Position numbers and translations under genes: made by a program | IMG/VR virus record: IMGVR_UViG_3300032334_002567 | Location: 124,001-188,000 of that record | DNA: 64,000 bases | Direction: 5' to 3' (one strand) | In this document: positions 1 to 64,000 of the stretch, piece after piece | Numbering within the stretch: position 1 is the stretch's first letter | Layout of the letters: every line of letters begins with the position of its first letter | Notes under the pieces: model-generated | What the model saw: only the letters and a program-made list of their open reading frames with translations | Told to the model about the DNA's origin: nothing | Databases searched by the model: none

Positions 1-600
1 TAGATCTATTCCTCGAAACATTTTTTTATTTGAATCGTAAACAGCAAAACGCTTTCTTTTTTCTACCTTCTTTTTAAGACTTGCATTGCCCCCATAAAAT
101 TTTTGTGCTCGACGAGCGTTTTCTTTTTGAGTTATATATTCTAAATTTACTATTTTGTTATTGTGTTTAACATGATCTTTATGATCAACTATCAAGCCAC
201 TTGCAACCAATTCTTTAACACCACAATCAGTCGAGTCCCAAATATCCTCTGAAATATATTTGGGACATATATACTTTAAAGGACAAAAAGAGTCCATTAC
301 AAGTCGATTGGCACCTACATTAATTATTTTTCGACCAAAGTCAAAGGCTCTATATCCTTTTTTACTTAGTTTGCCTTTTAGCAACTTTGGGTATTCACAT
401 AAAGTATAAATAGACCCAGCAAATTTTCCGTCTTTTATTTTTGGGGTTTTTTTCCAAAAGCTTCTAACATTTCCAAAATTAGAAACTTGATATCCTTTTA
501 TTTTTTTATCTTCATGATAACAATCAGTCCAAATTTCTATGCCTTTTTCACAATTTGCAATTGCATCCAAATAAAGTTTTTTAGCATTTTCTTTTTTCAT
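1..600 (-). CDS. NUMOD4 + HNH homing endonuclease (runs off the left edge; not in the ORF track)
   Basis: Manual minus-strand translation from ATG at 600: MKKENAKK...EIWTDC...KGYQVSNFGNVRS (NUMOD4 motif) ... VDHKDHVKHNNKIVNLEYITQKEN (HNH motif); open to position 1. Confidence 0.85.
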   Translation of the reverse strand, partial: MKKENAKKLYLDAIANCEKGIEIWTDCYHEDKKIKGYQVSNFGNVRSFWKKTPKIKDGKFAGSIYTLCEYPKLLKGKLSKKGYRAFDFGRKIINVGANRLVMDSFCPLKYICPKYISEDIWDSTDCGVKELVASGLIVDHKDHVKHNNKIVNLEYITQKENARRAQKFYGGNASLKKKVEKRKRFAVYDSNKKMFRGIDL

Positions 601-704
601 TCCTTAAGATAGTATCACCACACCAAAATCTATTAACGCAACCCTTGCTTGCTTTCTTTTTTTGCTGTACACTACTATTAACCATTAACTTAAGGTAAAA
701 ACTT

Positions 705-1559
705 ATGTCAAATAAAATTTCTTTAGAAAAAGATGTTCATTATAAAGAGTCCGAAGGTTATTTGAAAGTGCCAAAAGTTGGCATAATAAGACAGCCTTAT
801 ATTCAAGCTGGCGAAAACATTTCGGTTAAAAGAATTGGTGAGGAGGAATTTGAGTTTCAAATAGATGGATTAAGACCTTTCATTATAAATCCGCAGACAG
901 ACTTATCTAATTTAAGTGACATAACTATAGAACAACTAGCAGAAGAAATGTATCTTTGTGGAGAGTCTTCTGATGATAACTATAGATTTGCTAAATTTTC
1001 TAAAACTCGTAAGCATTTGAAAAACTATCAAAGACCAAAGATCAATACAAGGAAGGCAAATACTGATTATCATGTTTCCAATCTGACAAGTTTGCTTAGA
1101 TGCAAAAATTGCAAAAAATCTTCAAATGAAGCAACAAAAGATCAGCAAAAGGGTCGCCATGAGATGTTGTCTATTCCGTCTTTAAAGAGTTTTGTTAGTG
1201 AATTTACTCATCCTACTAATTATAAAGGTAAGTCTAAAATACCTAGTTTATTTTATCCGCCTCATGGCTCTTTGTTTGGTATTGGATTCATTTATGATGA
1301 AGACTTTGATGATAGAATATTAGTAGCCGTTACTAAGCTTCTTAGAGCACATTACAAGTCGATTATAGCTGCCAGCGAGCATGAAGGAGTTTTAAAGGTA
1401 TATTCTGTTGTTCCTTTTGCCTTAGATCGTCTAAAATCATGGGAAGATTTAACCAGTGATATGGAACTTAAAGTTTGTGGGGATGCCTGGTATATAGAAC
1501 AGTATGTTGTATGCGGAAATGAATGGGTAGATCCTAACAAACTTATTGACTCTTTGTAG
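705..1559 (+). CDS. hypothetical protein
   Basis: 284-aa ORF with an aaggt RBS-like sequence upstream; no recognisable family. Confidence 0.6.
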   Translation: MSNKISLEKDVHYKESEGYLKVPKVGIIRQPYIQAGENISVKRIGEEEFEFQIDGLRPFIINPQTDLSNLSDITIEQLAEEMYLCGESSDDNYRFAKFSKTRKHLKNYQRPKINTRKANTDYHVSNLTSLLRCKNCKKSSNEATKDQQKGRHEMLSIPSLKSFVSEFTHPTNYKGKSKIPSLFYPPHGSLFGIGFIYDEDFDDRILVAVTKLLRAHYKSIIAASEHEGVLKVYSVVPFALDRLKSWEDLTSDMELKVCGDAWYIEQYVVCGNEWVDPNKLIDSL

Positions 1560-1568
1560 TATTACAAA

Positions 1569-2975
1569 ATGAAAACCTGCGAAATCGTCGGCTTTGAACA
1601 TCTTCATCTTCATACGGATTTTTCATTATTAGATGGCTTCGGCCTCGTAGAGGAATACGCCCAACGTGCTCCTCAAATTAATCAGAAATTTCTTACTGTG
1701 AGCGATCACGGTATGCTTGGTGCTGTACCAAGACAAATAAAAGCATGTGAAAGAATAAATGAAAAGAAGGGTAAAGATACTCTATCCCCGATCTTTGCCG
1801 CAGAACTGTACATTAACCGCCTTCAACCAGAATCAAACTGTTTAGAAGACGTTCAAAAATTTGTTGCAGATTTAAATGAAGAAGAAAAAAATGAGATTAA
1901 AGCTAGTCCACATCTTTTAGCAATTGCTTACAACGATATTGGCTATAAGAACCTCGTCAGGCTCACTAGCTGGGGATGGACTAAAGGATTCTATAGAAAG
2001 CCAAGAGTCAATTATGAACAGCTTTTAAAGCATAAAGAAGGCTTGTTCTTCACTAGTTGCTGTTACAACAGTGAAGTAGGCAGGGCCTTTGATAAAGGCG
2101 GCGAAGAAGCAGCATATGCCGCTATTGAACGATATATAGAAATGGTTGGTAAAGACCATTATTTCTTGGAATTAATGCTTCTAGACTTTAAGAAGCAAAA
2201 GCCTTATGACGCTTTTATAATTAAAGCCCATGAAAAGTATGGTTTACCATTGATTTTGACTAATGATTGCCATTATTGCAATCAGGAAGACAGTAAGTTC
2301 CAAAGACTTATGTTGATGGTTCAAACAAATAGGACCGTTCAAGAAATACAAAGAGCTATAGCAGCAGATGATACTCAAGACTTTTTTGAGCTTCAGGATG
2401 CTAGCTTGTGGATGAAAAGCGAAGAAGAACTAAATCAAAAGTGGTTAGATCATTATTCTGACACAATACCCTATGAATTGTTCTGTGAAGCTAAGAAGAA
2501 CACTGTAAAGCTTTGTGAAAAAGCCAAAGGCGTTCAGCTAGATAGAAGCTTGAAACTTCCTAATCTTCCAGATGCAGATGAAGTTCTTAAAGACGAAGTT
2601 ATGAAGGGCTTCATTTCTAGAAATCTTCCAAAAACTAAAGAATATTTGGAAAGATTGAAAGAAGAATACTCCCTCATAACAAGGAAAGGCTTTTCTAGTT
2701 ACTTCTTAATACAAAAGAAGATGACAGATGAAGCAAGAAGAGTTTGTGCTAGCTTGTTAGGTTGGGGGGATGGTAGTCAAGCCGTGGGGCCTGGGCGGGG
2801 GAGTGCTGCTGGAGCTTTGACTTGTTATTGTTTAGGAATAACCAACGTAGACCCAGTAGCAGAAGGTCTTCTATTTAGTCGTTTTATGAGTGAGGCAAGA
2901 GGTGGAAGATCTATATCTTTAGAATTTAAGAATATGGATCCTTTGCCTGCTAACGAAGTTTTTGATGGAAACTGA
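1569..2975 (+). CDS. dnaE: DNA polymerase III alpha, N-terminal part (PHP domain plus start of palm)
   Basis: HLHLHTDFSLLDG, SDHG, GFYRKPR, TNDCHY, VGPGRGSAAG, LGITNVDP, LLFSRF; ends before the PDID catalytic motif. Confidence 0.92.
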   Translation: MKTCEIVGFEHLHLHTDFSLLDGFGLVEEYAQRAPQINQKFLTVSDHGMLGAVPRQIKACERINEKKGKDTLSPIFAAELYINRLQPESNCLEDVQKFVADLNEEEKNEIKASPHLLAIAYNDIGYKNLVRLTSWGWTKGFYRKPRVNYEQLLKHKEGLFFTSCCYNSEVGRAFDKGGEEAAYAAIERYIEMVGKDHYFLELMLLDFKKQKPYDAFIIKAHEKYGLPLILTNDCHYCNQEDSKFQRLMLMVQTNRTVQEIQRAIAADDTQDFFELQDASLWMKSEEELNQKWLDHYSDTIPYELFCEAKKNTVKLCEKAKGVQLDRSLKLPNLPDADEVLKDEVMKGFISRNLPKTKEYLERLKEEYSLITRKGFSSYFLIQKKMTDEARRVCASLLGWGDGSQAVGPGRGSAAGALTCYCLGITNVDPVAEGLLFSRFMSEARGGRSISLEFKNMDPLPANEVFDGN

Positions 2976-3690
2976 TAAGATTTATAATGAAAACTGCTTG
3001 GATACTATGTCTAGAATGCCAGATGGCTTCGTAGACTTGTCTTTAACTTCTCCTCCTTACAATATGAACCTAAGGATCAGAAACGGTTCTTATTGTTCTA
3101 GACAAATTATAAAGGAAGAGTTTAGTACAAAGTATTCTGAGTTCTCTGACAATATACCTATAGAAGAGTTTTATTCTAATCATAAAGCTATTTTAGCTGA
3201 GCTTCTTAGGGTTTCTAAAATAGTATTTTATAATATATCAATTGTTACTGGCTCGAAACGTGCTTTTTTTAAAATTATGGGCGACTTTTCTGATAACATA
3301 AAAGATATGATTGTATGGGATAAAGGACATGCTCAGCCAGCAATGAAATATAATGTATTAAATAGGCAGTATGAATTAATTCTAGTTCTAGAGAAGCAGG
3401 AAAGTGCAATATCTAGAATGTTTGATAAGTGCAATTTTGCCAGAGGAACCTTGAATGATATTTGGCTGGTAAAGAAGCCTAAAAAAATATCAAAGGATCA
3501 CGCTGCGATATTTCCCGAAGAATTAGCATCAAAAATAATATCAAACTTTACTGATATTAACGACCTAGTTTATGATCCTTTTATGGGAAGTGGAACTACT
3601 GCGGTTGTGGCTAAAAACTTAAAGAGAAGGTATATCGGTAGCGAGATTAGTGAAAAATATTGTAATATAGCAAACGAAAGATTACTATAA
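2965..3690 (+). CDS. DNA methyltransferase (N4-C/N6-A, beta class)
   Basis: TSPPY catalytic motif followed by HAAIFP and DPFMGSGTT SAM-binding motif. Confidence 0.9.
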   Translation: METDKIYNENCLDTMSRMPDGFVDLSLTSPPYNMNLRIRNGSYCSRQIIKEEFSTKYSEFSDNIPIEEFYSNHKAILAELLRVSKIVFYNISIVTGSKRAFFKIMGDFSDNIKDMIVWDKGHAQPAMKYNVLNRQYELILVLEKQESAISRMFDKCNFARGTLNDIWLVKKPKKISKDHAAIFPEELASKIISNFTDINDLVYDPFMGSGTTAVVAKNLKRRYIGSEISEKYCNIANERLL

Positions 3691-3696
3691 ACTTTT

Positions 3697-4611
3697 TTAG
3701 TACTTGGGCATAAATGGGTTTCTAGGCATACGGTTTTCGCCACCCATATCTTCGTCTGAATAATCTTCATCGCCCATATCTTCTTCTTCATCGCCCATGT
3801 CTTCGTCGCCCATATCATCTTCTGAAGGTTCTTCGTCGCCCATGTCTTCATCGCCCATATCGTCTTCATCTTCGTCTGAGTAATCTTCATCGCCCATATC
3901 TTCATCGTTAGAGGCTGAGCAACCTTCGCTACCCTCTTCGTCCTCTTCATCGCCGTACTTTTCGCTTTCTTCATCGCTGTCCATACCAATAGGAGAGGCT
4001 ACCATTTCATTTAAAGCCTTGTCTATTTTTCTTGCATAGGATTCATCGCTTTCAATGAGCTTGGCTAAGACCGTAAATGACTCATTGTGGTTTAGCATTT
4101 CTACCAAGAAAGCTTCTAGCATTTTGTTTCTTTTAACATCTCTAACAAAGTTGGTAATGCTCTTTTCGCTGCACTTGCAAGCTTCGATCATATTTCTAGT
4201 TGCTTCTAATGCAAATGACTGACATTCTGAAGATTCATTTTTGATCATATTCTTGGTGAACTCAGCAAGAGAGAGTTTCTTTGTTTGCTTAACCCATTCT
4301 TCTACTGTGGTTTTTGGCCAAGACTTCTTCTCTTCTGGGTCGGCATCGACGTTTGGTTCATATCTTAGATTCTTGTCGCCCTTATAGACCAAGCCAGACT
4401 CATCTTCTTTATTTGGGTCTTTTGCATTGTCTCCACCAACATAAGGAGCGGGTTCCCCTACCGTTCCTTTTCCACCTGCATCTTTTGGCATTTCTGCTTT
4501 GCCTGGCTTTGTAACTCTGTTGCCTTCGTAGTCTGCTACCTTTGCAACCTTAGCCTTGGTTTGTACATTGCCATTTTGATCGATGTATTCTTGGAAAGTC
4601 TTAAACTTCAT
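3697..4611 (-). CDS. acidic-tailed hypothetical protein with CTS-like N-terminus (possible head core/internal protein)
   Basis: Starts MKFKTFQEYI; C-terminal DMGDE repeats; AGGAG RBS and ATATATA box upstream. Confidence 0.6.
   Translation of the reverse strand: MKFKTFQEYIDQNGNVQTKAKVAKVADYEGNRVTKPGKAEMPKDAGGKGTVGEPAPYVGGDNAKDPNKEDESGLVYKGDKNLRYEPNVDADPEEKKSWPKTTVEEWVKQTKKLSLAEFTKNMIKNESSECQSFALEATRNMIEACKCSEKSITNFVRDVKRNKMLEAFLVEMLNHNESFTVLAKLIESDESYARKIDKALNEMVASPIGMDSDEESEKYGDEEDEEGSEGCSASNDEDMGDEDYSDEDEDDMGDEDMGDEEPSEDDMGDEDMGDEEEDMGDEDYSDEDMGGENRMPRNPFMPKY
3737..3905 (-). repeat. imperfect coding repeats encoding (E)DMGDE
   Basis: Repeated TTC(A/G)TCGCCCAT(A/G)TC units on the plus strand. 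Confidence 0.75.
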
Positions 4612-4691
4612 GGGGAGTCTCCTTTTTCTGTATATATTGTGTACTAATTAATTTTTTTAGTTAAAAACGTTTTATTTTGATATATAAAATC

Positions 4692-5186
4692 ATGATATCT
4701 TTTAAAAGCTGGCTATTTGAAAACGATGCAGAGCACACAGAGACTTTAAAAAAAACGGGTTTCTGGGGCAAACAAGGAGCTGGCTGCATTATATTATCAA
4801 AAAGTACAGGTAGAATATTGTTGCCACATAGATCAAACAAAACCCTTGAGCCTAATACTTGGGGAGTTTGGGGTGGTGCTATAGACGGTGCAGAAAACCC
4901 ACAGATAGCAGCAAAAAGAGAGGTTGAAGAAGAGGCAGGATACTCTGGTCATGCCGCTATGGTGCCATTGTCTATTTTTCAGAAAAACGATTTTAAGTAT
5001 CACAACTTCTTAGCGATTGTGGATGAAGAATTCGTTCCACAACTTAACTGGGAAACACAAAACTATGTCTGGACAACTTTAGATGAACTTCCAAGTCCTC
5101 TCCATTTCGGTTTACAGTGGGTTTTATCTAGAGACAAAGGTAAAATTCAGAGTATTATAGATTCATTCAATTTAGTGCCCGCTTAA
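4692..5186 (+). CDS. Nudix hydrolase with CTS-like N-terminus
   Basis: Nudix box GGAIDGAENPQIAAKREVEEEAG; likely start MISFKSWLFE at 4692. Confidence 0.88.
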   Translation: MISFKSWLFENDAEHTETLKKTGFWGKQGAGCIILSKSTGRILLPHRSNKTLEPNTWGVWGGAIDGAENPQIAAKREVEEEAGYSGHAAMVPLSIFQKNDFKYHNFLAIVDEEFVPQLNWETQNYVWTTLDELPSPLHFGLQWVLSRDKGKIQSIIDSFNLVPA

Positions 5187-5215
5187 TATTTTATATTTGG
5201 CACTCTATTGGAGGT

Positions 5216-5440
5216 ATGCAAAAATATAATTGTACTATACCTGTAACTGGTGGTCCTATGTGTGGAGAGTCACTAGCCGTAAAAGATGGTAGAATTCCCA
5301 ATCATTTGCCTTTATTCTTTGAAGGCAAATTTTACTCATACAATCTGGTCATAGAGTCCACAGAAGATTGGACTAACATCTATTATCAATATTCTAATGA
5401 AGTTTTAGGAATTAATGTGGATAAAAGAAATCAATTATAA
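5216..5440 (+). CDS. hypothetical protein
   Basis: 74-aa ORF, GGAGG RBS. Confidence 0.55.
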   Translation: MQKYNCTIPVTGGPMCGESLAVKDGRIPNHLPLFFEGKFYSYNLVIESTEDWTNIYYQYSNEVLGINVDKRNQL

Positions 5441-5676
5441 GTTATTACTTTCATGGAATTAGACTTTACATTTGAGTAATCTGGCCCACCGAATGGGTTA
5501 GATTTTGCATTTGAGTAATCTGGCCCACCGAATGGGTTAGATTTCGCATTTGAGTAATTTGGTCCACCGAATGGATTATTGTTTACATGGTTTTTTGTTG
5601 TAATTTTTTTGCTACACATAACGTAGCTAATTAATATAACAAAAATGATAAGCATTACTATTTTTATTTTTTTCAT
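5431..5676 (-). CDS. small membrane-anchored protein with 13-aa tandem repeats
   Basis: N-terminal hydrophobic helix; three copies of NPFGGP(N/D)YSN(A/V)KS. Confidence 0.65.
   Translation of the reverse strand: MKKIKIVMLIIFVILISYVMCSKKITTKNHVNNNPFGGPNYSNAKSNPFGGPDYSNAKSNPFGGPDYSNVKSNSMKVITYN
5469..5578. repeat. 39-bp tandem repeat x3 (coding)
   Basis: CATTTGAGTAATCTGGCCCACCGAATGGGTTAGATTT units at about 5469, 5508 and 5547. Confidence 0.9.
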
Positions 5677-5708
5677 ATTTTATTTAGTTTGTAGCTTAAA
5701 TAATTATT

Positions 5709-6512
5709 ATGTTTAAATTGTGGCTTGAAAATGAAGAAAGTACTTGCACTTTAAAGATAAGCAAGCCTAATGCTAAAATACCTCATTATAACTTTAATTT
5801 GCCAGCAGGATTTACTTGTCCTTTTGCATCAAAATGTTTATCAAAAGCTGATCCAACAACTGGCAAGTTAACAGATGGACCTAATATAGATTTTAGGTGT
5901 TCTGCCGCTGGAGAAGAAGCTCGTTATCCACCTACAAGAGCACAGAGATGGAGTAACTTTGAAGCCTTGAAAGCTATAGGTTTAGACAATGTACCCAAAA
6001 TGGCAGATGCTATTGTACAGGCAATAAACCATAACTTACCAAGAAGTCATCGTACATTCAGGCTACATGCTAGTGGTGACTTCTTTAATAAGAACTATTT
6101 AAAAGCTTGGATAGAAGTTGCTCGTAGAATGCCAGATATTACTTTTTATACCTATACAAAGAGTATACCTTATATTTTAGAAAATCTACCATTACCGAAT
6201 AATTTTCTTGTGACTGTTTCCAAAGGTGGACAACAAGATGCTTTAATTGATAGGAATGGACTCAAATTTTCTGTAGTTGTTTTTAGTGAAGAAGAAGCGG
6301 CAAACTATGTTTGGCATGATAAGAGCGGCAAACAGCATGTAGGATTAGAAATTGATCATGACGATAGCCATGCTTGGAAAGATGACAAACCTTTTGCTCT
6401 ATTAATTCATGGAACACAACCAGCCGGTTCGCCCGCTTCTAAGGCTAAATCTGCACTTGCTGGAAAGGGTTCCTACGGAAAATCTAGCAATAATAGTAGT
6501 AAAACTACATAA
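5709..6512 (+). CDS. phage Gp88-like protein with CTS-like N-terminus
   Basis: LPAGFTCP..C..C, FRLHASGDF and FYTYTKS motifs typical of the Gp88 family; starts MFKLWLENEE. Confidence 0.7.
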   Translation: MFKLWLENEESTCTLKISKPNAKIPHYNFNLPAGFTCPFASKCLSKADPTTGKLTDGPNIDFRCSAAGEEARYPPTRAQRWSNFEALKAIGLDNVPKMADAIVQAINHNLPRSHRTFRLHASGDFFNKNYLKAWIEVARRMPDITFYTYTKSIPYILENLPLPNNFLVTVSKGGQQDALIDRNGLKFSVVVFSEEEAANYVWHDKSGKQHVGLEIDHDDSHAWKDDKPFALLIHGTQPAGSPASKAKSALAGKGSYGKSSNNSSKTT

Positions 6513-6996
6513 CTACTGTTTTAGGTTTGCTATTTTGAATTGCTGCCATAATATTTTGAGATTTGGTTGTCAAAATCTGGTTTGCAACTTGCTGTGAGAA
6601 GCCAGGTGAAATTGAATTCTGATTAACAGCATTCGTTGATTGTTGAGATATGTTTTCTTTTTCTTCTTCGCTCAAGTATTGCAATGTTTGATCTGAAACA
6701 TCAAAGTATGACATTACCGTTCTGTCTACTAAAGAAGGATCTCTATTTTGCGCTTTAGAAAGCATATTTTTTTTCGCCATTTCTGCCGCTTGTTTGATTG
6801 ATGATCTGCCAAACCATGCTTTTTTTGCTTGTGACGCACCCCTCAATAGTGCTGAGCCTAAAGTAAAGGCTGTGCTCATCCCAGAGGCATCAAGAGCAAG
6901 TTGACCAGCAGCACCAGCAATGGTTTTTACTGCACCCTGAGCGTCTTTTCTATATTGTAAAATATTAGACTCTATATATTCAGCAAAACTTTTCAT
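6505..6996 (-). CDS. hypothetical protein with CTS-like N-terminus
   Basis: Likely start MKSFAEYIES at 6996 (the longer ORF would overlap tmRNA); TAAATA box 5 nt upstream. Confidence 0.6.
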   Translation of the reverse strand: MKSFAEYIESNILQYRKDAQGAVKTIAGAAGQLALDASGMSTAFTLGSALLRGASQAKKAWFGRSSIKQAAEMAKKNMLSKAQNRDPSLVDRTVMSYFDVSDQTLQYLSEEEKENISQQSTNAVNQNSISPGFSQQVANQILTTKSQNIMAAIQNSKPKTVVM

Positions 6997-7054
6997 ATTC
7001 GTATTTATCCTTGGTTGGATAAAAATTGGCTGGAAAGACACCGCAAATTTAAAC

Positions 7055-7082
7055 TTTACAAGTGATTTTTTTGTGCTATACT
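7055..7082 (+). promoter_or_regulatory. sigma70-like promoter for tmRNA
   Basis: TTTACA-N16-TATACT with TGn extended -10, 12 nt before the tmRNA 5' end. Confidence 0.7.
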
Positions 7083-7094
7083 CATTTATTGTTA

Positions 7095-7444
7095 GGGGTC
7101 GCACTGGTATCGACGTAGTACAAGGAGATATTGGTGGCACGCCGAGGTTGATCGAAAGGCCTCGTAAAAATTCGATCACGTCTTAACTGACGAAGTTTCT
7201 TACGCAATGGCTGCCTGAGAAGGCAACCACAAACTTAGGAAGCCACGCAAGAAGCGTCCAAAAGTTTGTCGCAAAATCTTGCTGGTTTCAATTGGTCAAC
7301 TTAGTTGAAACGAGATTAATAGGTTGAAAAGATTCTTAGACTTTTGTTCGTTGTAGTCGAAAGAATCTTATGAACAACGAAACAAGCGTGTAGAGGCCAT
7401 ATTGAGTTTGCTTACGGACAGGGGTTCGACTCCCCTCGACTCCA
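7095..7444 (+). ncRNA. ssrA: tmRNA, tag peptide (A)DEVSYAMAA
   Basis: Acceptor stem GGGGTCG/CGACTCC with G3.U; T arm AGGGG-TTCGACT-CCCCT; pk1-like region then TAACT resume context; tag frame 7189-7218 ends MAA-TGA; 3' end reads CTA, so CCA is not encoded. Confidence 0.95.
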
Positions 7445-7446
7445 CT

Positions 7447-7482
7447 AAAAGGAGGACTACGAAAGTGGTCCTCCTTTTTTTT
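7447..7482 (+). terminator. rho-independent terminator after tmRNA
   Basis: AAAAGGAGGACTAC-GAAA-GTGGTCCTCCTTTT followed by a T run. Confidence 0.85.
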
Positions 7483-7566
7483 CCATTTACTTCTCAATAT
7501 ACCCCTTTATTTTCATATATAATATAGGTGCAATGAATGCACTGCTTTTTAAAAAGGAGTTTAATT

Positions 7567-8208
7567 ATGGCAGCTACAACAACAGAAGGAACCGGTGCCG
7601 GTTCAGCAGGTAAATATAATCCATTAATCATTAATGGAAAAGTTAAGGATGTAAACGTTTCTCGTAATGCTCTAGATATGTATAGAGGTTATTTGAGTGT
7701 CGATGGTCTTGATCTAATGAATCCTATTGCTACTATTACAGGTGATTTGGATGTTACGGGCGACATTGAAGCCACAGGTTATGTTCGTGGGCACTTAGCA
7801 GGTCAATTGTTAAATACTGCTTTCTGGACATTCGATAATGGTGTTATAGTATGCTCAAACACTTCTTTTACAGATGTTGCTAGCGTATCATACACACCAG
7901 TATCAGCAACATCAAAGTTGTTAATTGAATATCATGCTATGTATACTGTTAGTGGTAGTTTGGGAGACAGCTTTAGATCAAGACTAACACTTGATGGAAA
8001 TCAACTTACTTGGAGGGACCAAGCATTCTATAATGGTGCAGGCGGCGGAACTAGAAGCGGTGTTTTATTCCCAATTTCTATGGTTTATACAAACAGCAAT
8101 GTTGCTCTCAAGACTATAAGAGCACAGGCTGCAAGAGTTAGTGCTGATGATAGCGTATCTCTTGATACAACATCTGCTTACTTAAGAATATCTGAATATG
8201 CTCGCTAA
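7567..8208 (+). CDS. putative virion structural / fibre-like protein
   Basis: Start MAATTTEGTGAGS after AGGAG; G/T/S-rich, beta-rich C-terminal domain ending LRISEY; TATATA box upstream. Confidence 0.5.
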   Translation: MAATTTEGTGAGSAGKYNPLIINGKVKDVNVSRNALDMYRGYLSVDGLDLMNPIATITGDLDVTGDIEATGYVRGHLAGQLLNTAFWTFDNGVIVCSNTSFTDVASVSYTPVSATSKLLIEYHAMYTVSGSLGDSFRSRLTLDGNQLTWRDQAFYNGAGGGTRSGVLFPISMVYTNSNVALKTIRAQAARVSADDSVSLDTTSAYLRISEYAR

Positions 8209-8232
8209 AAAATCTTAGTTTTTAAGAATTTT

Positions 8233-8266
8233 AAACACCCGGCCCAAAAGGTCGGGTGTTTTTTTG
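8233..8266 (+). terminator. rho-independent terminator
   Basis: AAACACCCGGCC-CAAAA-GGTCGGGTGTTT followed by a T run. Confidence 0.8.
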
Positions 8267-8316
8267 TAGCTGATCTTAAAAGTGTAAAGTATTTACTATT
8301 AATATTTTGTAAATAA

Positions 8317-8388
8317 TGCGAGGTAGCATAACGGTAATGCAGCAAACTGTTAATTTGTAAAATGTCAGTTCGACTCTGACCTTCGCAG
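8317..8388 (+). tRNA. tRNA-Asn(GTT)
   Basis: Acceptor TGCGAGG/CTTCGCA; anticodon arm GCAAA-CTGTTAA-TTTGT; T arm GTCAG-TTCGACT-CTGAC; no encoded CCA. Confidence 0.92.
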
Positions 8389-8435
8389 TAATTTTTTAAA
8401 TATTGGCACGAATTAATATAATATGGAAGGACACG

Positions 8436-9011
8436 ATGCGACATAGCTCTTTGGAAAAAGCATATAAAGACATACAAACAACCAGTTTAGATTCAACGCC
8501 GATTGTCAGCAATATTTACGGCGTTGAAGTGCGAAGACCAACAGTTCATAACGATCACCGTGGTCGGTTATTTGAAGTCTTTCCTGGCACCAACACCACA
8601 GATATTTTTTGGGATAAACCTGTAGTCTATTGTTACATGTTTAGTATTCGGGCAAACCAAATTAAAGGATGGGGTTTACACGAGCATAAAGATGACCGCT
8701 ACACTTTAATCAAAGGAGAAGTACTTAATGTGCTTTTTGATGCTCGTCCTGATTCGCCCACCTACTTAAAGACACAAAATGTATACCTCAGCGAACAGGG
8801 AAACCGTTCGTTAAAAATACCAACAGGAGTTTGGCATTGTAATATAAATATTTCTGATACCGAAACCCTGTTGGTGAACCATCCTACCGAAGTTTACAAA
8901 CATGAGGCGCCAGATAGATTGCTATTACCTTGGAATTCACCTGAAATACCAGTTGATTTAAAAAAATATTTTCCTATCCAACAAATGCAGCATGAACAAT
9001 GTTCGTGTTAA
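8436..9011 (+). CDS. rmlC: dTDP-4-dehydrorhamnose 3,5-epimerase-like cupin
   Basis: DHRGRLFE, KGWGLH, DARPDSPTY and IPTGVWH motifs. Confidence 0.75.
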   Translation: MRHSSLEKAYKDIQTTSLDSTPIVSNIYGVEVRRPTVHNDHRGRLFEVFPGTNTTDIFWDKPVVYCYMFSIRANQIKGWGLHEHKDDRYTLIKGEVLNVLFDARPDSPTYLKTQNVYLSEQGNRSLKIPTGVWHCNINISDTETLLVNHPTEVYKHEAPDRLLLPWNSPEIPVDLKKYFPIQQMQHEQCSC

Positions 9012-9022
9012 AGAGAATAAGC

Positions 9023-9712
9023 ATGGTAATTGCATCTATATTAATTCCGACTCATAACCATGGTGAACTCATCAATTTCGCTGTACAGTCAGTTCTAGAA
9101 CAAACTGTACAAGACTTTGAATTGTTTATTATTGGGGACGGTCCAACAAAAGAAACACGTGTCGCTGCTCAAGCTCTGGTAAACGATAAGGTTAAATACG
9201 AAGAATTTCCTAAAGCAGGACGAACCGGCGAACCACATCGTCATCATGTAATAACAAAAAAAACGACGGGCAAATATATTTTCTATTTAAGCGATGATGA
9301 TATTTGGACCAAACGACACCTTGAAACAATGCTACAAGCTCTTCAGTCGGGAAACTTTTGTCACTCAAAATATATTGAAGTCATGGGAAAACCTCGCCAT
9401 GAACACTTGTTACCAAATGACAAGAAGCTGTTAATTAAACAAAATTTCAACTTCATTCCACTTTCTTGTGGTGCACATAGTAGAGGTTTATACGCTAAAC
9501 TTAAAGAAGGATGGACTGAGACACCAGAAAAATACCATACCGATCATTATATGTGGAAAAAACTGGTTTCTCACCCTGATTGCCTTTCGACAAGTTCAAA
9601 ACATACAACTGTTATAAATTTTCCTAGCAAAAACAGGATGAATGAGAGTATTGATTCACGCAAGCAAGAGATAGAAAAGTGGTTAGCAGAAAATACCCAA
9701 ACAATTGCGTGA
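9023..9712 (+). CDS. glycosyltransferase family 2
   Basis: SILIPTHN, SVLEQT, IGDG, YLSDDD. Confidence 0.85.
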   Translation: MVIASILIPTHNHGELINFAVQSVLEQTVQDFELFIIGDGPTKETRVAAQALVNDKVKYEEFPKAGRTGEPHRHHVITKKTTGKYIFYLSDDDIWTKRHLETMLQALQSGNFCHSKYIEVMGKPRHEHLLPNDKKLLIKQNFNFIPLSCGAHSRGLYAKLKEGWTETPEKYHTDHYMWKKLVSHPDCLSTSSKHTTVINFPSKNRMNESIDSRKQEIEKWLAENTQTIA

Positions 9713-9794
9713 AATGCTCATCAATTTGCTATTATTGGCATTGATTTTTTAATTTTATTTCATTAGAATATATCGTTCGGAGGCTGACGCAAGT

Positions 9795-9865
9795 GCGGAA
9801 ATAGTTTAATGGTAGAACTACCGTCTCCAAAGCGGTTGGTGAGGGTTCGATTCCTTCTTTCCGTG
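9795..9865 (+). tRNA. tRNA-Trp(CCA)
   Basis: Acceptor GCGGAAA/TTTCCGT; anticodon arm ACCGT-CTCCAAA-GCGGT; T arm GAGGG-TTCGATT-CCTTC. Confidence 0.92.
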
Positions 9866-9997
9866 CTTTTGGTGATTTTCCTGAGCGGTCAAAAATCACT
9901 CACTACTTTTAAAACACAGGTTAAAAGGAGAAAAAGAAAAAACAAAAAAGTTTTAATCTCTATATAATATAGGTTCTTTTACATGGAGGTTTAGATC

Positions 9998-10192
9998 ATG
10001 ATTCACAGATTTTTTTTAGTGCTTGCTAGAACAATAGATCACAGGGTGGGAAAAACAGATTCAGATAAGCCAGACATACCTGTTTTAACAATGCAAGAGG
10101 CATTGATATCTTTTTTCATTAAGTTTTTTATTGTTTTAGTTAATCTTATTACTTGTAGCTTTGTAATAGCAAATATCATACGTCACTGGTAA
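9998..10192 (+). CDS. small membrane protein
   Basis: GGAGG RBS, C-terminal hydrophobic helix, TATATA box upstream. Confidence 0.55.
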   Translation: MIHRFFLVLARTIDHRVGKTDSDKPDIPVLTMQEALISFFIKFFIVLVNLITCSFVIANIIRHW

Positions 10193-10922
10193 GATATTTA
10201 ATTAATTCTTCTCTTGATTTGATGCCTTTATATTTTAATTCTGGCTCTTTCATTTTCATCAAGGAGGAGCACAGAGATTTTTTCTTTATATCTTTTTCGT
10301 CTATAAGGTATTGTCTTAATATGAATAAGCAAAAATGTTGCTCTGGAAAAGCCACCGTTACTTGACGTTCTATTTTAACAAAGACACATGGGTTTGATGC
10401 ATCAAATTCTTTTGTTTTAAACCTAGGATGAAAATTGTATTTTTTTTCGTGTACTATGCTCCATACAAATCTTTCAAAAATTCCTTTGTATATCATTGCT
10501 TCCACAACTTTTCTACTATTGTGTAGGCTCATGGGAACAGGAGCGTGTATTTCATCAAAGTTTTTACCAACTTTTTCTGATGGTAGCCAACCACTTGGAA
10601 AGCAAACATGTGCACTCGCCATCCAATCTTTTTCGCCATCTAGCCTGTGTATAATTAGATCTTCGTCTATTTCTTTTGCTAGGCTCAGATAATCCGCAGA
10701 CTTAGTTTCTACTGGGTAGTTTAGCTTTATAAAATTAAAGCAAGTATCGTATATTTCTTTTGTGACATTAGATTCAAAAAAATATTCTTGATTGTTAAGA
10801 GCTTCTTTTTTTTCTTTATGCAGCTCAAAGCAGTCAGATTTATTTTTTTCAAATATTTCTTCTGTTTTAATTTTTTTTAGATCTGGAAGTGTGCTGAATC
10901 CATGTTCATAAGCATGATACAT
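10176..10922 (-). CDS. DUF3445 / heme-dependent oxidative N-demethylase alpha-like protein
   Basis: VCFPSGW...EKVG...IHAPVP, R.VW and KIERQ motifs. Confidence 0.7.
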   Translation of the reverse strand: MYHAYEHGFSTLPDLKKIKTEEIFEKNKSDCFELHKEKKEALNNQEYFFESNVTKEIYDTCFNFIKLNYPVETKSADYLSLAKEIDEDLIIHRLDGEKDWMASAHVCFPSGWLPSEKVGKNFDEIHAPVPMSLHNSRKVVEAMIYKGIFERFVWSIVHEKKYNFHPRFKTKEFDASNPCVFVKIERQVTVAFPEQHFCLFILRQYLIDEKDIKKKSLCSSLMKMKEPELKYKGIKSREELIKYLTSDV

Positions 10923-10923
10923 G

Positions 10924-11742
10924 TCAACTTACTCCGATTTGCCTGTACCATTTTGTTAGTATCCACTTTTCTCCCTCTATCACGGGATCGCCGGAGTGTA
11001 GTGTTGCTTCGTCTAATTCGCCCTTTGAGTTGCAATATTCAAAATAAATAGCGGAGCCTTTCTTTGGATAGAAGGTGGAGCCTACTCTTGGGAAAGAAGT
11101 TGTACCACCAGACTCTAGATCTGTTAAATAAACAATTAAGGTTGCAACTCTGTTTCTTTTATCTTTTTTGAGCACAGGGTCATGGAAGTAATCAGTGTGT
11201 GGTTTATATTCTTGTCCTGTTTGATAACGAAGTATTTGTAGCGGCTCAGTATCTTCTGGTTTATAATCTATAATTTCACATAATCTATCGTCTATTTGTC
11301 TTAAAAATTCACTTTCATTTCTATCGAAGTGTGTGCTTGAGCTTGTTCTAAATTCTGATACGTCTGGTTCGCCTTGTTGGTTAAATACTTTTGATTGTTG
11401 AACTTTATTTGCTGATATTTTTATTAATTCGTCGCATTGTCTGGTTGTTAGTACATCTTCTAAATAGCATATAAATGGTTTATTCATTTTGGAGACGATC
11501 CTGATTTCTCCATCTTTCAGTTTGACGAAGTTCTTAGACACATCTAATCTTGGTTTTTCATTTTCAAATGAATCATAGGTTACAACATCTTTTAAAAGTC
11601 TAGAGGCAGTATCTTTATCTAAGCCAGCATTCGTCATTGCAGTGACAACATTGCCCACATGCTCTCTGATCCACTGCATCCATTTTAGCTTTGCTTCTAA
11701 TTGTTCTTTTGGTTCCATTTTATTCTCCATTTTATTCTCCAT
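10924..11742 (-). CDS. 2OG-Fe(II) oxygenase, prolyl 4-hydroxylase-like
   Basis: RTSSS, EPLQILRY..GQEYKPHTDYF, YL.D...GG.T.FP, TLHSG.PV..GEKW. Confidence 0.9.
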   Translation of the reverse strand: MENKMENKMEPKEQLEAKLKWMQWIREHVGNVVTAMTNAGLDKDTASRLLKDVVTYDSFENEKPRLDVSKNFVKLKDGEIRIVSKMNKPFICYLEDVLTTRQCDELIKISANKVQQSKVFNQQGEPDVSEFRTSSSTHFDRNESEFLRQIDDRLCEIIDYKPEDTEPLQILRYQTGQEYKPHTDYFHDPVLKKDKRNRVATLIVYLTDLESGGTTSFPRVGSTFYPKKGSAIYFEYCNSKGELDEATLHSGDPVIEGEKWILTKWYRQIGVS

Positions 11743-11802
11743 TTGCTATATTATAGCAACTTTTGTTCTACAATAAAATAGCGAGATATACGTAAATACT
11801 AC

Positions 11803-11934
11803 ATGGAACCAGATCTATCTAAAAAAGATTATATTGCTATGATAATTTTATCAATAGTTATTAGCTCAATTGTGACGTTTATTCCATTTATTGTTCGTAT
11901 TTTGATCAATAAAATTTTTGATTTTCTTTTTTGA
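11803..11934 (+). CDS. 43-aa single-TM protein (not in the ORF track)
   Basis: MEPDLSKKDYIAMIILSIVISSIVTFIPFIVRILINKIFDFLF; TAAATA box 4 nt upstream. Confidence 0.55.
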   Translation: MEPDLSKKDYIAMIILSIVISSIVTFIPFIVRILINKIFDFLF

Positions 11935-11989
11935 TATTGCTGTTTTAACTTCTCAAGATATAATGCAAGAAAATTATATCTGGTGAAAT

Positions 11990-14710
11990 ATGCAATTGTC
12001 TGATATTTGCATCCAAAAATTGTCTGAGAAAAAACTAAATGATTTTGAACATAAAAAGCGTTTAAAGTGGGAGCTAGAAGAAGTCGCAGCAAAAGATAAA
12101 GAATCTTATTTCCTTAATCTTTACAAAAATAAAACCAGATATTCAAAGAATCAAAATAATCTTCTAATTTGCTGGTTGCTAGGAATAGCACCAGATTTTG
12201 ATATAAAGAATGATCCAAATTGTTTTTATGGTGAATATCCTGATATTGATGTAGATTTTATTCCTCAAATAAGAAATTACATAAAAGAAGATTGGGCTCC
12301 CAAGTTTTTTGGTGAAGAATACGTATGCAATATAGGAAATTATACTACTTTTGGCATTAAGTCTGCACTTATAGACATGGCTAGAGTCCACGGAGAAAGC
12401 AGAGAAGAAGTTTTGGGTTTAACCAAAAACCTTGATGCAAAGGATGACGAAGGTAAGGCGATGACTTGGGACGCAGCGATGAAGCTGTATCCTGAATTGA
12501 AAAAATATTGTGAAACTCATCCAGAAATCGCTGAGTCTGCTAAGAAATTATTAAATAGAAATCGTGGAATGGGCGTTCACGCCGGAGGTTTGATTATATC
12601 AAAAACTCCACTTCCTGATTTGGTTCCTCTTGTAAAAAGGAAAGACAATCCACAGGCTTCATCTTGGGTAGAAGGATTGCATGGGCAAGATTTACAGCCC
12701 GTAGGCCTTGTTAAGTTTGATTTACTTGTTGTATCTAACTTGTTGCAGATTGCCAAGTGTTGCGAGTTGGTCAAGAAGAGGCATAAAGTAAATAACATAT
12801 GTGCCTTAGAAGGACAATCAGATTGGAGTGACGTTGAAGCTTGGCGTAATGATTCTTTAGCTTTAGAAATGGCAAACTCTGGCGATCTTAAGGGGATATT
12901 CCAGTTTGATAGTGAAACTGTACGCAGCATGTGTCGTTCTGGTGGTGTGGATAGGTTTGAAGATCTTGTAGCTTATACAAGCTTAAATAGACCTGGCCCA
13001 CTGAACATGAAGATGCAAGAAAGATACATTGAACGCAAAAGAGGAAGAGAAAACTTTTTCCTGCATCCAATACTTCAGCCAATCTTAGGTAAGACTTATG
13101 GCGTTATTCTCTATCAAGAACAGGTAATGAGAATATTAAATGCTGTTGGTGAAATACCCTTGAAAGATTGTGAGTTGGTTCGTAAAGCTATTTCCAAAAA
13201 GAAGATTGAAAGCTTTATCAAATATAAAGAAATATTCATAATTAATGGTCAAAAGAATCTAGAGGTTAGCGAGAAAGAAATAGAACATCTTTGGAACCAA
13301 ATTGAAGCTTTTGCTGAATATGGATTTAACTTAAGCCATGCCGTTGCTTATACATACATTTCTGCTTATTTACTTTACCTAAAATCTCATTATCCGCATG
13401 AGTTCTATACAAGCATATTAAGTTGTGAGAATTTAAGCGACAAGATAAAAGATTATAAGATGGAAGCTAAAATTCATGGTGTTAATGTGGTTAGAGTTGA
13501 CGTCAATAATTCTAGAGTAGACTTTGATCTTCAAGGTGATGAAATATATTTTGGTCTTTCAAATGTAAAGGGGATTGGCGAGGGTCCTTCTCAAAGGATA
13601 GTTGACCAACAGCCTTATAAAAACTTTGAAGATTTTCTCGACAGATTCGGCACAGACGCCAGCGTTCTTAAGCCTTTGATTGGATTGAGATGTTTCCAAG
13701 AAAGAGATCCCATAACTCTTTGGAAGTTCTCTGAAGTTTATAAAAACTTTGTAAAGAAGAACGAAGACAAGAAAAAAAGATTTTTGCTTTCTTTGGAAAG
13801 GTATGAGAGTGAGTTTAAGGATTTATTCCCAGATGAAACTATGTCTTTGGCTGAGGTAGAAGAGGCGATTGGTTCTGGCCATTGGTCAAGATATGACGTT
13901 GATGAAGAGCGTTATGTTGAAACAAATACAGAATGCTCTGCTGATGAAGAAGGAGCAGTTTCAAAAACAGTTAACGGCACAGTTGAATTAGATTGTGGAC
14001 TTACGATAGAAAAAGAAGTTATTAAGTACTACAAAAAGACGAAGATTAAAAAGTCTTTTAATAAGCTGAATGAGCTTAAAAAGCTTATCCAAAAAAGAAA
14101 AAGAACTATAGAGAAGCACAAAAAGGTAGAAGGCGACAAGCCAACTTTGAATAACTTTAATCCTCATGAACAGTTCGTGAATGAGGATTTAGAGTTAGAA
14201 CTGCAAGATATTATTGCCTGTGAAAATAAGTATTACGGTTTTTCATGGATACATCCCTTAGAAAATAGTCCAGATTATAGTGGTAATTTGACTTTTGATA
14301 ACCTTAGAAATTCTACGGATGTATCAGTTGGCCCAGTTGAAATTCGTGTAATAAAAGCGAATAAAACAAAAAGCAAAAAAGGCACTGTATACTTCCAAGT
14401 GTCAGCTGAAGACGTCACGGGCCAAGAAAACAAGATAATAGCTTGGCAGGATGATTGGGATCGTTGGTCTGAAGAATTGTCACAGGATAACTTACTTAGG
14501 ATACGGCTTCAGCCACCTTCTAATGGCTTTTCTACTTTTACTTTAGAAAGTAACAGGGGGAGTGCTAAGTGGAAAAACATTAAGAAGTATGAAGACAAAA
14601 AAGATGACATAAGAGTTGTTGTTTTGAGAAAAGGCGAGACTCAAAATAAGATTGTCTCTGATGTTGATTTGATTGAACAGTTTGAAGAATGTATTATGGA
14701 GAAAAAATGA
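11990..14710 (+). CDS. dnaE: DNA polymerase III alpha, C-terminal part (catalytic palm, fingers, HhH, OB)
   Basis: YPDIDVDF, HAGG, GLVKFDLL, GIFQF, RPGP, YQEQVM, YGFNLSHAVAY, GLSNVKGIG. Confidence 0.93.
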   Translation: MQLSDICIQKLSEKKLNDFEHKKRLKWELEEVAAKDKESYFLNLYKNKTRYSKNQNNLLICWLLGIAPDFDIKNDPNCFYGEYPDIDVDFIPQIRNYIKEDWAPKFFGEEYVCNIGNYTTFGIKSALIDMARVHGESREEVLGLTKNLDAKDDEGKAMTWDAAMKLYPELKKYCETHPEIAESAKKLLNRNRGMGVHAGGLIISKTPLPDLVPLVKRKDNPQASSWVEGLHGQDLQPVGLVKFDLLVVSNLLQIAKCCELVKKRHKVNNICALEGQSDWSDVEAWRNDSLALEMANSGDLKGIFQFDSETVRSMCRSGGVDRFEDLVAYTSLNRPGPLNMKMQERYIERKRGRENFFLHPILQPILGKTYGVILYQEQVMRILNAVGEIPLKDCELVRKAISKKKIESFIKYKEIFIINGQKNLEVSEKEIEHLWNQIEAFAEYGFNLSHAVAYTYISAYLLYLKSHYPHEFYTSILSCENLSDKIKDYKMEAKIHGVNVVRVDVNNSRVDFDLQGDEIYFGLSNVKGIGEGPSQRIVDQQPYKNFEDFLDRFGTDASVLKPLIGLRCFQERDPITLWKFSEVYKNFVKKNEDKKKRFLLSLERYESEFKDLFPDETMSLAEVEEAIGSGHWSRYDVDEERYVETNTECSADEEGAVSKTVNGTVELDCGLTIEKEVIKYYKKTKIKKSFNKLNELKKLIQKRKRTIEKHKKVEGDKPTLNNFNPHEQFVNEDLELELQDIIACENKYYGFSWIHPLENSPDYSGNLTFDNLRNSTDVSVGPVEIRVIKANKTKSKKGTVYFQVSAEDVTGQENKIIAWQDDWDRWSEELSQDNLLRIRLQPPSNGFSTFTLESNRGSAKWKNIKKYEDKKDDIRVVVLRKGETQNKIVSDVDLIEQFEECIMEKK

Positions 14711-15201
14711 ACGAAAGTAATGAATTAATAATTGATCAAACAAATTTTGATCAATACTTTAGAGATTGTAGACTCAGTCGTCCTTCTCGTGGCGACGTTA
14801 TGGCTAGGTTTACAGCCATGGCTGATTTTGTAGATGGTCGAATGAAGAAAGATATAATAGATCTTCTTTTTTATAAGCGAGATAAGGTCAATGCCGCTGT
14901 GCAGGTTATGATAAAGTTGGGTGGTGCTACTGAAAGAGAAGCTCTTAGAATTTGTAAAGAGATTTGTTTAGACCTTGCAAATGGAATGAATCCTGAAGAA
15001 GTTGAAACTAAGACTTATACATATCAAATGGAGATCTTTTATTACACAAAAAAGGAGTATGTGCCAATAAATGATCCGCATTGGTCGATAATTAGCATAG
15101 CTAATTTGGACGAGTTTTTAGACAAGTCCGGCCAAAGGCTAAGAATGGAATCAAAGCTTAAGATAGATGATAAAGGAGAAGATGAGGAGAAAATTCGGTG
15201 A
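14707..15201 (+). CDS. hypothetical protein
   Basis: ATGA overlap with the dnaE stop; GGAG RBS. Confidence 0.6.
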   Translation: MNESNELIIDQTNFDQYFRDCRLSRPSRGDVMARFTAMADFVDGRMKKDIIDLLFYKRDKVNAAVQVMIKLGGATEREALRICKEICLDLANGMNPEEVETKTYTYQMEIFYYTKKEYVPINDPHWSIISIANLDEFLDKSGQRLRMESKLKIDDKGEDEEKIR

Positions 15202-15742
15202 AACTTTACACATAAGCACACCCTATCGACCGGAGACAGGAAGCTTCGCAAAACATAAGACTTTTAATGGCGAAAAATACAAAGTACTACAATGGCATTA
15301 TTGTCGTGATATTTTTCACCCACAACTCTATAATTTAGATTTATTTTTCTTTTCTCATTATTCCAATAGGGGTCACTGTGTTGCGGCTTTTATGGAAAAG
15401 ATAGAAAAGAAGTTGGATGTAGATATACCGTCAGAGTTTGGTCCCACGCAAAAAAATTCAATAATGTGGATAAGACCTTCAAGGTGGTGGACCATTAGAT
15501 CTATGCGTAGATCTTTATTTACAATACTTTTAAGAAGTGCAAATAATTTTTCACCATCAAAAAATAACTTTAAGGAAGCTCTTTTAAGTGATCCTTACGC
15601 CATGGCCACTAGCTATGCTATAAACCGCTTTTTAAAGGGCTTTACGTTTTATACTGGTAAGAAAAAAGGATGGCTAGATCAGTTTTATGAAACAAAAATT
15701 GATAAAAAGACAATAGATTCTTTGTTGGTCGAGCCTATATAG
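15182..15742 (+). CDS. hypothetical protein (paralog of 40679-41323)
   Basis: Shares GSFA, W..CR..F, FFFSH, W..PS..W, RSL.TILLRS, AI.RF..GFT and GW...F with the paralog. Confidence 0.65.
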   Translation: MRRKFGETLHISTPYRPETGSFAKHKTFNGEKYKVLQWHYCRDIFHPQLYNLDLFFFSHYSNRGHCVAAFMEKIEKKLDVDIPSEFGPTQKNSIMWIRPSRWWTIRSMRRSLFTILLRSANNFSPSKNNFKEALLSDPYAMATSYAINRFLKGFTFYTGKKKGWLDQFYETKIDKKTIDSLLVEPI

Positions 15743-15765
15743 TTTAACAGCAGTGGAGGTAAATT

Positions 15766-16302
15766 ATGGGTGATATGCAATCTGATTTAAATAAATACGC
15801 AAAAATTTGGGATGATGCTCTACAAAAAGGTATTTTTGATGACATGCCCAAGGACGATCCATCTAAGAATTCCACTGATTTCTTCGGTCAGTATCTTACT
15901 GGTGAGTACGATATGGATAAACCTTTAAATGAGGTGGATACAAAATATTGGGCAATTCTTTCAAGAAGAGCCGATCCCTTATTCGTTGAAGGTAAAAAGG
16001 AAGAAGATGAGGCTAAGGCAAACACAGCCGCATTGGCCAACGTACACAATCCAATACACCCAAATACTGCGGGCAAAGATCAAGAATCACCAAAAAGTTT
16101 TGTATTAGATGATGAGGATATAAATAAGCTTGAAGAATTAAAAAATAAACTTCATAATCTTGAAAACGATCTCAATTCATTAAAGGCAAAAAGTCCCGAG
16201 AAGTCTGAAGCCACCACTCAGTCAAAAATAGATTCTCTTAAAAAACAAATTGATGATTTGAGTGACTCTTTGACCGGCAATCGCTTTACAAGAGGCGGCT
16301 GA
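15766..16302 (+). CDS. coiled-coil hypothetical protein
   Basis: GGAGG RBS, TATATA box, C-terminal heptad repeats. Confidence 0.6.
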   Translation: MGDMQSDLNKYAKIWDDALQKGIFDDMPKDDPSKNSTDFFGQYLTGEYDMDKPLNEVDTKYWAILSRRADPLFVEGKKEEDEAKANTAALANVHNPIHPNTAGKDQESPKSFVLDDEDINKLEELKNKLHNLENDLNSLKAKSPEKSEATTQSKIDSLKKQIDDLSDSLTGNRFTRGG

Positions 16303-16333
16303 TTCTATAGAATATTGTCAACGGAACGTAAAG

Positions 16334-16759
16334 ATGAACAATAAAAGGCTGTTCGATCTTATAGTTCTAGGCTTATGGTTATTAATGGCTTCAGTTTTTT
16401 ATGTTCAAAATGGAATAAGAACGCAAGACAGAATACCCATACCAGAAAAATCATCTTTCGTATTGCAGCCCAACAAAGAATTAGAGATCAAAAAAATATC
16501 TGTTATAACTGGTGATCTTTTTGAGCTTACTCTTAAGGATCAAAGCTCCAGTAGAATTTTTGCCAAACTTCCTATTGATGCTGCCGATAATTCAAAGGGA
16601 AGAGTCGTCAAAATTCTTAGAGAGGTTGTCTCACCAAGAGTTTTTTTGGTTGAAAAAAAGCAAGATGGTAAGTGGATCGCAAATATTTTTTTTCTTTTAG
16701 AAAATCAAGAATCGAACCTAGTTAATTGGTTAGAACAAAACAATTTGGTATCTGAATGA
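16334..16759 (+). CDS. membrane-anchored hypothetical protein
   Basis: N-terminal TM helix. Confidence 0.55.
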   Translation: MNNKRLFDLIVLGLWLLMASVFYVQNGIRTQDRIPIPEKSSFVLQPNKELEIKKISVITGDLFELTLKDQSSSRIFAKLPIDAADNSKGRVVKILREVVSPRVFLVEKKQDGKWIANIFFLLENQESNLVNWLEQNNLVSE

Positions 16760-17883
16760 GAGCTGAAGAACTGATGGAAATTGAAAAAAAAAGACAAAGT
16801 AGAAGAATAAAAGAAACAACAGTTTCAAGGTGTCAAAAGTTTTTGAATGATAAGATACAAAAAGCTATTTGTGAAAAAGGTCTCGCTAGGATTGCAATAT
16901 TTACGCACCCATCGCCAGACCCAGACGCCGTTGGAAGTCAAATGGCATTGGCATGGATGCTGAGGAAAGCCTATGAAAATATAGAGGTAGATTGTTTTTA
17001 TGATGGATGCATATCACATCCACAGAACCAAAGGATGGTCAACCTCTTAGACCCAGACTTAAAACTTTGCTCAGATTGCCACGTAGAGCAGTATGACATT
17101 AAAATTTCTGTTGACGTTATTCCCTCTCATGCTTTTTGTCCAAGTAATACTTCTTTTGATTTGGTAATAGATCATCACAAAGAGCCTCCGAATGGAACCT
17201 TCAAGGGCTTATACCTTAATTTGAAAGCGGGTAGTTCTTGTGCCACTGTCTACCAGCTTATTAAACAGCATGGGGTAGTTTTTGAAGAAGATAACGATAA
17301 TGATTCAAAGGTTGCTACCGCTTTGTTAGTGGGGATCATAACAGACACTGAGTATCAAACTTCAGACGATACAACAGAGATAGAACATAGAACTTACGCA
17401 GAAATTTTCAATTTTAGAAACCCCACTGCCTTAAAGCAAATAACTAAATATAAGCAACCAAGGGACTGGGTTCAAGCAAAAGCAAGTGTTGCAGAAAAAG
17501 CTAATGACAGAATAAAAGATGGTGTTTTAATTCATGGTATAGGCTTGATAACTATTAACAATAGAGACTTAATATCTGCGGTTGCCGATGAGATGTTATC
17601 TTGGGAAAACGTTGAGACTTCTGTTGCTTTTGCGATAGTTGATGGCTCTAGAGTAGAGGGATCTATTAGAAGCACAAACGCTGCTCTTGCTGTTCCTGCC
17701 CTGTGTAAAGAACTTGGTGGACAATATGGTGGTGGTGGTGGCAAGCTAGGAAAGGGTGCCTATCATTTTAATCTCGGCAGTCTTTCTTTGGAGAGTGATG
17801 TAGAAGAATCCTCTAAAGAAAAGTTATGGGAATGCATTAATGATAGAGAATTAAAGAGACTTTTTAGGATTATTAAGAAATAA
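16756..17883 (+). CDS. DHH/DHHA1 phosphoesterase (NrnA/GdpP-like)
   Basis: HPSPDPDAVGS, IDHH, GIITDT, GSIRS and GGGGG motifs. Confidence 0.88.
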   Translation: MRAEELMEIEKKRQSRRIKETTVSRCQKFLNDKIQKAICEKGLARIAIFTHPSPDPDAVGSQMALAWMLRKAYENIEVDCFYDGCISHPQNQRMVNLLDPDLKLCSDCHVEQYDIKISVDVIPSHAFCPSNTSFDLVIDHHKEPPNGTFKGLYLNLKAGSSCATVYQLIKQHGVVFEEDNDNDSKVATALLVGIITDTEYQTSDDTTEIEHRTYAEIFNFRNPTALKQITKYKQPRDWVQAKASVAEKANDRIKDGVLIHGIGLITINNRDLISAVADEMLSWENVETSVAFAIVDGSRVEGSIRSTNAALAVPALCKELGGQYGGGGGKLGKGAYHFNLGSLSLESDVEESSKEKLWECINDRELKRLFRIIKK

Positions 17884-17907
17884 TCAATTTTTTACTATTA
17901 TGTTTTT

Positions 17908-18090
17908 GTGGAAAAGTCTTTTGTTTTAAAATGTTTATCTTGTAAATGGTTCAAAAGAACCAACGGTCGATCTGAAGATTTGACCGATTTAAGGGAGATC
18001 AAGAGGTGTGCCAAGTGTGGTAGGCCAAGGGAATTCTCTTGTCCTAAATGTGGCAAACCCATAAAAATGCTTCGTGAGATTAAAAAATGA
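17908..18090 (+). CDS. small Cys-rich zinc-ribbon protein
   Basis: Three CxxC motifs. Confidence 0.6.
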   Translation: MEKSFVLKCLSCKWFKRTNGRSEDLTDLREIKRCAKCGRPREFSCPKCGKPIKMLREIKK

Positions 18091-19229
18091 ACTCAGTAGT
18101 GGATTTTTTAAAAAGAACATCTGAGAGGAACGGATTTAGCAGGGATCGTTTTGAAGAGAGAAAGATACCTACTGACTTTTCTAACGTTTGTATTTTACCT
18201 TTTTTTGGGGATATTAGGTCTACTTGTATACTTTCTAGCTTTATACTTCATAGATACCGACAAGAAGTTAAATCATCAAGATATTTTATTTTAGCTTCTT
18301 GGCCAGGATTTCAAGGTTTGTTTCCTTATGTAGATGAATATTGGTCTATAACTGATAATGCACATATTAAAAGCTTCTACGAAAAATCAGAAGGTTTTTT
18401 AAATAAGTCTGATTTAAATACTGTCTATACAAGGAATTTAAATGAATTTTTTAGGGATGTAATAAATGTCACAGACTTATCTGCCTATTATGATGATGGG
18501 CTTACATCTAAATTTTTTGATAAGTTCAAAGACGTTAAAAGATTCCTTCCTTTTATATCTTCTTCTGCAAACTTGAGTAGAGATTTTAACAAAGATTTGG
18601 CTAGTATGCCGGGTTTTAAAGTTTTTGTCACGCCTTCGGTCTTCATTAAAACTTGGAATAATGGTCGATCTAAGAACATTAAAACAAATATAGATTTTTG
18701 GAAAAATTTAGTTGATTATCTATTAGAGAAAAACCACACCCCAGTAATCTGGAATAACTATTTAACTCATGATTTATCACAAGAAAAGTACATAGGAAAA
18801 TGTCTTTTTTTGAATGAGATCGACATTTCACGGGTTTTATCAGCAATGAGAGCAACAGGCTTTGTATTAGACGTTTTCAATAATGTTTCTAAGTTGTCAC
18901 TTCTGGCTAGGTGTCCTTATTTGTGTGTAGATGAAAGATCTAGATATTCCAATCAAAAAGAATACGAAATAGATGATTTGTTTCCGTATATCCCAAAAAA
19001 TTATATTTATACATTTTCTACTATACTAAATGAGGGTACGAAGAACTCTTGGAATAATGATATTTTTAATTCTATCGGAAATAGAATAGAAGAAATTATT
19101 CCAGTCTTAGATAGAGACAAGTGGCCTTCTACCGGTGAATCTTTTGATAATGTTTCTTATAAGGACAGCGTCAGAAAGATAAAATCAAAAAAAATGGGAA
19201 CTAAGTTTATTCAAGTAATTAGGGATTAA
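18087..19229 (+). CDS. hypothetical protein, possibly GT-B/GT9-like glycosyltransferase
   Basis: FGD near the N-terminus and an overall layout loosely like heptosyltransferases; weak. Confidence 0.35.
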   Translation: MNSVVDFLKRTSERNGFSRDRFEERKIPTDFSNVCILPFFGDIRSTCILSSFILHRYRQEVKSSRYFILASWPGFQGLFPYVDEYWSITDNAHIKSFYEKSEGFLNKSDLNTVYTRNLNEFFRDVINVTDLSAYYDDGLTSKFFDKFKDVKRFLPFISSSANLSRDFNKDLASMPGFKVFVTPSVFIKTWNNGRSKNIKTNIDFWKNLVDYLLEKNHTPVIWNNYLTHDLSQEKYIGKCLFLNEIDISRVLSAMRATGFVLDVFNNVSKLSLLARCPYLCVDERSRYSNQKEYEIDDLFPYIPKNYIYTFSTILNEGTKNSWNNDIFNSIGNRIEEIIPVLDRDKWPSTGESFDNVSYKDSVRKIKSKKMGTKFIQVIRD

Positions 19230-19230
19230 A

Positions 19231-19479
19231 ATGGTAAAAGTCTTCCAAAAAAACCTCTCGCCAAATGCAAGTATGGCAGAAAAAGAAATAGCCTTTAAAA
19301 AAATGTTTTCTATATTTAAAAAGGCAGTAGTAGATTCAGGAATTCTACAAGAATATAAAAAGAGGGAATTCTACGAAAGTCCGGGCGAAAAAAGAAGAAG
19401 AAAGAAAAAAGAGTCAAAAAATCAACTGCTAAAGGCTAAACTAAGAGAAAATTTTCCAGAAAGATACGGTGATGCATGA
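19231..19479 (+). CDS. rpsU: ribosomal protein bS21
   Basis: FKKAVVDSGILQEYKKREFYESPGEKRRRKK. Confidence 0.88.
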   Translation: MVKVFQKNLSPNASMAEKEIAFKKMFSIFKKAVVDSGILQEYKKREFYESPGEKRRRKKKESKNQLLKAKLRENFPERYGDA

Positions 19480-19745
19480 GTGCAAATAAAATATTAAGTT
19501 TATCTATAGATACTGAATTTCAAGAGAGAGTAAAAAAAGAAGCCAAAAGAAAGAATGTGTCTGTTTCCAAATTAATCAGAGATATAGTTGAAAAAAGTTT
19601 GCCCACAGACGCAGAAGATGGCCCCGTACATGACACGGTTATTTTGAGAATTCCAAATGAAATGAAAGAGAGCAGGGAAAAGCTTGAATCTTGGTTAAAA
19701 CCAAGATTTGATAGTATAATAAAAAATCTTACTAGCTCTGTTTGA
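19476..19745 (+). CDS. ribbon-helix-helix (CopG-like) DNA-binding protein
   Basis: ILSLSID...VKKEAKRKNVSVSKLIRDIV. Confidence 0.7.
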   Translation: MSANKILSLSIDTEFQERVKKEAKRKNVSVSKLIRDIVEKSLPTDAEDGPVHDTVILRIPNEMKESREKLESWLKPRFDSIIKNLTSSV

Positions 19746-19804
19746 TATTGTTTTTCTTTTTTTCTTTTATATGATAGCAGAAACAGAAATGGTTTCTTTG
19801 TCAT

Positions 19805-20293
19805 ATGCAAAATAAATATTCTATAATATCGATAAAAGAAGCACCAAAATCAGTTTCAACTCCTACTAAAGATCTTGTTCTTCTTTTTAAGACATGCAAT
19901 CAAATGGAGAAGCTGTGCAGAGAGAATGGTGGAGTTGGTCTACATGCCATACAAGTTGGCCTTCCTTGGGACCTATTCATTATTAATAGAAATGAAAATT
20001 ATGAGTTTTATTTTGATTGTTCTTATGAAGGCATAGGGAATACTTCTATAGCGATAGAAGGATGCCTTTCTATAAAAGATGAAACACATTTAAAACTTAG
20101 AAGATTTCAAGTTGCAAGATACTCAGAGGTGCTAGTAAAAGGCTTTAGGCTTTTATTTAGTGATGTTATAAAGTCCGAACCTTTTCAGTCTGTAGAAAAG
20201 GGTACTCAAGCAGTAATATTCCAGCATGAGATAGATCATTCTTCGGGAATTTCAATTGCGGATTTTGGAAAAGAAATTCAACTTATTACTTAG
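19805..20293 (+). CDS. def: peptide deformylase
   Basis: GVGLHAIQVG, EGCLS, QHEIDH. Confidence 0.92.
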   Translation: MQNKYSIISIKEAPKSVSTPTKDLVLLFKTCNQMEKLCRENGGVGLHAIQVGLPWDLFIINRNENYEFYFDCSYEGIGNTSIAIEGCLSIKDETHLKLRRFQVARYSEVLVKGFRLLFSDVIKSEPFQSVEKGTQAVIFQHEIDHSSGISIADFGKEIQLIT

Positions 20294-20299
20294 GAGATT

Positions 20300-20584
20300 A
20301 TGCAAATGTTGAGTGCAAAACATCTTAAAGACGTTTGTTTGGTTGGAAGCAATTCAAGCGAAAAATGCAGGTATTTAGCAGAAGATGAAACTGAAACTTC
20401 AAAGTATTATTGTCTAAAGAAGTCTTCTAGGGCGAAAGATGTTGACATAGAATTAGAAGATTTTATAAACGAAATGAGAAAAAGAGGAAAAGATCCTTCT
20501 AAAGAAAACGTTCCTATGGGCAACAACTGTTCCGGCTATCCTATTCTTCGTCATAAAGAGCAAGGTTACGATAAAAAAAGTTAA
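20300..20584 (+). CDS. Cys-containing hypothetical protein
   Basis: AGGAG RBS; 94 aa. Confidence 0.55.
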   Translation: MQMLSAKHLKDVCLVGSNSSEKCRYLAEDETETSKYYCLKKSSRAKDVDIELEDFINEMRKRGKDPSKENVPMGNNCSGYPILRHKEQGYDKKS

Positions 20585-21076
20585 TTATTCTAGATTTGAT
20601 TCAAGAGTACCAAGCACTTGTTTTGCAATTCCTTTTTTTGCTGCTTCACGTAATATCCGATCATTTATTTCTGCGTCGTTGATATTCGTCACTTCTTTTG
20701 CAAGTATTGATATTGTTTTTTCTTTTTCTGCAATTTTATTTCTATGCCATAGAATCATTGCAATCGTAGCTATTGCGAATACAAGCATTAGGGCTCCATC
20801 TCCTTGTAGTATTTGTACCCCACTATTTTCATTGTCTGAAAGTTTTGAGCTTATGTTTATTAGTCCATTTTGTACTTCTTTTAATTGACTTCCAAGTATG
20901 TCTGTGTTTTGCTTTAATTTTCCAATCTCTGCAATTATCCCATTTTGATTAGACTTTATTTCTTCTATTTTGCCATTAGGGTTGTTGATTCTCTGTTGGC
21001 TTCTAGGGCTGAAGTTGGAACAACCGGAAATCATTAGTACAAGACAAAATATTGTTAATATCTTTATGGTTTTCAT
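20585..21076 (-). CDS. lipoprotein with coiled coil and downstream TM helix
   Basis: Start MKTIKILT after GAGG; lipobox ISGC; coiled coil; hydrophobic ALMLVFAIATIAMILW. Confidence 0.6.
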   Translation of the reverse strand: MKTIKILTIFCLVLMISGCSNFSPRSQQRINNPNGKIEEIKSNQNGIIAEIGKLKQNTDILGSQLKEVQNGLINISSKLSDNENSGVQILQGDGALMLVFAIATIAMILWHRNKIAEKEKTISILAKEVTNINDAEINDRILREAAKKGIAKQVLGTLESNLE

Positions 21077-21159
21077 TTTTACCTCTATGGTATGTATTGA
21101 CAAACAGTAAAAATTATTGTATAAAGATATTCTTATTTGGTTGATAACTTGGAGGCTTT

Positions 21160-21600
21160 ATGAGCTCTTTAATGGAAATTAGTTGTGATTTTGATGATTA
21201 TGAAGAAGAATCAGAATATTCTCAAGAACAAGAAAAAGAGATGCTTTTTTTTGCAACAGCTTTTTACGGTGATGCAAAATACCTAGCAAAACAGTACATT
21301 GCCCAGTTTTTTCAAGATAAAAGACTGTTTTGTGGCGGTAAAATTCCTAGTAAACTTCTTTTAGAAGATAATAATATTTCAATAGTACTAGATTATGATA
21401 TAATAAATAGTGTAAAAAGAGCTTATAATAGTTTAAAGGACCATTCTGTTTCTTCGGAGTCTTTGGGAGAGGTTACGGGTGATATACGTTTGGTAAGTGG
21501 CATACTAGGGGATCTTGCCAAGTCTAATGTGCCACAGCAATTCGCAGGGGGAATGATGCTCCTTTATTTAAAATTGGTTGAGGGAATTAATATTGGTTAG
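21160..21600 (+). CDS. hypothetical protein
   Basis: GGAGG RBS; TTGACA upstream. Confidence 0.55.
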   Translation: MSSLMEISCDFDDYEEESEYSQEQEKEMLFFATAFYGDAKYLAKQYIAQFFQDKRLFCGGKIPSKLLLEDNNISIVLDYDIINSVKRAYNSLKDHSVSSESLGEVTGDIRLVSGILGDLAKSNVPQQFAGGMMLLYLKLVEGINIG

Positions 21601-21895
21601 TAAAAAGGATTTGGACTTCTTATCGAGAGAATTTGAGAACTTTGAAGTTCCAAAAGAAAAAAGATTTTTATTAAAATACTTTAAACAAGAAGTACAGCAG
21701 GCTTTTCTGCGGTACTATTTGGTTTTTGGTAGTTATAATAATTTCGTTGACCATACTGGATTTTATTGTCAAGAAAGGTGGTTGAAGGTTCTACATAAGA
21801 AGCTTGTCGAACTTGAAAGGGTGCACAAACTCTTTAAGTCTAACATAGATTTAGAGTCATTATTACTTGTAGAATCAGGAAATTATAAACTTTAA
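21578..21895 (+). CDS. hypothetical protein
   Basis: ORF within the co-directional cluster; start uncertain. Confidence 0.5.
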   Translation: MRELILVSKKDLDFLSREFENFEVPKEKRFLLKYFKQEVQQAFLRYYLVFGSYNNFVDHTGFYCQERWLKVLHKKLVELERVHKLFKSNIDLESLLLVESGNYKL

Positions 21896-21904
21896 GGAGG
21901 CCAT

Positions 21905-22270
21905 ATGGATCCAATATTTGAATCAAAATCTTCTGTGCCGAATCACCAAATAGATGCTTGGCTCGCAGCGGTTGATAAGCTCCACAAAGCAGTTGCTGAA
22001 CTACAGGCTGCTAAGGAGAAAGCCAAGAGAAAGTTAGGAACTAAAATATCTGTTCCTTCCAAAAGAAAAGAAGAAAATATGCCGCAGGATAAGAATAAGG
22101 AGAACAAGGGTAAAGATAAAGAAAAACCCGATACAGATGATTCTGAAATTGAAAAGTCATCAAAGCCTTCCAAGACTAAGAAGAAACCAGTTGAAAAAAT
22201 AGAAAAAGCAGAAAAGAAGCCCTCAACAAGGGGCAGGAAACCTAAAGTAAACAAAGAAGAAGAGGTTTAG
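21905..22270 (+). CDS. Lys/Glu-rich hypothetical protein
   Basis: AAGGAGG RBS; charged low-complexity tail with RGRKPK. Confidence 0.55.
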   Translation: MDPIFESKSSVPNHQIDAWLAAVDKLHKAVAELQAAKEKAKRKLGTKISVPSKRKEENMPQDKNKENKGKDKEKPDTDDSEIEKSSKPSKTKKKPVEKIEKAEKKPSTRGRKPKVNKEEEV

Positions 22271-22492
22271 TTGAACATGAGCGAATATACAATTTCTTCA
22301 ATTATTAGTCGTGTCTACGGTGAATTTAAAAGCATCATAGATAAAGAAAAGAATACACCAATTGATAGCTCTAATAGTTTGTATCCTTATAGTGTAACCA
22401 CGACTACGACCACAACGTATTATACAAAGTCAAAAAAACGTGATCCCGCAAGAAGGCATAATAAAAATTATCTATCTTAAAGTTTTTGTTAT

Positions 22493-22912
22493 ATGACAAA
22501 ACAAAGTTCTGAAGATAAAATTGTTCGTGGAGTTAAGAACTCTTTTGTTTTTGAGGTGTCTCAAGAACGTACTGGTATTATTTTAGTGGTCGCCAATAGG
22601 AATGAATCTTACAATAAAACAACTAAAATAAGTTGCTACCAAGGATGTGCTTTAGGGGGGTATGCATACGATACACAGTCTGATTGCTATATAATTAGTT
22701 GTGCTGACTATATTTATTTGGGAGATATACCCTTTTCTTTAAAAATGTTCGTAGAAGAAGATACAAATTGGAGCTGTAGGGTGCCTGTTCCTTCTTCAAA
22801 GATTAAAAAGTATCTTTCAAATTCTCAAAAAAGAGATGTAAAAACTTTTGTTAGTAAGTTTGACAATGAAGATTATCGTTTTTACTATATACAAGTTATT
22901 AATCCTAATTAG
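22493..22912 (+). CDS. hypothetical protein
   Basis: 139-aa ORF. Confidence 0.5.
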   Translation: MTKQSSEDKIVRGVKNSFVFEVSQERTGIILVVANRNESYNKTTKISCYQGCALGGYAYDTQSDCYIISCADYIYLGDIPFSLKMFVEEDTNWSCRVPVPSSKIKKYLSNSQKRDVKTFVSKFDNEDYRFYYIQVINPN

Positions 22913-22949
22913 CTGCCTATTTTTATTCACTTTACGCATAAATACAATC

Positions 22950-23657
22950 ATGGGATGCAACAACACAAATATCAATAATAGCGGGTATATTCCAAATTCA
23001 GGCTACAATTGCGTTGATGAATATGGTTGCTCGGCTGCTTGTCCAGATTTTTCAATACGCAGGAATGACACCAAGCCAGATTTCAGGCTCCAAATGCAAG
23101 ATTGTGATGGTCCTATGGACTTAACAGATCTTGTTCTGGAAAGCAGTATGTGGGCAAGGGGTAAATTAAAGTCTACGATTGAGGACGACTCTACTCAAAT
23201 ATCTTTTGCAGACAATGTTGGATTTTACCAAGTTGCTATTAATGACGTAATTATAATGGACAGACCAAGAAGCCCAGAGAAAATGTTGGTAACTGGAATA
23301 GATGAAGTTTCTAAAATTATAACGGTAGAAAGAGCCCACGACAGCACTGATGCTCAACCTTGGAAAAAAGGTTCTCCTTTAAGAATAATTAAATTTTTGA
23401 ATGCTGATGCACAAACTGAAATGCTTTATGAGGATGTAACGGAGCTTGACGGCACAGTAAACCAGAATGTTTTAATTGAAAGTTACTTTGTTTATAACTG
23501 GGACATTGCTGACACCTTACTTCCGGGTTGCTATTACTTTGAATTTAAGTTAATAAAGTTAAATGAATCTTCTGAAGTCGAATGGATGAGAAGATTTCCA
23601 ACAGACCGAGAAGGTTTTTTAATAAAGATAAATGACACAATTCCTAGCGAAGCTTAG
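22950..23657 (+). CDS. putative virion structural protein (BppU-like Ig domain)
   Basis: Likely start MGCNN after a TAAATA box; FSIRRNDTKP ... YNW..DT..PG.Y..EF pattern of baseplate-upper-type domains. Confidence 0.5.
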   Translation: MGCNNTNINNSGYIPNSGYNCVDEYGCSAACPDFSIRRNDTKPDFRLQMQDCDGPMDLTDLVLESSMWARGKLKSTIEDDSTQISFADNVGFYQVAINDVIIMDRPRSPEKMLVTGIDEVSKIITVERAHDSTDAQPWKKGSPLRIIKFLNADAQTEMLYEDVTELDGTVNQNVLIESYFVYNWDIADTLLPGCYYFEFKLIKLNESSEVEWMRRFPTDREGFLIKINDTIPSEA

Positions 23658-23670
23658 GTTGGAGACATAG

Positions 23671-25278
23671 ATGCCGTCAGTTGCCGAATTTCTGATTGAA
23701 AGACTGGGTAACTTTGGTGTAAAGCACATATTCGGAGTTCCCGGAGATTATCTAGTGGACTTCATCAATAGTGCAAATCAAAGCGAAAAAGTTGTTTTTG
23801 TAAACAATACTGATGAGAATCATTCTGGATTTGCAGCGGATGCTTATGCAAGAGCACATGGTATAGGTTGTGTTTGTGCCACCTACAGTGTTGGAGCATT
23901 AAAATTATGTAATGCCGTGGCAGGAGCATACGCAGAGAAGTCCCCAATAATAGTTATAAGTGGTTCTCCTGGAATTAAAGAGCGTAACGAGGACTTTCTT
24001 TTGCATCATGTTGTTGAAAGCTTTGATAATCAACAAAAAATATTTAAACATATTACATGCCATAGTGTTGTTCTAGACGATGCCACTACGGCTGGCTGGA
24101 AGATTGATAATGCCTTAGAAATTATAAAACAAAATAAGCAACCAATTTATATTGAGTTACCCAGAGACATTGCAACACAGCCGATTAAATATGATGTCTA
24201 CAGACAAGGCACACCAGAAAGCCAAAAGAGCGATGAAGATTCCCTGAAAGATTCTATACAAGAAACCGCTGAGTGGTTGGTTTTATCAAAGAATCCTGTG
24301 ATTATGGTTGGGGTTCAAATCACTAGATTTGGCTTAAATGAACAGCTAATTAGGTTTGCAGAAAAACATAATATTCCGATGGTCACGACACTTTTGAGTA
24401 AGTCATCTGTGAATGAAGACCATCCTCTTTTTGCCGGTGTTTATTGCGGAAATCAAACTAGCCAAGATCATGTTAGAAATATTGTAGACGGATCAGACTG
24501 TCTACTAATATTGGGTGAAATGCTTACTGATATGATTGCTGGGTTCGAAACGCCAAAGTTTACTAAAAAACAAATTATATTTTGCTCAACAGAAGGGTTA
24601 AAAATTAAGAATCATGTTTTTAAAGACGTAAAATTTTTAGATTTCTGTAGAGGGTTTTTTAAGTTAGAGCTTGGCAAAAAAGAAGCCCCATGCATAAAAA
24701 AACCAGAAATTCTAGAATTTGTTCCTTCTAACAATACGATAACTGTTGAAAGATTCTTTCAAAAAATAAACAGTATTTTAAATGAAAAAGTTGCTGTTGT
24801 AGCTGATATAGGTGAATGTCTATTAGGTGCATCTAGTTTGAAAGTTTGTCAACATCATTTTATAAGCCCTGCTTTTTATTGCAGTATGGGCTTAGCGATT
24901 CCCGGAGCACTTGGGCTTCAATTGGCAAAGCCCAATATTCGTCCCATAGTTTTAGTTGGTGACGGAGCTTTCCAGATGTCGCTATCAGAATTAAGTACAA
25001 TACTCCAACATAAATTAAATCCGATTGTATTTGTTTTAAATAATAAAGGATATGCAACAGAAAAATTACTTGAAAAAAATATTTCTATAAGAGACTGGAA
25101 TTACCATAAAGTATTTGATATGATGGTTGGTGGTTTTGGATATAAAGCAGTAACAGAAGAAGAACTAGAAAGTTCTATAAAATTGGCTTTAAATTCAGTT
25201 GAACTTTCTGTTATTAATGTATGTCTAGAAACCGGTTCTTCTTTACTAAAAGGTATCAATAGTTCTCCAAAGGCATAA
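23671..25278 (+). CDS. TPP-dependent alpha-keto-acid decarboxylase (pyruvate/indolepyruvate decarboxylase family)
   Basis: FGVPGDY, E..GFAADAYAR, LLHH, GDGAFQM...NNKGY. Confidence 0.9.
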   Translation: MPSVAEFLIERLGNFGVKHIFGVPGDYLVDFINSANQSEKVVFVNNTDENHSGFAADAYARAHGIGCVCATYSVGALKLCNAVAGAYAEKSPIIVISGSPGIKERNEDFLLHHVVESFDNQQKIFKHITCHSVVLDDATTAGWKIDNALEIIKQNKQPIYIELPRDIATQPIKYDVYRQGTPESQKSDEDSLKDSIQETAEWLVLSKNPVIMVGVQITRFGLNEQLIRFAEKHNIPMVTTLLSKSSVNEDHPLFAGVYCGNQTSQDHVRNIVDGSDCLLILGEMLTDMIAGFETPKFTKKQIIFCSTEGLKIKNHVFKDVKFLDFCRGFFKLELGKKEAPCIKKPEILEFVPSNNTITVERFFQKINSILNEKVAVVADIGECLLGASSLKVCQHHFISPAFYCSMGLAIPGALGLQLAKPNIRPIVLVGDGAFQMSLSELSTILQHKLNPIVFVLNNKGYATEKLLEKNISIRDWNYHKVFDMMVGGFGYKAVTEEELESSIKLALNSVELSVINVCLETGSSLLKGINSSPKA

Positions 25279-25284
25279 AAAATA

Positions 25285-25815
25285 ATGTCGATAGATCCAG
25301 AAGATTTTAGAATTAATTGGAAGATTAAATCTTTTCAAGTTCGTGTTGTCATGGATGACAAACAACTTGGTGTAATGAATACAGATAAGGCAAGAAGGAT
25401 TGCCGAAGAAGCTGGGCTCGACTTGGTTGAAGTCGCCCCAGCAGCAAAGCCACCTGTTTGTAAAATAATTGATTATGGACGCTTTAAATACGAACAACAA
25501 CTTAAGAAAAAAGAGCAGGCTAAAAAACAAAAAGAATCTAAGGTTCAAATAAAGGAATTAAGATTAAGGCCTACTATAGCTGACAACGATATAGCCGTTA
25601 AAATTTCACAAGCCAAGGATTTTTTGGAAGACAGGATGAAAGTTCAGTTTAATCTGATGTTTAAGGGTCAAAGAGAACTGATACATAAAGAAAAAGGTTT
25701 TACAGTTATAAATCATATTATTTCAAGTTTATCTGAGGTTTCTCTTTTAGATAGGCCTCCAAAGCTTGATGGAAATAAAATAATTTGTTGTTTAAGTCCT
25801 AAAGTATCATCATGA
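25285..25815 (+). CDS. infC: translation initiation factor IF-3
   Basis: RIN..I...VRV, LDLVEVAPAAKPPVCKIIDYGRFKYE, KELRLRP. Confidence 0.95.
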   Translation: MSIDPEDFRINWKIKSFQVRVVMDDKQLGVMNTDKARRIAEEAGLDLVEVAPAAKPPVCKIIDYGRFKYEQQLKKKEQAKKQKESKVQIKELRLRPTIADNDIAVKISQAKDFLEDRMKVQFNLMFKGQRELIHKEKGFTVINHIISSLSEVSLLDRPPKLDGNKIICCLSPKVSS

Positions 25816-26822
25816 AGTTCAAAAGTAGTGTTCCAAAAACTCAAGAAGTTTGTTTTTCTCTTTTGAGTAAGTCTGACAAAGGAATATACATTTCTGGACG
25901 CAGAGATATATTGGCCTCATTGTCGCTAAAAAAAGTAAGACAATTACTTAAAGAATTTACTGATACTGTATTTGAAGGTAAAGTAGATGAGACTCATCCT
26001 GATATTTTAGAGATTTTTTATTCTTTGATAGAAGGAAATTTCTCAGAAGAGAAGATAATTTCTTCAATTTCTAAAGTAACTTCTTTTTCTTCTTTTAAAA
26101 CAAGGCTTATAAAAAACAAATCACTTAGAGAAGAAATAAGATCTTTAAAAAATGTTCAAAATATTGATCTATATTCTTTCTGCAAAAATCTACAAAGTAA
26201 TTGGGAGTCATCTCCTGATTCTTTTGATAAATTTATGAGGTTTGATGAGTCTTACAAAAATGATATTAAGCTGGCGAATAAGAAGGCAAAAAGATACGAA
26301 GAAATAGGGTGCATGTTTCTAGCAGATGAAGTTAAGAATTCTATTGGTCTTATAGAAGAGACAAACAAGTTGTATTACGGTTTTCACCCTATCAGTATAC
26401 TTTCAACTTCAACTATTTTAGCTAAGATAATGGGGTTTCACATATCAGAAAACTTGATTGTAGGGCATATTGCTCCGTACGGTGAGGTTCTTTATGAGCC
26501 AAGAGTTTACCCTCTTCGTGCTTTTTTTGATATAGCTTCTAAAAGAACAAAGAAGGCATTAAAGATTTTAGAAAAATTTCCACAAGCAAACGAAAAACCC
26601 ATATTCGACAATTTTTGTGTGGTTGTGCCAAGTATACAGATAATACAACAAAGTGATGAGAACTATTGTTTCTTGGACTGTGAAAATATTTTCCAAACTT
26701 ACAAATCAAAGCATGAAGCATTGAATGCTTTCGACCGTAGCTTAATTAGAAACAAACTCATTCATGCCGTATTGCTCGGTGAAAAAGACGAAAAATGTTA
26801 TTTTTTGAACTTTTTTGATTGA
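25812..26822 (+). CDS. hypothetical protein
   Basis: 336-aa ORF overlapping the infC stop (ATGA). Confidence 0.6.
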   Translation: MKFKSSVPKTQEVCFSLLSKSDKGIYISGRRDILASLSLKKVRQLLKEFTDTVFEGKVDETHPDILEIFYSLIEGNFSEEKIISSISKVTSFSSFKTRLIKNKSLREEIRSLKNVQNIDLYSFCKNLQSNWESSPDSFDKFMRFDESYKNDIKLANKKAKRYEEIGCMFLADEVKNSIGLIEETNKLYYGFHPISILSTSTILAKIMGFHISENLIVGHIAPYGEVLYEPRVYPLRAFFDIASKRTKKALKILEKFPQANEKPIFDNFCVVVPSIQIIQQSDENYCFLDCENIFQTYKSKHEALNAFDRSLIRNKLIHAVLLGEKDEKCYFLNFFD

Positions 26823-26850
26823 TTGCATAAAATATTTAAATGGAGGCTTT

Positions 26851-28335
26851 GTGGAAAAGTATATTGGCAAAAACTTTGTAGATGGTAGTTGGATAGCACA
26901 AAGAGAAGACTTTTTGAGTTACAATCCATCCACAGAAGAAATTATTGGCGGATTTCCTCAGACTAATTCTGAAGAGATAACTCATTCCTTGAAAGTAGCC
27001 AGAAAAGGTTTTGATGTTTGGCGAAAGATTTCAAAAGTAAAAAGAGCAGATTACTTTTGGTCCCTTTGCAAAATTCTAGAGCAGAGAGTTGGCGACGTAG
27101 CTAAAGCAATTTCTTTGGAAACTGGTAAAAACCTTAATGAAAGTAAGGCCGAAGTTATTGAGGCTTTACATATGGCTCAGTATTGTTTTGGAAAAGGGAG
27201 AGAAACTTCTGGAGATATTGTTCCCTCTGAAATTGCAGAAAAAGATTGTTATATTGTTCGAAAACCTAAGGGTGTAGTTGCAATAATAGCACCATGGAAT
27301 TTTCCCTTTGCTATTGGTGGTTTTTGGTGTGCTGGCCCTTCTCTTATTGAAGGAAATACCGTTGTTTTTAAGCCTAGTGAATTAACACCCATGGTCGGAC
27401 AGATAACCGCAGAACTTTTTGATCAAGCGGGATTTCCCAAAGGCGTATTTAACTTAATTCATGGAGATGGTGAGGTTGGGGCCAAAATAGTCAATAGCGA
27501 TTTAGTGGATCATATATGCTTTACAGGCAGTGCAGAAGTAGGCAGGTCAATAAGAGTTGCTTGTGCAAATAGTTGGCACAAAACATGTAGTTGTGAAATG
27601 GGCAGTAAGTCTGCTGTGGTTGTTTTAAACGACGCAGATATTGACTTAGCTGTTTCCGCTTGCATAAATAGTGCTTTTAAACTAAGCGGACAGAGATGTG
27701 TTTCGGCTGGAAGACTATTGATACAAAGAGATATTCTTCCTGAATTTAAGCAAAGATTTTTAAGTGAATTACATTTATCTGGCTATGGCGATCCTTTTAA
27801 TATGGATAAGTCTAAAAATTATTCTGTTTATTTTGGTCCTCTAATTAGTAAAGATCAAAAAGAAAGGGTATCTTGTTTTAATCAAAAGGCGAGAGAAGAT
27901 AAAGATGTGACCATACTTTACGACATAATCAGCCCAGAGCCTAAGGGAAATTACTTAGCACCTTTTGTTTACCAGTGTGAGTGGGGCGATAAAGAATTTC
28001 TAAAAAATGAGGTATTTGGGCCACATCTAGCAATTATACCTTTTGATACGGTAGAACAAGCAATTGAGATTTATAATGATACCGAGTATGGTTTATCTTT
28101 GGGGTTGATAACTAATGACTTTAAAAAAGCACGACAGTTTAGAGACAACTGTGACTTTGGTTTGGGCTATTGGAACGGAGGCAGTATTGCGGCAGAGTCA
28201 CACCTTCCTTTTGGCGGCGTCAAAAAATCTGGCAATGGCAGCCCTTCTGCTGCTGGTTTATTTGATGGTGTTGTTCACAAGGTTACATGGACTGTTAACC
28301 ATGGAGCCTTATCATTTCCACAGGGCTTAAAATAA
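26851..28335 (+). CDS. NAD(P)-dependent aldehyde dehydrogenase
   Basis: PWNFP, KPSE, FTGS, EMGSK, GQRC, EVFGP, PFGG; GTG start after GGAGG (TTG at 26815 is an alternative). Confidence 0.92.
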   Translation: MEKYIGKNFVDGSWIAQREDFLSYNPSTEEIIGGFPQTNSEEITHSLKVARKGFDVWRKISKVKRADYFWSLCKILEQRVGDVAKAISLETGKNLNESKAEVIEALHMAQYCFGKGRETSGDIVPSEIAEKDCYIVRKPKGVVAIIAPWNFPFAIGGFWCAGPSLIEGNTVVFKPSELTPMVGQITAELFDQAGFPKGVFNLIHGDGEVGAKIVNSDLVDHICFTGSAEVGRSIRVACANSWHKTCSCEMGSKSAVVVLNDADIDLAVSACINSAFKLSGQRCVSAGRLLIQRDILPEFKQRFLSELHLSGYGDPFNMDKSKNYSVYFGPLISKDQKERVSCFNQKAREDKDVTILYDIISPEPKGNYLAPFVYQCEWGDKEFLKNEVFGPHLAIIPFDTVEQAIEIYNDTEYGLSLGLITNDFKKARQFRDNCDFGLGYWNGGSIAAESHLPFGGVKKSGNGSPSAAGLFDGVVHKVTWTVNHGALSFPQGLK

Positions 28336-28344
28336 GGAGTTAAT

Positions 28345-28755
28345 ATGAGCACCCCAGAAACCTTAATTCTTTCAAGACAGGAATTAATTGATTTTGCTAA
28401 AGAAATATATTCTGATTCGTGTGCAGGTTACATGGATTTAAAAGATACAACGTGTCAGAGTAAAGTCGATAAATTATTTGACCAAAAAAAGTCTTTTATA
28501 AAAAGAGATTATCAACAATCTCAATTTAATTGGGAGACCGGAGGCAACAATTCTATGTATAATACAGTCACATTTAGCACAAGCCACTATGGACTGGATA
28601 TGTCGGGCTATACCTTGGACACGTCTAATTTGAGCGTAATCGTACCAAACGATCTACAGCTAGTTCCTAGTACTGTTTTGGCTAATGAAACTAATATTAC
28701 AAATTTTTTAAACCCACACTCTATTGAGGGTGAAGATTCAAACACTAGTTTTTAA
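28345..28755 (+). CDS. hypothetical protein
   Basis: AAGGAG RBS. Confidence 0.55.
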   Translation: MSTPETLILSRQELIDFAKEIYSDSCAGYMDLKDTTCQSKVDKLFDQKKSFIKRDYQQSQFNWETGGNNSMYNTVTFSTSHYGLDMSGYTLDTSNLSVIVPNDLQLVPSTVLANETNITNFLNPHSIEGEDSNTSF

Positions 28756-28763
28756 GGAAAAAA

Positions 28764-29159
28764 ATGAATAAGATATTAAACTCAGATGGTTCACCAATGC
28801 TTACCCCTATTCCAAAGATTTCAGCTGTAAAGCCAGCGGGTTCACAGGTTCTAGTGGAGATTTTAACTGCACAAGAATTGATGGGAACAACTTTAACATT
28901 AGCAGAGAACACAGACCTAAAGGTACCTTTGCAGGGTTATATTAGAGGCGTTGGCCCATCCTTTAATCAAGATGCTTGGGGTTTTAACTTAGGTGATAGA
29001 GTGCTCATCTCTGGTGGTGGTGTTCTAGCTCCAAACTATGACGATACTCATAGAGATCGATTTTTTATGGAGCCACACGCTATAAAGAGTGTATTAATCG
29101 AAGAAAGTGACCCAGTCGAGGAAGTTGATCAATCAGGCAGCTATAATGAATCCCTATAA
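28764..29159 (+). CDS. GroES-like co-chaperonin
   Basis: VKPAGSQVLVE...G.IRGVG...LGDRVL. Confidence 0.65.
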   Translation: MNKILNSDGSPMLTPIPKISAVKPAGSQVLVEILTAQELMGTTLTLAENTDLKVPLQGYIRGVGPSFNQDAWGFNLGDRVLISGGGVLAPNYDDTHRDRFFMEPHAIKSVLIEESDPVEEVDQSGSYNESL

Positions 29160-30165
29160 TGCATTAGGAGTAGAATCTAATTCTACCCTTGATGATATAA
29201 AAAAAGCTTATAGAGACTTAGTTAAGAAGTATCATCCTGATTTAAATCCTGATGATATTGAGTCGGCTAAGAGATTTAAAGAGATTCAACATGCCTATGA
29301 AATCTTGACAGGTCAATCTAGGAGAACAAACACAGAAAGGTCAAGTCCTAAGCATAATCCTTTTGATTTTGACTTTTCTGCTGATTTGTTTGGCTCTAGT
29401 ACATTCAAGGGCAAAAACGTTATTGTAAGGTTAGAGATTGATTTATTAGAATCTATCAGTGGTTGTAAGAAATTTGTAAAAGCAAAAAAAAGAAAAAGGT
29501 GCGACGATTGCGATGGACAAGGTTGCACAGATTTTTTGATTTGCGAGCAATGCTCTGGTAATGGTTTTATACAAGCTCCTAGTGTTCCGTTCACTATAAA
29601 ACAGTCTTGTCCAAATTGTGCTGGCTTAGGCAAGATAAAATTAAAAAAATGTGACAAGTGTGCAGCAACAGGTTTTTCTTCTTATGAAGAAAAGGATATA
29701 GAAGTAGAAATACCATCAGGCATACAAAACAATGCTCAGCTTAGTTTTGCTGGTGATGGAGAAGAGTCTGTTAGGGGTGGCAGGCAAGGCGATTTAATAA
29801 TTATAGTTAAGGTTAAAGATGATCCTTTATTTAAAAGAGAAGGATCTAATTTACATATAGAGGTTCCAGTTTCATATACCCAGCTTGCACTTGGTTGTGA
29901 ACTGCTTGTACCCTCTATATTTAAAGAAAGATTAATTGTTAAAATTCCTCAAGGATGTCAGCCGCAAACAAAATTTAAGGTTAAGGGAAAAGGTGTATTA
30001 ACTAAAGCTCATATAGGTGATATGATAGTGTCTTTAAAGCTCGAAATACCAAGACAGACCGACGATGAGTATAAGTCTACTTTAAAGGAACTTTCTGCTT
30101 TTGAACAAAAAAATGTTACACCACAAAGGCAAAATTGGCTTAATAATTTGGAAACTCAACAGTAA
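29146..30165 (+). CDS. dnaJ: chaperone DnaJ
   Basis: J domain with HPD; four CxxCxGxG-type repeats; C-terminal GDL/LALG domain. Confidence 0.92.
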   Translation: MNPYNALGVESNSTLDDIKKAYRDLVKKYHPDLNPDDIESAKRFKEIQHAYEILTGQSRRTNTERSSPKHNPFDFDFSADLFGSSTFKGKNVIVRLEIDLLESISGCKKFVKAKKRKRCDDCDGQGCTDFLICEQCSGNGFIQAPSVPFTIKQSCPNCAGLGKIKLKKCDKCAATGFSSYEEKDIEVEIPSGIQNNAQLSFAGDGEESVRGGRQGDLIIIVKVKDDPLFKREGSNLHIEVPVSYTQLALGCELLVPSIFKERLIVKIPQGCQPQTKFKVKGKGVLTKAHIGDMIVSLKLEIPRQTDDEYKSTLKELSAFEQKNVTPQRQNWLNNLETQQ

Positions 30166-30186
30166 ATAAAATTAATAGGAGGGAAC

Positions 30187-30384
30187 ATGAACAATAATAA
30201 ATTAGTTTACTTATTTGTGGCGTTAACGGTCTTACTTTTAGTTTTTGGCATTGGGACCAAGGTTTTTGTTGATAAAGTAGCCGATAGAGTTATCTACAAG
30301 CTTCAAAAGGACTATTCTCCCTCTCCATATGGCCCCGGAATAGACCCGGACAAAATAGATTTGGATAAAGTTAAGTCTAAATAA
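30187..30384 (+). CDS. small membrane protein
   Basis: N-terminal TM, GGAGG RBS, TAAATA box. Confidence 0.55.
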   Translation: MNNNKLVYLFVALTVLLLVFGIGTKVFVDKVADRVIYKLQKDYSPSPYGPGIDPDKIDLDKVKSK

Positions 30385-30724
30385 CCTTGCACATGGTTAT
30401 TTTAGAGGGATAAATTGAACTATCCTGTGGTAGCCTTTGCATCTTCCAAATCAAAGTTTTACCAATAACAGGCACCCCAGATATCCTCTTAAATTCGTCA
30501 TATGTAAAAAATAGTTTAGATCCATCTTTTAGTTGAATATAGATAGGATTTACTTTATCCATCACCGTCATAATTATTGATTTTCTTTCAACGGACGGTA
30601 ACTCCAAATCAGTCTGAGGCAGAATAAAATCTTTGACCCAATCGAAATTTTCAGGAACATATAAATTGCCGTGTTTTTCAATTGTTTCTTGAAATTCTAT
30701 GTATTTTTTGAACTGATTTTTCAT
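30377..30724 (-). CDS. hypothetical protein with CTS-like N-terminus
   Basis: MKNQFKKYIEFQE; ATAAATA box upstream. Confidence 0.6.
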   Translation of the reverse strand: MKNQFKKYIEFQETIEKHGNLYVPENFDWVKDFILPQTDLELPSVERKSIIMTVMDKVNPIYIQLKDGSKLFFTYDEFKRISGVPVIGKTLIWKMQRLPQDSSIYPSKITMCKVI

Positions 30725-30779
30725 GTTATTACTACTTTAACTTCGTAAGAATATTTATTATCAAGGGTCTTATATTTAA

Positions 30780-31106
30780 ATGAATAATTACAAAATTTTA
30801 TCTTATACAACCATATTTCCAATGATAATTTCTTTTAAAGAGGTTAAAGAAGACCAAGATGTGAACGAGGATACAGAATCAACGCCAGTTAGCACAAGTG
30901 TAAAGGTAGACTACTTTAATAGAAAAGTTCATTTCGATGAGCAGGAAAAATTATCTGAGTTTGGTTTTGACCTAGAGTTACTTGAGAGTAACATTCTTGA
31001 CTCTCTTGTGCCCCAAAATATAGAAAATCCAGAAATACCAAAAGAAATACTTGACAGGATTTCGCAGGTTAAGAGTGGAAATTATGAATCGTTTAGCAAA
31101 ATTTAG
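30780..31106 (+). CDS. hypothetical protein
   Basis: 108-aa ORF. Confidence 0.5.
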   Translation: MNNYKILSYTTIFPMIISFKEVKEDQDVNEDTESTPVSTSVKVDYFNRKVHFDEQEKLSEFGFDLELLESNILDSLVPQNIENPEIPKEILDRISQVKSGNYESFSKI

Positions 31107-31114
31107 GAGGAAAA

Positions 31115-31471
31115 ATGACAGTAGGTAATCCAGAGGGATACAAATTTAAAATTAGTGTGGGCAATGAAGAATCTAAGACCCCCTGTGACTTTAGTAACTT
31201 AACTCTGCATAAATTAATTAAATGGATTGACCAACAATCAGTTTCCAAGCAAGTAAAAGAAGAACTGAAAAAGAGTGCATCTAGATTCCCGCATCAGGCC
31301 CTTCCAAAATGGAGAGCTGGCTACCTAAAACATCTTTCTAAAGCACAAGCTAAAGTTAGAGAAAAAAACGGGAGAATTGTTGACCGTGTTGTAGAAGAGT
31401 TGGGTTCCGATGATGCTTCTTCAAGAGGCATTTCAATTGCGGATGTCGAAATACAGGAGGAATTTGAATGA
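31115..31471 (+). CDS. hypothetical protein
   Basis: AGGAGG RBS. Confidence 0.55.
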   Translation: MTVGNPEGYKFKISVGNEESKTPCDFSNLTLHKLIKWIDQQSVSKQVKEELKKSASRFPHQALPKWRAGYLKHLSKAQAKVREKNGRIVDRVVEELGSDDASSRGISIADVEIQEEFE

Positions 31472-31677
31472 AGATTTTTGCTATTATTTCTGTAGCAAGG
31501 CAGGTAGACGGTGAATATTGCGTAGTTAAGGTAGAAAAAGGCTTTAAAACAGGAACCTTGGCAGAACAATATGCAAAAAGTTTAGTTTCCAAATATGCAG
31601 AAAATATTCAAACTCCAACCGGATTAATTGAGTGCGTTTGTGAAAGAGGAATATTTGAGATTGATATTGACGAGTGA
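31468..31677 (+). CDS. hypothetical protein
   Basis: AGGAGG RBS; ATGA overlap. Confidence 0.55.
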   Translation: MKIFAIISVARQVDGEYCVVKVEKGFKTGTLAEQYAKSLVSKYAENIQTPTGLIECVCERGIFEIDIDE

Positions 31678-31720
31678 CTTTAATAAGTTTATATTTTAAC
31701 GAACCAAAAGGAGAATCATC

Positions 31721-32452
31721 ATGGCCGAAATGCCCCACAACCCTTTAGAAGGCGAAAGACCAGAGCTAAGCGTAAAGTTGCATGACACAACTGATGAACA
31801 TTTGTCAATTGTTGTAGTGCATAAAGACAGACCAGAATATCTGAATATTTGTCTTCAGTCTATTGCTGTGACATCTTTTAACAACAACTATGAAATTATA
31901 GTCGTAGATAATAACAGCGGCAAAGAATCACAAGACTTCTTGAGCGAGATAGAAGGTGAAGTAAAAGTTGTAAGAAGCGATAAAAATTTGTACTGGGCCG
32001 CTGCTTGCAACAAAGGAGCAGCAGCAGCAGATAAAAATTCAAAATACATAGTTTTTTTGCATTGCGATGTTGTTGTTCTGAATCCAGCTTGGATAGATTT
32101 ATTGATAAATGTTTCCGAGGGTCAACAATCTGGCATGGTGGGTGTAGAAAGTCAATCTTATATGGTTGGCACACAAAGAATGGAATTTTTACAAGACTAC
32201 ACTTTGCTCTTTACTAGAGAAGCTTGGAGCAACATCGGACCATGGCCAGAAGAATTACCTCAAATTGGTGGCTCTTTCATATTAACAGTAAGGGCACAGT
32301 CTGCAGGCTATAAGCCTCAGATTATGAAGAATCCAATAGTTCACCACTACAAGGTGTTCAGTTTGGAGACAAGTGAATTTGAAAGAATGACTGAACAAGC
32401 TATGGTAACAATTCCAAAGTTAATGACAGACTTACAGTCTAGGCCTGTTTAA
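31721..32452 (+). CDS. glycosyltransferase family 2
   Basis: LSIVVV, YEIIVVDNNS, N.GA, FLHCD. Confidence 0.8.
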   Translation: MAEMPHNPLEGERPELSVKLHDTTDEHLSIVVVHKDRPEYLNICLQSIAVTSFNNNYEIIVVDNNSGKESQDFLSEIEGEVKVVRSDKNLYWAAACNKGAAAADKNSKYIVFLHCDVVVLNPAWIDLLINVSEGQQSGMVGVESQSYMVGTQRMEFLQDYTLLFTREAWSNIGPWPEELPQIGGSFILTVRAQSAGYKPQIMKNPIVHHYKVFSLETSEFERMTEQAMVTIPKLMTDLQSRPV

Positions 32453-32466
32453 TTGGAGAAAAAACA

Positions 32467-32832
32467 ATGCCATATATTAGCAAAGAAAACAGGCAAGAGC
32501 TGGATGAGGCAATAGAGTCTCTTCGTTGGGCAATTGTTAGACTGATTGCCCCAAAAGATCGTGACTATAAGATTTTTGACATATCTTCTCATAATCTTCT
32601 AGACTCTGCTGGTAATTTAAACTATGTGATAACAAGACTCTGCGCAGGTCTAATTTGTGAACCTAGTTATTCTAAGATAGCAATTATAACTGGTGTGCTT
32701 GAAAACGTTAAACAAGAGCTTTATAGGCGTGGTGCTTCTGAGTACGAGGATCTCAAGTCTAAGGAAAATGGCGACATACCAGAGTACGTTTATATGTCCA
32801 AACTTATAAAAAATTCCTCTAATTCAATTTAA
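32467..32832 (+). CDS. conserved phage protein (DUF6899-like)
   Basis: MPYI..R, G.LNY, G.LE..K.E.YRR...YED.K...NGD. Confidence 0.6.
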   Translation: MPYISKENRQELDEAIESLRWAIVRLIAPKDRDYKIFDISSHNLLDSAGNLNYVITRLCAGLICEPSYSKIAIITGVLENVKQELYRRGASEYEDLKSKENGDIPEYVYMSKLIKNSSNSI

Positions 32833-33267
32833 TTTCTTTATAAAGTTCATCCATGCTTCATGATCGTGGATTCTAGGACAATGGTCTCCAGAGTAGTAGC
32901 AAGCATACGCCATGCAAAAAAGTTCTTCAGGTGGTTGATCTTGTTTTTTTTCTTCTGTGGAATCTAGCACTTTTTTCCATGATTTTCTCATGTTTTCATC
33001 GATAAGATGCTCCCACACTAAGTGTGCTATTTCATGTAATGTTGTGAATTTTCTAGAATAGTTCCAAGGTGCGGCTACTACTATTTTGTCTTTATGTATA
33101 TAACCGATATGTTGTTCATCACCTTTTAAAGTATTGTTTGGCGTATAAGTAAACTTGTACTTATGCAACATCCTTTTGTGATTTTTTGGAAGATTTGCTA
33201 TAAGAACTTTTACGTTCCTCTCTTCCTCAGATTCGGTCTCTTCTAAAAATTTTTTAAAACTTTCCAT
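32824..33267 (-). CDS. HEXXH zincin-like metallopeptidase with CTS-like N-terminus
   Basis: LHEIAH and PEELFC; starts MESFKKFLEE; exact TATAAATA 4 nt upstream. Confidence 0.65.
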   Translation of the reverse strand: MESFKKFLEETESEEERNVKVLIANLPKNHKRMLHKYKFTYTPNNTLKGDEQHIGYIHKDKIVVAAPWNYSRKFTTLHEIAHLVWEHLIDENMRKSWKKVLDSTEEKKQDQPPEELFCMAYACYYSGDHCPRIHDHEAWMNFIKKLN

Positions 33268-33324
33268 TCTTTATTTATATTTGCTACAATGAAAATTTAA
33301 AATAATTTAGCTATTATAATTTGT

Positions 33325-33540
33325 TCACGGCCCTAAAGGGAGGCTTCGAAGGCCTTAATTTCGATAGCTGATTGCTTCGGCTATAAAACCTTTGCAACGA
33401 ATTAATCCTACGACAAAGGAATGGAAATCTATGGTTCCACCAGTTCATAGACGCTGTTGTGCTGCGCAAGCATAAAAAAGTGACGAAATCTCTTTAAAAA
33501 AACGGAAAGCCCAAAAGAGCAGACAATCTTTTAACCGTGA
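33325..33540 (+). ncRNA. putative structured ncRNA (unassigned)
   Basis: 444-nt intergenic gap; TATAAT at 33315; closing stem TCACGG/CCGTGA with nested stems and several hairpins; terminator downstream. Confidence 0.6.
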
Positions 33541-33627
33541 TTCAAAAAAGGATAATTTCGTAAGTTTCATGATTTATCTTGAAACTTAGTTTTTAAAAAA
33601 GCCAAGTTTGCGAATCTACTTCTTTTT

Positions 33628-33660
33628 AAAGACCCAATATCTAATATTGGGTCTTTTTTT
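33628..33660 (+). terminator. rho-independent terminator
   Basis: AAAGACCCAATAT-CTA-ATATTGGGTCTTT followed by a T run. Confidence 0.85.
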
Positions 33661-33710
33661 GTTCCTTTTCTGTGTAAATATAGATAGGCTCTCAATAAAG
33701 GACAAAATGT

Positions 33711-34586
33711 ATGAATTTCAAAGACTGGATTTTACTAGAAGACAGCAAGTCTTTAGCTAAAGCTTACGTAGATTTATTGAAAGATGTCCCGCAGGATCCA
33801 ACCCATCATCCAGAGGGCAACGCTTTAGTACACATACAATTGGTAAGAAAAGCAGTGCCCAAAGCAATTGCTACGTTAAAAGTTCTAAAAAATAGAGAGC
33901 CATTCACACATATTCTTTCCGATATAAGTTTTGATGTCACACCTTTAGAGAAACAAATTCTTTATTTGGCTGCTTGGCTTCATGACATAGGTAAATCAAC
34001 TGCTACTACAGTTGGAGGCATTAATTTTAATTATCTCCGTCAAATGGATGTTATGTACCAAATGGATAGTGGGAAAATAAAATCAATTGGGCATGATGAG
34101 CCAAGGCACTATATGCCACAAATTAATAGGTTGAAGGACTTAGCGCCTGAATCAACCAAAGACCTATACATTAAGAATAAGGATCTTATAAATTTTTTAA
34201 TTGACCACCATATGGATTTGATGAATTCTGATGGTTTTTCTAATGCATTCGTTAAAGAACATTTTGTTGATGGCAAGGTAATTAATAGTCAAAAAATTAA
34301 ATTGTTATTGATCCTAATGTGGTCTGACAAGATGGGAAGAACTGAGGAGACAATACCGAAATCAATTAGAAACAATGAAGAAAGATTGGTTGCGTCATCA
34401 AATAGGTCTGTTGAACAAAGAAAAAAAGCCGAACTCGAACAGCAGAAGGCCAAGGCAAAAGATTTCAGCTCACCAGAACAAATGATCGATATGTTAACAA
34501 GAAGAGGCTTAACGCCACAGCAAATACAAATTGCTGTTCAGAATAAATTTCCAGGTTATCAACAAATTACTAAAGGAACAGAATGA
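33711..34586 (+). CDS. HD-domain phosphohydrolase (CCA-enzyme HD-like) with CTS-like N-terminus
   Basis: QDPTHHPEG...H, AAWLHDIGK, GHD, HH and SD motifs; starts MNFKDWILLE. Confidence 0.8.
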   Translation: MNFKDWILLEDSKSLAKAYVDLLKDVPQDPTHHPEGNALVHIQLVRKAVPKAIATLKVLKNREPFTHILSDISFDVTPLEKQILYLAAWLHDIGKSTATTVGGINFNYLRQMDVMYQMDSGKIKSIGHDEPRHYMPQINRLKDLAPESTKDLYIKNKDLINFLIDHHMDLMNSDGFSNAFVKEHFVDGKVINSQKIKLLLILMWSDKMGRTEETIPKSIRNNEERLVASSNRSVEQRKKAELEQQKAKAKDFSSPEQMIDMLTRRGLTPQQIQIAVQNKFPGYQQITKGTE

Positions 34587-35287
34587 GAAAAAAGCAAAGA
34601 CACAATAGATCTAAACAAAGAACTGAGGTTAAGCAAGAGCAGCCTCTAAAAAAGCAGCCACAGACTTTCCATTTTGAATTTTTTAACCAAGCACAAAAAC
34701 TTGCTTGGAGTATGTTTGATCAATACGATGTACTTTTTTTATTGGGCCCAGCTGGGGTTGGCAAGACTCAACTGGCCTGTGCATTCAGTATAAGTGAGGT
34801 TCTTGCTAAGAAAAAAGAAAGAATAATTTTGACTAGGCCGATAGTAGAAGCAGGGGAATCTTTGGGTTATCTTCCTGGTTCTTTTGAGGAAAAAGTAAGT
34901 CCTTACATGATGCCTATGTACGACTGTATAGACAGGTGTTTGGGAAAAGATGGTCCACAAAGAGAAATTATAAATAAATCAATTGAAGTTGCACCACTGG
35001 CTTACCTCAGAGGAAGAACTTTTCACAATTCTATTTGTATATTTGATGAGGCGCAAAATGCAACTTTATCACAAATTAAACTCTTTATAACCAGATTTGG
35101 CAAGAACAGTAAGGTAATTATTACTGGGGATCCCAACCAAAGTGATATTCCTGAGAGGCAACAAGGATTAATGCATGTGGTCAAAAAGCTAGAGACTTTA
35201 AATGGAGTTGGAGTCGTTTACTTTAAATCTAGTTCAATAGTTAGACATCCTTTAATAGCTTCTATTTTGGAAAAGCTAGAAGGGTAA
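34583..35287 (+). CDS. phoH: PhoH-family ATPase
   Basis: GPAGVGKT, LGYLPG, LAYLRGRTF, DEAQN, GDPNQSD, VRHPL. Confidence 0.95.
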   Translation: MRKKQRHNRSKQRTEVKQEQPLKKQPQTFHFEFFNQAQKLAWSMFDQYDVLFLLGPAGVGKTQLACAFSISEVLAKKKERIILTRPIVEAGESLGYLPGSFEEKVSPYMMPMYDCIDRCLGKDGPQREIINKSIEVAPLAYLRGRTFHNSICIFDEAQNATLSQIKLFITRFGKNSKVIITGDPNQSDIPERQQGLMHVVKKLETLNGVGVVYFKSSSIVRHPLIASILEKLEG

Positions 35288-35288
35288 A

Positions 35289-37088
35289 ATGTCTAGTAGT
35301 CTTGTAACAGAATTAGATGATTTGATATTATTTGACTCGCCTTCAGTTAGCGGTCAAATAATATTGAATGAACCTGTCTACTTACAAGACCCAATTACAT
35401 TAGAAACAACGGAGTTTCTTCTCACAGAAACAGGCGAAATAATTGCTGGAGTAGAAGATAACATTCTGCTCACTGCTACAAGTAGTTCTGAAGCTTTTGG
35501 CAATCTTGTAGTGCAATCCAATACAGCTCTTGTTTACTTAGAAGGAGTGCCTTCTCAACAAAGTTTTGGATCACAAAAACTCAAAACAAGTGTTTCTTTA
35601 AGCGGCATAGAATCTGGAGAAGCTCTTGGAGATGTTGTAGTTAATTACATATCTTTTGAGCAAGATATTTTATGGAATGTTTCTGCAAATGTTCTGATAT
35701 CATCAAACTTTAATTGGAATGTTGGTCAAGGAGTTCTGAGATGGTATAGAGTACAAGGTTGTTGCAAGTGGCCAACCGCAATTGGATCAGGCTCTTTGTC
35801 TGAGCCTTTTCCTGGTGGTTGTGATATTATAGGTCTTCAGACAGATGACCAAAAATGTGTAGGAGGACTGGGAAAGCAGCAATTTATACAAAACATACTT
35901 GCAAGAAGCCTTAGTGAAGTTTGTGTGATCTTAAAAGAAAGCGGAATGAAGTGGCAAATTTGTAGTATTAAGGTCTTTAGCAAGCCCGCAGATCCAACAC
36001 TCGTCACCGATGAATGCAATACGCTCACATCGGTGCCTTTTGCAGACTTGCCAGAATGTATTGAGATTGCTCTTAAGGATGACTTATTGGTTAAAACCAA
36101 AATGGGCGTTTCAATATATGAATCCACGGCAGGTCAAATTTATCAATACGTTGGTGGTTTAGATGAACTTGGAGAACTACAGGTTTCTGACACTGTTGGT
36201 GGTGAAGCTGTAATAAATACAGATTTTGAAATACCAAGTAAGGCAGAATATCACTATATTGCTATTTCAAACATGGAGTTTGGACTAGCAGGACTAAACG
36301 CACAAGAATATATTGAAGATCAAATTATATCAGCATCTATAAGATCTGTAAATACAACAGGTGGATCTGCTGCGGTGACTTCTGATTGGTCTAGAGATTT
36401 GTCGGTATCTATGTATTCAAAGGTCACAGTCGAAAAATTAGATGCCATACTATCTTCTAAATCACTTCCTGAGCTTGTGCCTGTCACACCCACAGTTAGA
36501 ACATTCTGTGGTTCTTGCACGGCTATGCCTTCAATACTTTATACTTATCACAACTTGTCCGATATAGGTGTTTTATCTACCTTCTTAGTTGGAAATAAGC
36601 TAACTCTGCCTACTTATTTGACAATGCACTATAGTAAGAACTTATCCTCATGGTCCGCTAATCAGCATTTAGTGGGTCTTGGAATGGTCAATAAAGAAAG
36701 ATGGAACATCGTTTTAACTTGGTCTTGCACAAATAAGGAAGCTGACTTCGTTACAAATCCATTTTGGAAATTTGCCTTGCTCTTATCGAAGACTGATCTT
36801 GTTACCGGGGTGACTTTGGATTCAAGAATTTGTATCACTTTTTCTTCTTCTATATTATGTGAAAAAATTAATAATATGAGTATAGATTTTCCATTCACTT
36901 TAAACACAGTTACCAAGAATGTATTTGATAAATTTAAGAGTGTTTCTAGTGAGATAATTCTATATGATGAAATTGGTTTATTTAAACCTTCTAAATGGCG
37001 AGCAAAGCCAAGTCTTAAGTTTAGGCTCTCTAAAAATTCAAATCTAACTGCTACCAATAGAAAAGATATTTCTTCTATTTTTGGATAG
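35289..37088 (+). CDS. large hypothetical, probably virion structural protein
   Basis: 599 aa, S/T/V-rich with repeated S.E.FG units. Confidence 0.5.
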   Translation: MSSSLVTELDDLILFDSPSVSGQIILNEPVYLQDPITLETTEFLLTETGEIIAGVEDNILLTATSSSEAFGNLVVQSNTALVYLEGVPSQQSFGSQKLKTSVSLSGIESGEALGDVVVNYISFEQDILWNVSANVLISSNFNWNVGQGVLRWYRVQGCCKWPTAIGSGSLSEPFPGGCDIIGLQTDDQKCVGGLGKQQFIQNILARSLSEVCVILKESGMKWQICSIKVFSKPADPTLVTDECNTLTSVPFADLPECIEIALKDDLLVKTKMGVSIYESTAGQIYQYVGGLDELGELQVSDTVGGEAVINTDFEIPSKAEYHYIAISNMEFGLAGLNAQEYIEDQIISASIRSVNTTGGSAAVTSDWSRDLSVSMYSKVTVEKLDAILSSKSLPELVPVTPTVRTFCGSCTAMPSILYTYHNLSDIGVLSTFLVGNKLTLPTYLTMHYSKNLSSWSANQHLVGLGMVNKERWNIVLTWSCTNKEADFVTNPFWKFALLLSKTDLVTGVTLDSRICITFSSSILCEKINNMSIDFPFTLNTVTKNVFDKFKSVSSEIILYDEIGLFKPSKWRAKPSLKFRLSKNSNLTATNRKDISSIFG

Positions 37089-37117
37089 TTTTTAATAGTT
37101 CTTTTCTATAATAGAAT

Positions 37118-37402
37118 ATGGAAACCCAGCTTGATAAAAACATGAATATTATTTACATTTTATTTGCTTCAAATTTAGTTTTAATTATAATTAATCTAGT
37201 TCTTACTTTTTACATGGGCGCATTTTTAGTTAGATTCCGAAGGGATTTAACTGAATTAATCTCTAGTTTATTAGAAATCAACATAGAACCTCCAGATCAG
37301 AAACAACCAGTTGAAGAATACCCTAAAACTTGGGATCAGAAGTACGAAGAAGAAATACAAGAAGCGTCTCGTCGGTTGGCACAGCAACAAGGCGATTTTT
37401 AA
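37118..37402 (+). CDS. membrane protein
   Basis: Long hydrophobic helix; TATAAT 5 nt upstream of ATG. Confidence 0.55.
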   Translation: METQLDKNMNIIYILFASNLVLIIINLVLTFYMGAFLVRFRRDLTELISSLLEINIEPPDQKQPVEEYPKTWDQKYEEEIQEASRRLAQQQGDF

Positions 37403-38346
37403 TGAATGAAAAAGTTAATGTAGCTTACAAAAAATTTGATATTGAAAGAAATTTTGGCGTAGAGTTAGAAATGGGTAGTTTTATTCCCAAGAATAAAATA
37501 AAAAATTTGATTAAGGTAGCTTCAAAAGTTCCCGTTGAGGTTACAAAATATCAATTAAGCTCAAACAATAATTTTTGGCATGTCAAAGATGATGCTACTT
37601 GCGGCATTCTAGGTAGGAGAGGTCCCAAGGGAGTAGAGGTTGCATCTTATGTTGCCCAAGGTAGCAAGGACATCAATCACATAGCAGGTATAGCTAGTTT
37701 TTTATACGATGCTGGATGTAGGTCAAATCAAAATTGTGGCACACACATTCATGCTGATGTTAAAGATCTAGATATAAAAGCCATTGGCACAATATTATCT
37801 TATTGGCTTAAGATTGAGACTTGGATAGAAAATTCACTACCCAGCTCCAGAATAAATAATAAATACTGTAGAAGATTGTCAGGCACTATAGGCCTTGATC
37901 GTGATAAAAAAAGAAAACCAGAAGATGTTTTTTCTTTTCTTGCACCATCCAATTTGAATGTTTATGAGAACGAAGAGAGAAGGGTCTCTTTGAATTTAGT
38001 AAATTATATGCGTTCTATAGTCGGCATTGCAAAAAGAAAAACTATAGAACTTAGATATCCTGAAGGCACACTAGATTCAAGGGACATAAAATCATGGATC
38101 TATTTATTTTTAACTTTTATAGAAAACTGTAAAGATAAAGATATTCCTGACAATTTATTGGATTGTGAGTCAATTGATGAGGTTCTTTGTTTTTTAGGCT
38201 TAGGCCATACCCCAGAAACTTTTTTTATTTTTTCAAGTGATTTACATGATACAAGAATTTGGTTCTTACAGAGATTAATCAGATATGGAGGTAAAAAACA
38301 CAAGGAACAAGCAGAAAAAAAGCTTGAATTTTTAACAAAAAATTAG
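37402..38346 (+). CDS. putative amidoligase (amidoligase_2 / COOH-NH2 ligase-like)
   Basis: FGVELE, W..KDDAT, EVAS, CGTHIH, TIELR..EGT. Confidence 0.8.
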   Translation: MNEKVNVAYKKFDIERNFGVELEMGSFIPKNKIKNLIKVASKVPVEVTKYQLSSNNNFWHVKDDATCGILGRRGPKGVEVASYVAQGSKDINHIAGIASFLYDAGCRSNQNCGTHIHADVKDLDIKAIGTILSYWLKIETWIENSLPSSRINNKYCRRLSGTIGLDRDKKRKPEDVFSFLAPSNLNVYENEERRVSLNLVNYMRSIVGIAKRKTIELRYPEGTLDSRDIKSWIYLFLTFIENCKDKDIPDNLLDCESIDEVLCFLGLGHTPETFFIFSSDLHDTRIWFLQRLIRYGGKKHKEQAEKKLEFLTKN

Positions 38347-38411
38347 AGTTTAAAACGATAAATACATTAACTAAATTTTAACTATTTAACTAACTATAAG
38401 GAATTTTAACT

Positions 38412-38702
38412 ATGACTGAAGAACTTAAAAAACAACTAATTTTATCTAATCTAGAATTTGCAAATAGAGTAGCATTGAGTAAAAAGAGATTTTTATCGCA
38501 TATACATTATGAGGATCTTCAATCCGCTGCTTATTTTGGATTAGTGCAAGCAGCAAATAAATATGACTTTAAAAAAAATGACTGTTTTCAGGCGTTCGCA
38601 TTCTGTAGAATAAAGGGTGCAGTGCAAGATTACTTACGAGAAATCAATTGGGGCTCTAGAAGAAATCCTATACACATGGAAAGCTTGCAAAACTTAATTT
38701 GA
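38412..38702 (+). CDS. short sigma factor containing only region 2 (FliA/WhiG-like)
   Basis: EDLQSAAYFGLVQAANKYD...F..FA..RIKGAVQDYLRE..W; stops at 96 aa with no region 4. Confidence 0.8.
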   Translation: MTEELKKQLILSNLEFANRVALSKKRFLSHIHYEDLQSAAYFGLVQAANKYDFKKNDCFQAFAFCRIKGAVQDYLREINWGSRRNPIHMESLQNLI

Positions 38703-38709
38703 GGATATT

Positions 38710-39624
38710 ATGTTCAAAATTACATTTTTAATATTTTGTTTTATTGTCAGTTCTTCTTTTTTATTTGCTGACGATTTGATATTTCCAGCAGATGTTCCTG
38801 TAACGACTGCGGAAACTTCTGATCCTGAATTACGTTCTTTAGAGTGGAATAGATACGTCAATAAAAACTTTGTAATTTTGAGCATAGATGACTCTCAAGG
38901 CCTCTGGCTTTGTAAAAATGTACCAAATTTGAATGAATGGTGCGTTTCAAGATGGGGATTCACACCAAAAAAATTATCAAAAGAATGCAGGATATTTTGT
39001 GTCCCAAACAATTCTCTTCTTAAAAAGTTATTTGGTTTAGATTCGCCAAAGGTAGAAATAAGAAAAGACAAAGATGGCAAGACGGAGATAATGGCCATGT
39101 GGTTTGTTTTAGATGAAACACGAACCACTCCTTTTTTGCCGCAGTCTCTTACGAGGGTGGGTTTTTCTGATTTTTCAGAGCAGAGTAGCTATGTCATACC
39201 TTTCTGGTTTTTAAGATCAGCGGAACTTATAAATTCTTCCTCTAAAAGCAGTTTTAAAAATGCAGCAGAAGTTTTTGAAAAGAATGAATATAAAAATGTT
39301 TCGCTTCTTAGTTGCAAAGAATTACTTAGCACCGATATTAAAGGGTATCAAGCTATGCCGAGCAGCAAGAAAGATTGTTTTGATTCACAATCTATTGTTC
39401 TTTGCATGATGCTGAGAAAAGAATTTGGTGAATCTAAACTTCACTATTTTTTAAGTCTTTTGCAAAGTAAAGATCTCTCTTTAGCTCTAAAGGATTCTTA
39501 TGGCTATGAAAATTTAGAAGATTTTGAAAAAAAGTACTTAATGTATTATAGAGATTTTTCAAAAGACTTATTTCAAGATAAAGTTCCCAATTCATATTTC
39601 GAAGTTAAAAGTGTCAAGAATTAA
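38710..39624 (+). CDS. secreted hypothetical protein
   Basis: Signal-peptide-like N-terminus ending LFA-DD. Confidence 0.55.
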   Translation: MFKITFLIFCFIVSSSFLFADDLIFPADVPVTTAETSDPELRSLEWNRYVNKNFVILSIDDSQGLWLCKNVPNLNEWCVSRWGFTPKKLSKECRIFCVPNNSLLKKLFGLDSPKVEIRKDKDGKTEIMAMWFVLDETRTTPFLPQSLTRVGFSDFSEQSSYVIPFWFLRSAELINSSSKSSFKNAAEVFEKNEYKNVSLLSCKELLSTDIKGYQAMPSSKKDCFDSQSIVLCMMLRKEFGESKLHYFLSLLQSKDLSLALKDSYGYENLEDFEKKYLMYYRDFSKDLFQDKVPNSYFEVKSVKN

Positions 39625-39635
39625 AAGGAGATTTT

Positions 39636-39887
39636 ATGTTTCACTTATTGGGTTGGATAATATTTGGTTTAATAGTTGGTTTAGTAGCAAAATACACACA
39701 TCCCGGCGAAGAATCACTTGGTTTTGCATCGACGCTCTTAGTTGGCATTGCTGGTTCTTTTTTAGGTGGATTTATAAACTATTTATTGTCGAGTGGAGAT
39801 GTCGTAAGACCGGCTGGTTTTTTGATGTCAATTATTGGTGGGGTGATTTTTTGTGCCCTATGGCGTTATTATAAATTACATAACTAA
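39636..39887 (+). CDS. GlsB/YeaQ/YmgE (transglycosylase-associated) membrane protein
   Basis: WIIFGLIVGLVAK...PG...GIAGSFLGG...SIIGGVI. Confidence 0.85.
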   Translation: MFHLLGWIIFGLIVGLVAKYTHPGEESLGFASTLLVGIAGSFLGGFINYLLSSGDVVRPAGFLMSIIGGVIFCALWRYYKLHN

Positions 39888-39889
39888 AA

Positions 39890-40108
39890 ATGATATCAAA
39901 AAGTATAGTTAAAAGTTTAAAGGAAAGATATTATACACTTCATCCTTTAATTTTCCATAGATCTGTCGAGAGAGCAAAAAATGATGTTGAACTATTTGAC
40001 ATACTTGATTGCGTCCCGAGACTTTTTCCTATAGTTTGGTGTGATACCGAAAGAAAATGGGTAACATCACAGGACATCTACCAAACAGAACAAGAATTTT
40101 CTAAATGA
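39890..40108 (+). CDS. hypothetical protein
   Basis: 72-aa ORF in a co-directional run. Confidence 0.5.
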   Translation: MISKSIVKSLKERYYTLHPLIFHRSVERAKNDVELFDILDCVPRLFPIVWCDTERKWVTSQDIYQTEQEFSK

Positions 40109-40674
40109 ATATTATAGATGAGTATCTACTTAGACATGGATTGTCTTTTCCTATTGTTCGTCATTCTGATGGAGTAGTTATTTTGAGAGAGTTGGGAACT
40201 CAAAAGCTTTTTGTCCTTTCAACAAAATGGATTACAAATAACCACCATCCGGGTCATCATTTAATTGAATTGAGACATACTTCTTGCTCTGCTTCTAAGC
40301 AAAGTTTATCAAATCTTTTTGAGTGTCGATTTTCTTATGAAAAAAATTGGTCTGAATATGAGGATTTCTTTTTTAGCTGGACAAGAAATATGAACTTCAC
40401 TCCAGTCTTAGAAAGAAAAAACGTTATTATTTCTGCGTGGGAAATTTTTGTTTGTTGTTATGAGTTTTGGTTTTTAAATGGTTCTGATTTTTTCAAAAAA
40501 AAACTATTTGACACCCTAGACCCAGAACAAAGTTTAGAAGATAGGTTTTTTTCTTGCGAATATTTTTTTAATCAAAAAGAGTTCAAAGCTTCTGAGCTTT
40601 CAAAAATTTGGGAAGACAAATTTCTGAGTGAAACAAATAATTATTTAGATTGGTTTAAGTCCTTGAATAAGTAG
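40105..40674 (+). CDS. hypothetical protein
   Basis: 189-aa ORF. Confidence 0.5.
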   Translation: MNIIDEYLLRHGLSFPIVRHSDGVVILRELGTQKLFVLSTKWITNNHHPGHHLIELRHTSCSASKQSLSNLFECRFSYEKNWSEYEDFFFSWTRNMNFTPVLERKNVIISAWEIFVCCYEFWFLNGSDFFKKKLFDTLDPEQSLEDRFFSCEYFFNQKEFKASELSKIWEDKFLSETNNYLDWFKSLNK

Positions 40675-40678
40675 AATT

Positions 40679-41323
40679 ATGAAATCTAGTTCCATAAAAG
40701 AGCTAAAACAATATTATGGTGTGCCACCCATCGGCAGCTTTGCTTTAGAGGCAGAGTTTCCGTCACTCGTAAAATGGGATCATTGTCGGGAGCAGTTTGC
40801 TGTAAAGTTCACAGAAAAATTAAAAGGATTCTTTTTCTCTCATGCGGCAAATAAGGGCGAATCTGTCTGTGAATTTTTTCACACCTTTGAAGATATTGTT
40901 TTTGATGTTTATGAAAAGAAAAGAAAAAAAACACAATTTATCAAAACAAATAATCCAAGTGTTTTATGGGTTCAACCTTCAAAGTTTTGGAAAAAATGTA
41001 GAATTAAACGTTCTTTGTTGACAATACTTCTAAGGTCTGGTGCCAACTATTGCATAGATAAAAAGAACTTTGATGATTGTTTATTTTTTAGTGACTACAA
41101 AGAAAATCAGTATATTAGGAATACAAAAAATGCTATAATGCGTTTTATGTTTGGTTTTACTGAGTTTGTTGGTAAAATGCCTGTTACGAGTGTTTCTATA
41201 GAAAAACATGGTTGGTTCGAAGAATTTAAAAATTGTGACCAAAAAAAAGTTTGTGAGTTGTTGCGTTTTCCTGAAAAAGAGCCAAAGCAGAAAATTTTTG
41301 GGGTAAATTGTTTGTGGAACTAA
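40679..41323 (+). CDS. hypothetical protein (paralog of 15182-15742)
   Basis: Shares motifs with the 15182-15742 protein. Confidence 0.65.
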   Translation: MKSSSIKELKQYYGVPPIGSFALEAEFPSLVKWDHCREQFAVKFTEKLKGFFFSHAANKGESVCEFFHTFEDIVFDVYEKKRKKTQFIKTNNPSVLWVQPSKFWKKCRIKRSLLTILLRSGANYCIDKKNFDDCLFFSDYKENQYIRNTKNAIMRFMFGFTEFVGKMPVTSVSIEKHGWFEEFKNCDQKKVCELLRFPEKEPKQKIFGVNCLWN

Positions 41324-41613
41324 AATCTTTTGACGAATCATCTTTTTTGACAGATCAAGAAGGCGGTATCTTGGTTTTGCTGCAATTTTGGTCATCTTGG
41401 TGTGGCCCATGTTTTGATGTAAAACATTTAGAAGAGTTTCAAGAAGAGAACCCTTCAATAAAGGTGTACAGGGTCAACACAGAAGAGAACCAAACCTTTT
41501 GTAAAAGTTATTCTATAGTTGTTCTTCCAACTTATCTTTTCTTGAAGAACTCTAAAGAATTAGCTAGATTTGTTGGACTTCAAACAAAGGATTCTCTAAA
41601 GGGTGCATTGTAA
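41308..41613 (+). CDS. trxA: thioredoxin
   Basis: WCGPC active site; LPT cis-Pro motif. Confidence 0.85.
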   Translation: MFVELKSFDESSFLTDQEGGILVLLQFWSSWCGPCFDVKHLEEFQEENPSIKVYRVNTEENQTFCKSYSIVVLPTYLFLKNSKELARFVGLQTKDSLKGAL

Positions 41614-42656
41614 TGAAACGTGTTTTGCTCACAGGTGCTAGTGGTTTTATAGGTGCACATTGTGTTAAATACTTTTTAGAAAAAACAGATTGGTTTATTG
41701 TCGCATTAGATTCATTTCGACATAAAGGCACCTACTCAAGGCTTAACGAATTAGATATAGATCCAAATCGCTTTTTGCTAATTAAGCATGACTTGTCTGT
41801 GCCCATTGACGAAGTTTTAGAGAACAGAATTCTAAGCAGAACAATAGACCAAAGAGGTTATCTAAGACAACAAAGAATCGATTATATAATTAATATGGCT
41901 TCTGATTCTGCCGTTGAACGTTCTATAACAAATCCAAAAGATTGCTGGACAAATAATTGCGAAATAGCAATTAACATGCTTGAATTAGCAAGAAAAATAA
42001 AACCAAGTATATTTTTTCAAGTATCTACGGATGAAGTTTATGGCGATTGCCCCGATAGCTATTCTCATCCTGAGTGGGACGTTATAGTTCCATCGAATCC
42101 TTACGCTGCTTCAAAAGCCGCTCAAGAAGCACTTGCTATATCTTATTGGAGAACTTATGACGTTCCTGTTGTGTTGACAAATTGCATGAACACTATTGGT
42201 GTATGGCAAGATAAAGAAAAGTTTCTTCCTAAGATTATTTGGAAAATTGCAACGAACCAAGAGTTGGAAATTTACGCTGATAATGTGGGAAACGGCCAAT
42301 ACAAAATTGGTAGTCGATTTTACCTCCATGCTGAAAATCATGCGGACATCTTTATTTGGCTGGCAAATAGAGCTATTTCAAAATATGAAAATGGTGACAC
42401 CCTCCCAGATAGATACAACGTGGTGGGAGATATTGAGCTCAATAATTTGGAATTAGCTTTTTTGGTTTCAAAAATCATGGATAAGCCCTTGAAATACCGT
42501 TTAACCCCCTCAGAGTCCGTTAGAAGAGGCTATGATAGAAGATATGCCCTAGATGGGTCAAAGTTAAAAAAGGCTGGTTGGGAGCCTCCCATAGAGTTCC
42601 AAGAAGGTCTTGAGAAGATAGTTTCTTGGACATTGCAAAATTCTTGGTGGGTTTGA
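41613..42656 (+). CDS. rmlB: dTDP-glucose 4,6-dehydratase-like
   Basis: TGASGFIG, S.V.RSI, STDEVYG, NPYAASKAA, EKFLP, DRRYA. Confidence 0.85.
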   Translation: MKRVLLTGASGFIGAHCVKYFLEKTDWFIVALDSFRHKGTYSRLNELDIDPNRFLLIKHDLSVPIDEVLENRILSRTIDQRGYLRQQRIDYIINMASDSAVERSITNPKDCWTNNCEIAINMLELARKIKPSIFFQVSTDEVYGDCPDSYSHPEWDVIVPSNPYAASKAAQEALAISYWRTYDVPVVLTNCMNTIGVWQDKEKFLPKIIWKIATNQELEIYADNVGNGQYKIGSRFYLHAENHADIFIWLANRAISKYENGDTLPDRYNVVGDIELNNLELAFLVSKIMDKPLKYRLTPSESVRRGYDRRYALDGSKLKKAGWEPPIEFQEGLEKIVSWTLQNSWWV

Positions 42657-42684
42657 TTTACAATCCAGCTTTTTAGGCTATACT
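42657..42684 (+). promoter_or_regulatory. sigma70-like promoter
   Basis: TTTACA-N16-TATACT. Confidence 0.6.
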
Positions 42685-42697
42685 CAGAAAGGCACCC

Positions 42698-43438
42698 ATG
42701 TGGCACTTTACATCAGATTGGCACCTAAACCACCATAACATTCTAAAATACTGCGATAGACCCTTTCTGAACAAAGAAGAGCAAGAGTTATTGGATCTTT
42801 CTAAAAGTGGCTCTTTGCCAATAAAAAGTATAGAAATAAGCCAAGAATCTGTTCAAAGAATGAATCAATGTATTATTGATTCCACTAACTCTGTGGTTTC
42901 TGAGGACGATAGCCTAGTTATTTTGGGCGACTTTTGCTGGACATCTACCCCTAGAGATCAAGTAGCACATTTTATTGACTCATTGAGATGCAAAAATATT
43001 TACTTAATTTGGGGAAATCACGACAATAGACAAATCCTACAGCCTTTTTTTAAGGCAACATACGACCAGTATGTTTTTTATGTAGAAAAACAACATATTT
43101 TTGTTAGCCACTATCCTTGTAGGTCTTGGTATTTGTCTAACTATGGAAGCTGGATGCTATATGGTCATGTTCACAATAATTTTTGGCACCAAGACAACCA
43201 CCGACCAACAGATTTGCAAAAAGAGTCTTTAAAAGTTAGTTTGAAGGAACACTTCAACTTAGATCCAGACCAGTTTGATTTTGAAAATTTTGCTAATTCT
43301 ACAATTTCTTTATTCAACAAAAATTTACGGACTCTAGATGTGGGCGTAGATAATGTTCGTGAAAATGTACCTTTTGGTACACCTTGGAGTTTAAACGATA
43401 TTCGTTTTTATATGGAAAATAAGGAACTTAATAAATGA
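42698..43438 (+). CDS. calcineurin-like metallophosphoesterase
   Basis: SDWH..H, LGD, GNHD, HYP, GHVH, DVGVD. Confidence 0.88.
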   Translation: MWHFTSDWHLNHHNILKYCDRPFLNKEEQELLDLSKSGSLPIKSIEISQESVQRMNQCIIDSTNSVVSEDDSLVILGDFCWTSTPRDQVAHFIDSLRCKNIYLIWGNHDNRQILQPFFKATYDQYVFYVEKQHIFVSHYPCRSWYLSNYGSWMLYGHVHNNFWHQDNHRPTDLQKESLKVSLKEHFNLDPDQFDFENFANSTISLFNKNLRTLDVGVDNVRENVPFGTPWSLNDIRFYMENKELNK

Positions 43439-44580
43439 AAACCTACCCAGTTCTGTATACAAAAGATACAATTGGTAATGTCCGTGTTTGGTACATGGAA
43501 CAGGAAAACAACAAGCATAGAACAGTTTCTGGACTTTTAGACGGTGAACGAGTAACATCTGAGTGGACGATTACTGAGGCCAAGAACTTTGGCAAGAAAA
43601 ACGCTACGACTGCTGTTGAGCAGGCTAGTGCGGAAATCGACTCCAGATACAAGAAGCAGAGAAAAACGGGTTATTTTGATGACATTGGAGACGTTGGATC
43701 TACTTCTTACGTGGAGCCAATGCTTGCCAAGCTATATAAAGACTATGCTCACAAAATCGACCTTTCAGGTGGAGAGTGGCTTCTTCAATGTAAATTCAAT
43801 GGGATGCGTTGTGTGGCTACCAAAGATGGTCTTTTTACACGCAAGGGTGAAAAGTACCTAAGTGTCCCACATGTTGAGGATTCTCTAAAGCCATTTTTTA
43901 AGAAGCATCCCAATGCTGTTCTTGACGGCGAATTGTTCAATAACGAACTGCGACAGCAACTTAACGAGATAAGCAAGTTAATCCGAAAAACAGTTCATAT
44001 TTCTAAAGAAGATTTAGAGCGTAGTGAAGAGCTGGTTAGATATTATATCTATGACGGTTATGGTTTTGGCCTCAAAACCAATCCCATGAGCCAGAATGAA
44101 CCATACAAGTCTAGAAAAGAATGGATTGATAATCAAGTTATTGGCGAGTATGATTATGCGGTTCATGTCACAGACATCAATATTCTTAGTCAAATCAATC
44201 TAGACGAGGCTTACCAATCTTTGATAGATGATGGACAAGAGGGTGGAATACTTCGTCACAAGAACATGAAATATGAAAACAAAAGAAGCAAGCATTTGCT
44301 AAAGGTTAAGCCTGAGGATGATGACGAAGGTGAGATCGTTGAAATAACGGAAGGTGCCGGTAATTGGCGAGGAACTGGCAAAATTATTACGTTGAATTGG
44401 AATGGTAAAATCTTTGATGCTACTTTTAAGGGTACTTTTGAACAAGCCACTGAATTCTTGAATAAAAAGAAAAAATGGATTGGAAAGAAAGTAACTTTCC
44501 TCTACAATGGACTCACAGGGTTAGGCACACCAAATTATGCCCGTGTAGACATAAACAACTGTCTTAAAGGTGATAGATAG
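43435..44580 (+). CDS. lig: ATP-dependent DNA ligase
   Basis: PMLA, KFNGMRC, LDGEL, YD, EGGILR, YENKRSKHLLKVK, C-terminal OB fold. Confidence 0.9.
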   Translation: MKTYPVLYTKDTIGNVRVWYMEQENNKHRTVSGLLDGERVTSEWTITEAKNFGKKNATTAVEQASAEIDSRYKKQRKTGYFDDIGDVGSTSYVEPMLAKLYKDYAHKIDLSGGEWLLQCKFNGMRCVATKDGLFTRKGEKYLSVPHVEDSLKPFFKKHPNAVLDGELFNNELRQQLNEISKLIRKTVHISKEDLERSEELVRYYIYDGYGFGLKTNPMSQNEPYKSRKEWIDNQVIGEYDYAVHVTDINILSQINLDEAYQSLIDDGQEGGILRHKNMKYENKRSKHLLKVKPEDDDEGEIVEITEGAGNWRGTGKIITLNWNGKIFDATFKGTFEQATEFLNKKKKWIGKKVTFLYNGLTGLGTPNYARVDINNCLKGDR

Positions 44581-44691
44581 TGATTTTTGAAATTCGAAAG
44601 GAGAGTTGAGTGTACTAAAACCTTACGGTTATTGGTTAGATGGTTGGTTGTAGTTTTTATTTTTAAACCTTGGAAAATTTGGAGTAATAAG

Positions 44692-45096
44692 ATGTATTTT
44701 GAGAGAAAGCCTATTGTTGATAAGAAGCCCGCAACCCCCTTTGACATCGATCTCAGATGCAATATCAACATTGAAACTCATGTTGCAATGAGGCTTGGAG
44801 AGTTGATCTTGGTTTCTGGAACTGAGGATAAACAACTTTTGGCTTTAGGACATAGGTTGTCTAAGTCAATGTCTCATCTTGTGGACCAGCTTGATGACCG
44901 ACAGTGGCACAAGGTGAAAGAATATATCATGGAACAAACTTTTGAGGATGATAACGAAGAGCCTCAAAGTGATTCTAGGCCCAATGACTTTTATTCTACG
45001 AGGGCCAGAAGAGTAGTTGAAGAAGCTAACGTTCCTATCAACTCCATGAAAAATTTTGTGAGGGCTAAGGTCACTCATGACAAAATGAGTAAATGA
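44692..45096 (+). CDS. hypothetical protein
   Basis: GGAG RBS before MYFERK. Confidence 0.55.
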   Translation: MYFERKPIVDKKPATPFDIDLRCNINIETHVAMRLGELILVSGTEDKQLLALGHRLSKSMSHLVDQLDDRQWHKVKEYIMEQTFEDDNEEPQSDSRPNDFYSTRARRVVEEANVPINSMKNFVRAKVTHDKMSK

Positions 45097-45124
45097 GTTT
45101 CTTTTTTTATTTAAAATCAAAACG

Positions 45125-45154
45125 AAAAACCCCTGCCAAAAGCGGGGGTTTTTT
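45125..45154 (+). terminator. rho-independent terminator
   Basis: AAAAACCCC-TGCCAAAAGCG-GGGGTTTTT. Confidence 0.7.
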
Positions 45155-45156
45155 GT

Positions 45157-45185
45157 TTGACAGCATAAGCTTGTTTTGTTAAGAT
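45157..45185 (+). promoter_or_regulatory. sigma70-like promoter
   Basis: TTGACA-N17-TAAGAT. Confidence 0.65.
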
Positions 45186-45209
45186 ATACTTTTATCTTGG
45201 AGGATATTT

Positions 45210-45482
45210 ATGTCTTTTCGTTTAAGTGAAAAAGTTACTTTAAACGAAGGGGATAAGGTACGGATTTCATCTGGACCTTATTATATTTCATCTTCTGGTG
45301 CAAAGATAACTATGGGGGAAAAGGGCGTAGGTACTTTCGTATCCGTCACAGAAGATAGAACGGCGATATATGTAAAATTTAAAAACGAAACGCCCAAATA
45401 TGTCTACATAGGCCCAGAAAAAGTAGCTTCTAATACTGGAACTATTATGAGGCCACACAAAGTCACAAAAGTAAGGAGATAA
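45210..45482 (+). CDS. small beta-barrel (KOW/SH3-like) hypothetical protein
   Basis: LNEGDKVRISSGP; GGAGG RBS. Confidence 0.5.
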   Translation: MSFRLSEKVTLNEGDKVRISSGPYYISSSGAKITMGEKGVGTFVSVTEDRTAIYVKFKNETPKYVYIGPEKVASNTGTIMRPHKVTKVRR

Positions 45483-45483
45483 A

Positions 45484-45747
45484 GTGATAAACAACGATTT
45501 GACAAAAAAGGCGATTAAAGAAAACATCCCTATAGCTGAATTAGAGTATCTTGGTCTTCCTTTAAGGGTAATTAATGCCTTGGAAGATTCTAAGCACAAC
45601 TTAATTTATATAAAGGACTTAGTTTCTTTAAATGAGAAACAGATTTCTTCAATAGAGAACTTGGGTTCTTCTGGGGTGAAACAAATTGTTGCTGCTTTAG
45701 AAAAGTTAGGTGATTTGGATAAAGAAATAGCAAGATGGCACAGATAA
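45484..45747 (+). CDS. stand-alone RNA polymerase alpha-CTD-like protein
   Basis: IPIAEL..GLPLRVINALE...IYIKDLV...IENLGSSGVKQI..AL. Confidence 0.8.
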   Translation: MINNDLTKKAIKENIPIAELEYLGLPLRVINALEDSKHNLIYIKDLVSLNEKQISSIENLGSSGVKQIVAALEKLGDLDKEIARWHR

Positions 45748-45873
45748 ATTTTAGTAATTTTTATTTTGATGCTATTGATTTTTGAAAATATCGTGCTATC
45801 ATAATAACGGCAGTCATAAGTTTGGTTGCTGTTTCGGTCGGTCGGTTTGTTACCTTTTGAAAGGAGTTTAGAA

Positions 45874-46395
45874 ATGAGATTTTTAAACGTTGTTTTTTTC
45901 TTTGTTGCAGTTTGTCCCATTTTTGTTTTTGGGGCAGATCAACAGTCACCTACTCTTGCTGATAACACGGTCAGTATCTTATCTTCTAAGGAAGCACAGG
46001 CCACGGCCCCAGCATCCTCGACTTATGACTCTGCCGTGATTACTTCGACTGCTGCGATTGTTTCACCCACTTGCAGTGGTCCCAACTGTGGTTGCAATAG
46101 CTGCGGCAACGAGCCCAAGGTTACCTATAGGCACAAGAGAAACATTGCACCTAACGCTGTGCCGGATACGGCAACGCTATGTGTGTGCAAGAGAGACCCT
46201 TGCACTTGCAGCAAGGTCGCTACGGAGCTTAATGTTCCCATCTGTGTTCCTCCTTGCGCTTGCAAGGACACCACCACCGTTAGCCGAGATGGCAACAGAG
46301 TTGTCAAGGACTACGGTCGGTATGAGGTTGTTGTCACCAATAGAAAGAGTGGCAACATCGATGTTAAGTACAGAAAGCGTCTCTTGAATCGCTAA
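45874..46395 (+). CDS. secreted Cys-rich protein
   Basis: Signal peptide after AAGGAG; many Cys; visibly higher GC than flanks. Confidence 0.65.
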   Translation: MRFLNVVFFFVAVCPIFVFGADQQSPTLADNTVSILSSKEAQATAPASSTYDSAVITSTAAIVSPTCSGPNCGCNSCGNEPKVTYRHKRNIAPNAVPDTATLCVCKRDPCTCSKVATELNVPICVPPCACKDTTTVSRDGNRVVKDYGRYEVVVTNRKSGNIDVKYRKRLLNR

Positions 46396-46410
46396 TACTT
46401 TTAGACCAAA

Positions 46411-46456
46411 AAGAATCGGCCACCAAATAAAATAAATAAGTTTGGTGGCCGATTCT
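46411..46456. terminator. long hairpin / bidirectional terminator
   Basis: AAGAATCGGCCACCAAA ... TTTGGTGGCCGATTCTT. Confidence 0.75.
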
Positions 46457-46475
46457 TGGTCTTTGGTGTATAAAA

Positions 46476-46721
46476 ATGAACGTTTGGCTTAAATTTGGTC
46501 GCGCAAGAAAGATCGCAAAAGAGTTACAGTATAAATATTTTAATCTAGACTATTACTGTCAAGATGAAGAGCTTCTTGAGTTTAAAATACTAGAGGATTT
46601 ATGGTCTCATCCACTTTATACCAATGATATGCTTCTTAATATAGTCTGGGACGAGTATGATAGGCTTTTGTGGCTACAAGTCGGGTTAAATGGCATAGAC
46701 GCAGGATTAGTACCCAGATAG
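46476..46721 (+). CDS. hypothetical protein
   Basis: 81-aa ORF. Confidence 0.5.
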   Translation: MNVWLKFGRARKIAKELQYKYFNLDYYCQDEELLEFKILEDLWSHPLYTNDMLLNIVWDEYDRLLWLQVGLNGIDAGLVPR

Positions 46722-46756
46722 CAAAATTTGAAATTAGCAAAATCTTTTTAGGTCTC

Positions 46757-46784
46757 TTTACAAGTCAAAACCTAGTGCTATACT
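46757..46784 (+). promoter_or_regulatory. sigma70-like promoter nearly identical to the tmRNA promoter
   Basis: TTTACAAGT-N9-GTGCTATACT in both. Confidence 0.7.
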
Positions 46785-46794
46785 AATTTTTGTA

Positions 46795-46924
46795 GGAAGT
46801 ATTAAGAAGGTGCCGAAAGGCACTGGCAACCGAGCAAAAGCCACGGTGCCACCAGCTATCTTTGCTGGGATACGCACAGGAGTGTTTCCTGTGAAAAAGC
46901 GGATTATCCGCCTTCTTGATCTCC
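46795..46924 (+). ncRNA. putative structured ncRNA or 5' leader (unassigned)
   Basis: ATTAAGAAGG/CCTTCTTGAT closing stem enclosing five GC-rich hairpins. Confidence 0.65.
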
Positions 46925-46946
46925 CTTTAACAGAGAGAGAGTAACC

Positions 46947-47153
46947 ATGTTTTTTAGTGCTGCTGTTTTACAAGGACTCAACGATCTTAGGAATAAGAAC
47001 CCTAAGATTGTAGAGGTAACCAAAGAAGAGCTAATTGCTTCTATGAAAAGGCAAGGCTCTGCTGATTGGGAAATAAATATGACTTTGTCTTTCTTGAAAG
47101 GAGGTGCTGCATTAGGCGGTTCCAATGGAGAAAGAATTGTCTTAAAAGAGTAA
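46947..47153 (+). CDS. hypothetical protein
   Basis: 68-aa ORF directly after the structured RNA. Confidence 0.5.
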   Translation: MFFSAAVLQGLNDLRNKNPKIVEVTKEELIASMKRQGSADWEINMTLSFLKGGAALGGSNGERIVLKE

Positions 47154-47165
47154 GATAAAAAGATG

Positions 47166-47202
47166 ATAAACCGGGAGAGGACAACCAACTCTCCCGGTTT
47201 AT
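47166..47202. terminator. perfect 14-bp hairpin
   Basis: ATAAACCGGGAGAG-N9-CTCTCCCGGTTTAT. Confidence 0.7.
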
Positions 47203-47291
47203 AAAACCATATGACGCTAACAAGATATCAACAGAAGTACCGAGTGAACCAAAAGCAAAGATTTAACATCACCACCGAGTGAACCATAAAA

Positions 47292-47600
47292 ATGTTTGAA
47301 CTAGAAAATTTAAAAAAACAGTTGTGCGAAAATTGTTGGTTTGATGCCTGGCTAGTTTTATGTTTTCGTCAAAACGCTAGAACACAAGAAGAACAAATTG
47401 AGATAGCAAAAGAAATGTTGTCCCCGAGTACAAAGTATTGGCTACCCAGAACTATTGCAGGGTTTATGATTTGGAGTATGAAAGCTTATGAAGCAAAAGC
47501 TACTGACTGGTTAAGGTGTCATTTAAGTGAAACAGATTTATCGGCAGAAGAATATCAAAAGCTTAACGAAAATTACAAAAAAAACACTGTTACTTTGTAA
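47292..47600 (+). CDS. hypothetical protein
   Basis: 102-aa ORF. Confidence 0.5.
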   Translation: MFELENLKKQLCENCWFDAWLVLCFRQNARTQEEQIEIAKEMLSPSTKYWLPRTIAGFMIWSMKAYEAKATDWLRCHLSETDLSAEEYQKLNENYKKNTVTL

Positions 47601-47615
47601 AAAAATCAACTACAC

Positions 47616-47643
47616 TTTACAAACTGTTTTGTTGTGGTACAAT
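47616..47643 (+). promoter_or_regulatory. sigma70-like promoter
   Basis: TTTACA-N16-TACAAT with TGn extension. Confidence 0.65.
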
Positions 47644-47661
47644 TATTTTGGAGGCACAAAC

Positions 47662-47913
47662 ATGCAAGCGTCGAGATACTTTTTTGTTTTTGAATACGGA
47701 TTCGGTAGTTTTGGAGCAGCAGCAGATACCGTACAAGAAGCTAGAGAAGTTTTTCGCAAACGTATGAATGGAGAACTGGAATTATCATGTGGATTTCCAA
47801 AAGAAGAAAACTGGAAAAAACTAGCTAGACAGCAAAGACATCTTGAGAGATTCAAAAATTCTGGTTTAGATATTGACTTAATTGAACCTGCGGTTTATTC
47901 TGAACAAAAATAA
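47662..47913 (+). CDS. hypothetical protein
   Basis: GGAGG RBS before MQASRY. Confidence 0.55.
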   Translation: MQASRYFFVFEYGFGSFGAAADTVQEAREVFRKRMNGELELSCGFPKEENWKKLARQQRHLERFKNSGLDIDLIEPAVYSEQK

Positions 47914-47972
47914 CAGGAGATAATTATGTCTTGGCCTTGAGCAAAAGACTTTAGCGGGTTAATTATAATATC

Positions 47973-48187
47973 TTGGGCTGGCATTACTCTGAGAACTTTA
48001 GAATAAGTTGTAGTGTTTCCAAAACCCCGTTTGAGTCAAGCGGACCCTTTTGCGAATGTACCTGCCATTTGTGTATGAGGGTGAATCTTCTTTTATATTC
48101 TGGCTACCGAAAGGGTTCAGAAATAATGGATGGTTTCTTGGCTTCGGTAAGTAGATACCGTGATTGGGGACTTAACAAATAGCCTAA
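47973..48187 (+). ncRNA. putative structured ncRNA (unassigned)
   Basis: TATAAT at 47964; TTGGGCTG/TAGCCTAA closing stem; inner stem and a four-hairpin junction. Confidence 0.6.
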
Positions 48188-48221
48188 ATAAAAAATAGGG
48201 CGAATAGAGTTAAGCGAGACC

Positions 48222-48509
48222 ATGAACTGCGACTCATCAAAAGAATTGCTGGATCAATACATTCGTAGAGTTGCCTATGGAAACTCTATAAAAAATTTTG
48301 ATTCAAAGGGCTTACACGCTGGTAATTCTTTTTATGTTTATTGTGTCCATTGTGGAATCCCGACAGAGGCCTTTCCTGAGAAGCCTCTGGTCGAGACAAA
48401 TTCCATTTGTTCTCAATGCAACTTTTTGTTAAAACAATCACTGTTGGAAATAGCAAAAAATGCCGCCAATAAATTTTTTGGAAATGAACCAAAAAACACA
48501 ACCAGATGA
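48222..48509 (+). CDS. zinc-finger hypothetical protein
   Basis: CVHC and CSQC. Confidence 0.55.
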   Translation: MNCDSSKELLDQYIRRVAYGNSIKNFDSKGLHAGNSFYVYCVHCGIPTEAFPEKPLVETNSICSQCNFLLKQSLLEIAKNAANKFFGNEPKNTTR

Positions 48510-48693
48510 AGTCGTTAAAGTTTCTACAAATCTTTTGTCTGTTTTGATTGTTGTTTTAGTTTTAGCTTTTCCTAATTCTTACTTATGGAAAAAACTTTTA
48601 GTCCCCGTATTCAACCTACCCAGCCTATCTTATTGGCAGATGGTTGGTTTTGAAATTTTTGTTTTTTTATTCTCTAGAATTGCGAGGCTTTAG
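48484..48693 (+). CDS. small membrane protein
   Basis: Two hydrophobic segments; LW...VP.F.LP.LSYWQ. Confidence 0.55.
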   Translation: MNQKTQPDEVVKVSTNLLSVLIVVLVLAFPNSYLWKKLLVPVFNLPSLSYWQMVGFEIFVFLFSRIARL

Positions 48694-48699
48694 TTGACA

Positions 48700-48960
48700 A
48701 TGGAAAGTTTTTTTGGTAAACTGAATCCCTTCCAATGGTCTTTTAATAACAACAAGGAAAGTTCAACAATGAATAATCAGACTGTTTCTTTAGAAATGCC
48801 AACATCTTGTGGTGGAATTAGAAATATTGAAGAAAATATTTGTGAAAAGAACCAAGAAGAAAAAATTAGAGAACTTGCTTATTATCTTTGGGAAGAAGCA
48901 GGTCGTCCCGACTGTGATGGATCTTCTTTTTGGATAGAAGCTGAAAAACAATTTTCTTGA
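48700..48960 (+). CDS. DUF2934-domain protein
   Basis: KIRELAYYLWEEAGRP...FWIEAE. Confidence 0.8.
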   Translation: MESFFGKLNPFQWSFNNNKESSTMNNQTVSLEMPTSCGGIRNIEENICEKNQEEKIRELAYYLWEEAGRPDCDGSSFWIEAEKQFS

Positions 48961-49094
48961 TTTAAAAAGGCCAGACTCTTTTCGTATAGAAGAGTCTGGC
49001 CTTTTTTATGTTTAGGCCAATAGGGGCAGTTTGTGCATTTGCATCCACAACAAACTCCTCTTTCGATAAGAAATTTTTTACTTAAAGGCTCCAT
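48882..49094 (-). CDS. DUF5522-like Cys-rich small protein
   Basis: LSKKFLIERGVCCGCKCTNCPY. Confidence 0.6.
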   Translation of the reverse strand: MEPLSKKFLIERGVCCGCKCTNCPYWPKHKKGQTLLYEKSLAFLNQENCFSASIQKEDPSQSGRPASSQR

Positions 49095-50222
49095 ATGGAT
49101 TTTTCTCCTAGAGTAGATTCGTCGTTTAGACCCTACGCTGCCAAAACTGCTGATCATACAACTTATTTTAATTACTTCTATTATTATTTATATAAATTCT
49201 CTCAACAACCTAATTATTATTCAAATACATCTTTAATAAGTACTTCTATCCTTGATAAACTTATAGGCATTGGTGCAAAACAAATATTTAAATACACTTC
49301 TGATAAACTTGATAAGGGTGAGCTTTCCTTTGGAACAGAAGCAAACGATTCAGAGGTAGCTTTTGAGTTTGAGGATGCAGTAATTTGTGTTTTAAAGCAA
49401 CCAAGACTGTCTAGTTTTTCTCGTGCTTATGGGGAAACATATCAGGATTGTCCTGATGATGGCAACTATTGCAGAGTTTTTTATTCACAAGAAGAAACTC
49501 TTTTTAAAATAAAGTCTCTATTTGATTACGTAAAAGAAAAAAACACTAAAAGCATTCACCTTATGTGTAAGGTGGAAGGTGTGCTAGATGTCCAAAGGTT
49601 TGATATTGTCTTGCCAACTGAAGATGATTTAGACATAGAACTTAATTATGGCGAGGAGCTTGCAGGCAAGGAAGCAAAAATAATAGACATATTAGAAAAA
49701 AAGAAATCTGGTTTGATTTTATTTTCTGGAAAGCCTGGAACAGGAAAAAGCACATTTATTAAATATCTTTCTTCTAAGGTAGACAGAAAGATTATTTATC
49801 TTCCTTCTGCATTCACTGAAGAAATAACCAGCCCTTCTTTTCTAAGCTTTATGACAGACTATAAAGATTCTATATTTCTTTTGGAAGACGCAGAGAAAGT
49901 TTTAAAAAGCAGAGAAGAACAAGAAAATTCAGCAATTTCAAACATATTAAATATCACAGATGGTTTGTTGGGCGATTGTCTTAATATATTCGTTATAGCA
50001 ACCTTTAATACATCTAGAGATAAAATAGATTCTGCTTTGCTTAGAAAAGGTCGTTTAATGCTAGAACACGAATTCAAGGAACTGCCAGCAGATAATTGTA
50101 ATAAAATATTTGAAAAAATAAATTCGGATAGAAAAACTGATATTCCCTTAACGCTTGCAGATATTTATAATGCAGAAGACAATTATAAGAAAGAAATTGA
50201 TAAGAAAAAAATAGGATTTTAG
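49095..50222 (+). CDS. AAA+ ATPase
   Basis: GKPGTGKS, LLEDAE, LN.TDG, TFN, DSALLRKGR, KIGF tail. Confidence 0.88.
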   Translation: MDFSPRVDSSFRPYAAKTADHTTYFNYFYYYLYKFSQQPNYYSNTSLISTSILDKLIGIGAKQIFKYTSDKLDKGELSFGTEANDSEVAFEFEDAVICVLKQPRLSSFSRAYGETYQDCPDDGNYCRVFYSQEETLFKIKSLFDYVKEKNTKSIHLMCKVEGVLDVQRFDIVLPTEDDLDIELNYGEELAGKEAKIIDILEKKKSGLILFSGKPGTGKSTFIKYLSSKVDRKIIYLPSAFTEEITSPSFLSFMTDYKDSIFLLEDAEKVLKSREEQENSAISNILNITDGLLGDCLNIFVIATFNTSRDKIDSALLRKGRLMLEHEFKELPADNCNKIFEKINSDRKTDIPLTLADIYNAEDNYKKEIDKKKIGF

Positions 50223-50233
50223 GAGCAAATAAA

Positions 50234-51316
50234 ATGGAACTTAAAGTCTGGCAGATGCACTCAAATTGTGCAAGAATAGAAAAAGCAGAGAAAACTTGCC
50301 TTGGCCTCGCCAACAAAGACGGTGTTAAATGGTGTGGCCCGTATTCCTCTGTAAATAAGTTGGGGTTTTGGCTTTACCCTCCCGTCAGTTTTGAATTTAC
50401 TTATTCTAACGGTAAGATTGAATACAAAGTCTTAGAAGATTACAGCGGTGAAGACGGCAAAAGAGTTGTTGACTTAATGAGTCAACCCGGAAAAGAAAAT
50501 CTCAGACACGAAACAGATAAGCTTTTTTGGTGTGCCGATGGTAGGACTAAGTTTACATGGGGAACCGTAGAACCCAACGTAATACAAATATGGACAGGAT
50601 TAATATTCCAGACTCCAAAAAATATTTGTTTACACATAAGAGAACCAATTAATTTTCCAAGACGTGATTTTCATGTTATGGAAGGTCTTTTGGAAACAGA
50701 TTGGATGCAATATGATATTTGGGTTAACATTATTGTTGACGCAGAAAACAAAAAAGTTGTTGTTAAAAAAGATGTTCCTCTGGCACATTTAACACTAGTA
50801 GATCGAGCTTTAATAGAAGATAACTGGACGATCTGCCCAGAGATGATTAATAGAGATTCAAAGGAAGCCGATGAGGTTTTTACCTATTGGATAGATTATA
50901 ATAAGAAGAAGTTTGAAAGCGGTGGCAAACAACTACTAACGCCAGATGGTTCTTACATGAAAGATTCTACTACTTTCTTCAAGGAACGGTCTAAAGCTTT
51001 AGGTATAGGGCGAAATTCAATGTTTAATGATGCAGATGAATCTATAAGAAAAATTGTTGAAGGCCAAGATGCAGCACAACAAGAGGCCATCAAGAAGTGC
51101 CCATATGCAGCTATGTTTGGTTCTGTTAAACCACAGAACAATATTGAGGAAACAAAACCATCCTTGCCTAAAAGTGTTCTGTATGAAGGTGCAATGGTTA
51201 AAGAAAAGGAACCTACTAAAAAAGAAGAATGCAAGGTTTTAAGCAAAATCTGTAGAAAAATCCATAAGCCACTAAAGAGAGCCTTGGTTGGCAAGATGTT
51301 TAGAAAGAATAATTAA
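50234..51316 (+). CDS. hypothetical protein (DUF6065-like)
   Basis: G..F.TP....L...P.N ... G.LETDW pattern. Confidence 0.45.
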   Translation: MELKVWQMHSNCARIEKAEKTCLGLANKDGVKWCGPYSSVNKLGFWLYPPVSFEFTYSNGKIEYKVLEDYSGEDGKRVVDLMSQPGKENLRHETDKLFWCADGRTKFTWGTVEPNVIQIWTGLIFQTPKNICLHIREPINFPRRDFHVMEGLLETDWMQYDIWVNIIVDAENKKVVVKKDVPLAHLTLVDRALIEDNWTICPEMINRDSKEADEVFTYWIDYNKKKFESGGKQLLTPDGSYMKDSTTFFKERSKALGIGRNSMFNDADESIRKIVEGQDAAQQEAIKKCPYAAMFGSVKPQNNIEETKPSLPKSVLYEGAMVKEKEPTKKEECKVLSKICRKIHKPLKRALVGKMFRKNN

Positions 51317-51723
51317 TGTCTGATCTTGGGCCAATGGGTAGATACTACAAGTTAATTCGGCAATGTGGATGCGGCAGTGGACTAGTATCTAGCTGGTATA
51401 AAGACCCCAAGAATGTTGACGTTAAAGCCTGTGATGGATGTAAGCCTAAGTTACTTTATAGTATTTTCGATGAAAGATATATGGACTTGTTCGAAGGATG
51501 GCTTTTAAGTTTGTTTTGTGAAAAAGCAGAAGATGGCTATGAGTGGGTTTGGCAAGATTTACTAAAAGAAAAGGGATGTGAACAAGTTATGGGTGTAGAG
51601 CAAGCTAAAAAAAAGCAATCACAAAATCAGATTTTAATTTCTTGTCCTCATAATAAAGAATATTATATTTTAGTTCCAAAAGAGTATGCGGAATCGGTTT
51701 TGGAAAATGGAAGAATGGTTTAA
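51316..51723 (+). CDS. Cys-containing hypothetical protein
   Basis: CGCGSG and CDGC. Confidence 0.5.
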   Translation: MSDLGPMGRYYKLIRQCGCGSGLVSSWYKDPKNVDVKACDGCKPKLLYSIFDERYMDLFEGWLLSLFCEKAEDGYEWVWQDLLKEKGCEQVMGVEQAKKKQSQNQILISCPHNKEYYILVPKEYAESVLENGRMV

Positions 51724-51727
51724 GAGT

Positions 51728-52012
51728 TTACTTGGCAAACCATATTGTATATTTTATTTCGTCTTTATTTTCGCTGAATGTCCATAAAAACTTTTCACAT
51801 TCGCTAATATGAGATGAAAAGTTTAATACGAATAATGTGGTATCATCACTTATAGCATCTTTTCTATTAACCTCTCTATTATTTTTAATTAATTCAATAT
51901 TAGCTTTTTTATAATTCATATTATGACTGGTTCTATTTTCTCCAAATTCATATAAAAAATATATGTTTAGTAGTAAACTTAATAAGCACAATATTGGGTA
52001 GATTTTTTTCAT
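51728..52012 (-). CDS. small membrane-anchored protein
   Basis: N-terminal TM. Confidence 0.5.
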   Translation of the reverse strand: MKKIYPILCLLSLLLNIYFLYEFGENRTSHNMNYKKANIELIKNNREVNRKDAISDDTTLFVLNFSSHISECEKFLWTFSENKDEIKYTIWFAK

Positions 52013-52021
52013 TTATTTTTC

Positions 52022-52456
52022 CTATACATTCTTTATATTCCAAATGCCGCCTTCACCTTCATCCGGCACAAAATCTTTATGCTTTGTATAAGTTGGTTTG
52101 CCGGGGATGTGTGTAATTTTCCATGGTGCTCCTTCTCCATTATTTGCTGCAAAATTGCTGTTCTTTTTTAGGTGGCTTGGTTTTCCTTTTATGTGTGTTA
52201 TATCCCATAGTCCACCATCTCCACTGTTCATCTTTTCGTTGCTTTCACCAGGAATGTGTGTAATGTCAAATTGACCACCATCTTTTCCTTTGTAGATTCG
52301 GTCGTCAATTGATAAGTAAAAGATTGCGTCTGCACTTCTTGTGGTGTACCACTGAGGTGGGTACAGACCTATACCCCCATAACTAAGAGGATATAGACCA
52401 GTTTTAGATCCAGGATTGCTTCCTTCATTTAATAACCAGTTTTTAAAGTTTAACAT
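52022..52456 (-). CDS. repeat protein with CTS-like N-terminus
   Basis: MLNFKNWLLNE; four G.G..(W/F).I(T/K)(H/N)(I/V) repeats. Confidence 0.6.
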   Translation of the reverse strand: MLNFKNWLLNEGSNPGSKTGLYPLSYGGIGLYPPQWYTTRSADAIFYLSIDDRIYKGKDGGQFDITHIPGESNEKMNSGDGGLWDITHIKGKPSHLKKNSNFAANNGEGAPWKITHIPGKPTYTKHKDFVPDEGEGGIWNIKNV

Positions 52457-52503
52457 TGTTTTGACTCACTTTAATGTATATATAATTAAAAGAAAGGAAA
52501 ATT

Positions 52504-52866
52504 ATGAATGAATGGCTTAAATTATCTGGAATAAATGAATCCATAGAATCTGATTTCGTAACATTTGCAGGCAAGAGATATCAAGGAGCAGAAAAGATAG
52601 TAAATATGGCTGACAAAAAAGGTGGCCCAGCCCTTTTAACTAGAGATCATTTTTCTGTAAAATTGCCATATTATGAAAAGGCAAAAGAAGGTAAATTTGA
52701 TAGAGTAGAAATGAAAAAGGAATATCAAGAATTATGTACACGTCTACACTCAAAAATGAACTCGATAGAAAAAGTAAATCAGATAGAGTTTCAAAAGTTA
52801 TTGGGGAGAATAGAGGTAGTAGGGGAGCTTCTGATAAAGACGCAGGATCTCCAAGGAGCAGGATGA
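52504..52866 (+). CDS. hypothetical protein with variant tag
   Basis: MNEWLKLSGINE; shares the TATATATA box with the divergent gene. Confidence 0.55.
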   Translation: MNEWLKLSGINESIESDFVTFAGKRYQGAEKIVNMADKKGGPALLTRDHFSVKLPYYEKAKEGKFDRVEMKKEYQELCTRLHSKMNSIEKVNQIEFQKLLGRIEVVGELLIKTQDLQGAG

Positions 52867-53462
52867 TACAAAACAGGAGAGTTTTAGTATTAAATAAATC
52901 TTGGCTTGCAATAGGCACAACTACTTTAGAAAATGCAATAATAAAACTAACATCTCCTTACAAAGATGGATTTCCAAAAGCAAAAATCGTTGATTGTTTA
53001 AATGATTTTAAGTCTTTCGATTGGTCTGATTGGACAAAAATGCAACCTTCTCATGACGAAGAGGGCATAAGAACCGTAAATTCTATACTAAGGATACCAG
53101 AAGTAATTCAGTTTACTCGTTATGATAAAGTTCCACAAAAAGAAATTCATTATAATAGAAGAACGATATTTTTGAGGGACGAAAACCAGTGCCAATACTG
53201 TATGTCTAAAGAAGATTTATCATTAGATCATGTTCTCCCAAGGTGCCAAGGCGGGTTAACAAATTGGGAAAATGTTGTAGTAGCTTGTGTAAAATGCAAC
53301 CTAAAAAAGGCTGGAAGAACCCCACAACAAGCTGGAATGAAACTTCTTAAAAAGCCTGTTAAGCCTAAATGTAATTTTTTTATTGGGGATCAGAGGGTCA
53401 GGTCTTGGAGCCAATTTATAGGAGAAGCTTACTGGCTAACAGAGCTAGAGCACGACAAATAA
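52863..53462 (+). CDS. HNH endonuclease (McrA-like)
   Basis: VLVLN, RD...CQYC, DHVLPRCQGG...WENVVVACVKCN.KK. Confidence 0.9.
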   Translation: MIQNRRVLVLNKSWLAIGTTTLENAIIKLTSPYKDGFPKAKIVDCLNDFKSFDWSDWTKMQPSHDEEGIRTVNSILRIPEVIQFTRYDKVPQKEIHYNRRTIFLRDENQCQYCMSKEDLSLDHVLPRCQGGLTNWENVVVACVKCNLKKAGRTPQQAGMKLLKKPVKPKCNFFIGDQRVRSWSQFIGEAYWLTELEHDK

Positions 53463-53502
53463 TTAGTATCGTTAATATATAATTAAAGTTTGGGAGGAAT
53501 AT

Positions 53503-54168
53503 ATGAATTTTAGTGAATGGTTAATGAACGAAGAAAAAGATGCTTGTTATTATAAAGTAAAAGCTACAGCATCTGTGTGGCCCTCTGCCTATGCTAGCGG
53601 ACGGGTTGTCCAATGTAGGAAAAAAGGTGCCAAAAATTATGGTAACTCCAAAAAGAAAAAACATAAAAAGAAAAAACACATGCAAGAAGAGGGTGTGCAA
53701 ATAGACGAAGTTCTAGCAAATAAGCAGCAATACGACGATGCAGCAAGTGCCCTTAATGCTTTAATGTATCAAGACATGGACGTAGCCAATATGTCAGGCC
53801 CAGAGATCATCAATGCTTTAGCTGCCATGAGAAAATATCCACCAGAAGGCGTGAAACCCAGCACATTTGCTGGAAGGATAAAGGCTGTCGCAAGTGGCAG
53901 TGTGGACAAAAAAGATTTTCGGGAAGGAACATTTGATCTTGAAAAAGAAAAAGGCCTTCATGGTTGGTTTTCTAGAAATAAAGGCAAAGGATGGATCGAT
54001 TGCAAGGCTAGCACTAAGACTAAAAAGGTTCCATGTGGTAGAAGTAAAGCAGGAAAAGGAGCAGAAAGAAAGTATCCTGCTTGTAGGCCAACTTTTTCGG
54101 CCTGCAATGCCACTGGTAAAAGGAGGAAAAAAAGTTCAAAACCTGTATCTTGGAAGAAAGAAGAATAA
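53503..54168 (+). CDS. basic Cys-containing protein with CTS-like N-terminus
   Basis: MNFSEWLMNEE; DACYYKVK..VWPSAYASG..V.CRK and GL..WF..W.D..PCGR..KYP.CRP modules, which I recall from T4-like phage proteins. Confidence 0.6.
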   Translation: MNFSEWLMNEEKDACYYKVKATASVWPSAYASGRVVQCRKKGAKNYGNSKKKKHKKKKHMQEEGVQIDEVLANKQQYDDAASALNALMYQDMDVANMSGPEIINALAAMRKYPPEGVKPSTFAGRIKAVASGSVDKKDFREGTFDLEKEKGLHGWFSRNKGKGWIDCKASTKTKKVPCGRSKAGKGAERKYPACRPTFSACNATGKRRKKSSKPVSWKKEE

Positions 54169-54420
54169 ATGCCTCTAACTCCTCCAATTTATACTTTTGT
54201 AGTTAATAACATTGATTACACAGAAATATATTCTAGGCCTATGACGGAGAACATAGAAAATGTAATCTTAAATTTAAACAATCAGGCTGTTTATGTTCCT
54301 TATATAAATAAGCCTTTAAAAAATGGCGATATTTTCACATTAAACGGAAAAAAAGCGGAACATGTGTACAATATATACATTGGAAAAAGCCCAAAGATTC
54401 TAGAGCTTTTGGAAGGATAA
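54169..54420 (+). CDS. hypothetical protein
   Basis: 83-aa ORF. Confidence 0.5.
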   Translation: MPLTPPIYTFVVNNIDYTEIYSRPMTENIENVILNLNNQAVYVPYINKPLKNGDIFTLNGKKAEHVYNIYIGKSPKILELLEG

Positions 54421-54422
54421 AT

Positions 54423-54662
54423 ATGAAGTTTTCATTATGGTTGGAAAGAAGAGAAAAAAGAAATCAAAAATCAGCAACTAAACAACCAAGAATTAAGAGT
54501 AACCAAGAGCTTGCCTTAAGAACAAGTAAATCACGTATACACGACATGGCCGGTCAAGGTGATTCAAAAACATATGGACGTTCTGGAAGCTCAGATTCAA
54601 ATATTTATAAAGGTTCAAGATCTAAAAAGAATAGGGACGCAATCAGATCTTTTGATCACTGA
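54423..54662 (+). CDS. small basic protein with CTS-like N-terminus
   Basis: MKFSLWLERRE; K/R/S-rich. Confidence 0.55.
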   Translation: MKFSLWLERREKRNQKSATKQPRIKSNQELALRTSKSRIHDMAGQGDSKTYGRSGSSDSNIYKGSRSKKNRDAIRSFDH

Positions 54663-54665
54663 TAA

Positions 54666-55397
54666 TTAGCCCAAATTTGCCTTAGCATCTATCACAGCTT
54701 TATATATTCTTTGATACATTTTACGCTTTTGTTGCGATGATCCGTGTGCGAAGTATATGTGATAATACTTCCAGTACTCGGGATCACCAATAACTCCGTA
54801 AATTTTTTCGGCTTTAGATTTCTCAGGATTAGATATAAATCTTAATGTGTCATCTAACTGTTTTTTTAATATCGGTTCTTTATCAGTACCTTTTAGTCTA
54901 TCCGCAGCAGTTGTTATTGAGTAGGCTAGCTGTCCTGTATATGCATCGAATTCGAATGGATGAGTGTAGTAATCGATTCCACCTTTGTTATCGTAGTTTT
55001 TGACGTTTTTAAAAGTATTAAAGTTACTCATTTTTGGGTCCATAGAGTGTATTAATTCATGGGCTACTACTCTTTCAATCCACCTAGGAGTTAGTTCTTC
55101 TTCTTCAACATGAGCAACATTGATTTGTATGCCGTATCCTATTCTAAATGACCCATTATTGTTTTCATAGCTATTGTTTACAACGTGTATGTTTATTTCA
55201 CGTTGCCTATCTTTAAAGTATGGATCGTTATACTTTATTATTGCTACATCAAAAACCTCTCCCTCGGGCTCTTTTTTAATAGCTTTTGCTGTTTGATAAA
55301 TTTTGTCGATAGACGATTTAATTTGGGACACGATTTCATCGGTTAACCGTATACCTTTACTCTCAGATATTTGAAACCATTCTTTAAATTTAATCAT
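54666..55397 (-). CDS. HEXXH zincin-like protein with CTS-like N-terminus
   Basis: Start MIKFKEWFQISE; VAHELIH ... YY..P.E..A. Confidence 0.65.
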   Translation of the reverse strand: MIKFKEWFQISESKGIRLTDEIVSQIKSSIDKIYQTAKAIKKEPEGEVFDVAIIKYNDPYFKDRQREINIHVVNNSYENNNGSFRIGYGIQINVAHVEEEELTPRWIERVVAHELIHSMDPKMSNFNTFKNVKNYDNKGGIDYYTHPFEFDAYTGQLAYSITTAADRLKGTDKEPILKKQLDDTLRFISNPEKSKAEKIYGVIGDPEYWKYYHIYFAHGSSQQKRKMYQRIYKAVIDAKANLG

Positions 55398-55511
55398 ATT
55401 GCTTCCATTTAAACTATTTCTAAATATATATGTAATTTCTTTTCGGTATTGACTAAATCGAACCCCAGAACTAAATTGCTTTTTTTGGTGACCCCTCAAT
55501 AAGAAGATTTT

Positions 55512-56690
55512 ATGTGGTCAACGGTTTTTACTCTTCTTGCATCTTTTGTAGGGATTTGGGCTGTTTTTAAGTATGTTCTATTGATAGAAACCCGAATAGA
55601 CACTAATACTTTTAAAACTCTGTACGAGCTTTGTAAAGAAGAGAAAAAGATAATTATTCACGAAGAATTTGTAACTGAAAACCGTCATCCCGTTATTTTT
55701 TCTGCTTTTTGTTTTTTTAATGGTTCTCCTTGGTTTTACATAGATCGAACAGAAAGATTGATGCAAGCAGGATATCACGGCAAAGACCATTTGACTTTTA
55801 TTTTTTGTTTTCGTTGGCAATATTCTAAATTAAAAAAGTATCTACATGGCAGAATAAAAGAAATGCAGTTTTATACTTTGGGAGTTCCTGTAGAACTTAT
55901 GCTACCCTACGGTGCTGATAAAATCGGTTCTTTAAAGAAGACTTTTCCAGCTCCTATTGTTGATGATTCTCTTTGGGTTGATTTTGATAGAGAGGTTGAA
56001 GAGGTATCTCAACTTAAAAGATCAACCACTAGTGCCCTTTTTTATGGGCCACCTGGAAACGGGAAAACTTCATTTATAAAGTATCTTTCTACAAAGCACA
56101 AATTGCCCATAATGATCTTTACGCTAGATCCTGATTGGAACAATCAGGATTTGCTTCTTATGTTTTCGCAGATTCCAAAAAAGTGCATAGTTTTATTTGA
56201 AGACTTTGATAATTATTTTCATGGAAGAAAATGTATAATGGGTGGTGAAGGAAACCGTACAATCAAATTTACTTATGACATAATCTTGAACGGATTAGAT
56301 GGAGTTTATACCACTTATGAAAACGTAGTTTTTATAATGACTGTAAACGACATTTCAAAAGTAGATTCAGCCTTGAGAAACAGACCTTCCAGATTTAAGT
56401 ACACAAGGTGCTTTTCAAACCCAAATTTATCTATAAGAAAAAAGATTTTAGTTCAAGACTGGGCGGAAAAATCTGATGGCTTGAATCTAGATCAAATCTT
56501 TAGACTCAAAGAGTATTTTGAACAAGGTAATGACTTCGAAGAGGCAATAGCTAGATTAGAGAAAAACTTCAGTCACTCGGATATAGAATTTGCTGCATTT
56601 GAAAGGTTTAAAGAAAGACAAGAACTAAGTATACAAGGAGGTGCACAGGATGATTGGAATCACGCAATAAATCATCTTAGATCAAAGTAA
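55512..56690 (+). CDS. membrane-anchored AAA+ ATPase (BCS1-like) with DUF2934-like tail
   Basis: N-terminal TM; GPPGNGKT, FEDFD, LNGLDG, DSALRNRPSR; C-terminal DIEFAAF...R...G.A.DDW..A. Confidence 0.8.
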   Translation: MWSTVFTLLASFVGIWAVFKYVLLIETRIDTNTFKTLYELCKEEKKIIIHEEFVTENRHPVIFSAFCFFNGSPWFYIDRTERLMQAGYHGKDHLTFIFCFRWQYSKLKKYLHGRIKEMQFYTLGVPVELMLPYGADKIGSLKKTFPAPIVDDSLWVDFDREVEEVSQLKRSTTSALFYGPPGNGKTSFIKYLSTKHKLPIMIFTLDPDWNNQDLLLMFSQIPKKCIVLFEDFDNYFHGRKCIMGGEGNRTIKFTYDIILNGLDGVYTTYENVVFIMTVNDISKVDSALRNRPSRFKYTRCFSNPNLSIRKKILVQDWAEKSDGLNLDQIFRLKEYFEQGNDFEEAIARLEKNFSHSDIEFAAFERFKERQELSIQGGAQDDWNHAINHLRSK

Positions 56691-57594
56691 AGTCTATAAA
56701 CTGTATTTCTAATATTTCTCTTGGAAACAACTCACCAGAAGCTAATTTTGGTTCGTCGCTATTTCTCCAATTGGATTTTATTCTTCGAAGTACTTCTGGG
56801 GTGTGGGTGAAGAACAACTCTACTGGTTGAGTTACCACACTTTCTTTGAGTATTGTAAACCCTGCATCTTTGATGAATCTTTTATATGTTTTGATTGGGT
56901 TTATTATTCTTAAAATTTCTGGAGGTTCTAGCCCCATTGCATACAGCTCATCTTTTGTAAAAACTAAATGTAGATAGGCTTTATTTAATTGTTTATAAAG
57001 ATGTGATCCATGGCGACTTGTCCAAGGGTGTATTCTTAGAAAAACTTGCCCATCGATAGGCTTTTTGACTTCTTGGATCATTTGTAGTGTAGAAGCTGGA
57101 TCTTTGCAGTGATCAAGCACATCGTTTATTAAAATAATATCATATGGTCCTTTTCTTCTAACATCTTCCCATTCTGTCGTGAATTTTAATTCATCGTGTG
57201 GGTCAAGAGCTGCCCAGTCTTGGTTTTTTATATCATATCCAACAACATTTTTAGATTCATATAGAGTGGCAGCAACGTATGGAACGTGGCCTTCTCCACA
57301 TCCAAAGTCCAAGAATGATTTTTCTTTTAGATCCATTGCTATGAAGTCTTGAACAATGCCAGCGGCTCTTGACATTTTTTCTTCTTCTATATCGTTGCAT
57401 ATTAGTTCTGGCGGCACCGCCTCAGGCCAAACATCTGATTTAGCCAACATCCTTAGTTCTGTTATTTCTGATAGCCTGTCCCTTTCACCTTTTTGAAAAG
57501 GTACAATTTTATTCTCTTCTTCTAGAAGAGTTTTCAGAAAACTACTAATGTGATCTAATGCTCTTATGTACTCTTTAATGCTTTTTTGATTCAT
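56677..57594 (-). CDS. class I SAM-dependent methyltransferase
   Basis: FLDFGCGEG, VGYDI, YDII...VLDH. Confidence 0.85.
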   Translation of the reverse strand: MNQKSIKEYIRALDHISSFLKTLLEEENKIVPFQKGERDRLSEITELRMLAKSDVWPEAVPPELICNDIEEEKMSRAAGIVQDFIAMDLKEKSFLDFGCGEGHVPYVAATLYESKNVVGYDIKNQDWAALDPHDELKFTTEWEDVRRKGPYDIILINDVLDHCKDPASTLQMIQEVKKPIDGQVFLRIHPWTSRHGSHLYKQLNKAYLHLVFTKDELYAMGLEPPEILRIINPIKTYKRFIKDAGFTILKESVVTQPVELFFTHTPEVLRRIKSNWRNSDEPKLASGELFPREILEIQFIDFTLI

Positions 57595-57658
57595 TTTTCT
57601 TTCCCATATAACTCTAATATATAACAGTCATTTTCTTTTAAATTTAGTAGGAGCCTTG

Positions 57659-58459
57659 ATGGCGGAAGAAAACAAAATAATGATCAATAGGACAATAAGG
57701 ACCGAGTTATTCGCCAAAAAAGAGGTCGAAATAATAATTCCTTTTTATGGAAAGCACTCGTTTGTAAGCAATTTAGTTCAGGACATTTTTAATACCGTTT
57801 ATTCTAATAGGTACCTTGTTACTTTGGTTGATGACGGTTCTTCCAACAACGAATTTCACACACAAATACAAAAATCTAAGGTTCCTGGCTTACGGTGCTT
57901 AAGACAAAGACAAAATAAAGGTTTTGGATCCTCAATAAACTTTGCTTTGTCAAATCCTTGGATATTTGAAAATAATTCAACAAAAGAAATACCATATGTT
58001 TTATTAATGCACTCTGACGTTTCGCTGGATAGCAAAGATTGGCTTTTAAATTTAGGCAATTTTTTGGAGTCGTTCAAAAAAGATAATGTGAAAATGGTTT
58101 CCCCAAAAACAGATAATCCAGTAGTAGATTTCGATGTCTTAAAAAGCAAAAGGTCTTTTAGTGGAGAAAATTACATTTTAAAAAATGAGTTTTTGCCTCT
58201 TTACTGTGCACTTGCTCACAGAGATCTATTTAAACATGTTGGTTTATTTAAAGAATACCCTTATGCTGGTTGCGAAGCAGAAGAGTTTGCCAAGAGAATG
58301 AATTCTAAAGGTTTTAAGCAAGGAGTTTGTGGTTCTAGCTGGGTTTCTCACATCGGCAGAGGCACACTACAACAATTTGATAAGAATAGAAAAGTCAAGG
58401 AAATATTGCGAAAAGCTAGAGAACAACATGACAAAGATATGCAGAAAACTAATATATAA
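57659..58459 (+). CDS. glycosyltransferase family 2
   Basis: IIIPFY, LVDDGS, NKGF...N, HSD, VGLF, V.H.G. Confidence 0.85.
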   Translation: MAEENKIMINRTIRTELFAKKEVEIIIPFYGKHSFVSNLVQDIFNTVYSNRYLVTLVDDGSSNNEFHTQIQKSKVPGLRCLRQRQNKGFGSSINFALSNPWIFENNSTKEIPYVLLMHSDVSLDSKDWLLNLGNFLESFKKDNVKMVSPKTDNPVVDFDVLKSKRSFSGENYILKNEFLPLYCALAHRDLFKHVGLFKEYPYAGCEAEEFAKRMNSKGFKQGVCGSSWVSHIGRGTLQQFDKNRKVKEILRKAREQHDKDMQKTNI

Positions 58460-58504
58460 TTATGTTGGAGTATAGCTTCAAACATTTATTAAGGAGGATA
58501 TCTC

Positions 58505-58660
58505 ATGAGATGCTTAAAACCAAATGGAACCTACACAACTGCTTCTTGGAAATACTTTTATCCACGTTGCAGCAGAATTGCTCAGGCTCTTGGAATTTGC
58601 AACGGCAAGGCCGGAGCTTGGGTCGCAGCTGTAACAGTCTGTGGCCAAAGATTATTCTAA
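58505..58660 (+). CDS. 51-aa Cys-containing protein (not in the ORF track)
   Basis: AAGGAGG RBS; MRCLKPNGTYTTASWKYFYPRCSRIAQALGICNGKAGAWVAAVTVCGQRLF; TATATA box upstream and terminator downstream. Confidence 0.65.
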   Translation: MRCLKPNGTYTTASWKYFYPRCSRIAQALGICNGKAGAWVAAVTVCGQRLF

Positions 58661-58684
58661 GTTGAAATAAAACTATTCGTAAAT

Positions 58685-58717
58685 AAAACCACTGGGGGAA
58701 ACCTCAGTGGTTTTTTT
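58685..58717 (+). terminator. rho-independent terminator
   Basis: AAAACCACTGGGG-GAAA-CCTCAGTGGTTTT followed by a T run. Confidence 0.85.
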
Positions 58718-58788
58718 GTCTTGATTTTTCTTGTGAATGTGTTATCATTCCTTGGGTTTGTTTTTTTCCATCGAAAAAGGAATTTCTG

Positions 58789-58980
58789 ATGTTAGTTTTA
58801 AGCAGGAAAAAGGATGAAAGTGTTGTTATTGGCGACAATGTCAGAATTTTTATCGTAGACATTAGGGGTGACACCGTTAGATTAGGCATAGAAGCTCCAG
58901 ATCGCATACCAGTGCATAGGAGCGAAGTTTATGAAGCAATAAAGGAAGCTGAAAGAAAAAAGAGCTATGAAAGAACCTGA
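58789..58980 (+). CDS. csrA: carbon storage regulator CsrA/RsmA
   Basis: [15 protein letters not shown]...VRLGIEAP...VHRSEVY. Confidence 0.95.
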
Positions 58981-59602
58981 TTTATTGGTTCAAATAGAAA
59001 ACTTATTTTCTTCAATCAATAAATCTTTTTTCTCAGGAAGAATCCAAAAGGTTCCTCTTTGTATTCTTCCACAAGAAAATTTTTTATTTTCTTGGAAAGA
59101 TAATCATTTAAGGCTAGGTTCTGGTGCAAGGTACACTACTAAAGAAGATTTTTTTATTAGTATGTGCCATGAAATGATTCATATTTTTAACCATCAACAA
59201 AGAATCGTTGATGTTGGAAGAAATTTTTATCATAAAAACGCTTTTGCTGACTGTGCTTTGAGTATCGGCTTCATTGTTGTTAAACACAAGGCACAAGGAT
59301 GGTCTGTTCTCAGCACAGAAGTTCCTAGGAACGCCTTACTCCCGCAGTTTATCAGAATTCCATTCACAGAAAATAATTCTAAAATTCTTTGTGAATTAAA
59401 TGCTTTTCAATGGGAAAAAATAGACAGAGGCACCTTAGTCTCAAATTCAAAAAATAAAAAAGCATTTTTTCTAAAATACGAATGTGATTGCCCAAGTCCC
59501 TACAACTCGGTTAGATGTGGAAGGGGCATTAAAAGTTCTAATCCTCTCCGTGCTAAATGCTTGGTCTGTGGGAGCATTTTTAAAATTTGCGATAGCAATT
59601 AG
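58967..59602 (+). CDS. SprT-like metalloprotease with zinc ribbon
   Basis: N..FF.G, HEMIH, YH...F, YECDC ... CLVCG. Confidence 0.7.
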
Positions 59603-59773
59603 AATCTGGGCTGTTTGGGGTTTATGCGGCAGATTAGAGGCAAAAAATCTCAGTATTTTTCGGGAAAAATGGACTTAACAAGCTAAAAATCTGTGCTATC
59701 ATATTCCCCCAGCCAACCAAAGGATTTCAAGGTGGTAGGCTACCTTAAACTGGGGAGGGAGGGTTAAATCACT

Positions 59774-60409
59774 ATGAAGATTATTTTCCCGCCCAGACCC
59801 AAAGGCAAAATGCTTCCTACGGATCTTCGTTACTATGAAGAAACTGGAGATTGGGTAGCACAAAGAAAGTTTAGGGGCAGCAGAATAGTTCTGCATATTT
59901 CTTGCAATAAAGAAGTTACTGTTGGGACTAGACACGGCACTGCTTTTTCAAAATTCCAGTTTGAAAGCAAAAGGCGGGATGAGCTATTAGATAGCTTGAA
60001 TCTTGAGCAAAACAAAGAATATTGGCTTGATGGTGAATTAATGAACAAAGACATTAATGCCACCAATGAAATAATTTTCTTTGATGTGTTGCAAGCTGGC
60101 AGATACTTGTTTTTTAAGCCAACGCAAGTTGAGCGACTTGAAATTTTGAATTCAATTTGTGGAAGCCCCACAAAAAAGAGTAGGTCAGGAATCGCATTAG
60201 AGATATCGCCATCTCACTGGATGGCTGAAACTTTCTATGACAACTTTTCTTCTAGATTTGATGAATCTTTAGACAACCCACAGCTAGAAGGATTATTGTT
60301 AAGAAAAAAGAATGTCGGTATTGAGAGTTTGGGTGAAAAGGAGTATGAAACAACCAACTTGATACGCTGCCGCAAACCCTTTTCAAAAACCAAGGGATAC
60401 GAATTTTGA
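59774..60409 (+). CDS. stand-alone ATP-dependent ligase-type nucleotidyltransferase domain
   Basis: QRKFRGSR, LDGEL, FFD, EGLLLRKK, RCRK; no OB domain. Confidence 0.7.
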   Translation: MKIIFPPRPKGKMLPTDLRYYEETGDWVAQRKFRGSRIVLHISCNKEVTVGTRHGTAFSKFQFESKRRDELLDSLNLEQNKEYWLDGELMNKDINATNEIIFFDVLQAGRYLFFKPTQVERLEILNSICGSPTKKSRSGIALEISPSHWMAETFYDNFSSRFDESLDNPQLEGLLLRKKNVGIESLGEKEYETTNLIRCRKPFSKTKGYEF

Positions 60410-60451
60410 TTTTTTGATTTCTTCAACCTTTACAGAAAAAAGGACTTTTCG

Positions 60452-61984
60452 ATGAAAAAGGCAAATTCTTTCGGTTTAATTGACGGTATTGAACATCTCC
60501 ACGGTTCCCTCTTCAAAGTTAAATTTTCAAAAATTATAACCACCGACAAAGTGGAAGAATCTTCGGATTATGTATTTTCTAACCCAAGACTTTTAACGCA
60601 GAACGGCACCGAAACCCTTACAGATAGGTCTTTGTCTGCGGACCTAAGGGAAAACATTAAGCACAGAACGCTTTTGAATCCCTTGATTTGCCGTTGGGTT
60701 GGCGATAGTGAAAATGCACACCCCCAGCTTGTTGGTGGTGATCGTAGGTATAGAGCCTTGGACTATCTCATCTCTAAAAAAGAGATGGTAATTGATCCAA
60801 GAGAAAGCAAATTTGGAGAAACTACTTCTGAAAGAGAAATGGTTTCTGCTGACATTGCATACGAATACGTTGTCTGCCAGATATTTAGCTGTGCAAGCGA
60901 TCTTGAAGCTGCAACGCTCGCATGGGCAGAAAATAAGAATCGCATCAACCTGACGGACGGTCATGAAGTGGCTGCTGTGCGGGAATTCCGTTTGTATGGA
61001 GCCAGTGACGATCAGATTCTTGAAATCCTGCAAAGAGATTCAAAATGGCTTCATGAAACAGATGAACTTCTTGAAAAAATTGACGAAGATACGTTGTCTC
61101 AGCTTTGTGAAGACAAAATCAAGAGAAGCGTAGCCTCCCAACTTTTAAAGATTGACGATCTTGAAAAGAGATCGGAAGTTTTAAGTGCTGCTATTGTCAA
61201 TGCACAGGAAAGCCATAAGGCTAAAACCTCAAAGTTGGACAAACAGCTAGACGCAATTAAAAATAAAAGAGGTAGGGCTGAGACAAAAAAAGTTATTGCA
61301 GAAAGTAATAACGATGAAACCTTGCTTCGACAGTCAAAGAAGGTCATTGACAGGACTGAAGAACGAGAAAAAGAGATTCAGAATAAGAAATCGAAGACAA
61401 AGCCAATCGCTTCTTCCAAAAATTTGAAGCAAGCTATGGCCGAAGTTGGTGTTGAAGAAAATTCAAACGCCAGAGCCGGTATCAAGAGTATTAAGAAAGT
61501 TTTGGCCACTATCCAGTCAATTATCGATAAGGATGGTGTTGTTGATATTCTTGGTGAAGACGTCTCTTTTCAGCTTGATCCAGTTTACTTGGAATTATTG
61601 AAGCTTGTTTTAGAAAACCATGCGCTCAAAGATTCTGATAGTCTAAAGGATACTCTGGATCAGTGGCGGGAAGAATTTCCAGAAGCTGTTGATGCCCATA
61701 GTGCTGTTGTAGAGCAAGAAATTGTAATTGTAGATGAGGATGAGGATGAGGATGAGGATGAGGATGAGGATGAGGATGAGGATGAGGATGAGGATGAGGA
61801 TGAGGATGAGGATGAGGATGAGGATGAGGATGTAGAAGACGAAGACGAAGACGAAGACGAAGACGAAGACGAAGACGAAGACGAAGACGAAGAACTGATC
61901 AGCAGCGAATCAGACGATGAATTTTATGATGATTCTTCTGAAGAGCTTGAAAGCCTTGTACAAGATGAAGAAGACGAGGACTAA
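60452..61984 (+). CDS. ParB/Srx N-terminal-domain protein with coiled coil and long Asp/Glu tail
   Basis: NPR, LLNPL, LVGGDRRYRA, AEN..R..L. Confidence 0.7.
   Translation: MKKANSFGLIDGIEHLHGSLFKVKFSKIITTDKVEESSDYVFSNPRLLTQNGTETLTDRSLSADLRENIKHRTLLNPLICRWVGDSENAHPQLVGGDRRYRALDYLISKKEMVIDPRESKFGETTSEREMVSADIAYEYVVCQIFSCASDLEAATLAWAENKNRINLTDGHEVAAVREFRLYGASDDQILEILQRDSKWLHETDELLEKIDEDTLSQLCEDKIKRSVASQLLKIDDLEKRSEVLSAAIVNAQESHKAKTSKLDKQLDAIKNKRGRAETKKVIAESNNDETLLRQSKKVIDRTEEREKEIQNKKSKTKPIASSKNLKQAMAEVGVEENSNARAGIKSIKKVLATIQSIIDKDGVVDILGEDVSFQLDPVYLELLKLVLENHALKDSDSLKDTLDQWREEFPEAVDAHSAVVEQEIVIVDEDEDEDEDEDEDEDEDEDEDEDEDEDEDEDEDVEDEDEDEDEDEDEDEDEDEELISSESDDEFYDDSSEELESLVQDEEDED
61733..61891 (+). 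repeat. perfect hexamer repeats (GATGAG)16.5 then (GACGAA)9 encoding poly-DE
   Basis: Directly visible in the sequence. Confidence 0.95.
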
Positions 61985-61986
61985 AG

Positions 61987-62580
61987 GTGTTTGAGCCCAA
62001 AATTATTGATGACGTTTTGTCTTCTGAGGAATTAGAATTAATTTCTCTGTTTCTATCCAACTTAGGCCACTGGTCCCAGTCGAATGGGGGTGGCCTAAGT
62101 TGGCAGGGAAGGATCATTCATGACTACAACGTATTCGAAGTAAACAATCAGTTGGGTCTTTTGTTGGCAAGTTTTAGAAATAGATTCCAGAAAGCTATTT
62201 CTGAAGCATACCAACTCAAGGACTTGATTTATCCTGATACATTTGAAATTGTTCGTTGGGATGTTGGGTCTGAACAATCGCCTCATTGGGATGATATGGT
62301 CGGGACTACCGCATCGGAGGAACACCTTCAATGGTGCAAGCACAGGGCTTATGGCTCTGTGCTTTATTTAAACGACGATTATACAGGTGGAGAAACTTAT
62401 TATTCAAATTATGATTTCCAAATAACACCAAAAGCTGGTCGTTTGGCTGTGCATCCGGGTGATAAGAACCATGCACACGGAGTTCGTAAGGTATTAGGAA
62501 AAACTAGATATACTATTGCATCTTTTTGGACTTTCGATAAAAATTTTGAAGATATATGGATTCCAAATATAAATTCTTGA
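61987..62580 (+). CDS. 2OG-Fe(II) oxygenase
   Basis: PHWD, YLNDDYTGGE, HGV..V..RYT..FW. Confidence 0.88.
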   Translation: MFEPKIIDDVLSSEELELISLFLSNLGHWSQSNGGGLSWQGRIIHDYNVFEVNNQLGLLLASFRNRFQKAISEAYQLKDLIYPDTFEIVRWDVGSEQSPHWDDMVGTTASEEHLQWCKHRAYGSVLYLNDDYTGGETYYSNYDFQITPKAGRLAVHPGDKNHAHGVRKVLGKTRYTIASFWTFDKNFEDIWIPNINS

Positions 62581-62638
62581 CTATTTGCTGCCATTTATTT
62601 ATTTTTCATTTTATTTAATATATATCTGCGGAGGGATC

Positions 62639-62911
62639 ATGAAAACATTTAGAGAATGGCAATTAAAAACAAACGAATCTGCGGATTATTCCGATTTGTT
62701 TGATGCCGTCACCAAAGAAGGTGCGAAGCAGCAAATAAGCCAGATACTAGATGAGCACCCAGAATTGGTGGATGGAATAAAGAATTTTAAGCAGAATGAA
62801 CCAGAAAAGTTCAAAAGAAGTATTAGTAATTTTAACAATAATAGCGTTGATTTAAATCTTTTGATTAAATTATCGAAGGGTAAGTTTCTCGGCTATTACG
62901 ATTGGATGTAA
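62639..62911 (+). CDS. hypothetical protein with CTS-like N-terminus
   Basis: GGAGG RBS, then MKTFREWQLKTNE; TATATA box upstream. Confidence 0.6.
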   Translation: MKTFREWQLKTNESADYSDLFDAVTKEGAKQQISQILDEHPELVDGIKNFKQNEPEKFKRSISNFNNNSVDLNLLIKLSKGKFLGYYDWM

Positions 62912-62914
62912 AGT

Positions 62915-63199
62915 GTGATAGGTGTTTGCCCTAGTTGTGGTTACAAACTAAACAACAAACTAAATGATGGTTTGTCAAATTGCATCAATTGCAATTGTGT
63001 CTTTAGTTCCACCGTTTTTAATGAGCTTTTAGCTGCCGCATGGCAGATAAGAAAAAACAATCTAACCATTGAGCAGGCACAAGAACAGATTAAAATAGAT
63101 AAAGACTTTATTGTTTTTGCTTTTTGCTTTGCTTCTCTTTTTGAATATTCGCATGATGAGTTTCTTTCTTTATTAAAAAAACTTGGTATCAAAAATTGA
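62915..63199 (+). CDS. zinc-ribbon hypothetical protein
   Basis: CPSCG and CINC. Confidence 0.55.
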   Translation: MIGVCPSCGYKLNNKLNDGLSNCINCNCVFSSTVFNELLAAAWQIRKNNLTIEQAQEQIKIDKDFIVFAFCFASLFEYSHDEFLSLLKKLGIKN

Positions 63200-63250
63200 T
63201 CGACTAGTTTGTTTCTGCTAAAATCTTCCTCGCAACCCGAGGACGCAGAA

Positions 63251-64000
63251 ATGAATGGAATAAGAATTTTTGGTCTAGGATCAAGCCTCAAATATGCAGA
63301 TAAAATTTCTGGTATTCTCGGTGTAAAAAGAACTCCACATATTGAACAATTTCACGATGACGATGAACCTTACGTTTTATCTCAGGAAAACGTAAGAGGT
63401 TGTGACGTTTTTATTGTTTCTAGTCTGCACTCATGCAATGAGGAAAGACTAGCAGACAAATTTTTAAAATTAATCTTATTTGCACGTTCTTTAAGAGATG
63501 CATCTGCAAAAAGAATAACTTTGGTGGTTCCTTATTTTGCTTTTCAAAGACAAGATAGAAAAACAGAAAGCAGAGCACCCGTATACACAAAGTATATTCC
63601 TGAAATAGTAGAAGGATTGCTAAGGCCAGATGATAGAATTTTAACTATGGATGCACACAATTTAAGTGCATACCAGAGCGGCCTCAGGATGATGTTGGAT
63701 CATCTAGAGGCAAAACCACTAATAGCAGACTGGTTTAGTCGTTCTGTTAATAGACTTTGGCCCGATCTAAATTTAGATAATTTGTGTTTTGCCTCCCCAG
63801 ATGAAGGTGGAGTTAAGCGAATAGGCTATTATCGGAAAAAAGTTCAATCAATAATGGGAATTTCAATTTCCACTGCATCTGTCTACAAAACGCACGAAGG
63901 AAGAGACATACATGCCCACGGAGTCATGGGCAACGTTGAAGGAAAAGATATTTTTCTTGGTGACGACATGATTTCTTCCGGTACCACCCTTGTAAAGGCT
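63251..64000 (+). CDS. prs: ribose-phosphate pyrophosphokinase (partial, runs off the right edge; not in the ORF track)
   Basis: Manual translation: ENVRGCDVFIV, SAKRITLVVPYFAFQRQDRK, TMDAH, SPDEGGVKR, DDMISSGTTL. Confidence 0.93.
   Translation, partial: MNGIRIFGLGSSLKYADKISGILGVKRTPHIEQFHDDDEPYVLSQENVRGCDVFIVSSLHSCNEERLADKFLKLILFARSLRDASAKRITLVVPYFAFQRQDRKTESRAPVYTKYIPEIVEGLLRPDDRILTMDAHNLSAYQSGLRMMLDHLEAKPLIADWFSRSVNRLWPDLNLDNLCFASPDEGGVKRIGYYRKKVQSIMGISISTASVYKTHEGRDIHAHGVMGNVEGKDIFLGDDMISSGTTLVKA

What the first reader, a model, noticed from the sequence alone, without database searches (positions are those of the whole stretch)
1569..14710. Intein-less split DnaE with a duplicated, degenerate palm segment, halves about 9 kb apart
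Seen: the first ORF has an intact-looking PHP domain and the GRGS/LGIT.VDP/LLF.RF part of the palm, then stops just before PDID. The second ORF carries PDIDVDF and KFDLL (the catalytic Asp residues) plus the rest. Its N-terminus repeats a decayed copy of the overlap: RLKWELEEV...SYFL...LICWLLGI versus RLKEEYSLI...SYFL...LTCYCLGI, without GRGS. I see no intein-like termini or intron. The halves are separated by a methyltransferase, tmRNA, tRNAs and sugar genes. Known: cyanobacterial split DnaE is rejoined by a split intein, and GRGS plus the downstream Arg residues contact the incoming dNTP. Inference: duplication followed by complementary loss produced a two-subunit polymerase whose active site assembles in trans, or a separate PHP proofreading subunit.
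Basis: partly seen in the sequence, partly recalled or inferred. Interest (0 to 1): 0.72.

Follow-up and report, generated by a model that had tools for sequence, protein, structure and literature searches.

The report
Two-gene phage DnaE polymerase, no intein
This huge phage encodes its DnaE-type DNA polymerase as two separate genes cut through the catalytic core. Each piece keeps a worn-down copy of the other's edge, there is no intein to rejoin them, and the arrangement is shared by a very large group of uncultured phages, a few of which appear to have fused the gene back together.

Summary

- **The two genes.** ORF 1569-2975 (468 aa) carries the PHP domain and the first part of the palm, including an invariant GRGS. 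ORF 11990-14710 (906 aa) carries PDIDVDF, KFD, the fingers and the HhH domain.
- **The overlap.** Both pieces cover the same roughly 110 residues of an intact relative. The C-half head is a degenerate copy without GRGS. The N-half tail (RSISLEF) looks like a degenerate copy of the DIDVDF strand. Both remnants are conserved.
- **No rejoining element.** No intein, intron or recombinase was found. The same Pfam model does detect true split inteins at another site in relatives.
- **Distribution.** The split is ancient and widespread. 98 of the best 150 cluster representatives (50% identity) are C-half type, and only 5 are intact. The spacer ranges from 2 nt to 9.9 kb.
- **Assembly in trans.** A complex prediction scores 0.82 against 0.00 for the best control. 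GRGS, the tail, the head and the DxD strand all lie in the interface.
- **Re-fusion.** Trees of both parts place the few close intact forms inside the split radiation (AU p 0.018). This points to one fission and a later re-fusion.

Best reading: fission by partial tandem duplication and complementary loss, giving a non-covalent heterodimer with a composite active site. It is a new variant of a known kind.

The parts
1569..2975 (+). N-half gene (468 aa): PHP domain plus the first part of the palm
   Evidence: ORF. Pfam PHP 1.7e-32 and DNA_pol3_alpha profile 3-98/260. Aligns to M. tuberculosis DnaE1 residues 4-412. More than 100 stand-alone homologues of 440-490 aa.
1599..2177 (+). PHP domain (N-half residues 11-203)
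   Evidence: The expected metal ligands are invariant or nearly so in alignment A1: H15, D22, H47, E79, H115, C164, D233, H235. H13 lies in a well-conserved consensus stretch.
2586..2900 (+). Palm N-part (N-half residues 340-444): the full copy of the duplicated segment
   Evidence: 55% identical to residues 293-433 of the intact LR756511 DnaE.
2793..2804 (+). GRGS motif (N-half residues 409-412), the GS signature of the nucleotidyltransferase fold
   Evidence: G407, R410, G411 and S412 are invariant in 32 N-halves. The motif lies in the predicted interface with the C-half.
2889..2975 (+). Conserved N-half tail SEARGGRSISLEFKNMDPLP... The stretch SISLEF sits where DIDVDF would be and looks like a degenerate copy of that strand
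   Evidence: Mean conservation 0.83 across 68 N-halves. pLDDT below 50 when the N-half is folded alone. Residues 437-461 are in the interface in the complex model. Homology to the strand is inferred from position and hydrophobic pattern only.
2976..11989 (.). 9.0 kb spacer of accessory genes. It is not part of the polymerase and is a variable insertion hotspot
   Evidence: Gene content. Spacers in relatives measure 2 nt, about 0.34-0.4, 3.2, 4.1, 5.8, 6.9 and 9.9 kb. A near-identical strain lacks 10308-10919.
11990..14710 (+). C-half gene (906 aa): head, catalytic palm, fingers, HhH and C-terminal region
   Evidence: ORF. Pfam. Residues 83-554 align to Taq Pol III alpha 461-926. The 120 listed hits lack PHP.
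11990..12232 (+). C-half head (residues 1-81): degenerate, shortened copy of the palm N-part without GRGS
   Evidence: E 5e-5 against the correct place in the intact DnaE. hhalign E 1.8e-6. Conservation about 0.65, with R24, E28, E31, N54, N56 and N57 invariant. Helical with pLDDT 86-94. Residues 27-58 are in the predicted interface.
12239..12259 (+). PDIDVDF strand (C-half residues 84-90). D85 and D87 correspond to E. coli D401 and D403
   Evidence: P84, D85, D87 and D89 are invariant. The register comes from the alignment to 2hnh, residue 398 = C-half 82.
12713..12721 (+). KFD (C-half residues 242-244), the third catalytic carboxylate D244
   Evidence: K242, F243 and D244 are invariant.
12749..13255 (+). 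Fingers domain (C-half residues 254-422)
   Evidence: Pfam PF17657, 1.1e-38.
13478..13699 (+). HhH domain (C-half residues 497-570)
   Evidence: Pfam PF14579, 2e-14.

Best explanation
**What it is.** This is a genuine two-gene DnaE-type (C-family) DNA polymerase with no intein. It is shared by a large clade of mostly huge, uncultured phages.

**How it arose (inferred).** An ancestral intact dnaE acquired a partial tandem duplication of about 110 codons, running from the helix before the GS loop to the DxD strand. The reading frame was then broken between the two copies.

**What each copy kept.**
- The first copy, at the end of the N-half, kept strand 1, the GRGS loop and the following helices. 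Its DxD strand lost the aspartates and now reads SIxLEF.
- The second copy, at the start of the C-half, kept the catalytic PDIDVDF. It lost the GS loop.

**How it works (inferred).**
- The two proteins assemble non-covalently into one polymerase.
- The nucleotidyltransferase active site is composite. The triphosphate-binding GS motif and the PHP exonuclease come from the N-half. The three carboxylates, fingers and DNA-binding parts come from the C-half.
- The redundant remnants (N tail and C head) are retained because they form part of the interface between subunits.

**What the gap has become.** The space between the genes tolerates insertions and has filled with different accessory genes in different lineages. 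Here it holds 9 kb, including a tmRNA and two tRNAs.

**Shown versus inferred.**
- Shown: the anatomy, conservation, distribution, absence of intein signatures, and a predicted interface that beats its controls.
- Inferred: the order of evolutionary events, the docking role of the remnants, and activity in trans.
For: **Anatomy and the clean cut.** The cut is at Pfam PF07733 position 98/100.

**Overlap.** Both halves align to the same stretch of the intact LR756511 DnaE. Profile-to-profile comparison gives E 1.8e-6.

**Complementary invariance.** GRGS is invariant in 32 N-halves. PDIDVD and KFD are invariant in 32 C-halves. The C-head lacks GxGS in every lineage examined.

**Remnants under constraint.** Tail conservation is 0.83. 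Head conservation is about 0.65, with invariant residues.

**Distribution.**
- More than 100 stand-alone N-halves were found.
- All 120 listed C-half hits lack PHP.
- 98 of the best 150 cluster representatives are C-half type, against 5 intact.
- The two halves are always in the same order and on the same strand. Spacers run from 2 nt to 9.9 kb.
- In the deep lineage L021 the halves are adjacent and sit between RecA and DnaB.

**No intein, intron or recombinase.**. The same intein model does find split-intein halves at another site in relatives.

**Assembly.**
- The complex prediction scores ipSAE 0.82 against 0.00 for the best of 3 controls. That mark was reached by 58 of 80 solved complexes and 2 of 110 mismatched pairs.
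- The interface includes N-half 402-415 and 437-461, and C-half 27-58 and 76-98.
- Folded alone, the C-half catalytic sheet (residues 81-91 and 210-244) and the N-half tail have pLDDT below 50.

**Assembly is sound.** An independent Logan contig spans 9700-14800 with no differences.
Against: - No experiment shows that the halves bind or are active.
- The complex score may reflect the model's memory of intact DnaE structures. The tool returns no coordinates, so where the head and tail sit is unknown.
- Homology of the N tail to the DxD strand rests on about 6 residues and its position.
- The genome also encodes a PolA-like protein and DnaB elsewhere. The split DnaE may therefore not be the only replicase, or the main one.
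- No beta-clamp was detected.
- The structure alignments were shallow (32 rows each).
Confidence: 0.8

Rival explanations
1. Two independent enzymes. The N-half is a free-standing PHP 3'-5' exonuclease whose palm fragment is only scaffolding. The C-half is a self-sufficient polymerase. They may associate as polymerase and proofreader, but the active site is not composite.
For: The PHP metal ligands are conserved. The C-half holds all three carboxylates plus fingers and HhH. The C-half has its own helical head in place of the palm N-part.
Against: The C-head lacks the GS loop in every lineage. That loop is a universal signature of the nucleotidyltransferase fold (PMC11646218). GRGS and R438/R444 are invariant in the N-half although it has no carboxylates. 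The predicted interface contains the GRGS loop. The C-half catalytic sheet is poorly predicted alone.
Confidence: 0.1
2. The pieces are rejoined. This could happen by a cryptic split intein, a trans-spliced intron, or programmed excision of the spacer DNA that restores one gene.
For: Inteins are common in this family, and true split inteins occur at another site. The N-half ends in N and the head contains PN-C.
Against: No Intein or Hint hit was found in the tail or head, even at E up to 10. The tail has only about 25 residues beyond the homologous part, and the head is homologous to DnaE itself. Joining the pieces would duplicate the segment. No group I or II intron and no recombinase were found in the window region. 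No contig joint across the C-half start was seen. Spacer content is unrelated between lineages.
Confidence: 0.03
3. A dead gene. An insertion disrupted dnaE, and the pieces are decaying while another polymerase replicates the phage.
For: A PolA-like gene exists elsewhere in the genome. The overlap looks 'decayed'.
Against: Both ORFs are intact. Homologues are 55-98% identical across hundreds of independent assemblies, and the catalytic motifs are invariant. The split persists through a radiation spanning down to 34% identity.
Confidence: 0.02
4. Misassembly or a chimeric contig.
For: The source is a metagenome.
Against: A second assembler's 46-kb contig is identical over 9700-14800. The same architecture appears in more than 10 independent contigs from other samples.
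Confidence: 0.01

Closest known systems
Split minimal DNA polymerase III alpha of group 2.2 jumbo phages (Iyer, Anantharaman, Krishnan, Burroughs, Aravind 2021, Viruses 13:63, PMC7824862)
   Same: A phage C-family catalytic module encoded as two separate proteins by distant genes. The cut lies between the N-terminal NTP-binding part and the C-terminal Mg- and template-binding part. The authors propose that the two reconstitute one enzyme.
   Different: That version is minimal, without PHP or the other Pol III domains, and it accompanies a family B polymerase. The protein here is a full-size DnaE with PHP, fingers, HhH and a C-terminal region. No PolB is found in this genome. Its closest relatives include intact DnaEs. 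No overlapping duplicated remnants were reported in the passages I read. I did not compare the sequences directly.
Cyanobacterial split DnaE joined by a split intein (Synechocystis and Nostoc DnaE; from my own knowledge)
   Same: DnaE is encoded by two distant genes.
   Different: There the cut is in the fingers, at the FAEY/CFNKSH site, and the pieces are ligated by protein trans-splicing. Here the cut is in the palm before PDIDVDF, and no intein parts are present. Relatives of this phage carry in-frame inteins near C-half residue 450, at the FAEYGFN stretch; by my recollection of the Synechocystis junction this is the same site. They also carry true split inteins at about residue 339.
Other split phage DNA polymerases: family B-like in chimalliviruses and phiKZ-like phages, and family A in some cyanophages and OM43 phages (titles found)
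   Same: A replicative polymerase in two polypeptides that work as a complex.
   Different: They belong to different polymerase families and folds. I did not read these papers beyond their titles and abstracts.
Gene fission by duplication and complementary degeneration (described for Drosophila monkey-king; from my own knowledge)
   Same: A partial duplicate pair in which each copy loses a different part, leaving two genes that together cover the ancestor and overlap in a shared segment.
   Different: Here the process cuts through an enzyme's catalytic core. The products must therefore reassemble rather than specialise.

Membership tests
C-family DNA polymerase, DnaE type (Pol III alpha) | N-terminal PHP domain | tested here: met
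   PF02811, 1.7e-32, in the N-half. Aligns to the PHP of M. tuberculosis DnaE1.
C-family DNA polymerase, DnaE type (Pol III alpha) | Pol-beta-like nucleotidyltransferase palm with a GS motif and three carboxylates | tested here: met
   GRGS is in the N-half. D85, D87 and D244 are in the C-half. All are invariant. They lie on two chains.
C-family DNA polymerase, DnaE type (Pol III alpha) | Fingers and HhH DNA-binding domains | tested here: met
   PF17657 1.1e-38 and PF14579 2e-14. The model matches DnaE structures at Z 19-23.5.
C-family DNA polymerase, DnaE type (Pol III alpha) | Catalytic subunit is a single polypeptide | tested here: not met
   There are two ORFs 9 kb apart, and two ORFs in 98 of 150 related cluster representatives.
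C-family DNA polymerase, DnaE type (Pol III alpha) | DNA polymerase activity | not testable with these tools
   Needs biochemistry.
Split-intein DnaE (cyanobacterial type) | Intein N-part at the end of the first piece and intein C-part at the start of the second | tested here: not met
   No Intein_splicing or Hint hit in either piece, nor in the tail or head alone at E up to 10. The same model detects both parts in P0335/P0351 and in P0329/P0333/P0349.
Split-intein DnaE (cyanobacterial type) | Exteins abut without overlap, so that splicing gives one normal protein | tested here: not met
   The pieces overlap by about 110 ancestral residues.
Split minimal Pol III alpha of group 2.2 jumbo phages | Cut between the NTP-binding and Mg-binding parts of the catalytic module | tested here: met
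   The cut falls between GRGS plus its helices and PDIDVDF. The description of the family is in PMC7824862.
Split minimal Pol III alpha of group 2.2 jumbo phages | Minimal: no PHP or other Pol III domains, and accompanies a family B polymerase | tested here: not met
   PHP, fingers and HhH are present. No PF00136 hit in the 381-kb record.
Genes in pieces made by a homing-endonuclease gene insertion | Homing endonuclease gene, or its remnant, between the pieces | tested here: not met
   No HNH, GIY-YIG or LAGLIDADG hit in the spacer ORFs. In the deep lineage L021 the pieces are 2 nt apart.

The most novel reading that the evidence does not exclude
A replicative polymerase underwent an ancient fission through the core of its nucleotidyltransferase fold by partial tandem duplication. 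The redundant, catalytically dead remnants (the head helices of the C-half and the pseudo-DxD strand of the N-half) were then recruited as the docking module that holds a composite active site together. The fission was later reversed by a precise re-fusion in one sublineage. This would be a natural, phylogenetically resolved case of reversible gene fission in an essential enzyme.
Probability: 0.45. Interest if true: 0.75.

Novelty: new variant of a known kind. Interest (0 to 1): 0.62.

Why it matters
- **A trans-assembled active site.** The finding suggests that a C-family polymerase active site can be built from two chains, with the triphosphate-binding GS loop and the metal-binding carboxylates on different polypeptides. 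This gives a natural system for asking how the Pol III alpha palm assembles.
- **A clear evolutionary route.** The path runs from duplication, through complementary loss and mutual dependence, to occasional re-fusion. The intermediates and the outcome are still readable in the sequences, which makes it a good example of constructive neutral evolution in an essential enzyme.
- **Annotation.** Hundreds of metagenomic genes called 'DNA polymerase III alpha' are really halves. Pipelines that score huge-phage replication modules or completeness should expect two genes (three in some lineages), up to about 10 kb apart in the loci examined.
- **Protein engineering.** A pair of polymerase fragments that appears to associate on its own, without an intein, may be useful.

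Tried and rejected
- **Direct BLASTP of N-half against C-half.** E 0.58, not significant on its own. Homology of the head had to be shown through the intact relative and through profiles instead.
- **Pfam on the head alone.** No hit, even at E 10.
- **ARAGORN.** It did not find the tmRNA. Rfam did.
- **Replisome context.**
  - No beta-clamp (PF00712) and no PolB in the record.
  - Pfam and PHROGs gave nothing for the conserved ORFs flanking the halves.
- **Promoter and terminator scan.** Promoter-like sites are not above chance (48 found, 49.7 expected). No statement about separate transcription units can be made.
- **The conserved minus-strand spacer gene 3697-4611.** No family, a poor model, and no convincing Atlas neighbour. 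It is not evidently the agent of the split.
- **Literature.** Four searches found no description of a full-length split DnaE with overlap in phages. This shows absence from the held library, not proof of novelty.
- **Coordinates.** The complex tool gives no coordinates or residue pairs. I could not decide which copy of the duplicated helices occupies the canonical palm position.
- **Structural alignment of the isolated C-half model.** The head was covered only in two rows with rmsd about 21 A. This is too loose to place it.
- **L012.** N-half matches fall in several reading frames, so I left it out of all the analyses.


Full report
**1. What is in the window**

The window is bases 124001-188000 of a 381-kb IMG/VR virus record, estimated 79% complete. 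G+C is about 35% with a steady positive GC skew.

ORF 1569-2975 (468 aa) and ORF 11990-14710 (906 aa) are the only two matches to the Pol III alpha catalytic family in the whole record.

| Piece | Pfam family | Residues | Profile positions |
|---|---|---|---|
| N-half | PHP | 11-203 | not applicable |
| N-half | PF07733 | 340-444 | 3-98 of 260 |
| C-half | PF07733 | 82-246 | 100-259 of 260 |
| C-half | finger | 254-422 | not applicable |
| C-half | HHH_6 | 497-570 | not applicable |

The N-half aligns to M. tuberculosis DnaE1 residues 4-412. The C-half aligns from residue 82-83 to E. coli residue 398 and Taq residue 461 onward. That register makes D85 and D87 the counterparts of E. coli D401 and D403, and D244 the third carboxylate.

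**2. The overlap is real**

- N-half against C-half directly is not significant (E 0.58).
- A 595-kb uncultured phage, LR756511.1, has an intact 1179-aa DnaE (L001:6957-10496).
- N-half 300-444 aligns to its residues 293-433 at 55% identity.
- C-half 20-136 aligns to its residues 349-489.
- The 80-aa head alone finds residues 349-414 with E 5e-5.
- A profile of 30 C-heads against a profile of 27 N-half ends gives hhalign E 1.8e-6.

The head is shorter than its counterpart by the 15-16 residues that hold GPGRGS, and by a further 5-6 residues near LLFSRF.

The N-half also keeps something extra. After LLFSRF-MSEAR comes GGRSISLEFKNMDPLP. This tail is strongly conserved across 68 N-halves (0.83). 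Its SISLEF sits where DIDVDF would be and has the same hydrophobic pattern. Calling it homologous to that strand is an inference, because the stretch is short.

In total, about 110 ancestral residues are represented twice. The first copy keeps GRGS but has no aspartates. The second copy keeps the aspartates but has no GS loop.

**3. It is not decay**

- GRGS (G407, R410, G411, S412), R438 and R444 are invariant in 32 N-halves.
- P84, D85, D87, D89, K242, F243 and D244 are invariant in 32 C-halves.
- The head has mean conservation of about 0.65 over 99 C-halves. R24, E28, E31, N54, N56 and N57 are invariant.

**4. It is not an artefact, and nothing rejoins the pieces**

- A Logan contig of 46 kb from the best-holding run spans 9700-14800 without a difference. 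This may be the source sample, but it comes from a different assembler. A related strain in another run has the same C-half start.
- Pfam finds no intein or Hint domain in either half. It finds nothing in the tail or head alone at E up to 10.
- Rfam finds no intron in the window.
- The spacer ORFs include no recombinase or homing endonuclease.

There is a positive control. In relatives, the same intein model finds the N part at the end of roughly 440-aa middle pieces, and the C part at the start of third pieces.

**5. The spacer**

The spacer contains the following genes:
- a N6/N4 methylase
- a conserved minus-strand gene with a long acidic tail
- NUDIX
- GP88
- a tmRNA
- tRNA-Asn
- an epimerase-like gene
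- a GT2 glycosyltransferase
- tRNA-Trp
- a 64-aa hydrophobic ORF
- a HODM-like gene
- a 2OG-Fe(II) oxygenase

In relatives the two halves are always in the same order and on the same strand, but the distance between them varies widely.

| Locus | Distance between halves |
|---|---|
| L021 | 2 nt |
| L011 | about 0.34 kb |
| L022 | about 0.4 kb |
| L013 | 3.2 kb |
| L014 | 4.1 kb |
| L020 | 5.8 kb |
| L015/L016 | 6.9 kb |
| this window | 9.0 kb |
| L019 | 9.9 kb |

Gene content is largely unrelated between lineages. A near-identical strain lacks 10308-10919. The gap therefore behaves as a tolerated insertion site.

**6. Distribution**

- A search limited to proteins of similar length returned more than 100 stand-alone N-halves at 67-98% identity.
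- All 120 listed C-half hits (55-94% identity) lack PHP.
- The best 150 cluster representatives (50% identity) break down as follows:
  - 98 are C-half type with their own head, reaching down to 34% identity.
  - 5 carry PHP: P0274, P0284, P0287 and P0327 are close, and P0380 is distant.
  - The rest are fragments or later pieces.
- Contigs reach 600 kb.
- GenBank phage genomes hold only one close relative, the intact LR756511.
- The deep lineages L021 and L022 show the same architecture. Their heads are less degenerate: TNRSHS in place of GPGRGS, with LLGISxIDPI retained. In L021 the pair lies between RecA and DnaB.

**7. Fission, then re-fusion**

- A tree of the C-part has 99 rows and 529 columns and is rooted on the distant intact P0380. 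It places LR756511, P0284 and P0274 inside nested, well-supported clades of split forms, with SH-aLRT values of 98, 99, 99 and 96.
- Forcing all intact forms to one side of a branch costs 120 log-likelihood units, AU p 0.018. The caveats are that the group was named after I had seen the tree, the search was quick, and there is a single outgroup.
- An independent N-part tree agrees. L021, L022 and L011 branch off first, and the intact trio sits inside.
- All split forms share the same boundaries and the same loss of the GS loop. One fission and one later re-fusion is therefore far more parsimonious than many parallel fissions.
- The junction in the trio (LLFSRFLSEAR|DDFPDADLDF in P0274) is N-like up to SEAR and C-like from there. 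A deletion between the pseudo-strand and the true strand would give exactly this.

**8. Assembly**

- The complex prediction used the N-half (468 aa) and C-half residues 1-530, with my own alignments.
- It scored ipSAE 0.82 in all three runs, against 0.00 for the best of 3 controls.
- That mark was reached by 58 of 80 solved complexes and 2 of 110 mismatched pairs.
- The tool warns that likeness to solved DnaE structures can produce such a pass from memory.
- The interface includes N-half 375-435 (with GRGS) and 437-461 (the tail). It also includes C-half 27-58 (the head), 76-111 (the DxD strand region) and 183-259.
- Folded alone, the C-half head is confidently helical. Its catalytic sheet (81-91, 190-201, 210-244) has pLDDT below 50.
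- Folded alone, the N-half tail and the GRGS loop have pLDDT below 50.

This fits a composite active site, with the remnants as interface elements. It does not prove it, and the tool returned no coordinates.

**9. Comparison with what is known**

- The closest precedent is the split minimal Pol III alpha of group 2.2 jumbo phages. It is cut at the same topological point, but it lacks PHP and the other domains and it accompanies PolB (PMC7824862).
- The cyanobacterial split DnaE uses a split intein in the fingers (from my own knowledge).
- The GS signature between strands 1 and 2, and the carboxylates on strands 2 and 5, define the nucleotidyltransferase core (PMC11646218). The cut here therefore runs through that core.
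- I found no paper describing this full-size, overlapping, intein-less split.

**10. Verdict**

The feature is a clade-wide trait and a new variant of a known kind (split phage polymerases). It adds two points of interest: conserved duplicated remnants, and an apparent reversal of the fission.

Noticed in passing
relatives P0335, P0351 (middle pieces); P0329, P0333, P0349 (third pieces): In some lineages the C-half is split again in the fingers, at about C-half residue 339. The Intein_splicing N part sits at the end of one piece and the C part at the start of the next. This gives a three-piece DnaE with one intein-less split and one split-intein split. The hits are below Pfam's gathering score but are consistent across proteins.
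   Followed up: partly
relatives; L015:11371-11906, L017, L007:8875-10001: In-frame inteins are very common in this family. 43 of 150 representatives have an insertion of more than 80 aa near C-half residue 450 (the FAEYGFN stretch). By my recollection this is the site of the cyanobacterial DnaE intein, which I did not check. Others lie at about 380-410, and in the PHP domain at about residue 77.
   Followed up: partly
relatives P0356, P0378, P0384, P0359 (head region, about residues 80-190): A beta-rich insertion of about 100 aa sits just before PDIDVDF. It ends in N but is followed by E or D, not by a nucleophile, and has no Pfam hit. It may be a degenerate intein-like element at the very site of the split. 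In L023 no N-half lies within 10 kb upstream.
   Followed up: partly
window 7095-7447 (+): A full-length tmRNA (Rfam 133.7 bits, model positions 1-374) followed by a strong terminator-like hairpin at 7447-7478. ARAGORN did not report it.
   Followed up: partly
window 46794-46909 (+): A SAM-I/IV riboswitch aptamer match (52.2 bits, gathering score 41.1) in a phage genome.
   Followed up: no
window 3697-4611 (-): A gene with a conserved 210-aa N-terminal part and a long acidic DEDMGDE-repeat tail. Homologues lie in the spacer of most split relatives (26-52% identity). It has no family and only a poor structure model.
   Followed up: partly
window 9998-10192 (+): A 64-aa hydrophobic ORF that is 87% identical in L015/L016, where it lies directly before the C-half. 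In the window, two minus-strand genes (HODM-like and 2OG oxygenase) sit between it and the C-half.
   Followed up: no
window 10308-10919: A related strain (run X3, about 90-95% identical) lacks this 610-bp stretch, most of the HODM-like gene. The spacer therefore varies even between close strains.
   Followed up: no
G000:C1:70677-75295 (outside the window; loci L018, L024): A second replication module. A short PolA-like ORF (436 aa, matching only positions 147-379 of PF00476) lies next to a 186-aa ORF and a DnaB-like helicase (536-aa open frame).
   Followed up: partly
window 16756-17883, 19805-20293, 23671-25278: A DHH-family phosphoesterase, a peptide deformylase and a TPP-dependent enzyme with all three TPP-enzyme domains are encoded downstream of the polymerase.
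   Followed up: no
L012:10001-11392: Matches to the N-half fall in several overlapping reading frames. The cause is either an indel-rich assembly or recoding. I left this locus out of all analyses.
   Followed up: no
L019, L020, L014, L017 (just upstream of the C-half): An AAA (PF00004) gene of about 320-350 aa and a gene of about 180 aa precede the C-half in several relatives. They could be clamp-loader-like partners. They are not in this position in the window.
   Followed up: no

What the first reader, a model, noticed from the sequence alone, without database searches (positions are those of the whole stretch)
3697..62911. Shared N-terminal capsid-targeting-like tag on about 13 unrelated proteins: candidate packaged-effector system
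Seen: otherwise unrelated ORFs on both strands start with M-x(0-3)-F-x-x-[WYF]-hydrophobic, usually followed closely by Glu. They are MKFKTFQEYI (4611-), MISFKSWLFE (4692+, Nudix), MFKLWLENEE (5709+, Gp88-like), MKSFAEYIES (6996-), MKNQFKKYIEFQE (30724-), MESFKKFLEE (33267-, HEXXH), MNFKDWILLE (33711+, HD), MLNFKNWLLNE (52456-), MNEWLKLSGINE (52504+, variant), MNFSEWLMNEE (53503+), MKFSLWLERRE (54423+), MIKFKEWFQISE (55397-, HEXXH) and MKTFREWQLKTNE (62639+). The recognisable metabolic and translation genes lack it. Known: T4 internal proteins carry a capsid targeting sequence (MKTYQEFIAE in IPII/IPIII; IPI starts MKTFKEF) that is cleaved after Glu by the prohead protease gp21, and they are injected with the DNA. 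Inference: this phage uses a portable tag to load a diverse cargo (Nudix, HD phosphohydrolase, two metalloproteases, basic DNA-binding proteins) into the head for delivery at infection, possibly for counter-defence or host takeover.
Basis: partly seen in the sequence, partly recalled or inferred. Interest (0 to 1): 0.9.

Follow-up and report, generated by a model that had tools for sequence, protein, structure and literature searches.

The report
T4-type capsid-loading tag, huge phage
Eleven unrelated genes in this piece of a 381-kb uncultivated phage genome start with the same ten-residue peptide that phage T4 uses to load its internal proteins into the head, so this phage and several hundred relatives probably pack, and may inject, dozens of enzymes and small basic proteins.

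Summary
All 13 N-termini exist as written. Eleven score 16.5-24.3 bits against a motif model trained only on other genomes. Those eleven are the only hits among all 443 long-ORF ATGs in six frames. One claim (30724-) is borderline and one (52504+) is not a tag.

The tag consensus is M-K-T-F-x-E-W-L-E-x-x-E. It is kept at the peptide level in relatives with 31-58% GC, on orthologues down to about 30% identity. It sits on 4-12% of genes in this clade.

A model trained on the clade ranks T4's three internal proteins as the top 3 of 108 T4 genes. The conserved positions are the ones shown experimentally to drive T4 capsid targeting (residues 4 and 7) and gp21 processing (residues 8 and 10).

The window's contig is syntenic with the 595-kb phage LR756511. 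That phage encodes a T4-type head module: gp20 portal, gp21-family S77 protease, and gp23 capsid protein. The window's own contig carries the clade's terminase and a T4 gp13 neck protein, but I could not retrieve its capsid or protease genes.

Verdict: this is very probably a T4-type capsid targeting sequence, greatly expanded in huge phages. Packaging, cleavage and injection are inferred, not shown.

The parts
3697..4611 (-). Tagged gene, 304 aa, function unknown (weak match to phrog_30618)
   Evidence: Tag scores 16.5 bits. The LR756511 orthologue (341701+, 30% identity) is also tagged at 14.1 bits. Family search.
4692..5186 (+). Tagged Nudix hydrolase, 164 aa
   Evidence: Tag scores 20.4 bits. 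PF00293 match, E 1.5e-15, domain starts at residue 29. 48 of the 120 closest homologues score 12 bits or more; more distant members start directly at the conserved core.
5709..6512 (+). Tagged GP88-family protein, 267 aa
   Evidence: Tag scores 16.9 bits. PF17338 match, E 1.5e-39.
6505..6996 (-). Tagged gene, 163 aa, function unknown. The ATG at 6996 lies inside a longer GTG-started ORF.
   Evidence: Tag scores 20.7 bits. No family match.
32824..33267 (-). Tagged 147-aa protein with an HEIAH motif
   Evidence: Tag scores 19.4 bits. HEXXH motif seen in the translation. The LR756511 orthologue (303354+, 41% identity) is tagged at 16.1 bits.
33711..34586 (+). Tagged HD-superfamily phosphohydrolase, 291 aa
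   Evidence: Tag scores 19.1 bits. It has 107 homologues, 73 of which score 12 bits or more. In a 65-sequence alignment F3 is invariant and W6 and E10 are at least 90% conserved, on a par with the catalytic His and Asp. Structure model has pLDDT 92.6 overall but only 62 for residues 1-10.
52022..52456 (-). Tagged gene, 144 aa, Gly/Pro/Tyr-rich, function unknown
   Evidence: Tag scores 22.1 bits. Tagged orthologues lie next to the HD gene in L011, L012 and L015 and in LR756511.
53503..54168 (+). Tagged gene, 221 aa, with a DUF5872 / phrog_727-like N-terminal domain
   Evidence: Tag scores 24.3 bits. Family matches.
54423..54662 (+). Tagged small basic protein, 79 aa
   Evidence: Tag scores 21.0 bits. 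No family match.
54666..55397 (-). Tagged 243-aa protein with an HELIH motif
   Evidence: Tag scores 19.4 bits. HEXXH motif seen in the translation. No family match.
62639..62911 (+). Tagged small protein, 90 aa
   Evidence: Tag scores 17.9 bits. Its Phe falls at residue 4 and its Trp at residue 7, the aromatic positions of the T4 IPIII leader.
30377..30724 (-). Doubtful member, 115 aa.
   Evidence: Scores 0.7 bits. Has an LR756511 homologue at 33% identity.
52504..52866 (+). Not a member, 120 aa. It lacks the first aromatic residue.
   Evidence: Scores -14.9 bits.
52477..52484 (.). TATATATA, a promoter-like element with no -35 partner. It lies in the spacer shared by the divergent genes 52456- and 52504+. 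Similar sites lie upstream of other tagged genes: 4631-4638(-), 33274-33281(-), 53474-53481(+), 54370-54377(+), 62617-62624(+).
   Evidence: The motif [AT]ATATA[TA]A or TATAAATA occurs within 60 nt upstream of 7 of 12 tagged window genes and 4 of 84 untagged ones (p 1.8e-5). No excess of sigma-70-type sites. Function is not proven.

Best explanation
The shared N-terminus is a T4-type capsid targeting sequence (CTS).

Proposed mechanism:
- While the prohead assembles, the first roughly 10 residues bind the scaffolding core through two aromatic residues three apart (Phe, then Trp/Tyr/Phe). This carries whatever protein follows into the head.
- A gp21-family (S77) prohead serine protease then cuts after a Glu that follows the hydrophobic residue. 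This releases the mature cargo among the packaged DNA.
- The cargo is then available to enter the host with the genome.

In this huge-phage lineage the tag has spread to about 4-12% of genes. Most carriers are small, rather basic proteins. Some are enzymes: Nudix, an HD phosphohydrolase, GP88-family, HEXXH proteins, and in relatives an FMN reductase. Some carriers exceed 1000 aa.

Shown here: the motif, its conservation, its identity with the T4 internal-protein leader, and the T4-type head and protease genes of the lineage.
Inferred: core binding, cleavage site, packaging, injection, and what the cargo does.
For: 1. The motif is real and specific. Eleven window N-termini score 16.5-24.3 bits and are the only hits among 443 candidate ATGs. 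Across the clade, 208 of 3278 distinct N-termini reach 12 bits or more, against 2 after shuffling.

2. Selection acts on the peptide.
- The tag is kept in genomes of 31-58% GC.
- In the HD family F3 is invariant and W6 and E10 are at least 90% conserved across 65 sequences with 42% mean column identity.
- Three of four window-LR756511 orthologue pairs are tagged in both genomes.
- None of 120 capsid-protein homologues carries it.

3. It is the same signal as in T4. The clade-trained matrix scores T4 IPIII at 17.1, IPII at 14.9 and IPI at 11.7. These are ranks 1-3 of 108 T4 genes, whose 95th percentile is 2.1. In T4, amber-suppressor substitutions at residues 2, 4, 7 and 8 placed targeting mainly at residues 4 and 7 and processing at residues 8 and 10 (PMC9026906). 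These correspond to the tag's Phe, Trp, Leu/Ile and Glu.

4. Glu follows the core. It occurs within 5 residues in 78% of core matches against 28% of control N-termini. [LIVMFA]-x-E occurs in 46% against 17%. gp21 and related proteases cut after Glu (PMC5694885).

5. The machinery is present in the lineage.
- 41 of 96 window genes have colinear homologues in LR756511.
- LR756511 encodes Portal_T4 (248 bits), Peptidase_S77 (96 bits), Gp23 (291 bits) and a gp17-like terminase.
- His85 and Ser140 of T4 gp21 are invariant in the clade's proteases. That these are the catalytic residues is from my own knowledge.
- The window's own contig has the clade's terminase (50% identity to LR756511) and a Phage_T4_gp13 protein.

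6. A roughly 100-130 aa tagged protein is encoded inside the head module in 53 of 80 related loci. Tag clusters flank the capsid gene in L125 and L049.

7. Tagged proteins resemble T4 internal proteins. Median length is 126 aa and median pI 8.0, against 6.4 for untagged proteins (p 4e-4).

8. An AT-rich promoter-like motif with no -35 partner is enriched upstream of tagged genes: clade 54/266 against 244/4166, p 2e-14. It also precedes the head operon and the terminase gene of LR756511.
Against: - There are no experimental data of any kind for this lineage.
- The capsid, protease and scaffold genes of the window's own contig were not found. I used seven collection or protein searches and read 109 kb of the 381 kb. 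Their presence is inferred from synteny.
- The candidate scaffold shows no detectable similarity to T4 gp22.
- T4 Alt and gp24, whose propeptides the literature also counts as capsid-targeting, do not match the tag model. The model therefore describes the internal-protein type of CTS only.
- The terminase and gp13 genes of the own contig lack the promoter-like motif. None of the tagged genes in record 1-45 kb has it.
- The motif is not significantly over-represented in the window as a whole: 33 sites against 24 expected, a count that 4 of 100 shuffles reached.
- The distance from the hydrophobic residue to the first Glu varies (+1 in 30%, +2 in 16%, +4 in 22%). No single cleavage site can be read off.
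- Nineteen tagged genes of 156 is a large load for one head.
- The LR756511 Nudix orthologue is untagged.
Confidence: 0.7

Rival explanations
1. The tag is a short linear motif that directs the proteins somewhere other than the prohead core, or docks them on a common partner. Examples are a host or phage hub protein, a chaperone such as the phage's own DnaJ/GroES, a protease adaptor, a membrane site or an intracellular compartment. The resemblance to the T4 leader would then be convergent.
For: The tag is a conserved amphipathic helix start on unrelated folds. That is what any docking peptide looks like. The genome encodes its own DnaJ, GroES and IF3. Several carriers are enzymes that could act inside the infected cell. 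No packaging data exist.
Against: The motif model ranks precisely the three packaged T4 internal proteins above 105 other T4 genes. The conserved positions match the mapped T4 targeting and processing residues. The lineage has the T4 head and protease genes. A tagged gene sits inside the head module. Carriers are biased to small basic proteins.
Confidence: 0.15
2. The tag does target proteins to the prohead core, but the carriers are assembly or core components. They would be degraded or expelled during maturation, like T4 gp67, gp68 and gp22, and would not be cargo delivered to the host.
For: A small acidic tagged protein lies inside the head module, between the portal and protease genes. In T4, gp67 and gp68 occupy that position. 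T4 core proteins are cleaved into fragments that leave the head (PMC5694885).
Against: Most carriers are scattered through the genome. They include folded enzymes with conserved catalytic residues (Nudix, HD) and proteins of up to 1088 aa. That is hard to reconcile with disposable scaffold parts. T4 proteins bearing this exact leader, the IPs, are retained and ejected (PMC9026906).
Confidence: 0.08
3. The shared N-terminus is an expression feature rather than a protein signal. It could be favoured first codons or a nascent-peptide effect on translation initiation. It could also be a relic of a mobile promoter-plus-start cassette that seeds new genes by recombination.
For: Eight of 11 tagged window genes begin their own transcription unit at a divergent junction, against 22 of 83 untagged genes (p 0.004). 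They share an AT-rich upstream motif. Mobile regulatory cassettes are known in T4-type genomes (PMC2839356, title and abstract only).
Against: Codons differ while the residues stay the same. The tag persists at 58% GC. It has been maintained on orthologues over deep divergence with invariant Phe, Trp and Glu. Highly expressed capsid genes lack it, 0 of 120. A cassette origin would explain how the tag spreads, not why it is conserved.
Confidence: 0.05

Closest known systems
[quoted passage not shown]
   Same: Both are leaders of about 10 residues directly after the start Met, with aromatic residues three apart, then a hydrophobic residue and a Glu. They sit on otherwise unrelated, mostly small basic proteins. 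The genome lineage encodes a gp21-family protease, a gp23 capsid protein and a gp20 portal. The clade model scores the T4 IP leaders at 11.7-17.1 bits.
   Different: T4 has three such proteins; here there are about 40 per genome (38 of 1029 genes in LR756511; 19 of 156 genes read on the window's contig). Carriers here include enzymes and proteins over 1000 aa. The second aromatic is usually Trp and the first usually Phe, with 0-3 residues between it and the Met. The Glu spacing varies. The hosts are uncultivated phages with contigs of up to 673 kb that use a DnaE-type polymerase. Nothing has been tested experimentally.
N-terminal propeptides of head and ejection proteins in giant phages phiKZ, 201phi2-1 and SPN3US
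   Same: These are giant phages that pack many proteins, about 50 head proteins in SPN3US. A gp21-related prohead protease cuts after Glu, and the propeptides are thought to target proteins into the prohead (PMC5694885).
   Different: Those propeptides are mostly 100-130 residues long, share no short leader, and are cut at A/S-x-E. Only 8 SPN3US head proteins are processed. Here a single short, portable leader of the T4 type is reused.
Cargo-loading peptides of encapsulins
   Same: A short terminal peptide is enough to load unrelated enzymes into an HK97-fold protein shell. This comparison is from my own knowledge.
   Different: Encapsulin peptides bind the shell protein itself and are usually C-terminal. 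They are not removed by a maturation protease, and the cargo is not delivered anywhere.

Membership tests
T4-type capsid targeting sequence (internal-protein type) | The leader lies at the extreme N-terminus, directly after the initiator Met, on otherwise unrelated proteins | tested here: met
   All 11 hits are at ORF 5' ends. None of the other 432 candidate ATGs scores 9 bits or more. Carriers have different Pfam domains or none.
T4-type capsid targeting sequence (internal-protein type) | Aromatic residues at the positions equivalent to IPIII residues 4 and 7, the targeting determinants | tested here: met
   The matrix gives Phe 4.1 bits at position 0, and Trp 5.0, Tyr 2.8 and Phe 2.0 bits at position +3. 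T4 IPIII has Tyr4 and Phe7. The role of residues 4 and 7 is from PMC9026906.
T4-type capsid targeting sequence (internal-protein type) | A hydrophobic residue followed by Glu, equivalent to IPIII residues 8 and 10 (the processing determinants; gp21 cuts after Glu) | tested here: inconclusive
   Leu, Met or Ile is favoured at +4. Glu follows within 5 residues in 78% against 28% of controls. However, the spacing varies (+1, +2 and +4 are all common), and [LIVMFA]-x-E is present in only 46%.
T4-type capsid targeting sequence (internal-protein type) | Sequence similarity to the known T4 leaders | tested here: met
   A clade-trained matrix containing no T4 sequence ranks IPIII, IPII and IPI first to third among 108 T4 genes.
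T4-type capsid targeting sequence (internal-protein type) | A gp21-family prohead protease encoded by the same phage | tested here: inconclusive
   Met for the lineage: Peptidase_S77 in LR756511 (96 bits), in L221 and L235, and in 167 IMG/VR contigs, with His85 and Ser140 invariant. Not found on the window's own contig, of which 109 of 381 kb were read.
T4-type capsid targeting sequence (internal-protein type) | A scaffolding core (gp22 in T4) to which the leader binds | tested here: inconclusive
   A roughly 300-aa Glu/Lys-rich gene lies between the protease and capsid genes in all 80 loci. Profile comparison with T4 gp22 gives probability 1%.
T4-type capsid targeting sequence (internal-protein type) | The leader is sufficient to package a protein, and is removed in the prohead | not testable with these tools
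   This needs virion proteomics or a reporter fusion.
T4-like head morphogenesis module (Straboviridae-type gp20/gp21/gp23/gp17) | Homologues of the portal gp20, protease gp21, capsid protein gp23 and terminase gp17 | tested here: met
   For LR756511, phmmer E-values are 3e-34, 3.5e-23, 9e-36 and 1.3e-28, and Pfam matches exceed the curated cut-offs. The own contig has the terminase (Terminase_6N) and Phage_T4_gp13.

The most novel reading that the evidence does not exclude
The tag is a readable address label. It defines the injected proteome of a whole lineage of uncultivated huge phages: at least 389 IMG/VR contigs, on contigs of up to 673 kb. That would be about 40 proteins per genome. They would include ready-made enzymes (Nudix, an HD phosphohydrolase with a faint phosphodiesterase-like fold, an FMN reductase, HEXXH proteins) that act in the host before any phage gene is expressed. 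One example of such action would be destroying nucleotide-based immune signals or cofactors. The lineage would be running a general, evolvable protein-delivery system in which any gene becomes cargo by acquiring ten codons.
Probability: 0.35. Interest if true: 0.85.

Novelty: new variant of a known kind. Interest (0 to 1): 0.68.

Why it matters
Huge phages are known almost only from metagenomes, and most of their genes have no assigned role. If the tag works as in T4, a simple sequence model can list which proteins each of these phages carries in its head and can deliver at infection.

That would turn the question of what huge phages inject, and how they take over or disarm their hosts, into a concrete list of candidates. 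Here the list has 11 proteins in this window, 19 in the 109 kb read from this contig, and 38 in LR756511.

It would also show that the T4 capsid-targeting mechanism is old and portable, since it is shared by phages with very different replication machinery. It would further show that the mechanism can carry enzymes and very large proteins. That is relevant to the use of phage heads as protein-delivery vehicles.

Tried and rejected
1. Retrieving the capsid and protease genes of the window's own contig. This failed with:
- capsid-protein queries from LR756511 and L100;
- queries with the 600-aa head-operon protein from L108 and L226;
- the protease of the nearest relative;
- a protein-database search with that relative's capsid protein;
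- exact look-ups of two relatives' capsid proteins.

A terminase alignment did reach the contig. Walking from there covered record 1-45 kb without finding the head module. The capsid gene may be split, divergent or off the contig.

2. The 587-aa protein at record 28.9-30.7 kb hit the capsid protein in BLAST, but it shares only the insertion domain. I rejected it as the capsid gene.

3. Tryptophan enrichment in residues 2-10 of all window genes: 13 observed against 12.3 expected. This test was uninformative.

4. De novo upstream 7-mers: the top hit, GTATGCA, traces to the conserved leader of one family, so it reflects phylogenetic non-independence.

5. A sigma-70-type promoter scan showed no enrichment.

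6. Cultured relatives: there is no nucleotide match and no HD-protein match in 50,697 phage records.

7. Profile comparison of the candidate scaffold with T4 gp22 was not significant.

8. A fold search with the HD cargo model found no significant PDB neighbour.

9. Literature: no paper in the held library links huge phages with a capsid targeting sequence.

Full report
**Source of the window.** The window is bases 124,001-188,000 of a 381,443-bp metagenomic contig. The contig is JGI 3300032334, Ga0335335_10478751, which is the same as IMGVR_UViG_3300032334_002567. It has 35.5% G+C and carries two tRNA genes. It also encodes a split DnaE-type polymerase, IF3, DnaJ, GroES, PhoH, ligases and sugar-modifying enzymes. 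It has no close relative among 50,697 deposited phage genomes.

**The observation.** Shuffling residues 2-15 gives about 1.1 matches, and never more than 7 in 5000 shuffles. The pattern matches 5 of 284 internal Met positions.

That pattern was chosen after seeing the data, so I built an independent test. I trained a position matrix on 262 tags from other genomes, with every sequence of the window's contig left out. Eleven claims score 16.5-24.3 bits. 30724- scores 0.7 and 52504+ scores -14.9. I scored all 443 ATGs in six frames that have at least 45 codons downstream. Exactly those eleven reach 9 bits or more. The codons behind the conserved residues differ between genes, so the signal is in the peptide.

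**The tag elsewhere.** The HD protein (33711+) has 107 homologues, all metagenomic. Nearly all full-length ones keep the tag down to about 33% identity. In a 65-sequence alignment Phe3 is invariant, and Trp6 and Glu10 are at least 90% conserved. That matches the conservation of the catalytic His and Asp residues. Related viral contigs with 31-58% G+C carry the tag on further unrelated proteins, so AT-rich codon usage cannot explain it.

Across all fetched relatives the consensus is M-K-T-F-[KRQ]-[EQD]-W-L-E-[EN]-R-E. In that set, 208 of 3278 distinct N-termini reach 12 bits or more, against 2 after shuffling. None of 120 capsid-protein homologues has the tag. In the Nudix family close relatives carry it. 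More distant members start directly at the conserved core, so the tag behaves as an add-on of about ten residues.

**What kind of phage this is.** The best match to the window's polymerase is LR756511, an uncultured 595-kb phage. I fetched it completely. Forty-one of 96 window genes have homologues there. Window 15.7-42.7 kb is colinear with LR756511 335.8-294 kb.

LR756511 has 38 tagged genes out of 1029 at 12 bits or more. Three of the four orthologue pairs in which either partner is tagged are tagged in both genomes.

Searching LR756511 with T4 head proteins found four homologues:
- a gp17-like terminase;
- a gp20 portal;
- a gp21 protease;
- a gp23 capsid protein.

The E-values range from 1e-23 to 1e-36. 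Pfam confirms Portal_T4, Peptidase_S77 and Gp23 well above the curated cut-offs. His85 and Ser140 of T4 gp21 are invariant in the clade's proteases. I know these as the catalytic pair from the literature.

The capsid protein is very conserved (63-92% identity). It occurs on at least 389 IMG/VR contigs. In the protein database, family members lie on contigs of up to 673 kb.

On the window's own contig I found the clade's terminase at record 4213-6039 and a Phage_T4_gp13 neck protein at 15108-16013. I did not find its capsid, scaffold or protease genes despite many attempts, which are listed under tried and rejected. Their presence is inferred from synteny.

**Comparison with T4.** I took the T4 genes from the deposited genome. 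The clade-trained matrix contains no T4 sequence. It scores IPIII at 17.1, IPII at 14.9 and IPI at 11.7 bits. These are the three best of 108 T4 genes in the 63 kb examined, whose 95th percentile is 2.1.

T4 Alt, gp24, gp67, gp68, gp21-23 and NudE all score negative. The match is therefore specifically to the internal-protein type of leader.

The review PMC9026906 reports the following:
- The first 10 residues of IPIII suffice for incorporation.
- Targeting depends mainly on residues 4 and 7.
- Processing depends on residues 8 and 10.
- Asp at position 10 blocks processing but not targeting.

In IPIII these residues are Tyr4, Phe7, Ile8 and Glu10. In the tag they correspond to the near-invariant Phe, the Trp/Tyr/Phe three residues later, the Leu/Met/Ile that follows, and a Glu.

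Glu occurs within five residues after the core in 78% of core matches, against 28% of control N-termini. Its spacing varies, so I cannot name a single cut site.

**Links to head assembly.** In 53 of 80 loci around the capsid gene, a 100-130-aa protein is encoded between the portal and protease genes on the opposite strand. Nearly every member starts with the tag once the right Met is chosen. Clusters of tagged genes flank the capsid gene in several relatives. One of them is a tagged FMN reductase.

Tagged proteins are shorter than untagged ones (median 126 against 170 aa) and more basic (median pI 8.0 against 6.4, p 4e-4). Still, 26 of 266 are at least 300 aa and the longest is 1088 aa. T4 internal proteins are small basic proteins, and Alt, a T4 enzyme, is also ejected into the host.

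**Expression.** An AT-rich element, [AT]ATATA[TA]A or TATAAATA, lies within 60 nt upstream of tagged genes more often than of untagged ones:
- window: 7 of 12 tagged against 4 of 84 untagged (p 1.8e-5);
- the 109 kb read from the own contig: 7 of 19 against 11 of 137 (p 0.002);
- the clade: 54 of 266 against 244 of 4166 (p 2e-14).

In LR756511 the element also precedes the head operon and the terminase gene. It has no -35 partner. It resembles the T4 late promoter TATAAATA, which I know from the literature.

This line is the weakest. The own contig's terminase and gp13 genes lack the element. The motif is not significantly over-represented overall. Some sites are too close to the ATG to leave room for a leader.

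Eight of 11 tagged window genes start a transcription unit at a divergent junction, against 22 of 83 untagged genes (p 0.004).

**Structure.** The HD protein models with high confidence: pLDDT is 92.6 overall but 62 for the first ten residues. The tag forms the start of the first helix. The model has no significant neighbour in the PDB. The weak top hits are HD-superfamily phosphodiesterases, so I do not assign a substrate.

**Conclusion.** The tag is most probably the T4 internal-protein capsid targeting sequence, used on a much larger scale by a lineage of huge phages with T4-type heads. I give this 0.7.

The remaining probability goes mainly to two alternatives. In one, the peptide docks on some other partner. 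In the other, the carriers are disposable core components rather than delivered cargo.

The kind of system is known: the review itself suggests the CTS lets T4-like phages incorporate various proteins. What I did not find described is three things:
- its presence in huge uncultivated phages;
- its spread to 4-12% of genes;
- its presence on enzymes and very large proteins.

I file it as a new variant of a known kind.

Noticed in passing
window 1569-2975 and 11990-14710: The DnaE-type polymerase is split into an N part (PHP domain plus the start of the NTPase domain) and a C part (the rest of the NTPase domain, finger, HHH). The parts are 9 kb apart. Between them lie more than ten genes on both strands, four tagged genes and two tRNAs. 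LR756511 has a single 1179-aa gene.
   Followed up: no
L326:4277-6040 (own contig, record 28923-30686): A 587-aa protein with about 300 residues of Thr/Asp-Pro repeats, followed by a domain that matches only the insertion domain of the clade's gp23-type capsid protein (HMM positions 139-238, E 8e-19). It could be a decoration or surface protein.
   Followed up: partly
L027:31014-33587 (LR756511 portal); L221:1861-4362: The portal genes of relatives contain an intein splicing domain. Some relatives have 1250-aa 'long' portals. A similar interruption could explain why the own contig's capsid gene never ranked among the best matches.
   Followed up: no
LR756511 474060-474877 (L026): The Nudix orthologue in LR756511 has no tag. 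However, it overlaps by 4 nt the end of a tagged 135-aa ORF. The same enzyme is therefore tagged in one genome and not in the other.
   Followed up: no
window 4611/4692, 33267/33711, 52456/52504: Tagged genes often sit back to back as divergent pairs that share one short AT-rich spacer. Five of 11 are on the minus strand, against 18 of 96 genes overall.
   Followed up: partly
window 52734-53462: An HNH endonuclease gene lies inside the densest cluster of tagged genes (52.0-55.4 kb).
   Followed up: no
window 38412-38702: A 96-aa protein consisting only of sigma-70 region 2. Its LR756511 orthologue is 165 aa. It is a candidate phage sigma factor that might read the AT-rich element with no -35 partner.
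   Followed up: partly
upstream regions of tagged genes in related loci, e.g. LR756511 528548-528597: The 7-mer GTATGCA is found upstream of 26 of 266 tagged genes and 9 of 4166 untagged genes. In the one LR756511 case inspected it is the conserved leader of the small tagged head-module protein, so it is probably family-specific rather than a general signal.
   Followed up: partly
window 7537-8208: A 223-aa protein whose N-terminal region resembles, by eye, small proteins encoded near the capsid gene in relatives (for example L227:13902-14450).
   Followed up: no

What the first reader, a model, noticed from the sequence alone, without database searches (positions are those of the whole stretch)
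4681..33279. Apparently leaderless late mRNAs alongside phage-encoded initiation factors
Seen: in at least seven genes the box is only 4-6 nt from the ATG, with no Shine-Dalgarno: 4692 (5 nt), 5676- (4), 5709 (6), 6996- (5), 11803 (4), 22950 (5) and 33267- (4). Transcription would start essentially at the AUG. Known: IF-3 levels modulate leaderless initiation, and bS21 affects SD-dependent initiation. Inference: the phage IF-3 and bS21 may retune host ribosomes towards these leaderless late transcripts.
Basis: partly seen in the sequence, partly recalled or inferred. Interest (0 to 1): 0.62.

Follow-up and report, generated by a model that had tools for sequence, protein, structure and literature searches.

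The report
Promoter-like box abutting start codons
In this huge freshwater phage a short TATA-like box sits 4-7 bases before the start codon of about two dozen genes that lack a ribosome-binding site; this is conserved in related phages and probably gives mRNAs with almost no leader, but nothing ties it to the phage's own IF-3 and bS21 genes.

Summary
All seven box-to-ATG distances are as stated, and none has a well-placed Shine-Dalgarno. IF-3 and bS21 are present in the window.

The box is TAWATA (TAAATA or TATATA). Genome-wide, 23 boxes lie 4-7 nt before the first ATG of an ORF, against 4.9 expected (p=3e-9). Control hexamers give 0-6.

The box is conserved in orthologues from four other phage genomes while its flanks diverge. 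Orthologues switch between "box+4/5, no SD" and "box+13-30 with an SD between". That is how a promoter behaves, not a ribosome-binding site.

Box-adjacent genes are strongly enriched (odds ratio 22) for a shared N-terminal peptide, M-x-F-K-x-W-L-x-E. It resembles the T4 capsid-targeting sequence and confirms these ATGs as true starts.

Leaderless or near-leaderless mRNAs are therefore the best reading, at about 0.5. No RNA data exist, and the commonest spacing (4 nt) is shorter than known promoter geometries allow. About a quarter of the phage's genes lack an SD anyway.

"Late" is only inferred. The IF-3/bS21 link is unsupported: in E. coli, excess IF-3 inhibits leaderless translation and losing bS21 helps it.

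The parts
4681..4686 (+). TATATA box (TATATAAA), 5 nt before ATG 4692
4692..5186 (+). NUDIX hydrolase gene. The N-terminus MISFKSWLFEN carries the tag. No SD.
5681..5686 (-). TAAATA box, 4 nt before ATG 5676
5431..5676 (-). 81-aa protein with a signal-peptide-like start and three NPFGGP-YSN-KS repeats. No SD and no tag.
5697..5702 (+). TAAATA box, 6 nt before ATG 5709. It shares a 32-nt divergent intergenic region with the 5676 box.
5709..6512 (+). GP88-family protein (PF17338). The N-terminus MFKLWLENEE carries the tag.
7002..7007 (-). TAAATA box, 5 nt before ATG 6996
6505..6996 (-). 163-aa protein of unknown function with the tag-like start MKSFAEYIES. The true start is ATG 6996, not GTG 7179.
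11793..11798 (+). TAAATA box, 4 nt before ATG 11803
11803..11934 (+). 43-aa hydrophobic ORF. Its status as a gene is unverified.
22939..22944 (+). TAAATA box (gcATAAATA), 5 nt before ATG 22950. A TAWATA box at +4/+5 is kept in orthologues of four other genomes.
22950..23657 (+). 235-aa conserved viral protein of unknown function with a Cys-rich N-terminus
33272..33279 (-). TATAAATA box; its TAAATA core ends 4 nt before ATG 33267. The G003 orthologue has ATAAATA+4.
32824..33267 (-). 147-aa protein whose N-terminus MESFKKFLEE carries the tag
4631..4636 (-). Distal-class box: TATATA 19 nt before ATG 4611, with AAGGAG between. The tagged protein starts MKFKTFQEYID. The arrangement is kept in G001, G002 and G003.
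33675..33680 (+). Distal-class box: TAAATA 30 nt before ATG 33711, with AAAGGA between, placed 10 nt after a terminator hairpin. The G003 orthologue has the box at +5 and no SD.
30752..30757 (-). Distal-class box, 27 nt before ATG 30724 (tagged protein)
52477..52484 (-). Distal-class box TATATATA, 20 nt before ATG 52456 (tagged protein)
53476..53483 (+). Distal-class box TATATAAT; its TATATA core ends 21 nt before ATG 53503, with GGGAGG between (tagged protein)
55425..55430 (-). Distal-class box, 27 nt before ATG 55397 (tagged protein)
19231..19479 (+). Phage bS21 gene. It starts 2 nt after the stop of the upstream gene. It has a weak SD and no box.
25285..25815 (+). Phage IF-3 gene (IF3_N plus IF3_C). 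It has an ATG start, is internal to an operon and has no box.
38412..38702 (+). 96-aa sigma-70 region-2-only protein. It is a candidate reader of a box-only promoter and is kept as a separate ORF in G003.

Best explanation
TAWATA (TAAATA or TATATA, often aTAWATAa) is the core of a phage-specific promoter of the -10 type. It has no -35 partner and resembles the T4 late box. It is probably read by host RNA polymerase carrying one of the three phage sigma-like proteins. The 96-aa region-2-only protein is the obvious candidate.

The box drives a regulon enriched for proteins that begin with M-x-F-K-x-W-L-x-E. This tag resembles the T4 capsid-targeting sequence, so these proteins are probably loaded into proheads and made late.

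The promoter occurs in two arrangements. In the distal one it lies 13-35 nt before the ATG with an ordinary Shine-Dalgarno in the leader. In the proximal one it lies 3-8 nt (mode 4) before an SD-less ATG, so the mRNA would start at or within about 3 nt of the AUG and would be translated as a leaderless or near-leaderless message.

Shown: the motif, its spacing, the absence of SD, its conservation, the toggling between arrangements, and the tag association. Inferred: promoter function, the TSS position, which sigma reads the box, late timing and capsid targeting.

The phage IF-3 and bS21 are ordinary-looking factors. No link between them and this gene class is demonstrated.
For: (1) Spacing. 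TAWATA to the first ATG peaks at 4-7 nt (23 cases against 4.9 expected, p=3e-9), has a trough at 8-17 nt and a plateau from 18 nt. The same shape is seen in relatives G001, G002 and G003.

(2) SD. 24 of 27 proximal-box genes have no SD, while 37 of 61 distal-box genes have one.

(3) Conservation of the box while flanks diverge. The 22950 orthologues keep TAWATA+4/5+ATG in five genomes at 48-58% protein identity. The same holds for 33267, -67421 and -14012 (window-relative coordinates).

(4) Orthologues toggle. Gene -25926 has box+4 in G000 and G003, but box+15 with TGGAG in G001 and box+13 with AAGGTG in G002. Gene 33711 has box+30 with AAAGGA in G000 and box+5 in G003. The box is kept even when a true SD exists, so it is not merely a substitute for a ribosome-binding site.

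(5) In those SD-bearing orthologues the SD begins 5-7 nt after the box, where a transcript would start.

(6) TAAATA and TATATA interchange at orthologous positions (4611 in G002; 22950 in LR756511).

(7) The tag is tied to the proximal box: odds ratio 22, p=3e-12 in G000 and odds ratio 14, p=4e-6 in relatives. The tag is an N-terminal feature, matching 10.2% of N-termini against 0.96% of internal Met positions. This fixes the ATG as the start.

(8) Context. Five of the seven window sites open divergent gene pairs, one with only 32 nt between the two ATGs. Boxes lie just after terminator hairpins at 33711, 205611 and -87019.

(9) Transcription machinery. Three sigma-like ORFs are present, including a conserved region-2-only one. 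No phage RNA polymerase was found.

(10) Precedent. A Pribnow-type box localised about 10 nt from the start codon is the validated computational signature of leaderless transcription (PMC6028130).
Against: No RNA run holds this phage, so no 5' end is known.

The commonest spacing is 4 nt. With T4 geometry (box at -13..-6, PMC1524935) +1 would fall on the U of AUG; with sigma-70 geometry it would fall on the G. The model needs a start 1-2 nt closer to the box than in any characterised system.

Six bases occurring 864 times in the genome cannot specify a promoter alone, and the extra determinants are not identified. Only a weak A/T patch 15-20 nt upstream was seen.

Lack of an SD is not diagnostic here. 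132 of 404 genes with no box also lack an SD, including 32 of 165 tightly coupled internal genes, often with A-rich sequence before the ATG.

Terminators directly upstream of boxes are not enriched.

No gp55 or gp21 homologue was found, and structural genes could not be identified to test 'late'.
Confidence: 0.5

Rival explanations
1. The box acts in the RNA, not the DNA. It would be an A/U-rich element of a normal 5' leader that replaces or assists the SD. It could be an S1-type or Kozak-like A-rich ribosome-binding context, or the operator or processing site of a phage RNA-binding protein or nuclease. The mRNAs would then be leadered and start further upstream.
For: SD-independent initiation on leadered or internal genes is frequent in this phage: 132 of 404 box-less genes, often with AAATAAAA just before the ATG. 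The 4-nt modal spacing fits no known promoter geometry but is unproblematic for an RNA element. Two cases (6996; the G003 33267 orthologue) have AGGA(G) immediately 5' of the box, which would lie in the transcript only if it starts upstream. The depletion of boxes 8-17 nt from the ATG is also expected if the SD simply occupies that space.
Against: The box is retained 13-30 nt upstream when a genuine SD is present, in both orthologues and paralogues. An SD substitute would be dispensable there. TATATA and TAAATA are classic -10/TATA-type sequences. In the 32-nt divergent region at 5677-5708, both leaders would have to start inside the opposite gene. At 33711, 205611 and -87019 a terminator hairpin lies just upstream of the box.
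Confidence: 0.3
2. The pattern is largely common descent and composition. A 5' cassette (box + ATG + tag codons) would have spread among accessory genes by duplication and recombination, as in the polymorphic internal-protein loci of T-even phages. The box-ATG adjacency and its link to the tag would then reflect shared ancestry in AT-rich intergenic DNA rather than a special mode of expression.
For: Five of the seven window sites lie in a 7.4-kb island (4612-11990) that is absent from all relatives. The tag and box co-occur far more than independent features would. Other TA-rich hexamers are also mildly enriched before starts.
Against: Box-adjacent genes without the tag exist, such as 22950, 5676 and 98911. 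The 22950 box is kept at +4/+5 in five genomes while everything around it, including the N-terminal residues, has diverged. Synonymous sites in the tag codons vary. Composition-matched control hexamers do not show the effect.
Confidence: 0.12
3. One reading: the phage IF-3 and bS21 reprogramme host ribosomes to favour these leaderless messages.
For: The only support is co-occurrence in one genome and its relatives of the box class with IF-3, bS21, tmRNA, peptide deformylase and tRNAs. The phage IF-3 clade carries a one-residue insertion (GQRE) next to the conserved R131/R133 region, of unknown effect.
Against: In E. coli, raised IF-3 inhibits leaderless and SD-less initiation (PMC9031893; PMC2268962). 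Ribosomes lacking uS2/bS21 translate lambda cI leaderless mRNA better (PMC10491246). The phage IF-3 keeps both domains and Y75, R99 and R133. About 65% of phage genes use an SD. Neither factor gene carries the box.
Confidence: 0.08

Closest known systems
T4-type late promoters (TATAAATA read by gp55/gp33/gp45), and the ATAAATA boxes predicted before structural genes of the jumbo phages CBB and GAP32
   Same: A short A/T box of nearly the same sequence with no -35 element. The full TATAAATA occurs at 33272-33279. It is found before a phage-specific gene set. A minimal sigma-like protein is encoded (96 aa, region 2 only). Variants such as CTAAATA (Aeh1) and ATAAATA (CBB) are known (PMC1524935, PMC5259590).
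   Different: No gp55, gp33 or gp21 homologue was detected. TATATA is an equal alternative to TAAATA. In T4 the box lies upstream of normal SD-bearing leaders. Here about 27 genes have it 3-8 nt from an SD-less ATG, closer than the T4 -13..-6 geometry allows for the modal case.
Leaderless genes of Actinobacteria and Deinococcus (GeneMarkS-2 'group C'), and lambda cI from P_RM
   Same: A -10-type box localised about 10 nt before the start codon, no SD, an AUG start, and coexistence with SD-led genes in the same genome (PMC6028130, PMC4007540).
   Different: Here it is a phage-specific gene class in a genome that is about 65% SD-led. The box lacks the conserved final T of sigma-70 -10 elements. 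The spacer is 4-7 nt rather than about 6-7. No TSS data exist. The one jumbo phage with dRNA-seq (phiKZ, early phase) showed no leaderless transcripts (PMC8244752).
T4 capsid-targeting sequence (CTS) of the internal proteins IPI-III, MKTYQEFIAE, cleaved by gp21 after L/I-x-E
   Same: An N-terminal peptide of about 10 residues on otherwise unrelated proteins. Two aromatic residues lie three apart, followed by L/I and then Glu 1-4 residues later. One family here reads MKFKTFQEYID and another MNFEQWFIAE (PMC9026906).
   Different: About 50 carriers (10% of genes) against a handful in T4. No prohead protease was identified. Packaging and cleavage are untested.
Phage-encoded bS21 and initiation factors in large freshwater and huge phages
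   Same: bS21 and IF-3 genes belonging to large, purely metagenomic (phage-like) clades. Published bS21 phages are also freshwater (PMC9723584, PMC6375957).
   Different: Here bS21 sits beside DnaE, a DHH phosphoesterase and peptide deformylase, not in the structural module. The host is probably not Bacteroidota: the phage uses SD strongly, and its tmRNA has a standard TTTACA-16-TGcTATACT promoter.

Membership tests
Bacterial leaderless transcription unit | -10-type promoter box localised about 7-12 nt upstream of the start codon | tested here: met
   TAWATA ends 4-7 nt before 23 ORF-opening ATGs against 4.9 expected. The same peak is seen in three relatives. The modal spacer of 4 nt is shorter than canonical.
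Bacterial leaderless transcription unit | No Shine-Dalgarno before the start codon | tested here: met
   24 of 27 proximal-box genes score above -3 kcal/mol. The seven window sites were checked individually.
Bacterial leaderless transcription unit | Transcription start mapped at, or within a few nt of, the AUG | not testable with these tools
   No RNA run holds the sequence.
Bacterial leaderless transcription unit | The gene is first in its transcription unit | tested here: inconclusive
   Five of seven window sites open divergent pairs. Some genome-wide cases follow a co-directional gene closely. Terminators upstream are not enriched.
T4-type late promoter system | TATAAATA-like box without a -35 element | tested here: met
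   The consensus is aTAWATAa. No -35-like conservation was seen, only a weak A/T patch. The full TATAAATA occurs at 33272-33279.
T4-type late promoter system | gp55-family late sigma (with gp33 and the clamp) | tested here: not met
   phrog_234 gives no hit. A 96-aa sigma region-2-only ORF exists instead. The genome is only 79% complete.
T4-type late promoter system | The box precedes late (structural) genes | tested here: inconclusive
   Ten large ORFs gave only two weak 'tail protein' hits, and neither capsid nor portal was identified. The window sites precede NUDIX, GP88 and unknown proteins.
T4 capsid-targeting sequence | N-terminal decapeptide with aromatic residues three apart, then L/I-x-E | tested here: met
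   50 N-termini match. The consensus is M-(x)-N/S-F-K-E-W-L-E/x-x-E, enriched 10.6-fold over internal Met positions.
T4 capsid-targeting sequence | Cognate prohead protease (gp21/S77 type) and cleavage or packaging | tested here: not met
   PF03420 and PF04586 give no hit. The control genomes also did not ring for PF03420, so that search has low power. Cleavage is not testable here.
Translation initiation factor IF-3 | IF3_N and IF3_C domains with conserved residues | tested here: met
   E-values are 1e-28 and 3e-24. Y75, R99 and R133 are invariant in the alignment with E. coli infC.
Ribosomal protein bS21 | Ribosomal_S21 domain | tested here: met
   PF01165 at 45.7 bits, above the cut-off of 27.

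The most novel reading that the evidence does not exclude
A clade of huge freshwater phages runs two translation regimes side by side. Most genes use strong SDs. A regulon of roughly 25-30 genes per genome is transcribed from a minimal TAWATA promoter placed directly on the start codon and translated as leaderless mRNA. This regulon is enriched for proteins with a capsid-targeting-like N-terminal tag, which would be virion-loaded and injected. The phage's own translation kit (IF-3, bS21, tmRNA, deformylase) would shift the balance between the two regimes during infection.
Probability: 0.1. Interest if true: 0.8.

Novelty: new variant of a known kind. Interest (0 to 1): 0.55.

Why it matters
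Leaderless mRNAs in phages are known mainly as single cases (lambda cI) or in phages of hosts that are themselves rich in leaderless genes.

If the reading is right, this would be a conserved, phage-specific class of leaderless messages in a genome that otherwise relies on SDs, driven by a T4-late-like box. It would give a clean natural system for asking how ribosomes partition between leaderless and SD-led messages during infection.

The associated N-terminal tag on about 10% of the proteins is the more concrete by-product. If it is a capsid-targeting signal, it would name the injected proteome of an uncultured huge phage from sequence alone. That proteome would include a NUDIX hydrolase and a GP88-family protein.

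The work also corrects the direction of the proposed IF-3/bS21 link.

Tried and rejected
RNA evidence: the single run search found seven DNA runs (freshwater or lake metagenomes) and no RNA run.

Close relatives of the GP88 gene in IMG/VR: none.

Host identification:
- IF-3 against genome contigs found nothing.
- The nearest cellular IF-3 hits are at most 51% identical and taxonomically mixed (Planctomycetota, Alphaproteobacteria, Spirochaetales).
- bS21 relatives are all unnamed metagenomic sequences.
- The host remains unknown.

Searches of the phage's own genome with no hit: T4 gp55 (phrog_234), gp21 (PF03420), HK97-type protease (PF04586), multisubunit RNAP beta (PF00562) and T7-type RNAP (PF00940).

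Structural genes: a PHROG scan of ten large ORFs gave only two weak tail hits, so 'late' could not be tested through structural genes.

Terminators directly upstream of boxes: 2 of 27 proximal and 3 of 61 distal, against 13 of 404 other genes. This is not enriched.

The sigma-70 consensus scan of 4400-12100 found 29 sites against 26.7 in shuffles, which is uninformative.

TATAAATA as a strict 8-mer is too rare to explain the pattern. The register that gives consistent spacing is the hexamer TAWATA.

The idea that the 96-aa sigma is the first half of a split sigma was rejected. The next ORF has a signal peptide, and both are separate in G003.

A structured RNA in 33326-33478 has a fold z-score of -1.6, which is not significant.

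The Atlas search for the 22950 protein returned only viral hypothetical proteins.

Full report
CONTEXT

The window is bases 124001-188000 of a single 381,443-bp IMG/VR virus record. The record is linear, estimated 79% complete, and has 36.5% G+C. Its DNA occurs in freshwater and lake metagenomes, and no RNA run holds it. Its DnaE-type polymerase is 47% identical to that of a 595-kb uncultured phage, LR756511.1. It is 59-78% identical to those of five IMG/VR contigs. I fetched three of these whole: G001 (98 kb), G002 (70 kb) and G003 (126 kb).

THE OBSERVATION

Every coordinate and spacing in the finding is correct if the "box" is read as the hexamer TAWATA.
- TAAATA lies before 5676(-), 5709(+), 6996(-), 11803(+), 22950(+) and 33267(-).
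- TATATA lies before 4692(+).
- The box ends 4, 6, 5, 4, 5, 4 and 5 nt from the respective ATG.

None of the seven has a usable Shine-Dalgarno. Only 6996 has an AAGGA, about 13 nt away.

bS21 (19231-19479) and IF-3 (25285-25815, both domains) are present.

There are two caveats.
- 11803 opens only a 43-aa hydrophobic ORF.
- The reading frame of 6996 stays open up to a GTG at 7179. That stretch has negative coding potential and overlaps a tmRNA gene on the other strand. ATG 6996 is therefore the start.

IS IT MORE THAN CHANCE?

Yes, though the class is small. The genome has 864 TAWATA boxes. Of these, 82 are followed by an ATG at 4-7 nt (56 expected), and 23 of those ATGs are the first ATG of an ORF of at least 60 aa (4.9 expected, Poisson p=3e-9). 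Ten control A/T hexamers give 0-6. In the window alone the count is 5 against 1.1.

The spacing histogram has a peak at 4 nt (11 cases), a shoulder at 5-7 nt, a trough at 8-17 nt and a plateau from 18 nt. The same shape appears in G001, G002 and G003.

The phage is otherwise a strong SD user. AAGGAG is 11-fold enriched upstream of starts, and about 65% of genes have an SD.

WHAT THE BOX-ADJACENT GENES SHARE

The proteins that start at these ATGs share an N-terminal peptide:
- MISFKSWLFEN (4692)
- MFKLWLENEE (5709)
- MKSFAEYIES (6996)
- MESFKKFLEE (33267)

Many more occur elsewhere in the genome, for example MNFKEWL.., MNFKDWILLE, MNFEQWFIAE and MKFKTFQEYID.

A regular expression for the tag matches 50 of 492 N-termini but only 0.96% of internal Met positions. 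The consensus is M-(x)-N/S-F-K-E-W-L-E/x-x-E.

The tag is tightly linked to a proximal box. The odds ratio is 22 (p=3e-12) in this genome and 14 (p=4e-6) in the three relatives.

The pattern mirrors the T4 capsid-targeting sequence. That sequence is the first ten residues of IPIII, in which residues 4 and 7 target and residues 8 and 10 direct cleavage by gp21 after L/I-x-E (PMC9026906). The motif MKTYQEFIAE is attested.

This has two consequences. First, the ATGs next to the box are true start codons. Second, if the analogy holds, these are proteins loaded into proheads and hence made late. That is the only support for "late", and it is indirect. The window genes themselves encode a NUDIX hydrolase, a GP88-family protein and unknowns. 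No prohead protease was found.

PROMOTER OR RNA SIGNAL?

Tagged genes fall into two classes.
- In one class the box is 2-8 nt from an SD-less ATG.
- In the other the same box (TATATA, TATATAAA, TATATAAT or TAAATA) lies 19-35 nt upstream with a good SD in between. Window examples are 4611(-), 33711(+), 52456(-), 53503(+) and 55397(-).

Comparative data are the strongest evidence that the box acts as a promoter.

The box is conserved while its flanks diverge.
- The 22950 orthologues keep the box at +4/+5: gcATAAATA in G000, G001 and G003, tcATAAATA in G002 and TATATA in LR756511.1.
- These five genomes share 48-58% protein identity, and even the N-terminal residues differ.
- The genes at 33267, -67421 and -14012 (window-relative coordinates) behave the same way.

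Orthologues also toggle between the two classes.
- Gene -25926 has box+4 in G000 and G003. It has box+15 with TGGAG in G001 and box+13 with AAGGTG in G002.
- Gene 33711 has box+30 with AAAGGA in G000 and box+5 with no SD in G003.

A sequence that merely replaced the SD would be dispensable once an SD is present. A promoter would not. In those SD-bearing orthologues the SD begins 5-7 nt after the box, just where a transcript would begin.

TAAATA and TATATA also replace each other at orthologous sites.

Five of the seven window sites open divergent gene pairs, one with only 32 nt between the two ATGs. At 33711, 205611 and -87019 the box follows a terminator hairpin.

The phage encodes three sigma-like proteins and no RNA polymerase of its own. 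One of them (38412-38702) is a 96-aa region-2-only protein. It is kept as a separate ORF in G003. This is the kind of minimal sigma that would read a -10-only promoter, functionally like T4 gp55. It does not match the gp55 family.

WHAT ARGUES AGAINST A LEADERLESS READING

The modal spacing is the main problem. The T4 late box occupies -13 to -6 (PMC1524935), so leader length equals spacing minus 5. Spacing 5 gives a perfect leaderless mRNA, and spacings 6-7 give leaders of 1-2 nt. The commonest spacing, 4 (5676, 11803 and 33267), would put +1 on the U of AUG. Sigma-70 geometry is worse. The model therefore needs a start site 1-2 nt closer to the box than in any characterised system.

A hexamer present 864 times cannot define a promoter on its own. 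I found only an A before the box and a weak A/T patch 15-20 nt upstream.

"No SD" proves little in this phage. 132 of 404 genes without a box also lack an SD. These include 32 of 165 tightly coupled internal genes, often with A-rich sequence before the ATG. SD-independent initiation on leadered RNA must therefore be common.

Terminators upstream of boxes are not enriched.

I put the promoter reading at about 0.7 and leaderless or near-leaderless mRNAs at about 0.5. An RNA-level A/U-rich signal is at about 0.3.

IF-3 AND bS21

Both genes are internal members of long co-directional gene strings in a block that also holds DnaE, a DHH phosphoesterase, a CopG-like protein, peptide deformylase, a TPP enzyme, an aldehyde dehydrogenase and DnaJ. 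They have weak SDs and no box.

The phage IF-3 belongs to a large metagenomic clade. It retains Y75, R99, R133 and the other invariant residues of E. coli IF-3. Its only clade-specific feature is a one-residue insertion (GQRE) of unknown effect.

- Raised IF-3 inhibits leaderless and SD-less initiation in E. coli (PMC9031893; PMC2268962).
- Ribosomes lacking uS2 and bS21 handle the lambda cI leaderless mRNA better (PMC10491246).

The published model for phage bS21 is preferential translation of phage mRNAs late in infection of Bacteroidetes hosts (PMC9723584). Here the host is unidentified. It is unlikely to be a Bacteroidete, because the phage uses SDs heavily and its tmRNA has a standard TTTACA-16-TGcTATACT promoter.

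The link between the factors and the box class therefore rests on co-occurrence only.

COMPARISON WITH WHAT IS KNOWN

- ATAAATA- and TATAAATA-type late boxes are known in T4-like phages and have been predicted in the jumbo phages CBB and GAP32 (PMC5259590).
- A -10 box localised next to the start codon is the accepted computational signature of leaderless genes (PMC6028130).
- The one jumbo phage examined by dRNA-seq, phiKZ in its early phase, showed no leaderless transcripts (PMC8244752).

What is new here is the combination: a conserved phage-specific class with the box directly on SD-less start codons, evolutionary toggling with leadered versions, and the tie to a capsid-targeting-like tag carried by about 10% of the proteins. 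A literature search for the tag found nothing. I rate this as a new variant of a known kind.

VERDICT

The leaderless reading is plausible and is the best available, but it is unproven and has a real geometric difficulty. "Late" is inferred only by analogy. The IF-3/bS21 connection is unsupported and runs against precedent.

Noticed in passing
Outside the window: window-relative 148,000-198,600 (genome about 272-322.6 kb), + strand: About 75 copies of a very strongly conserved, orientation-specific intergenic motif, aaATAATTGTACCCTAnnnnnTGT. It lies 15-65 nt before ATGs with clear SDs (GGAG or ccccAACGGAG), one per small gene. TTGTACCC occurs 30 times in sense and 2 in antisense in upstream regions. 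It looks like a second, much better defined phage-specific promoter class giving normal leaders.
   Followed up: partly
Genome-wide. Window examples: 4692, 5709, 6996, 33267, 4611, 30724, 33711, 52456, 53503, 54423, 55397: About 50 proteins (10% of genes) start with M-(x)-N/S-F-K-E-W-L-x-x-E. This resembles the T4 capsid-targeting sequence and its L/I-x-E cleavage site. The same tag occurs in G001-G003 and in the 595-kb phage LR756511.1 (MLNFKEWLIDE). A literature search found nothing.
   Followed up: partly
window 7095-7447 (+): Phage-encoded tmRNA (Rfam RF00023, 133.7 bits). It has a sigma-70-type promoter, TTTACA-16-TGcTATACT, at 7055-7082 and a terminator at 7447-7478. ARAGORN did not call it.
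   Followed up: partly
window 8317-8388 and 9795-9866 (+): tRNA-Asn(GTT) and tRNA-Trp(CCA) genes.
   Followed up: no
window 46794-46909 (+): SAM-I/IV riboswitch aptamer (RF01725, 52.2 bits against a gathering score of 41.1) inside a phage genome. The downstream gene was not examined.
   Followed up: no
window 4612-11990: A 7.4-kb variable island between two conserved genes (the 4611 gene and DnaE) that is absent from all relatives. It holds the NUDIX gene, the repeat protein, GP88, the 6996 gene, the tmRNA, two tRNAs, a 2OG-Fe(II) oxygenase and the 43-aa ORF. Five of the seven reported sites lie in it.
   Followed up: partly
window 19805-20293, 29107-30165, 23671-25278, 26815-28335: Peptide deformylase next to bS21, a full DnaJ (J domain, zinc finger and C-terminal domain), and a TPP-dependent enzyme and an aldehyde dehydrogenase flanking IF-3. 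Together these form a translation/proteostasis/metabolism block.
   Followed up: no
window 11742 (-) and 37118 (+): Two more SD-less ATGs, each with a perfect TATAAT lying 7 and 5 nt upstream (gcTATAATatagcaaATG; tcTATAATagaatATG). This is a sigma-70-type -10 in the position expected for leaderless starts. The first gene encodes a 2OG-Fe(II) oxygenase.
   Followed up: no
window 38412-38702 (+), plus genome 197511-198389 (+) and 330421-331332 (-): Three sigma-70-like ORFs. One has 96 aa with region 2 only. Two have about 300 aa with regions 2 and 4. No phage RNA polymerase was detected.
   Followed up: partly
window 33268-33710: A 443-nt intergenic region that is only 52 nt in G003. It contains a TATAAT at 33314-33319, several hairpins and a terminator at about 33633-33660. 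It has no Rfam hit, and the fold z-score is only -1.6.
   Followed up: partly
window 25285-25815 (alignment A1): The phage-clade IF-3 proteins all carry a one-residue insertion (F-K/R-G-Q-R-E) that cellular IF-3 lacks. It lies beside the conserved R131/R133 region of the C-terminal domain.
   Followed up: no
window 5431-5676 (-): A small secreted or membrane protein with three tandem copies of NPFGGP(D/N)YSN(A/V)KS. The matching DNA repeats are at about 5470-5590.
   Followed up: no
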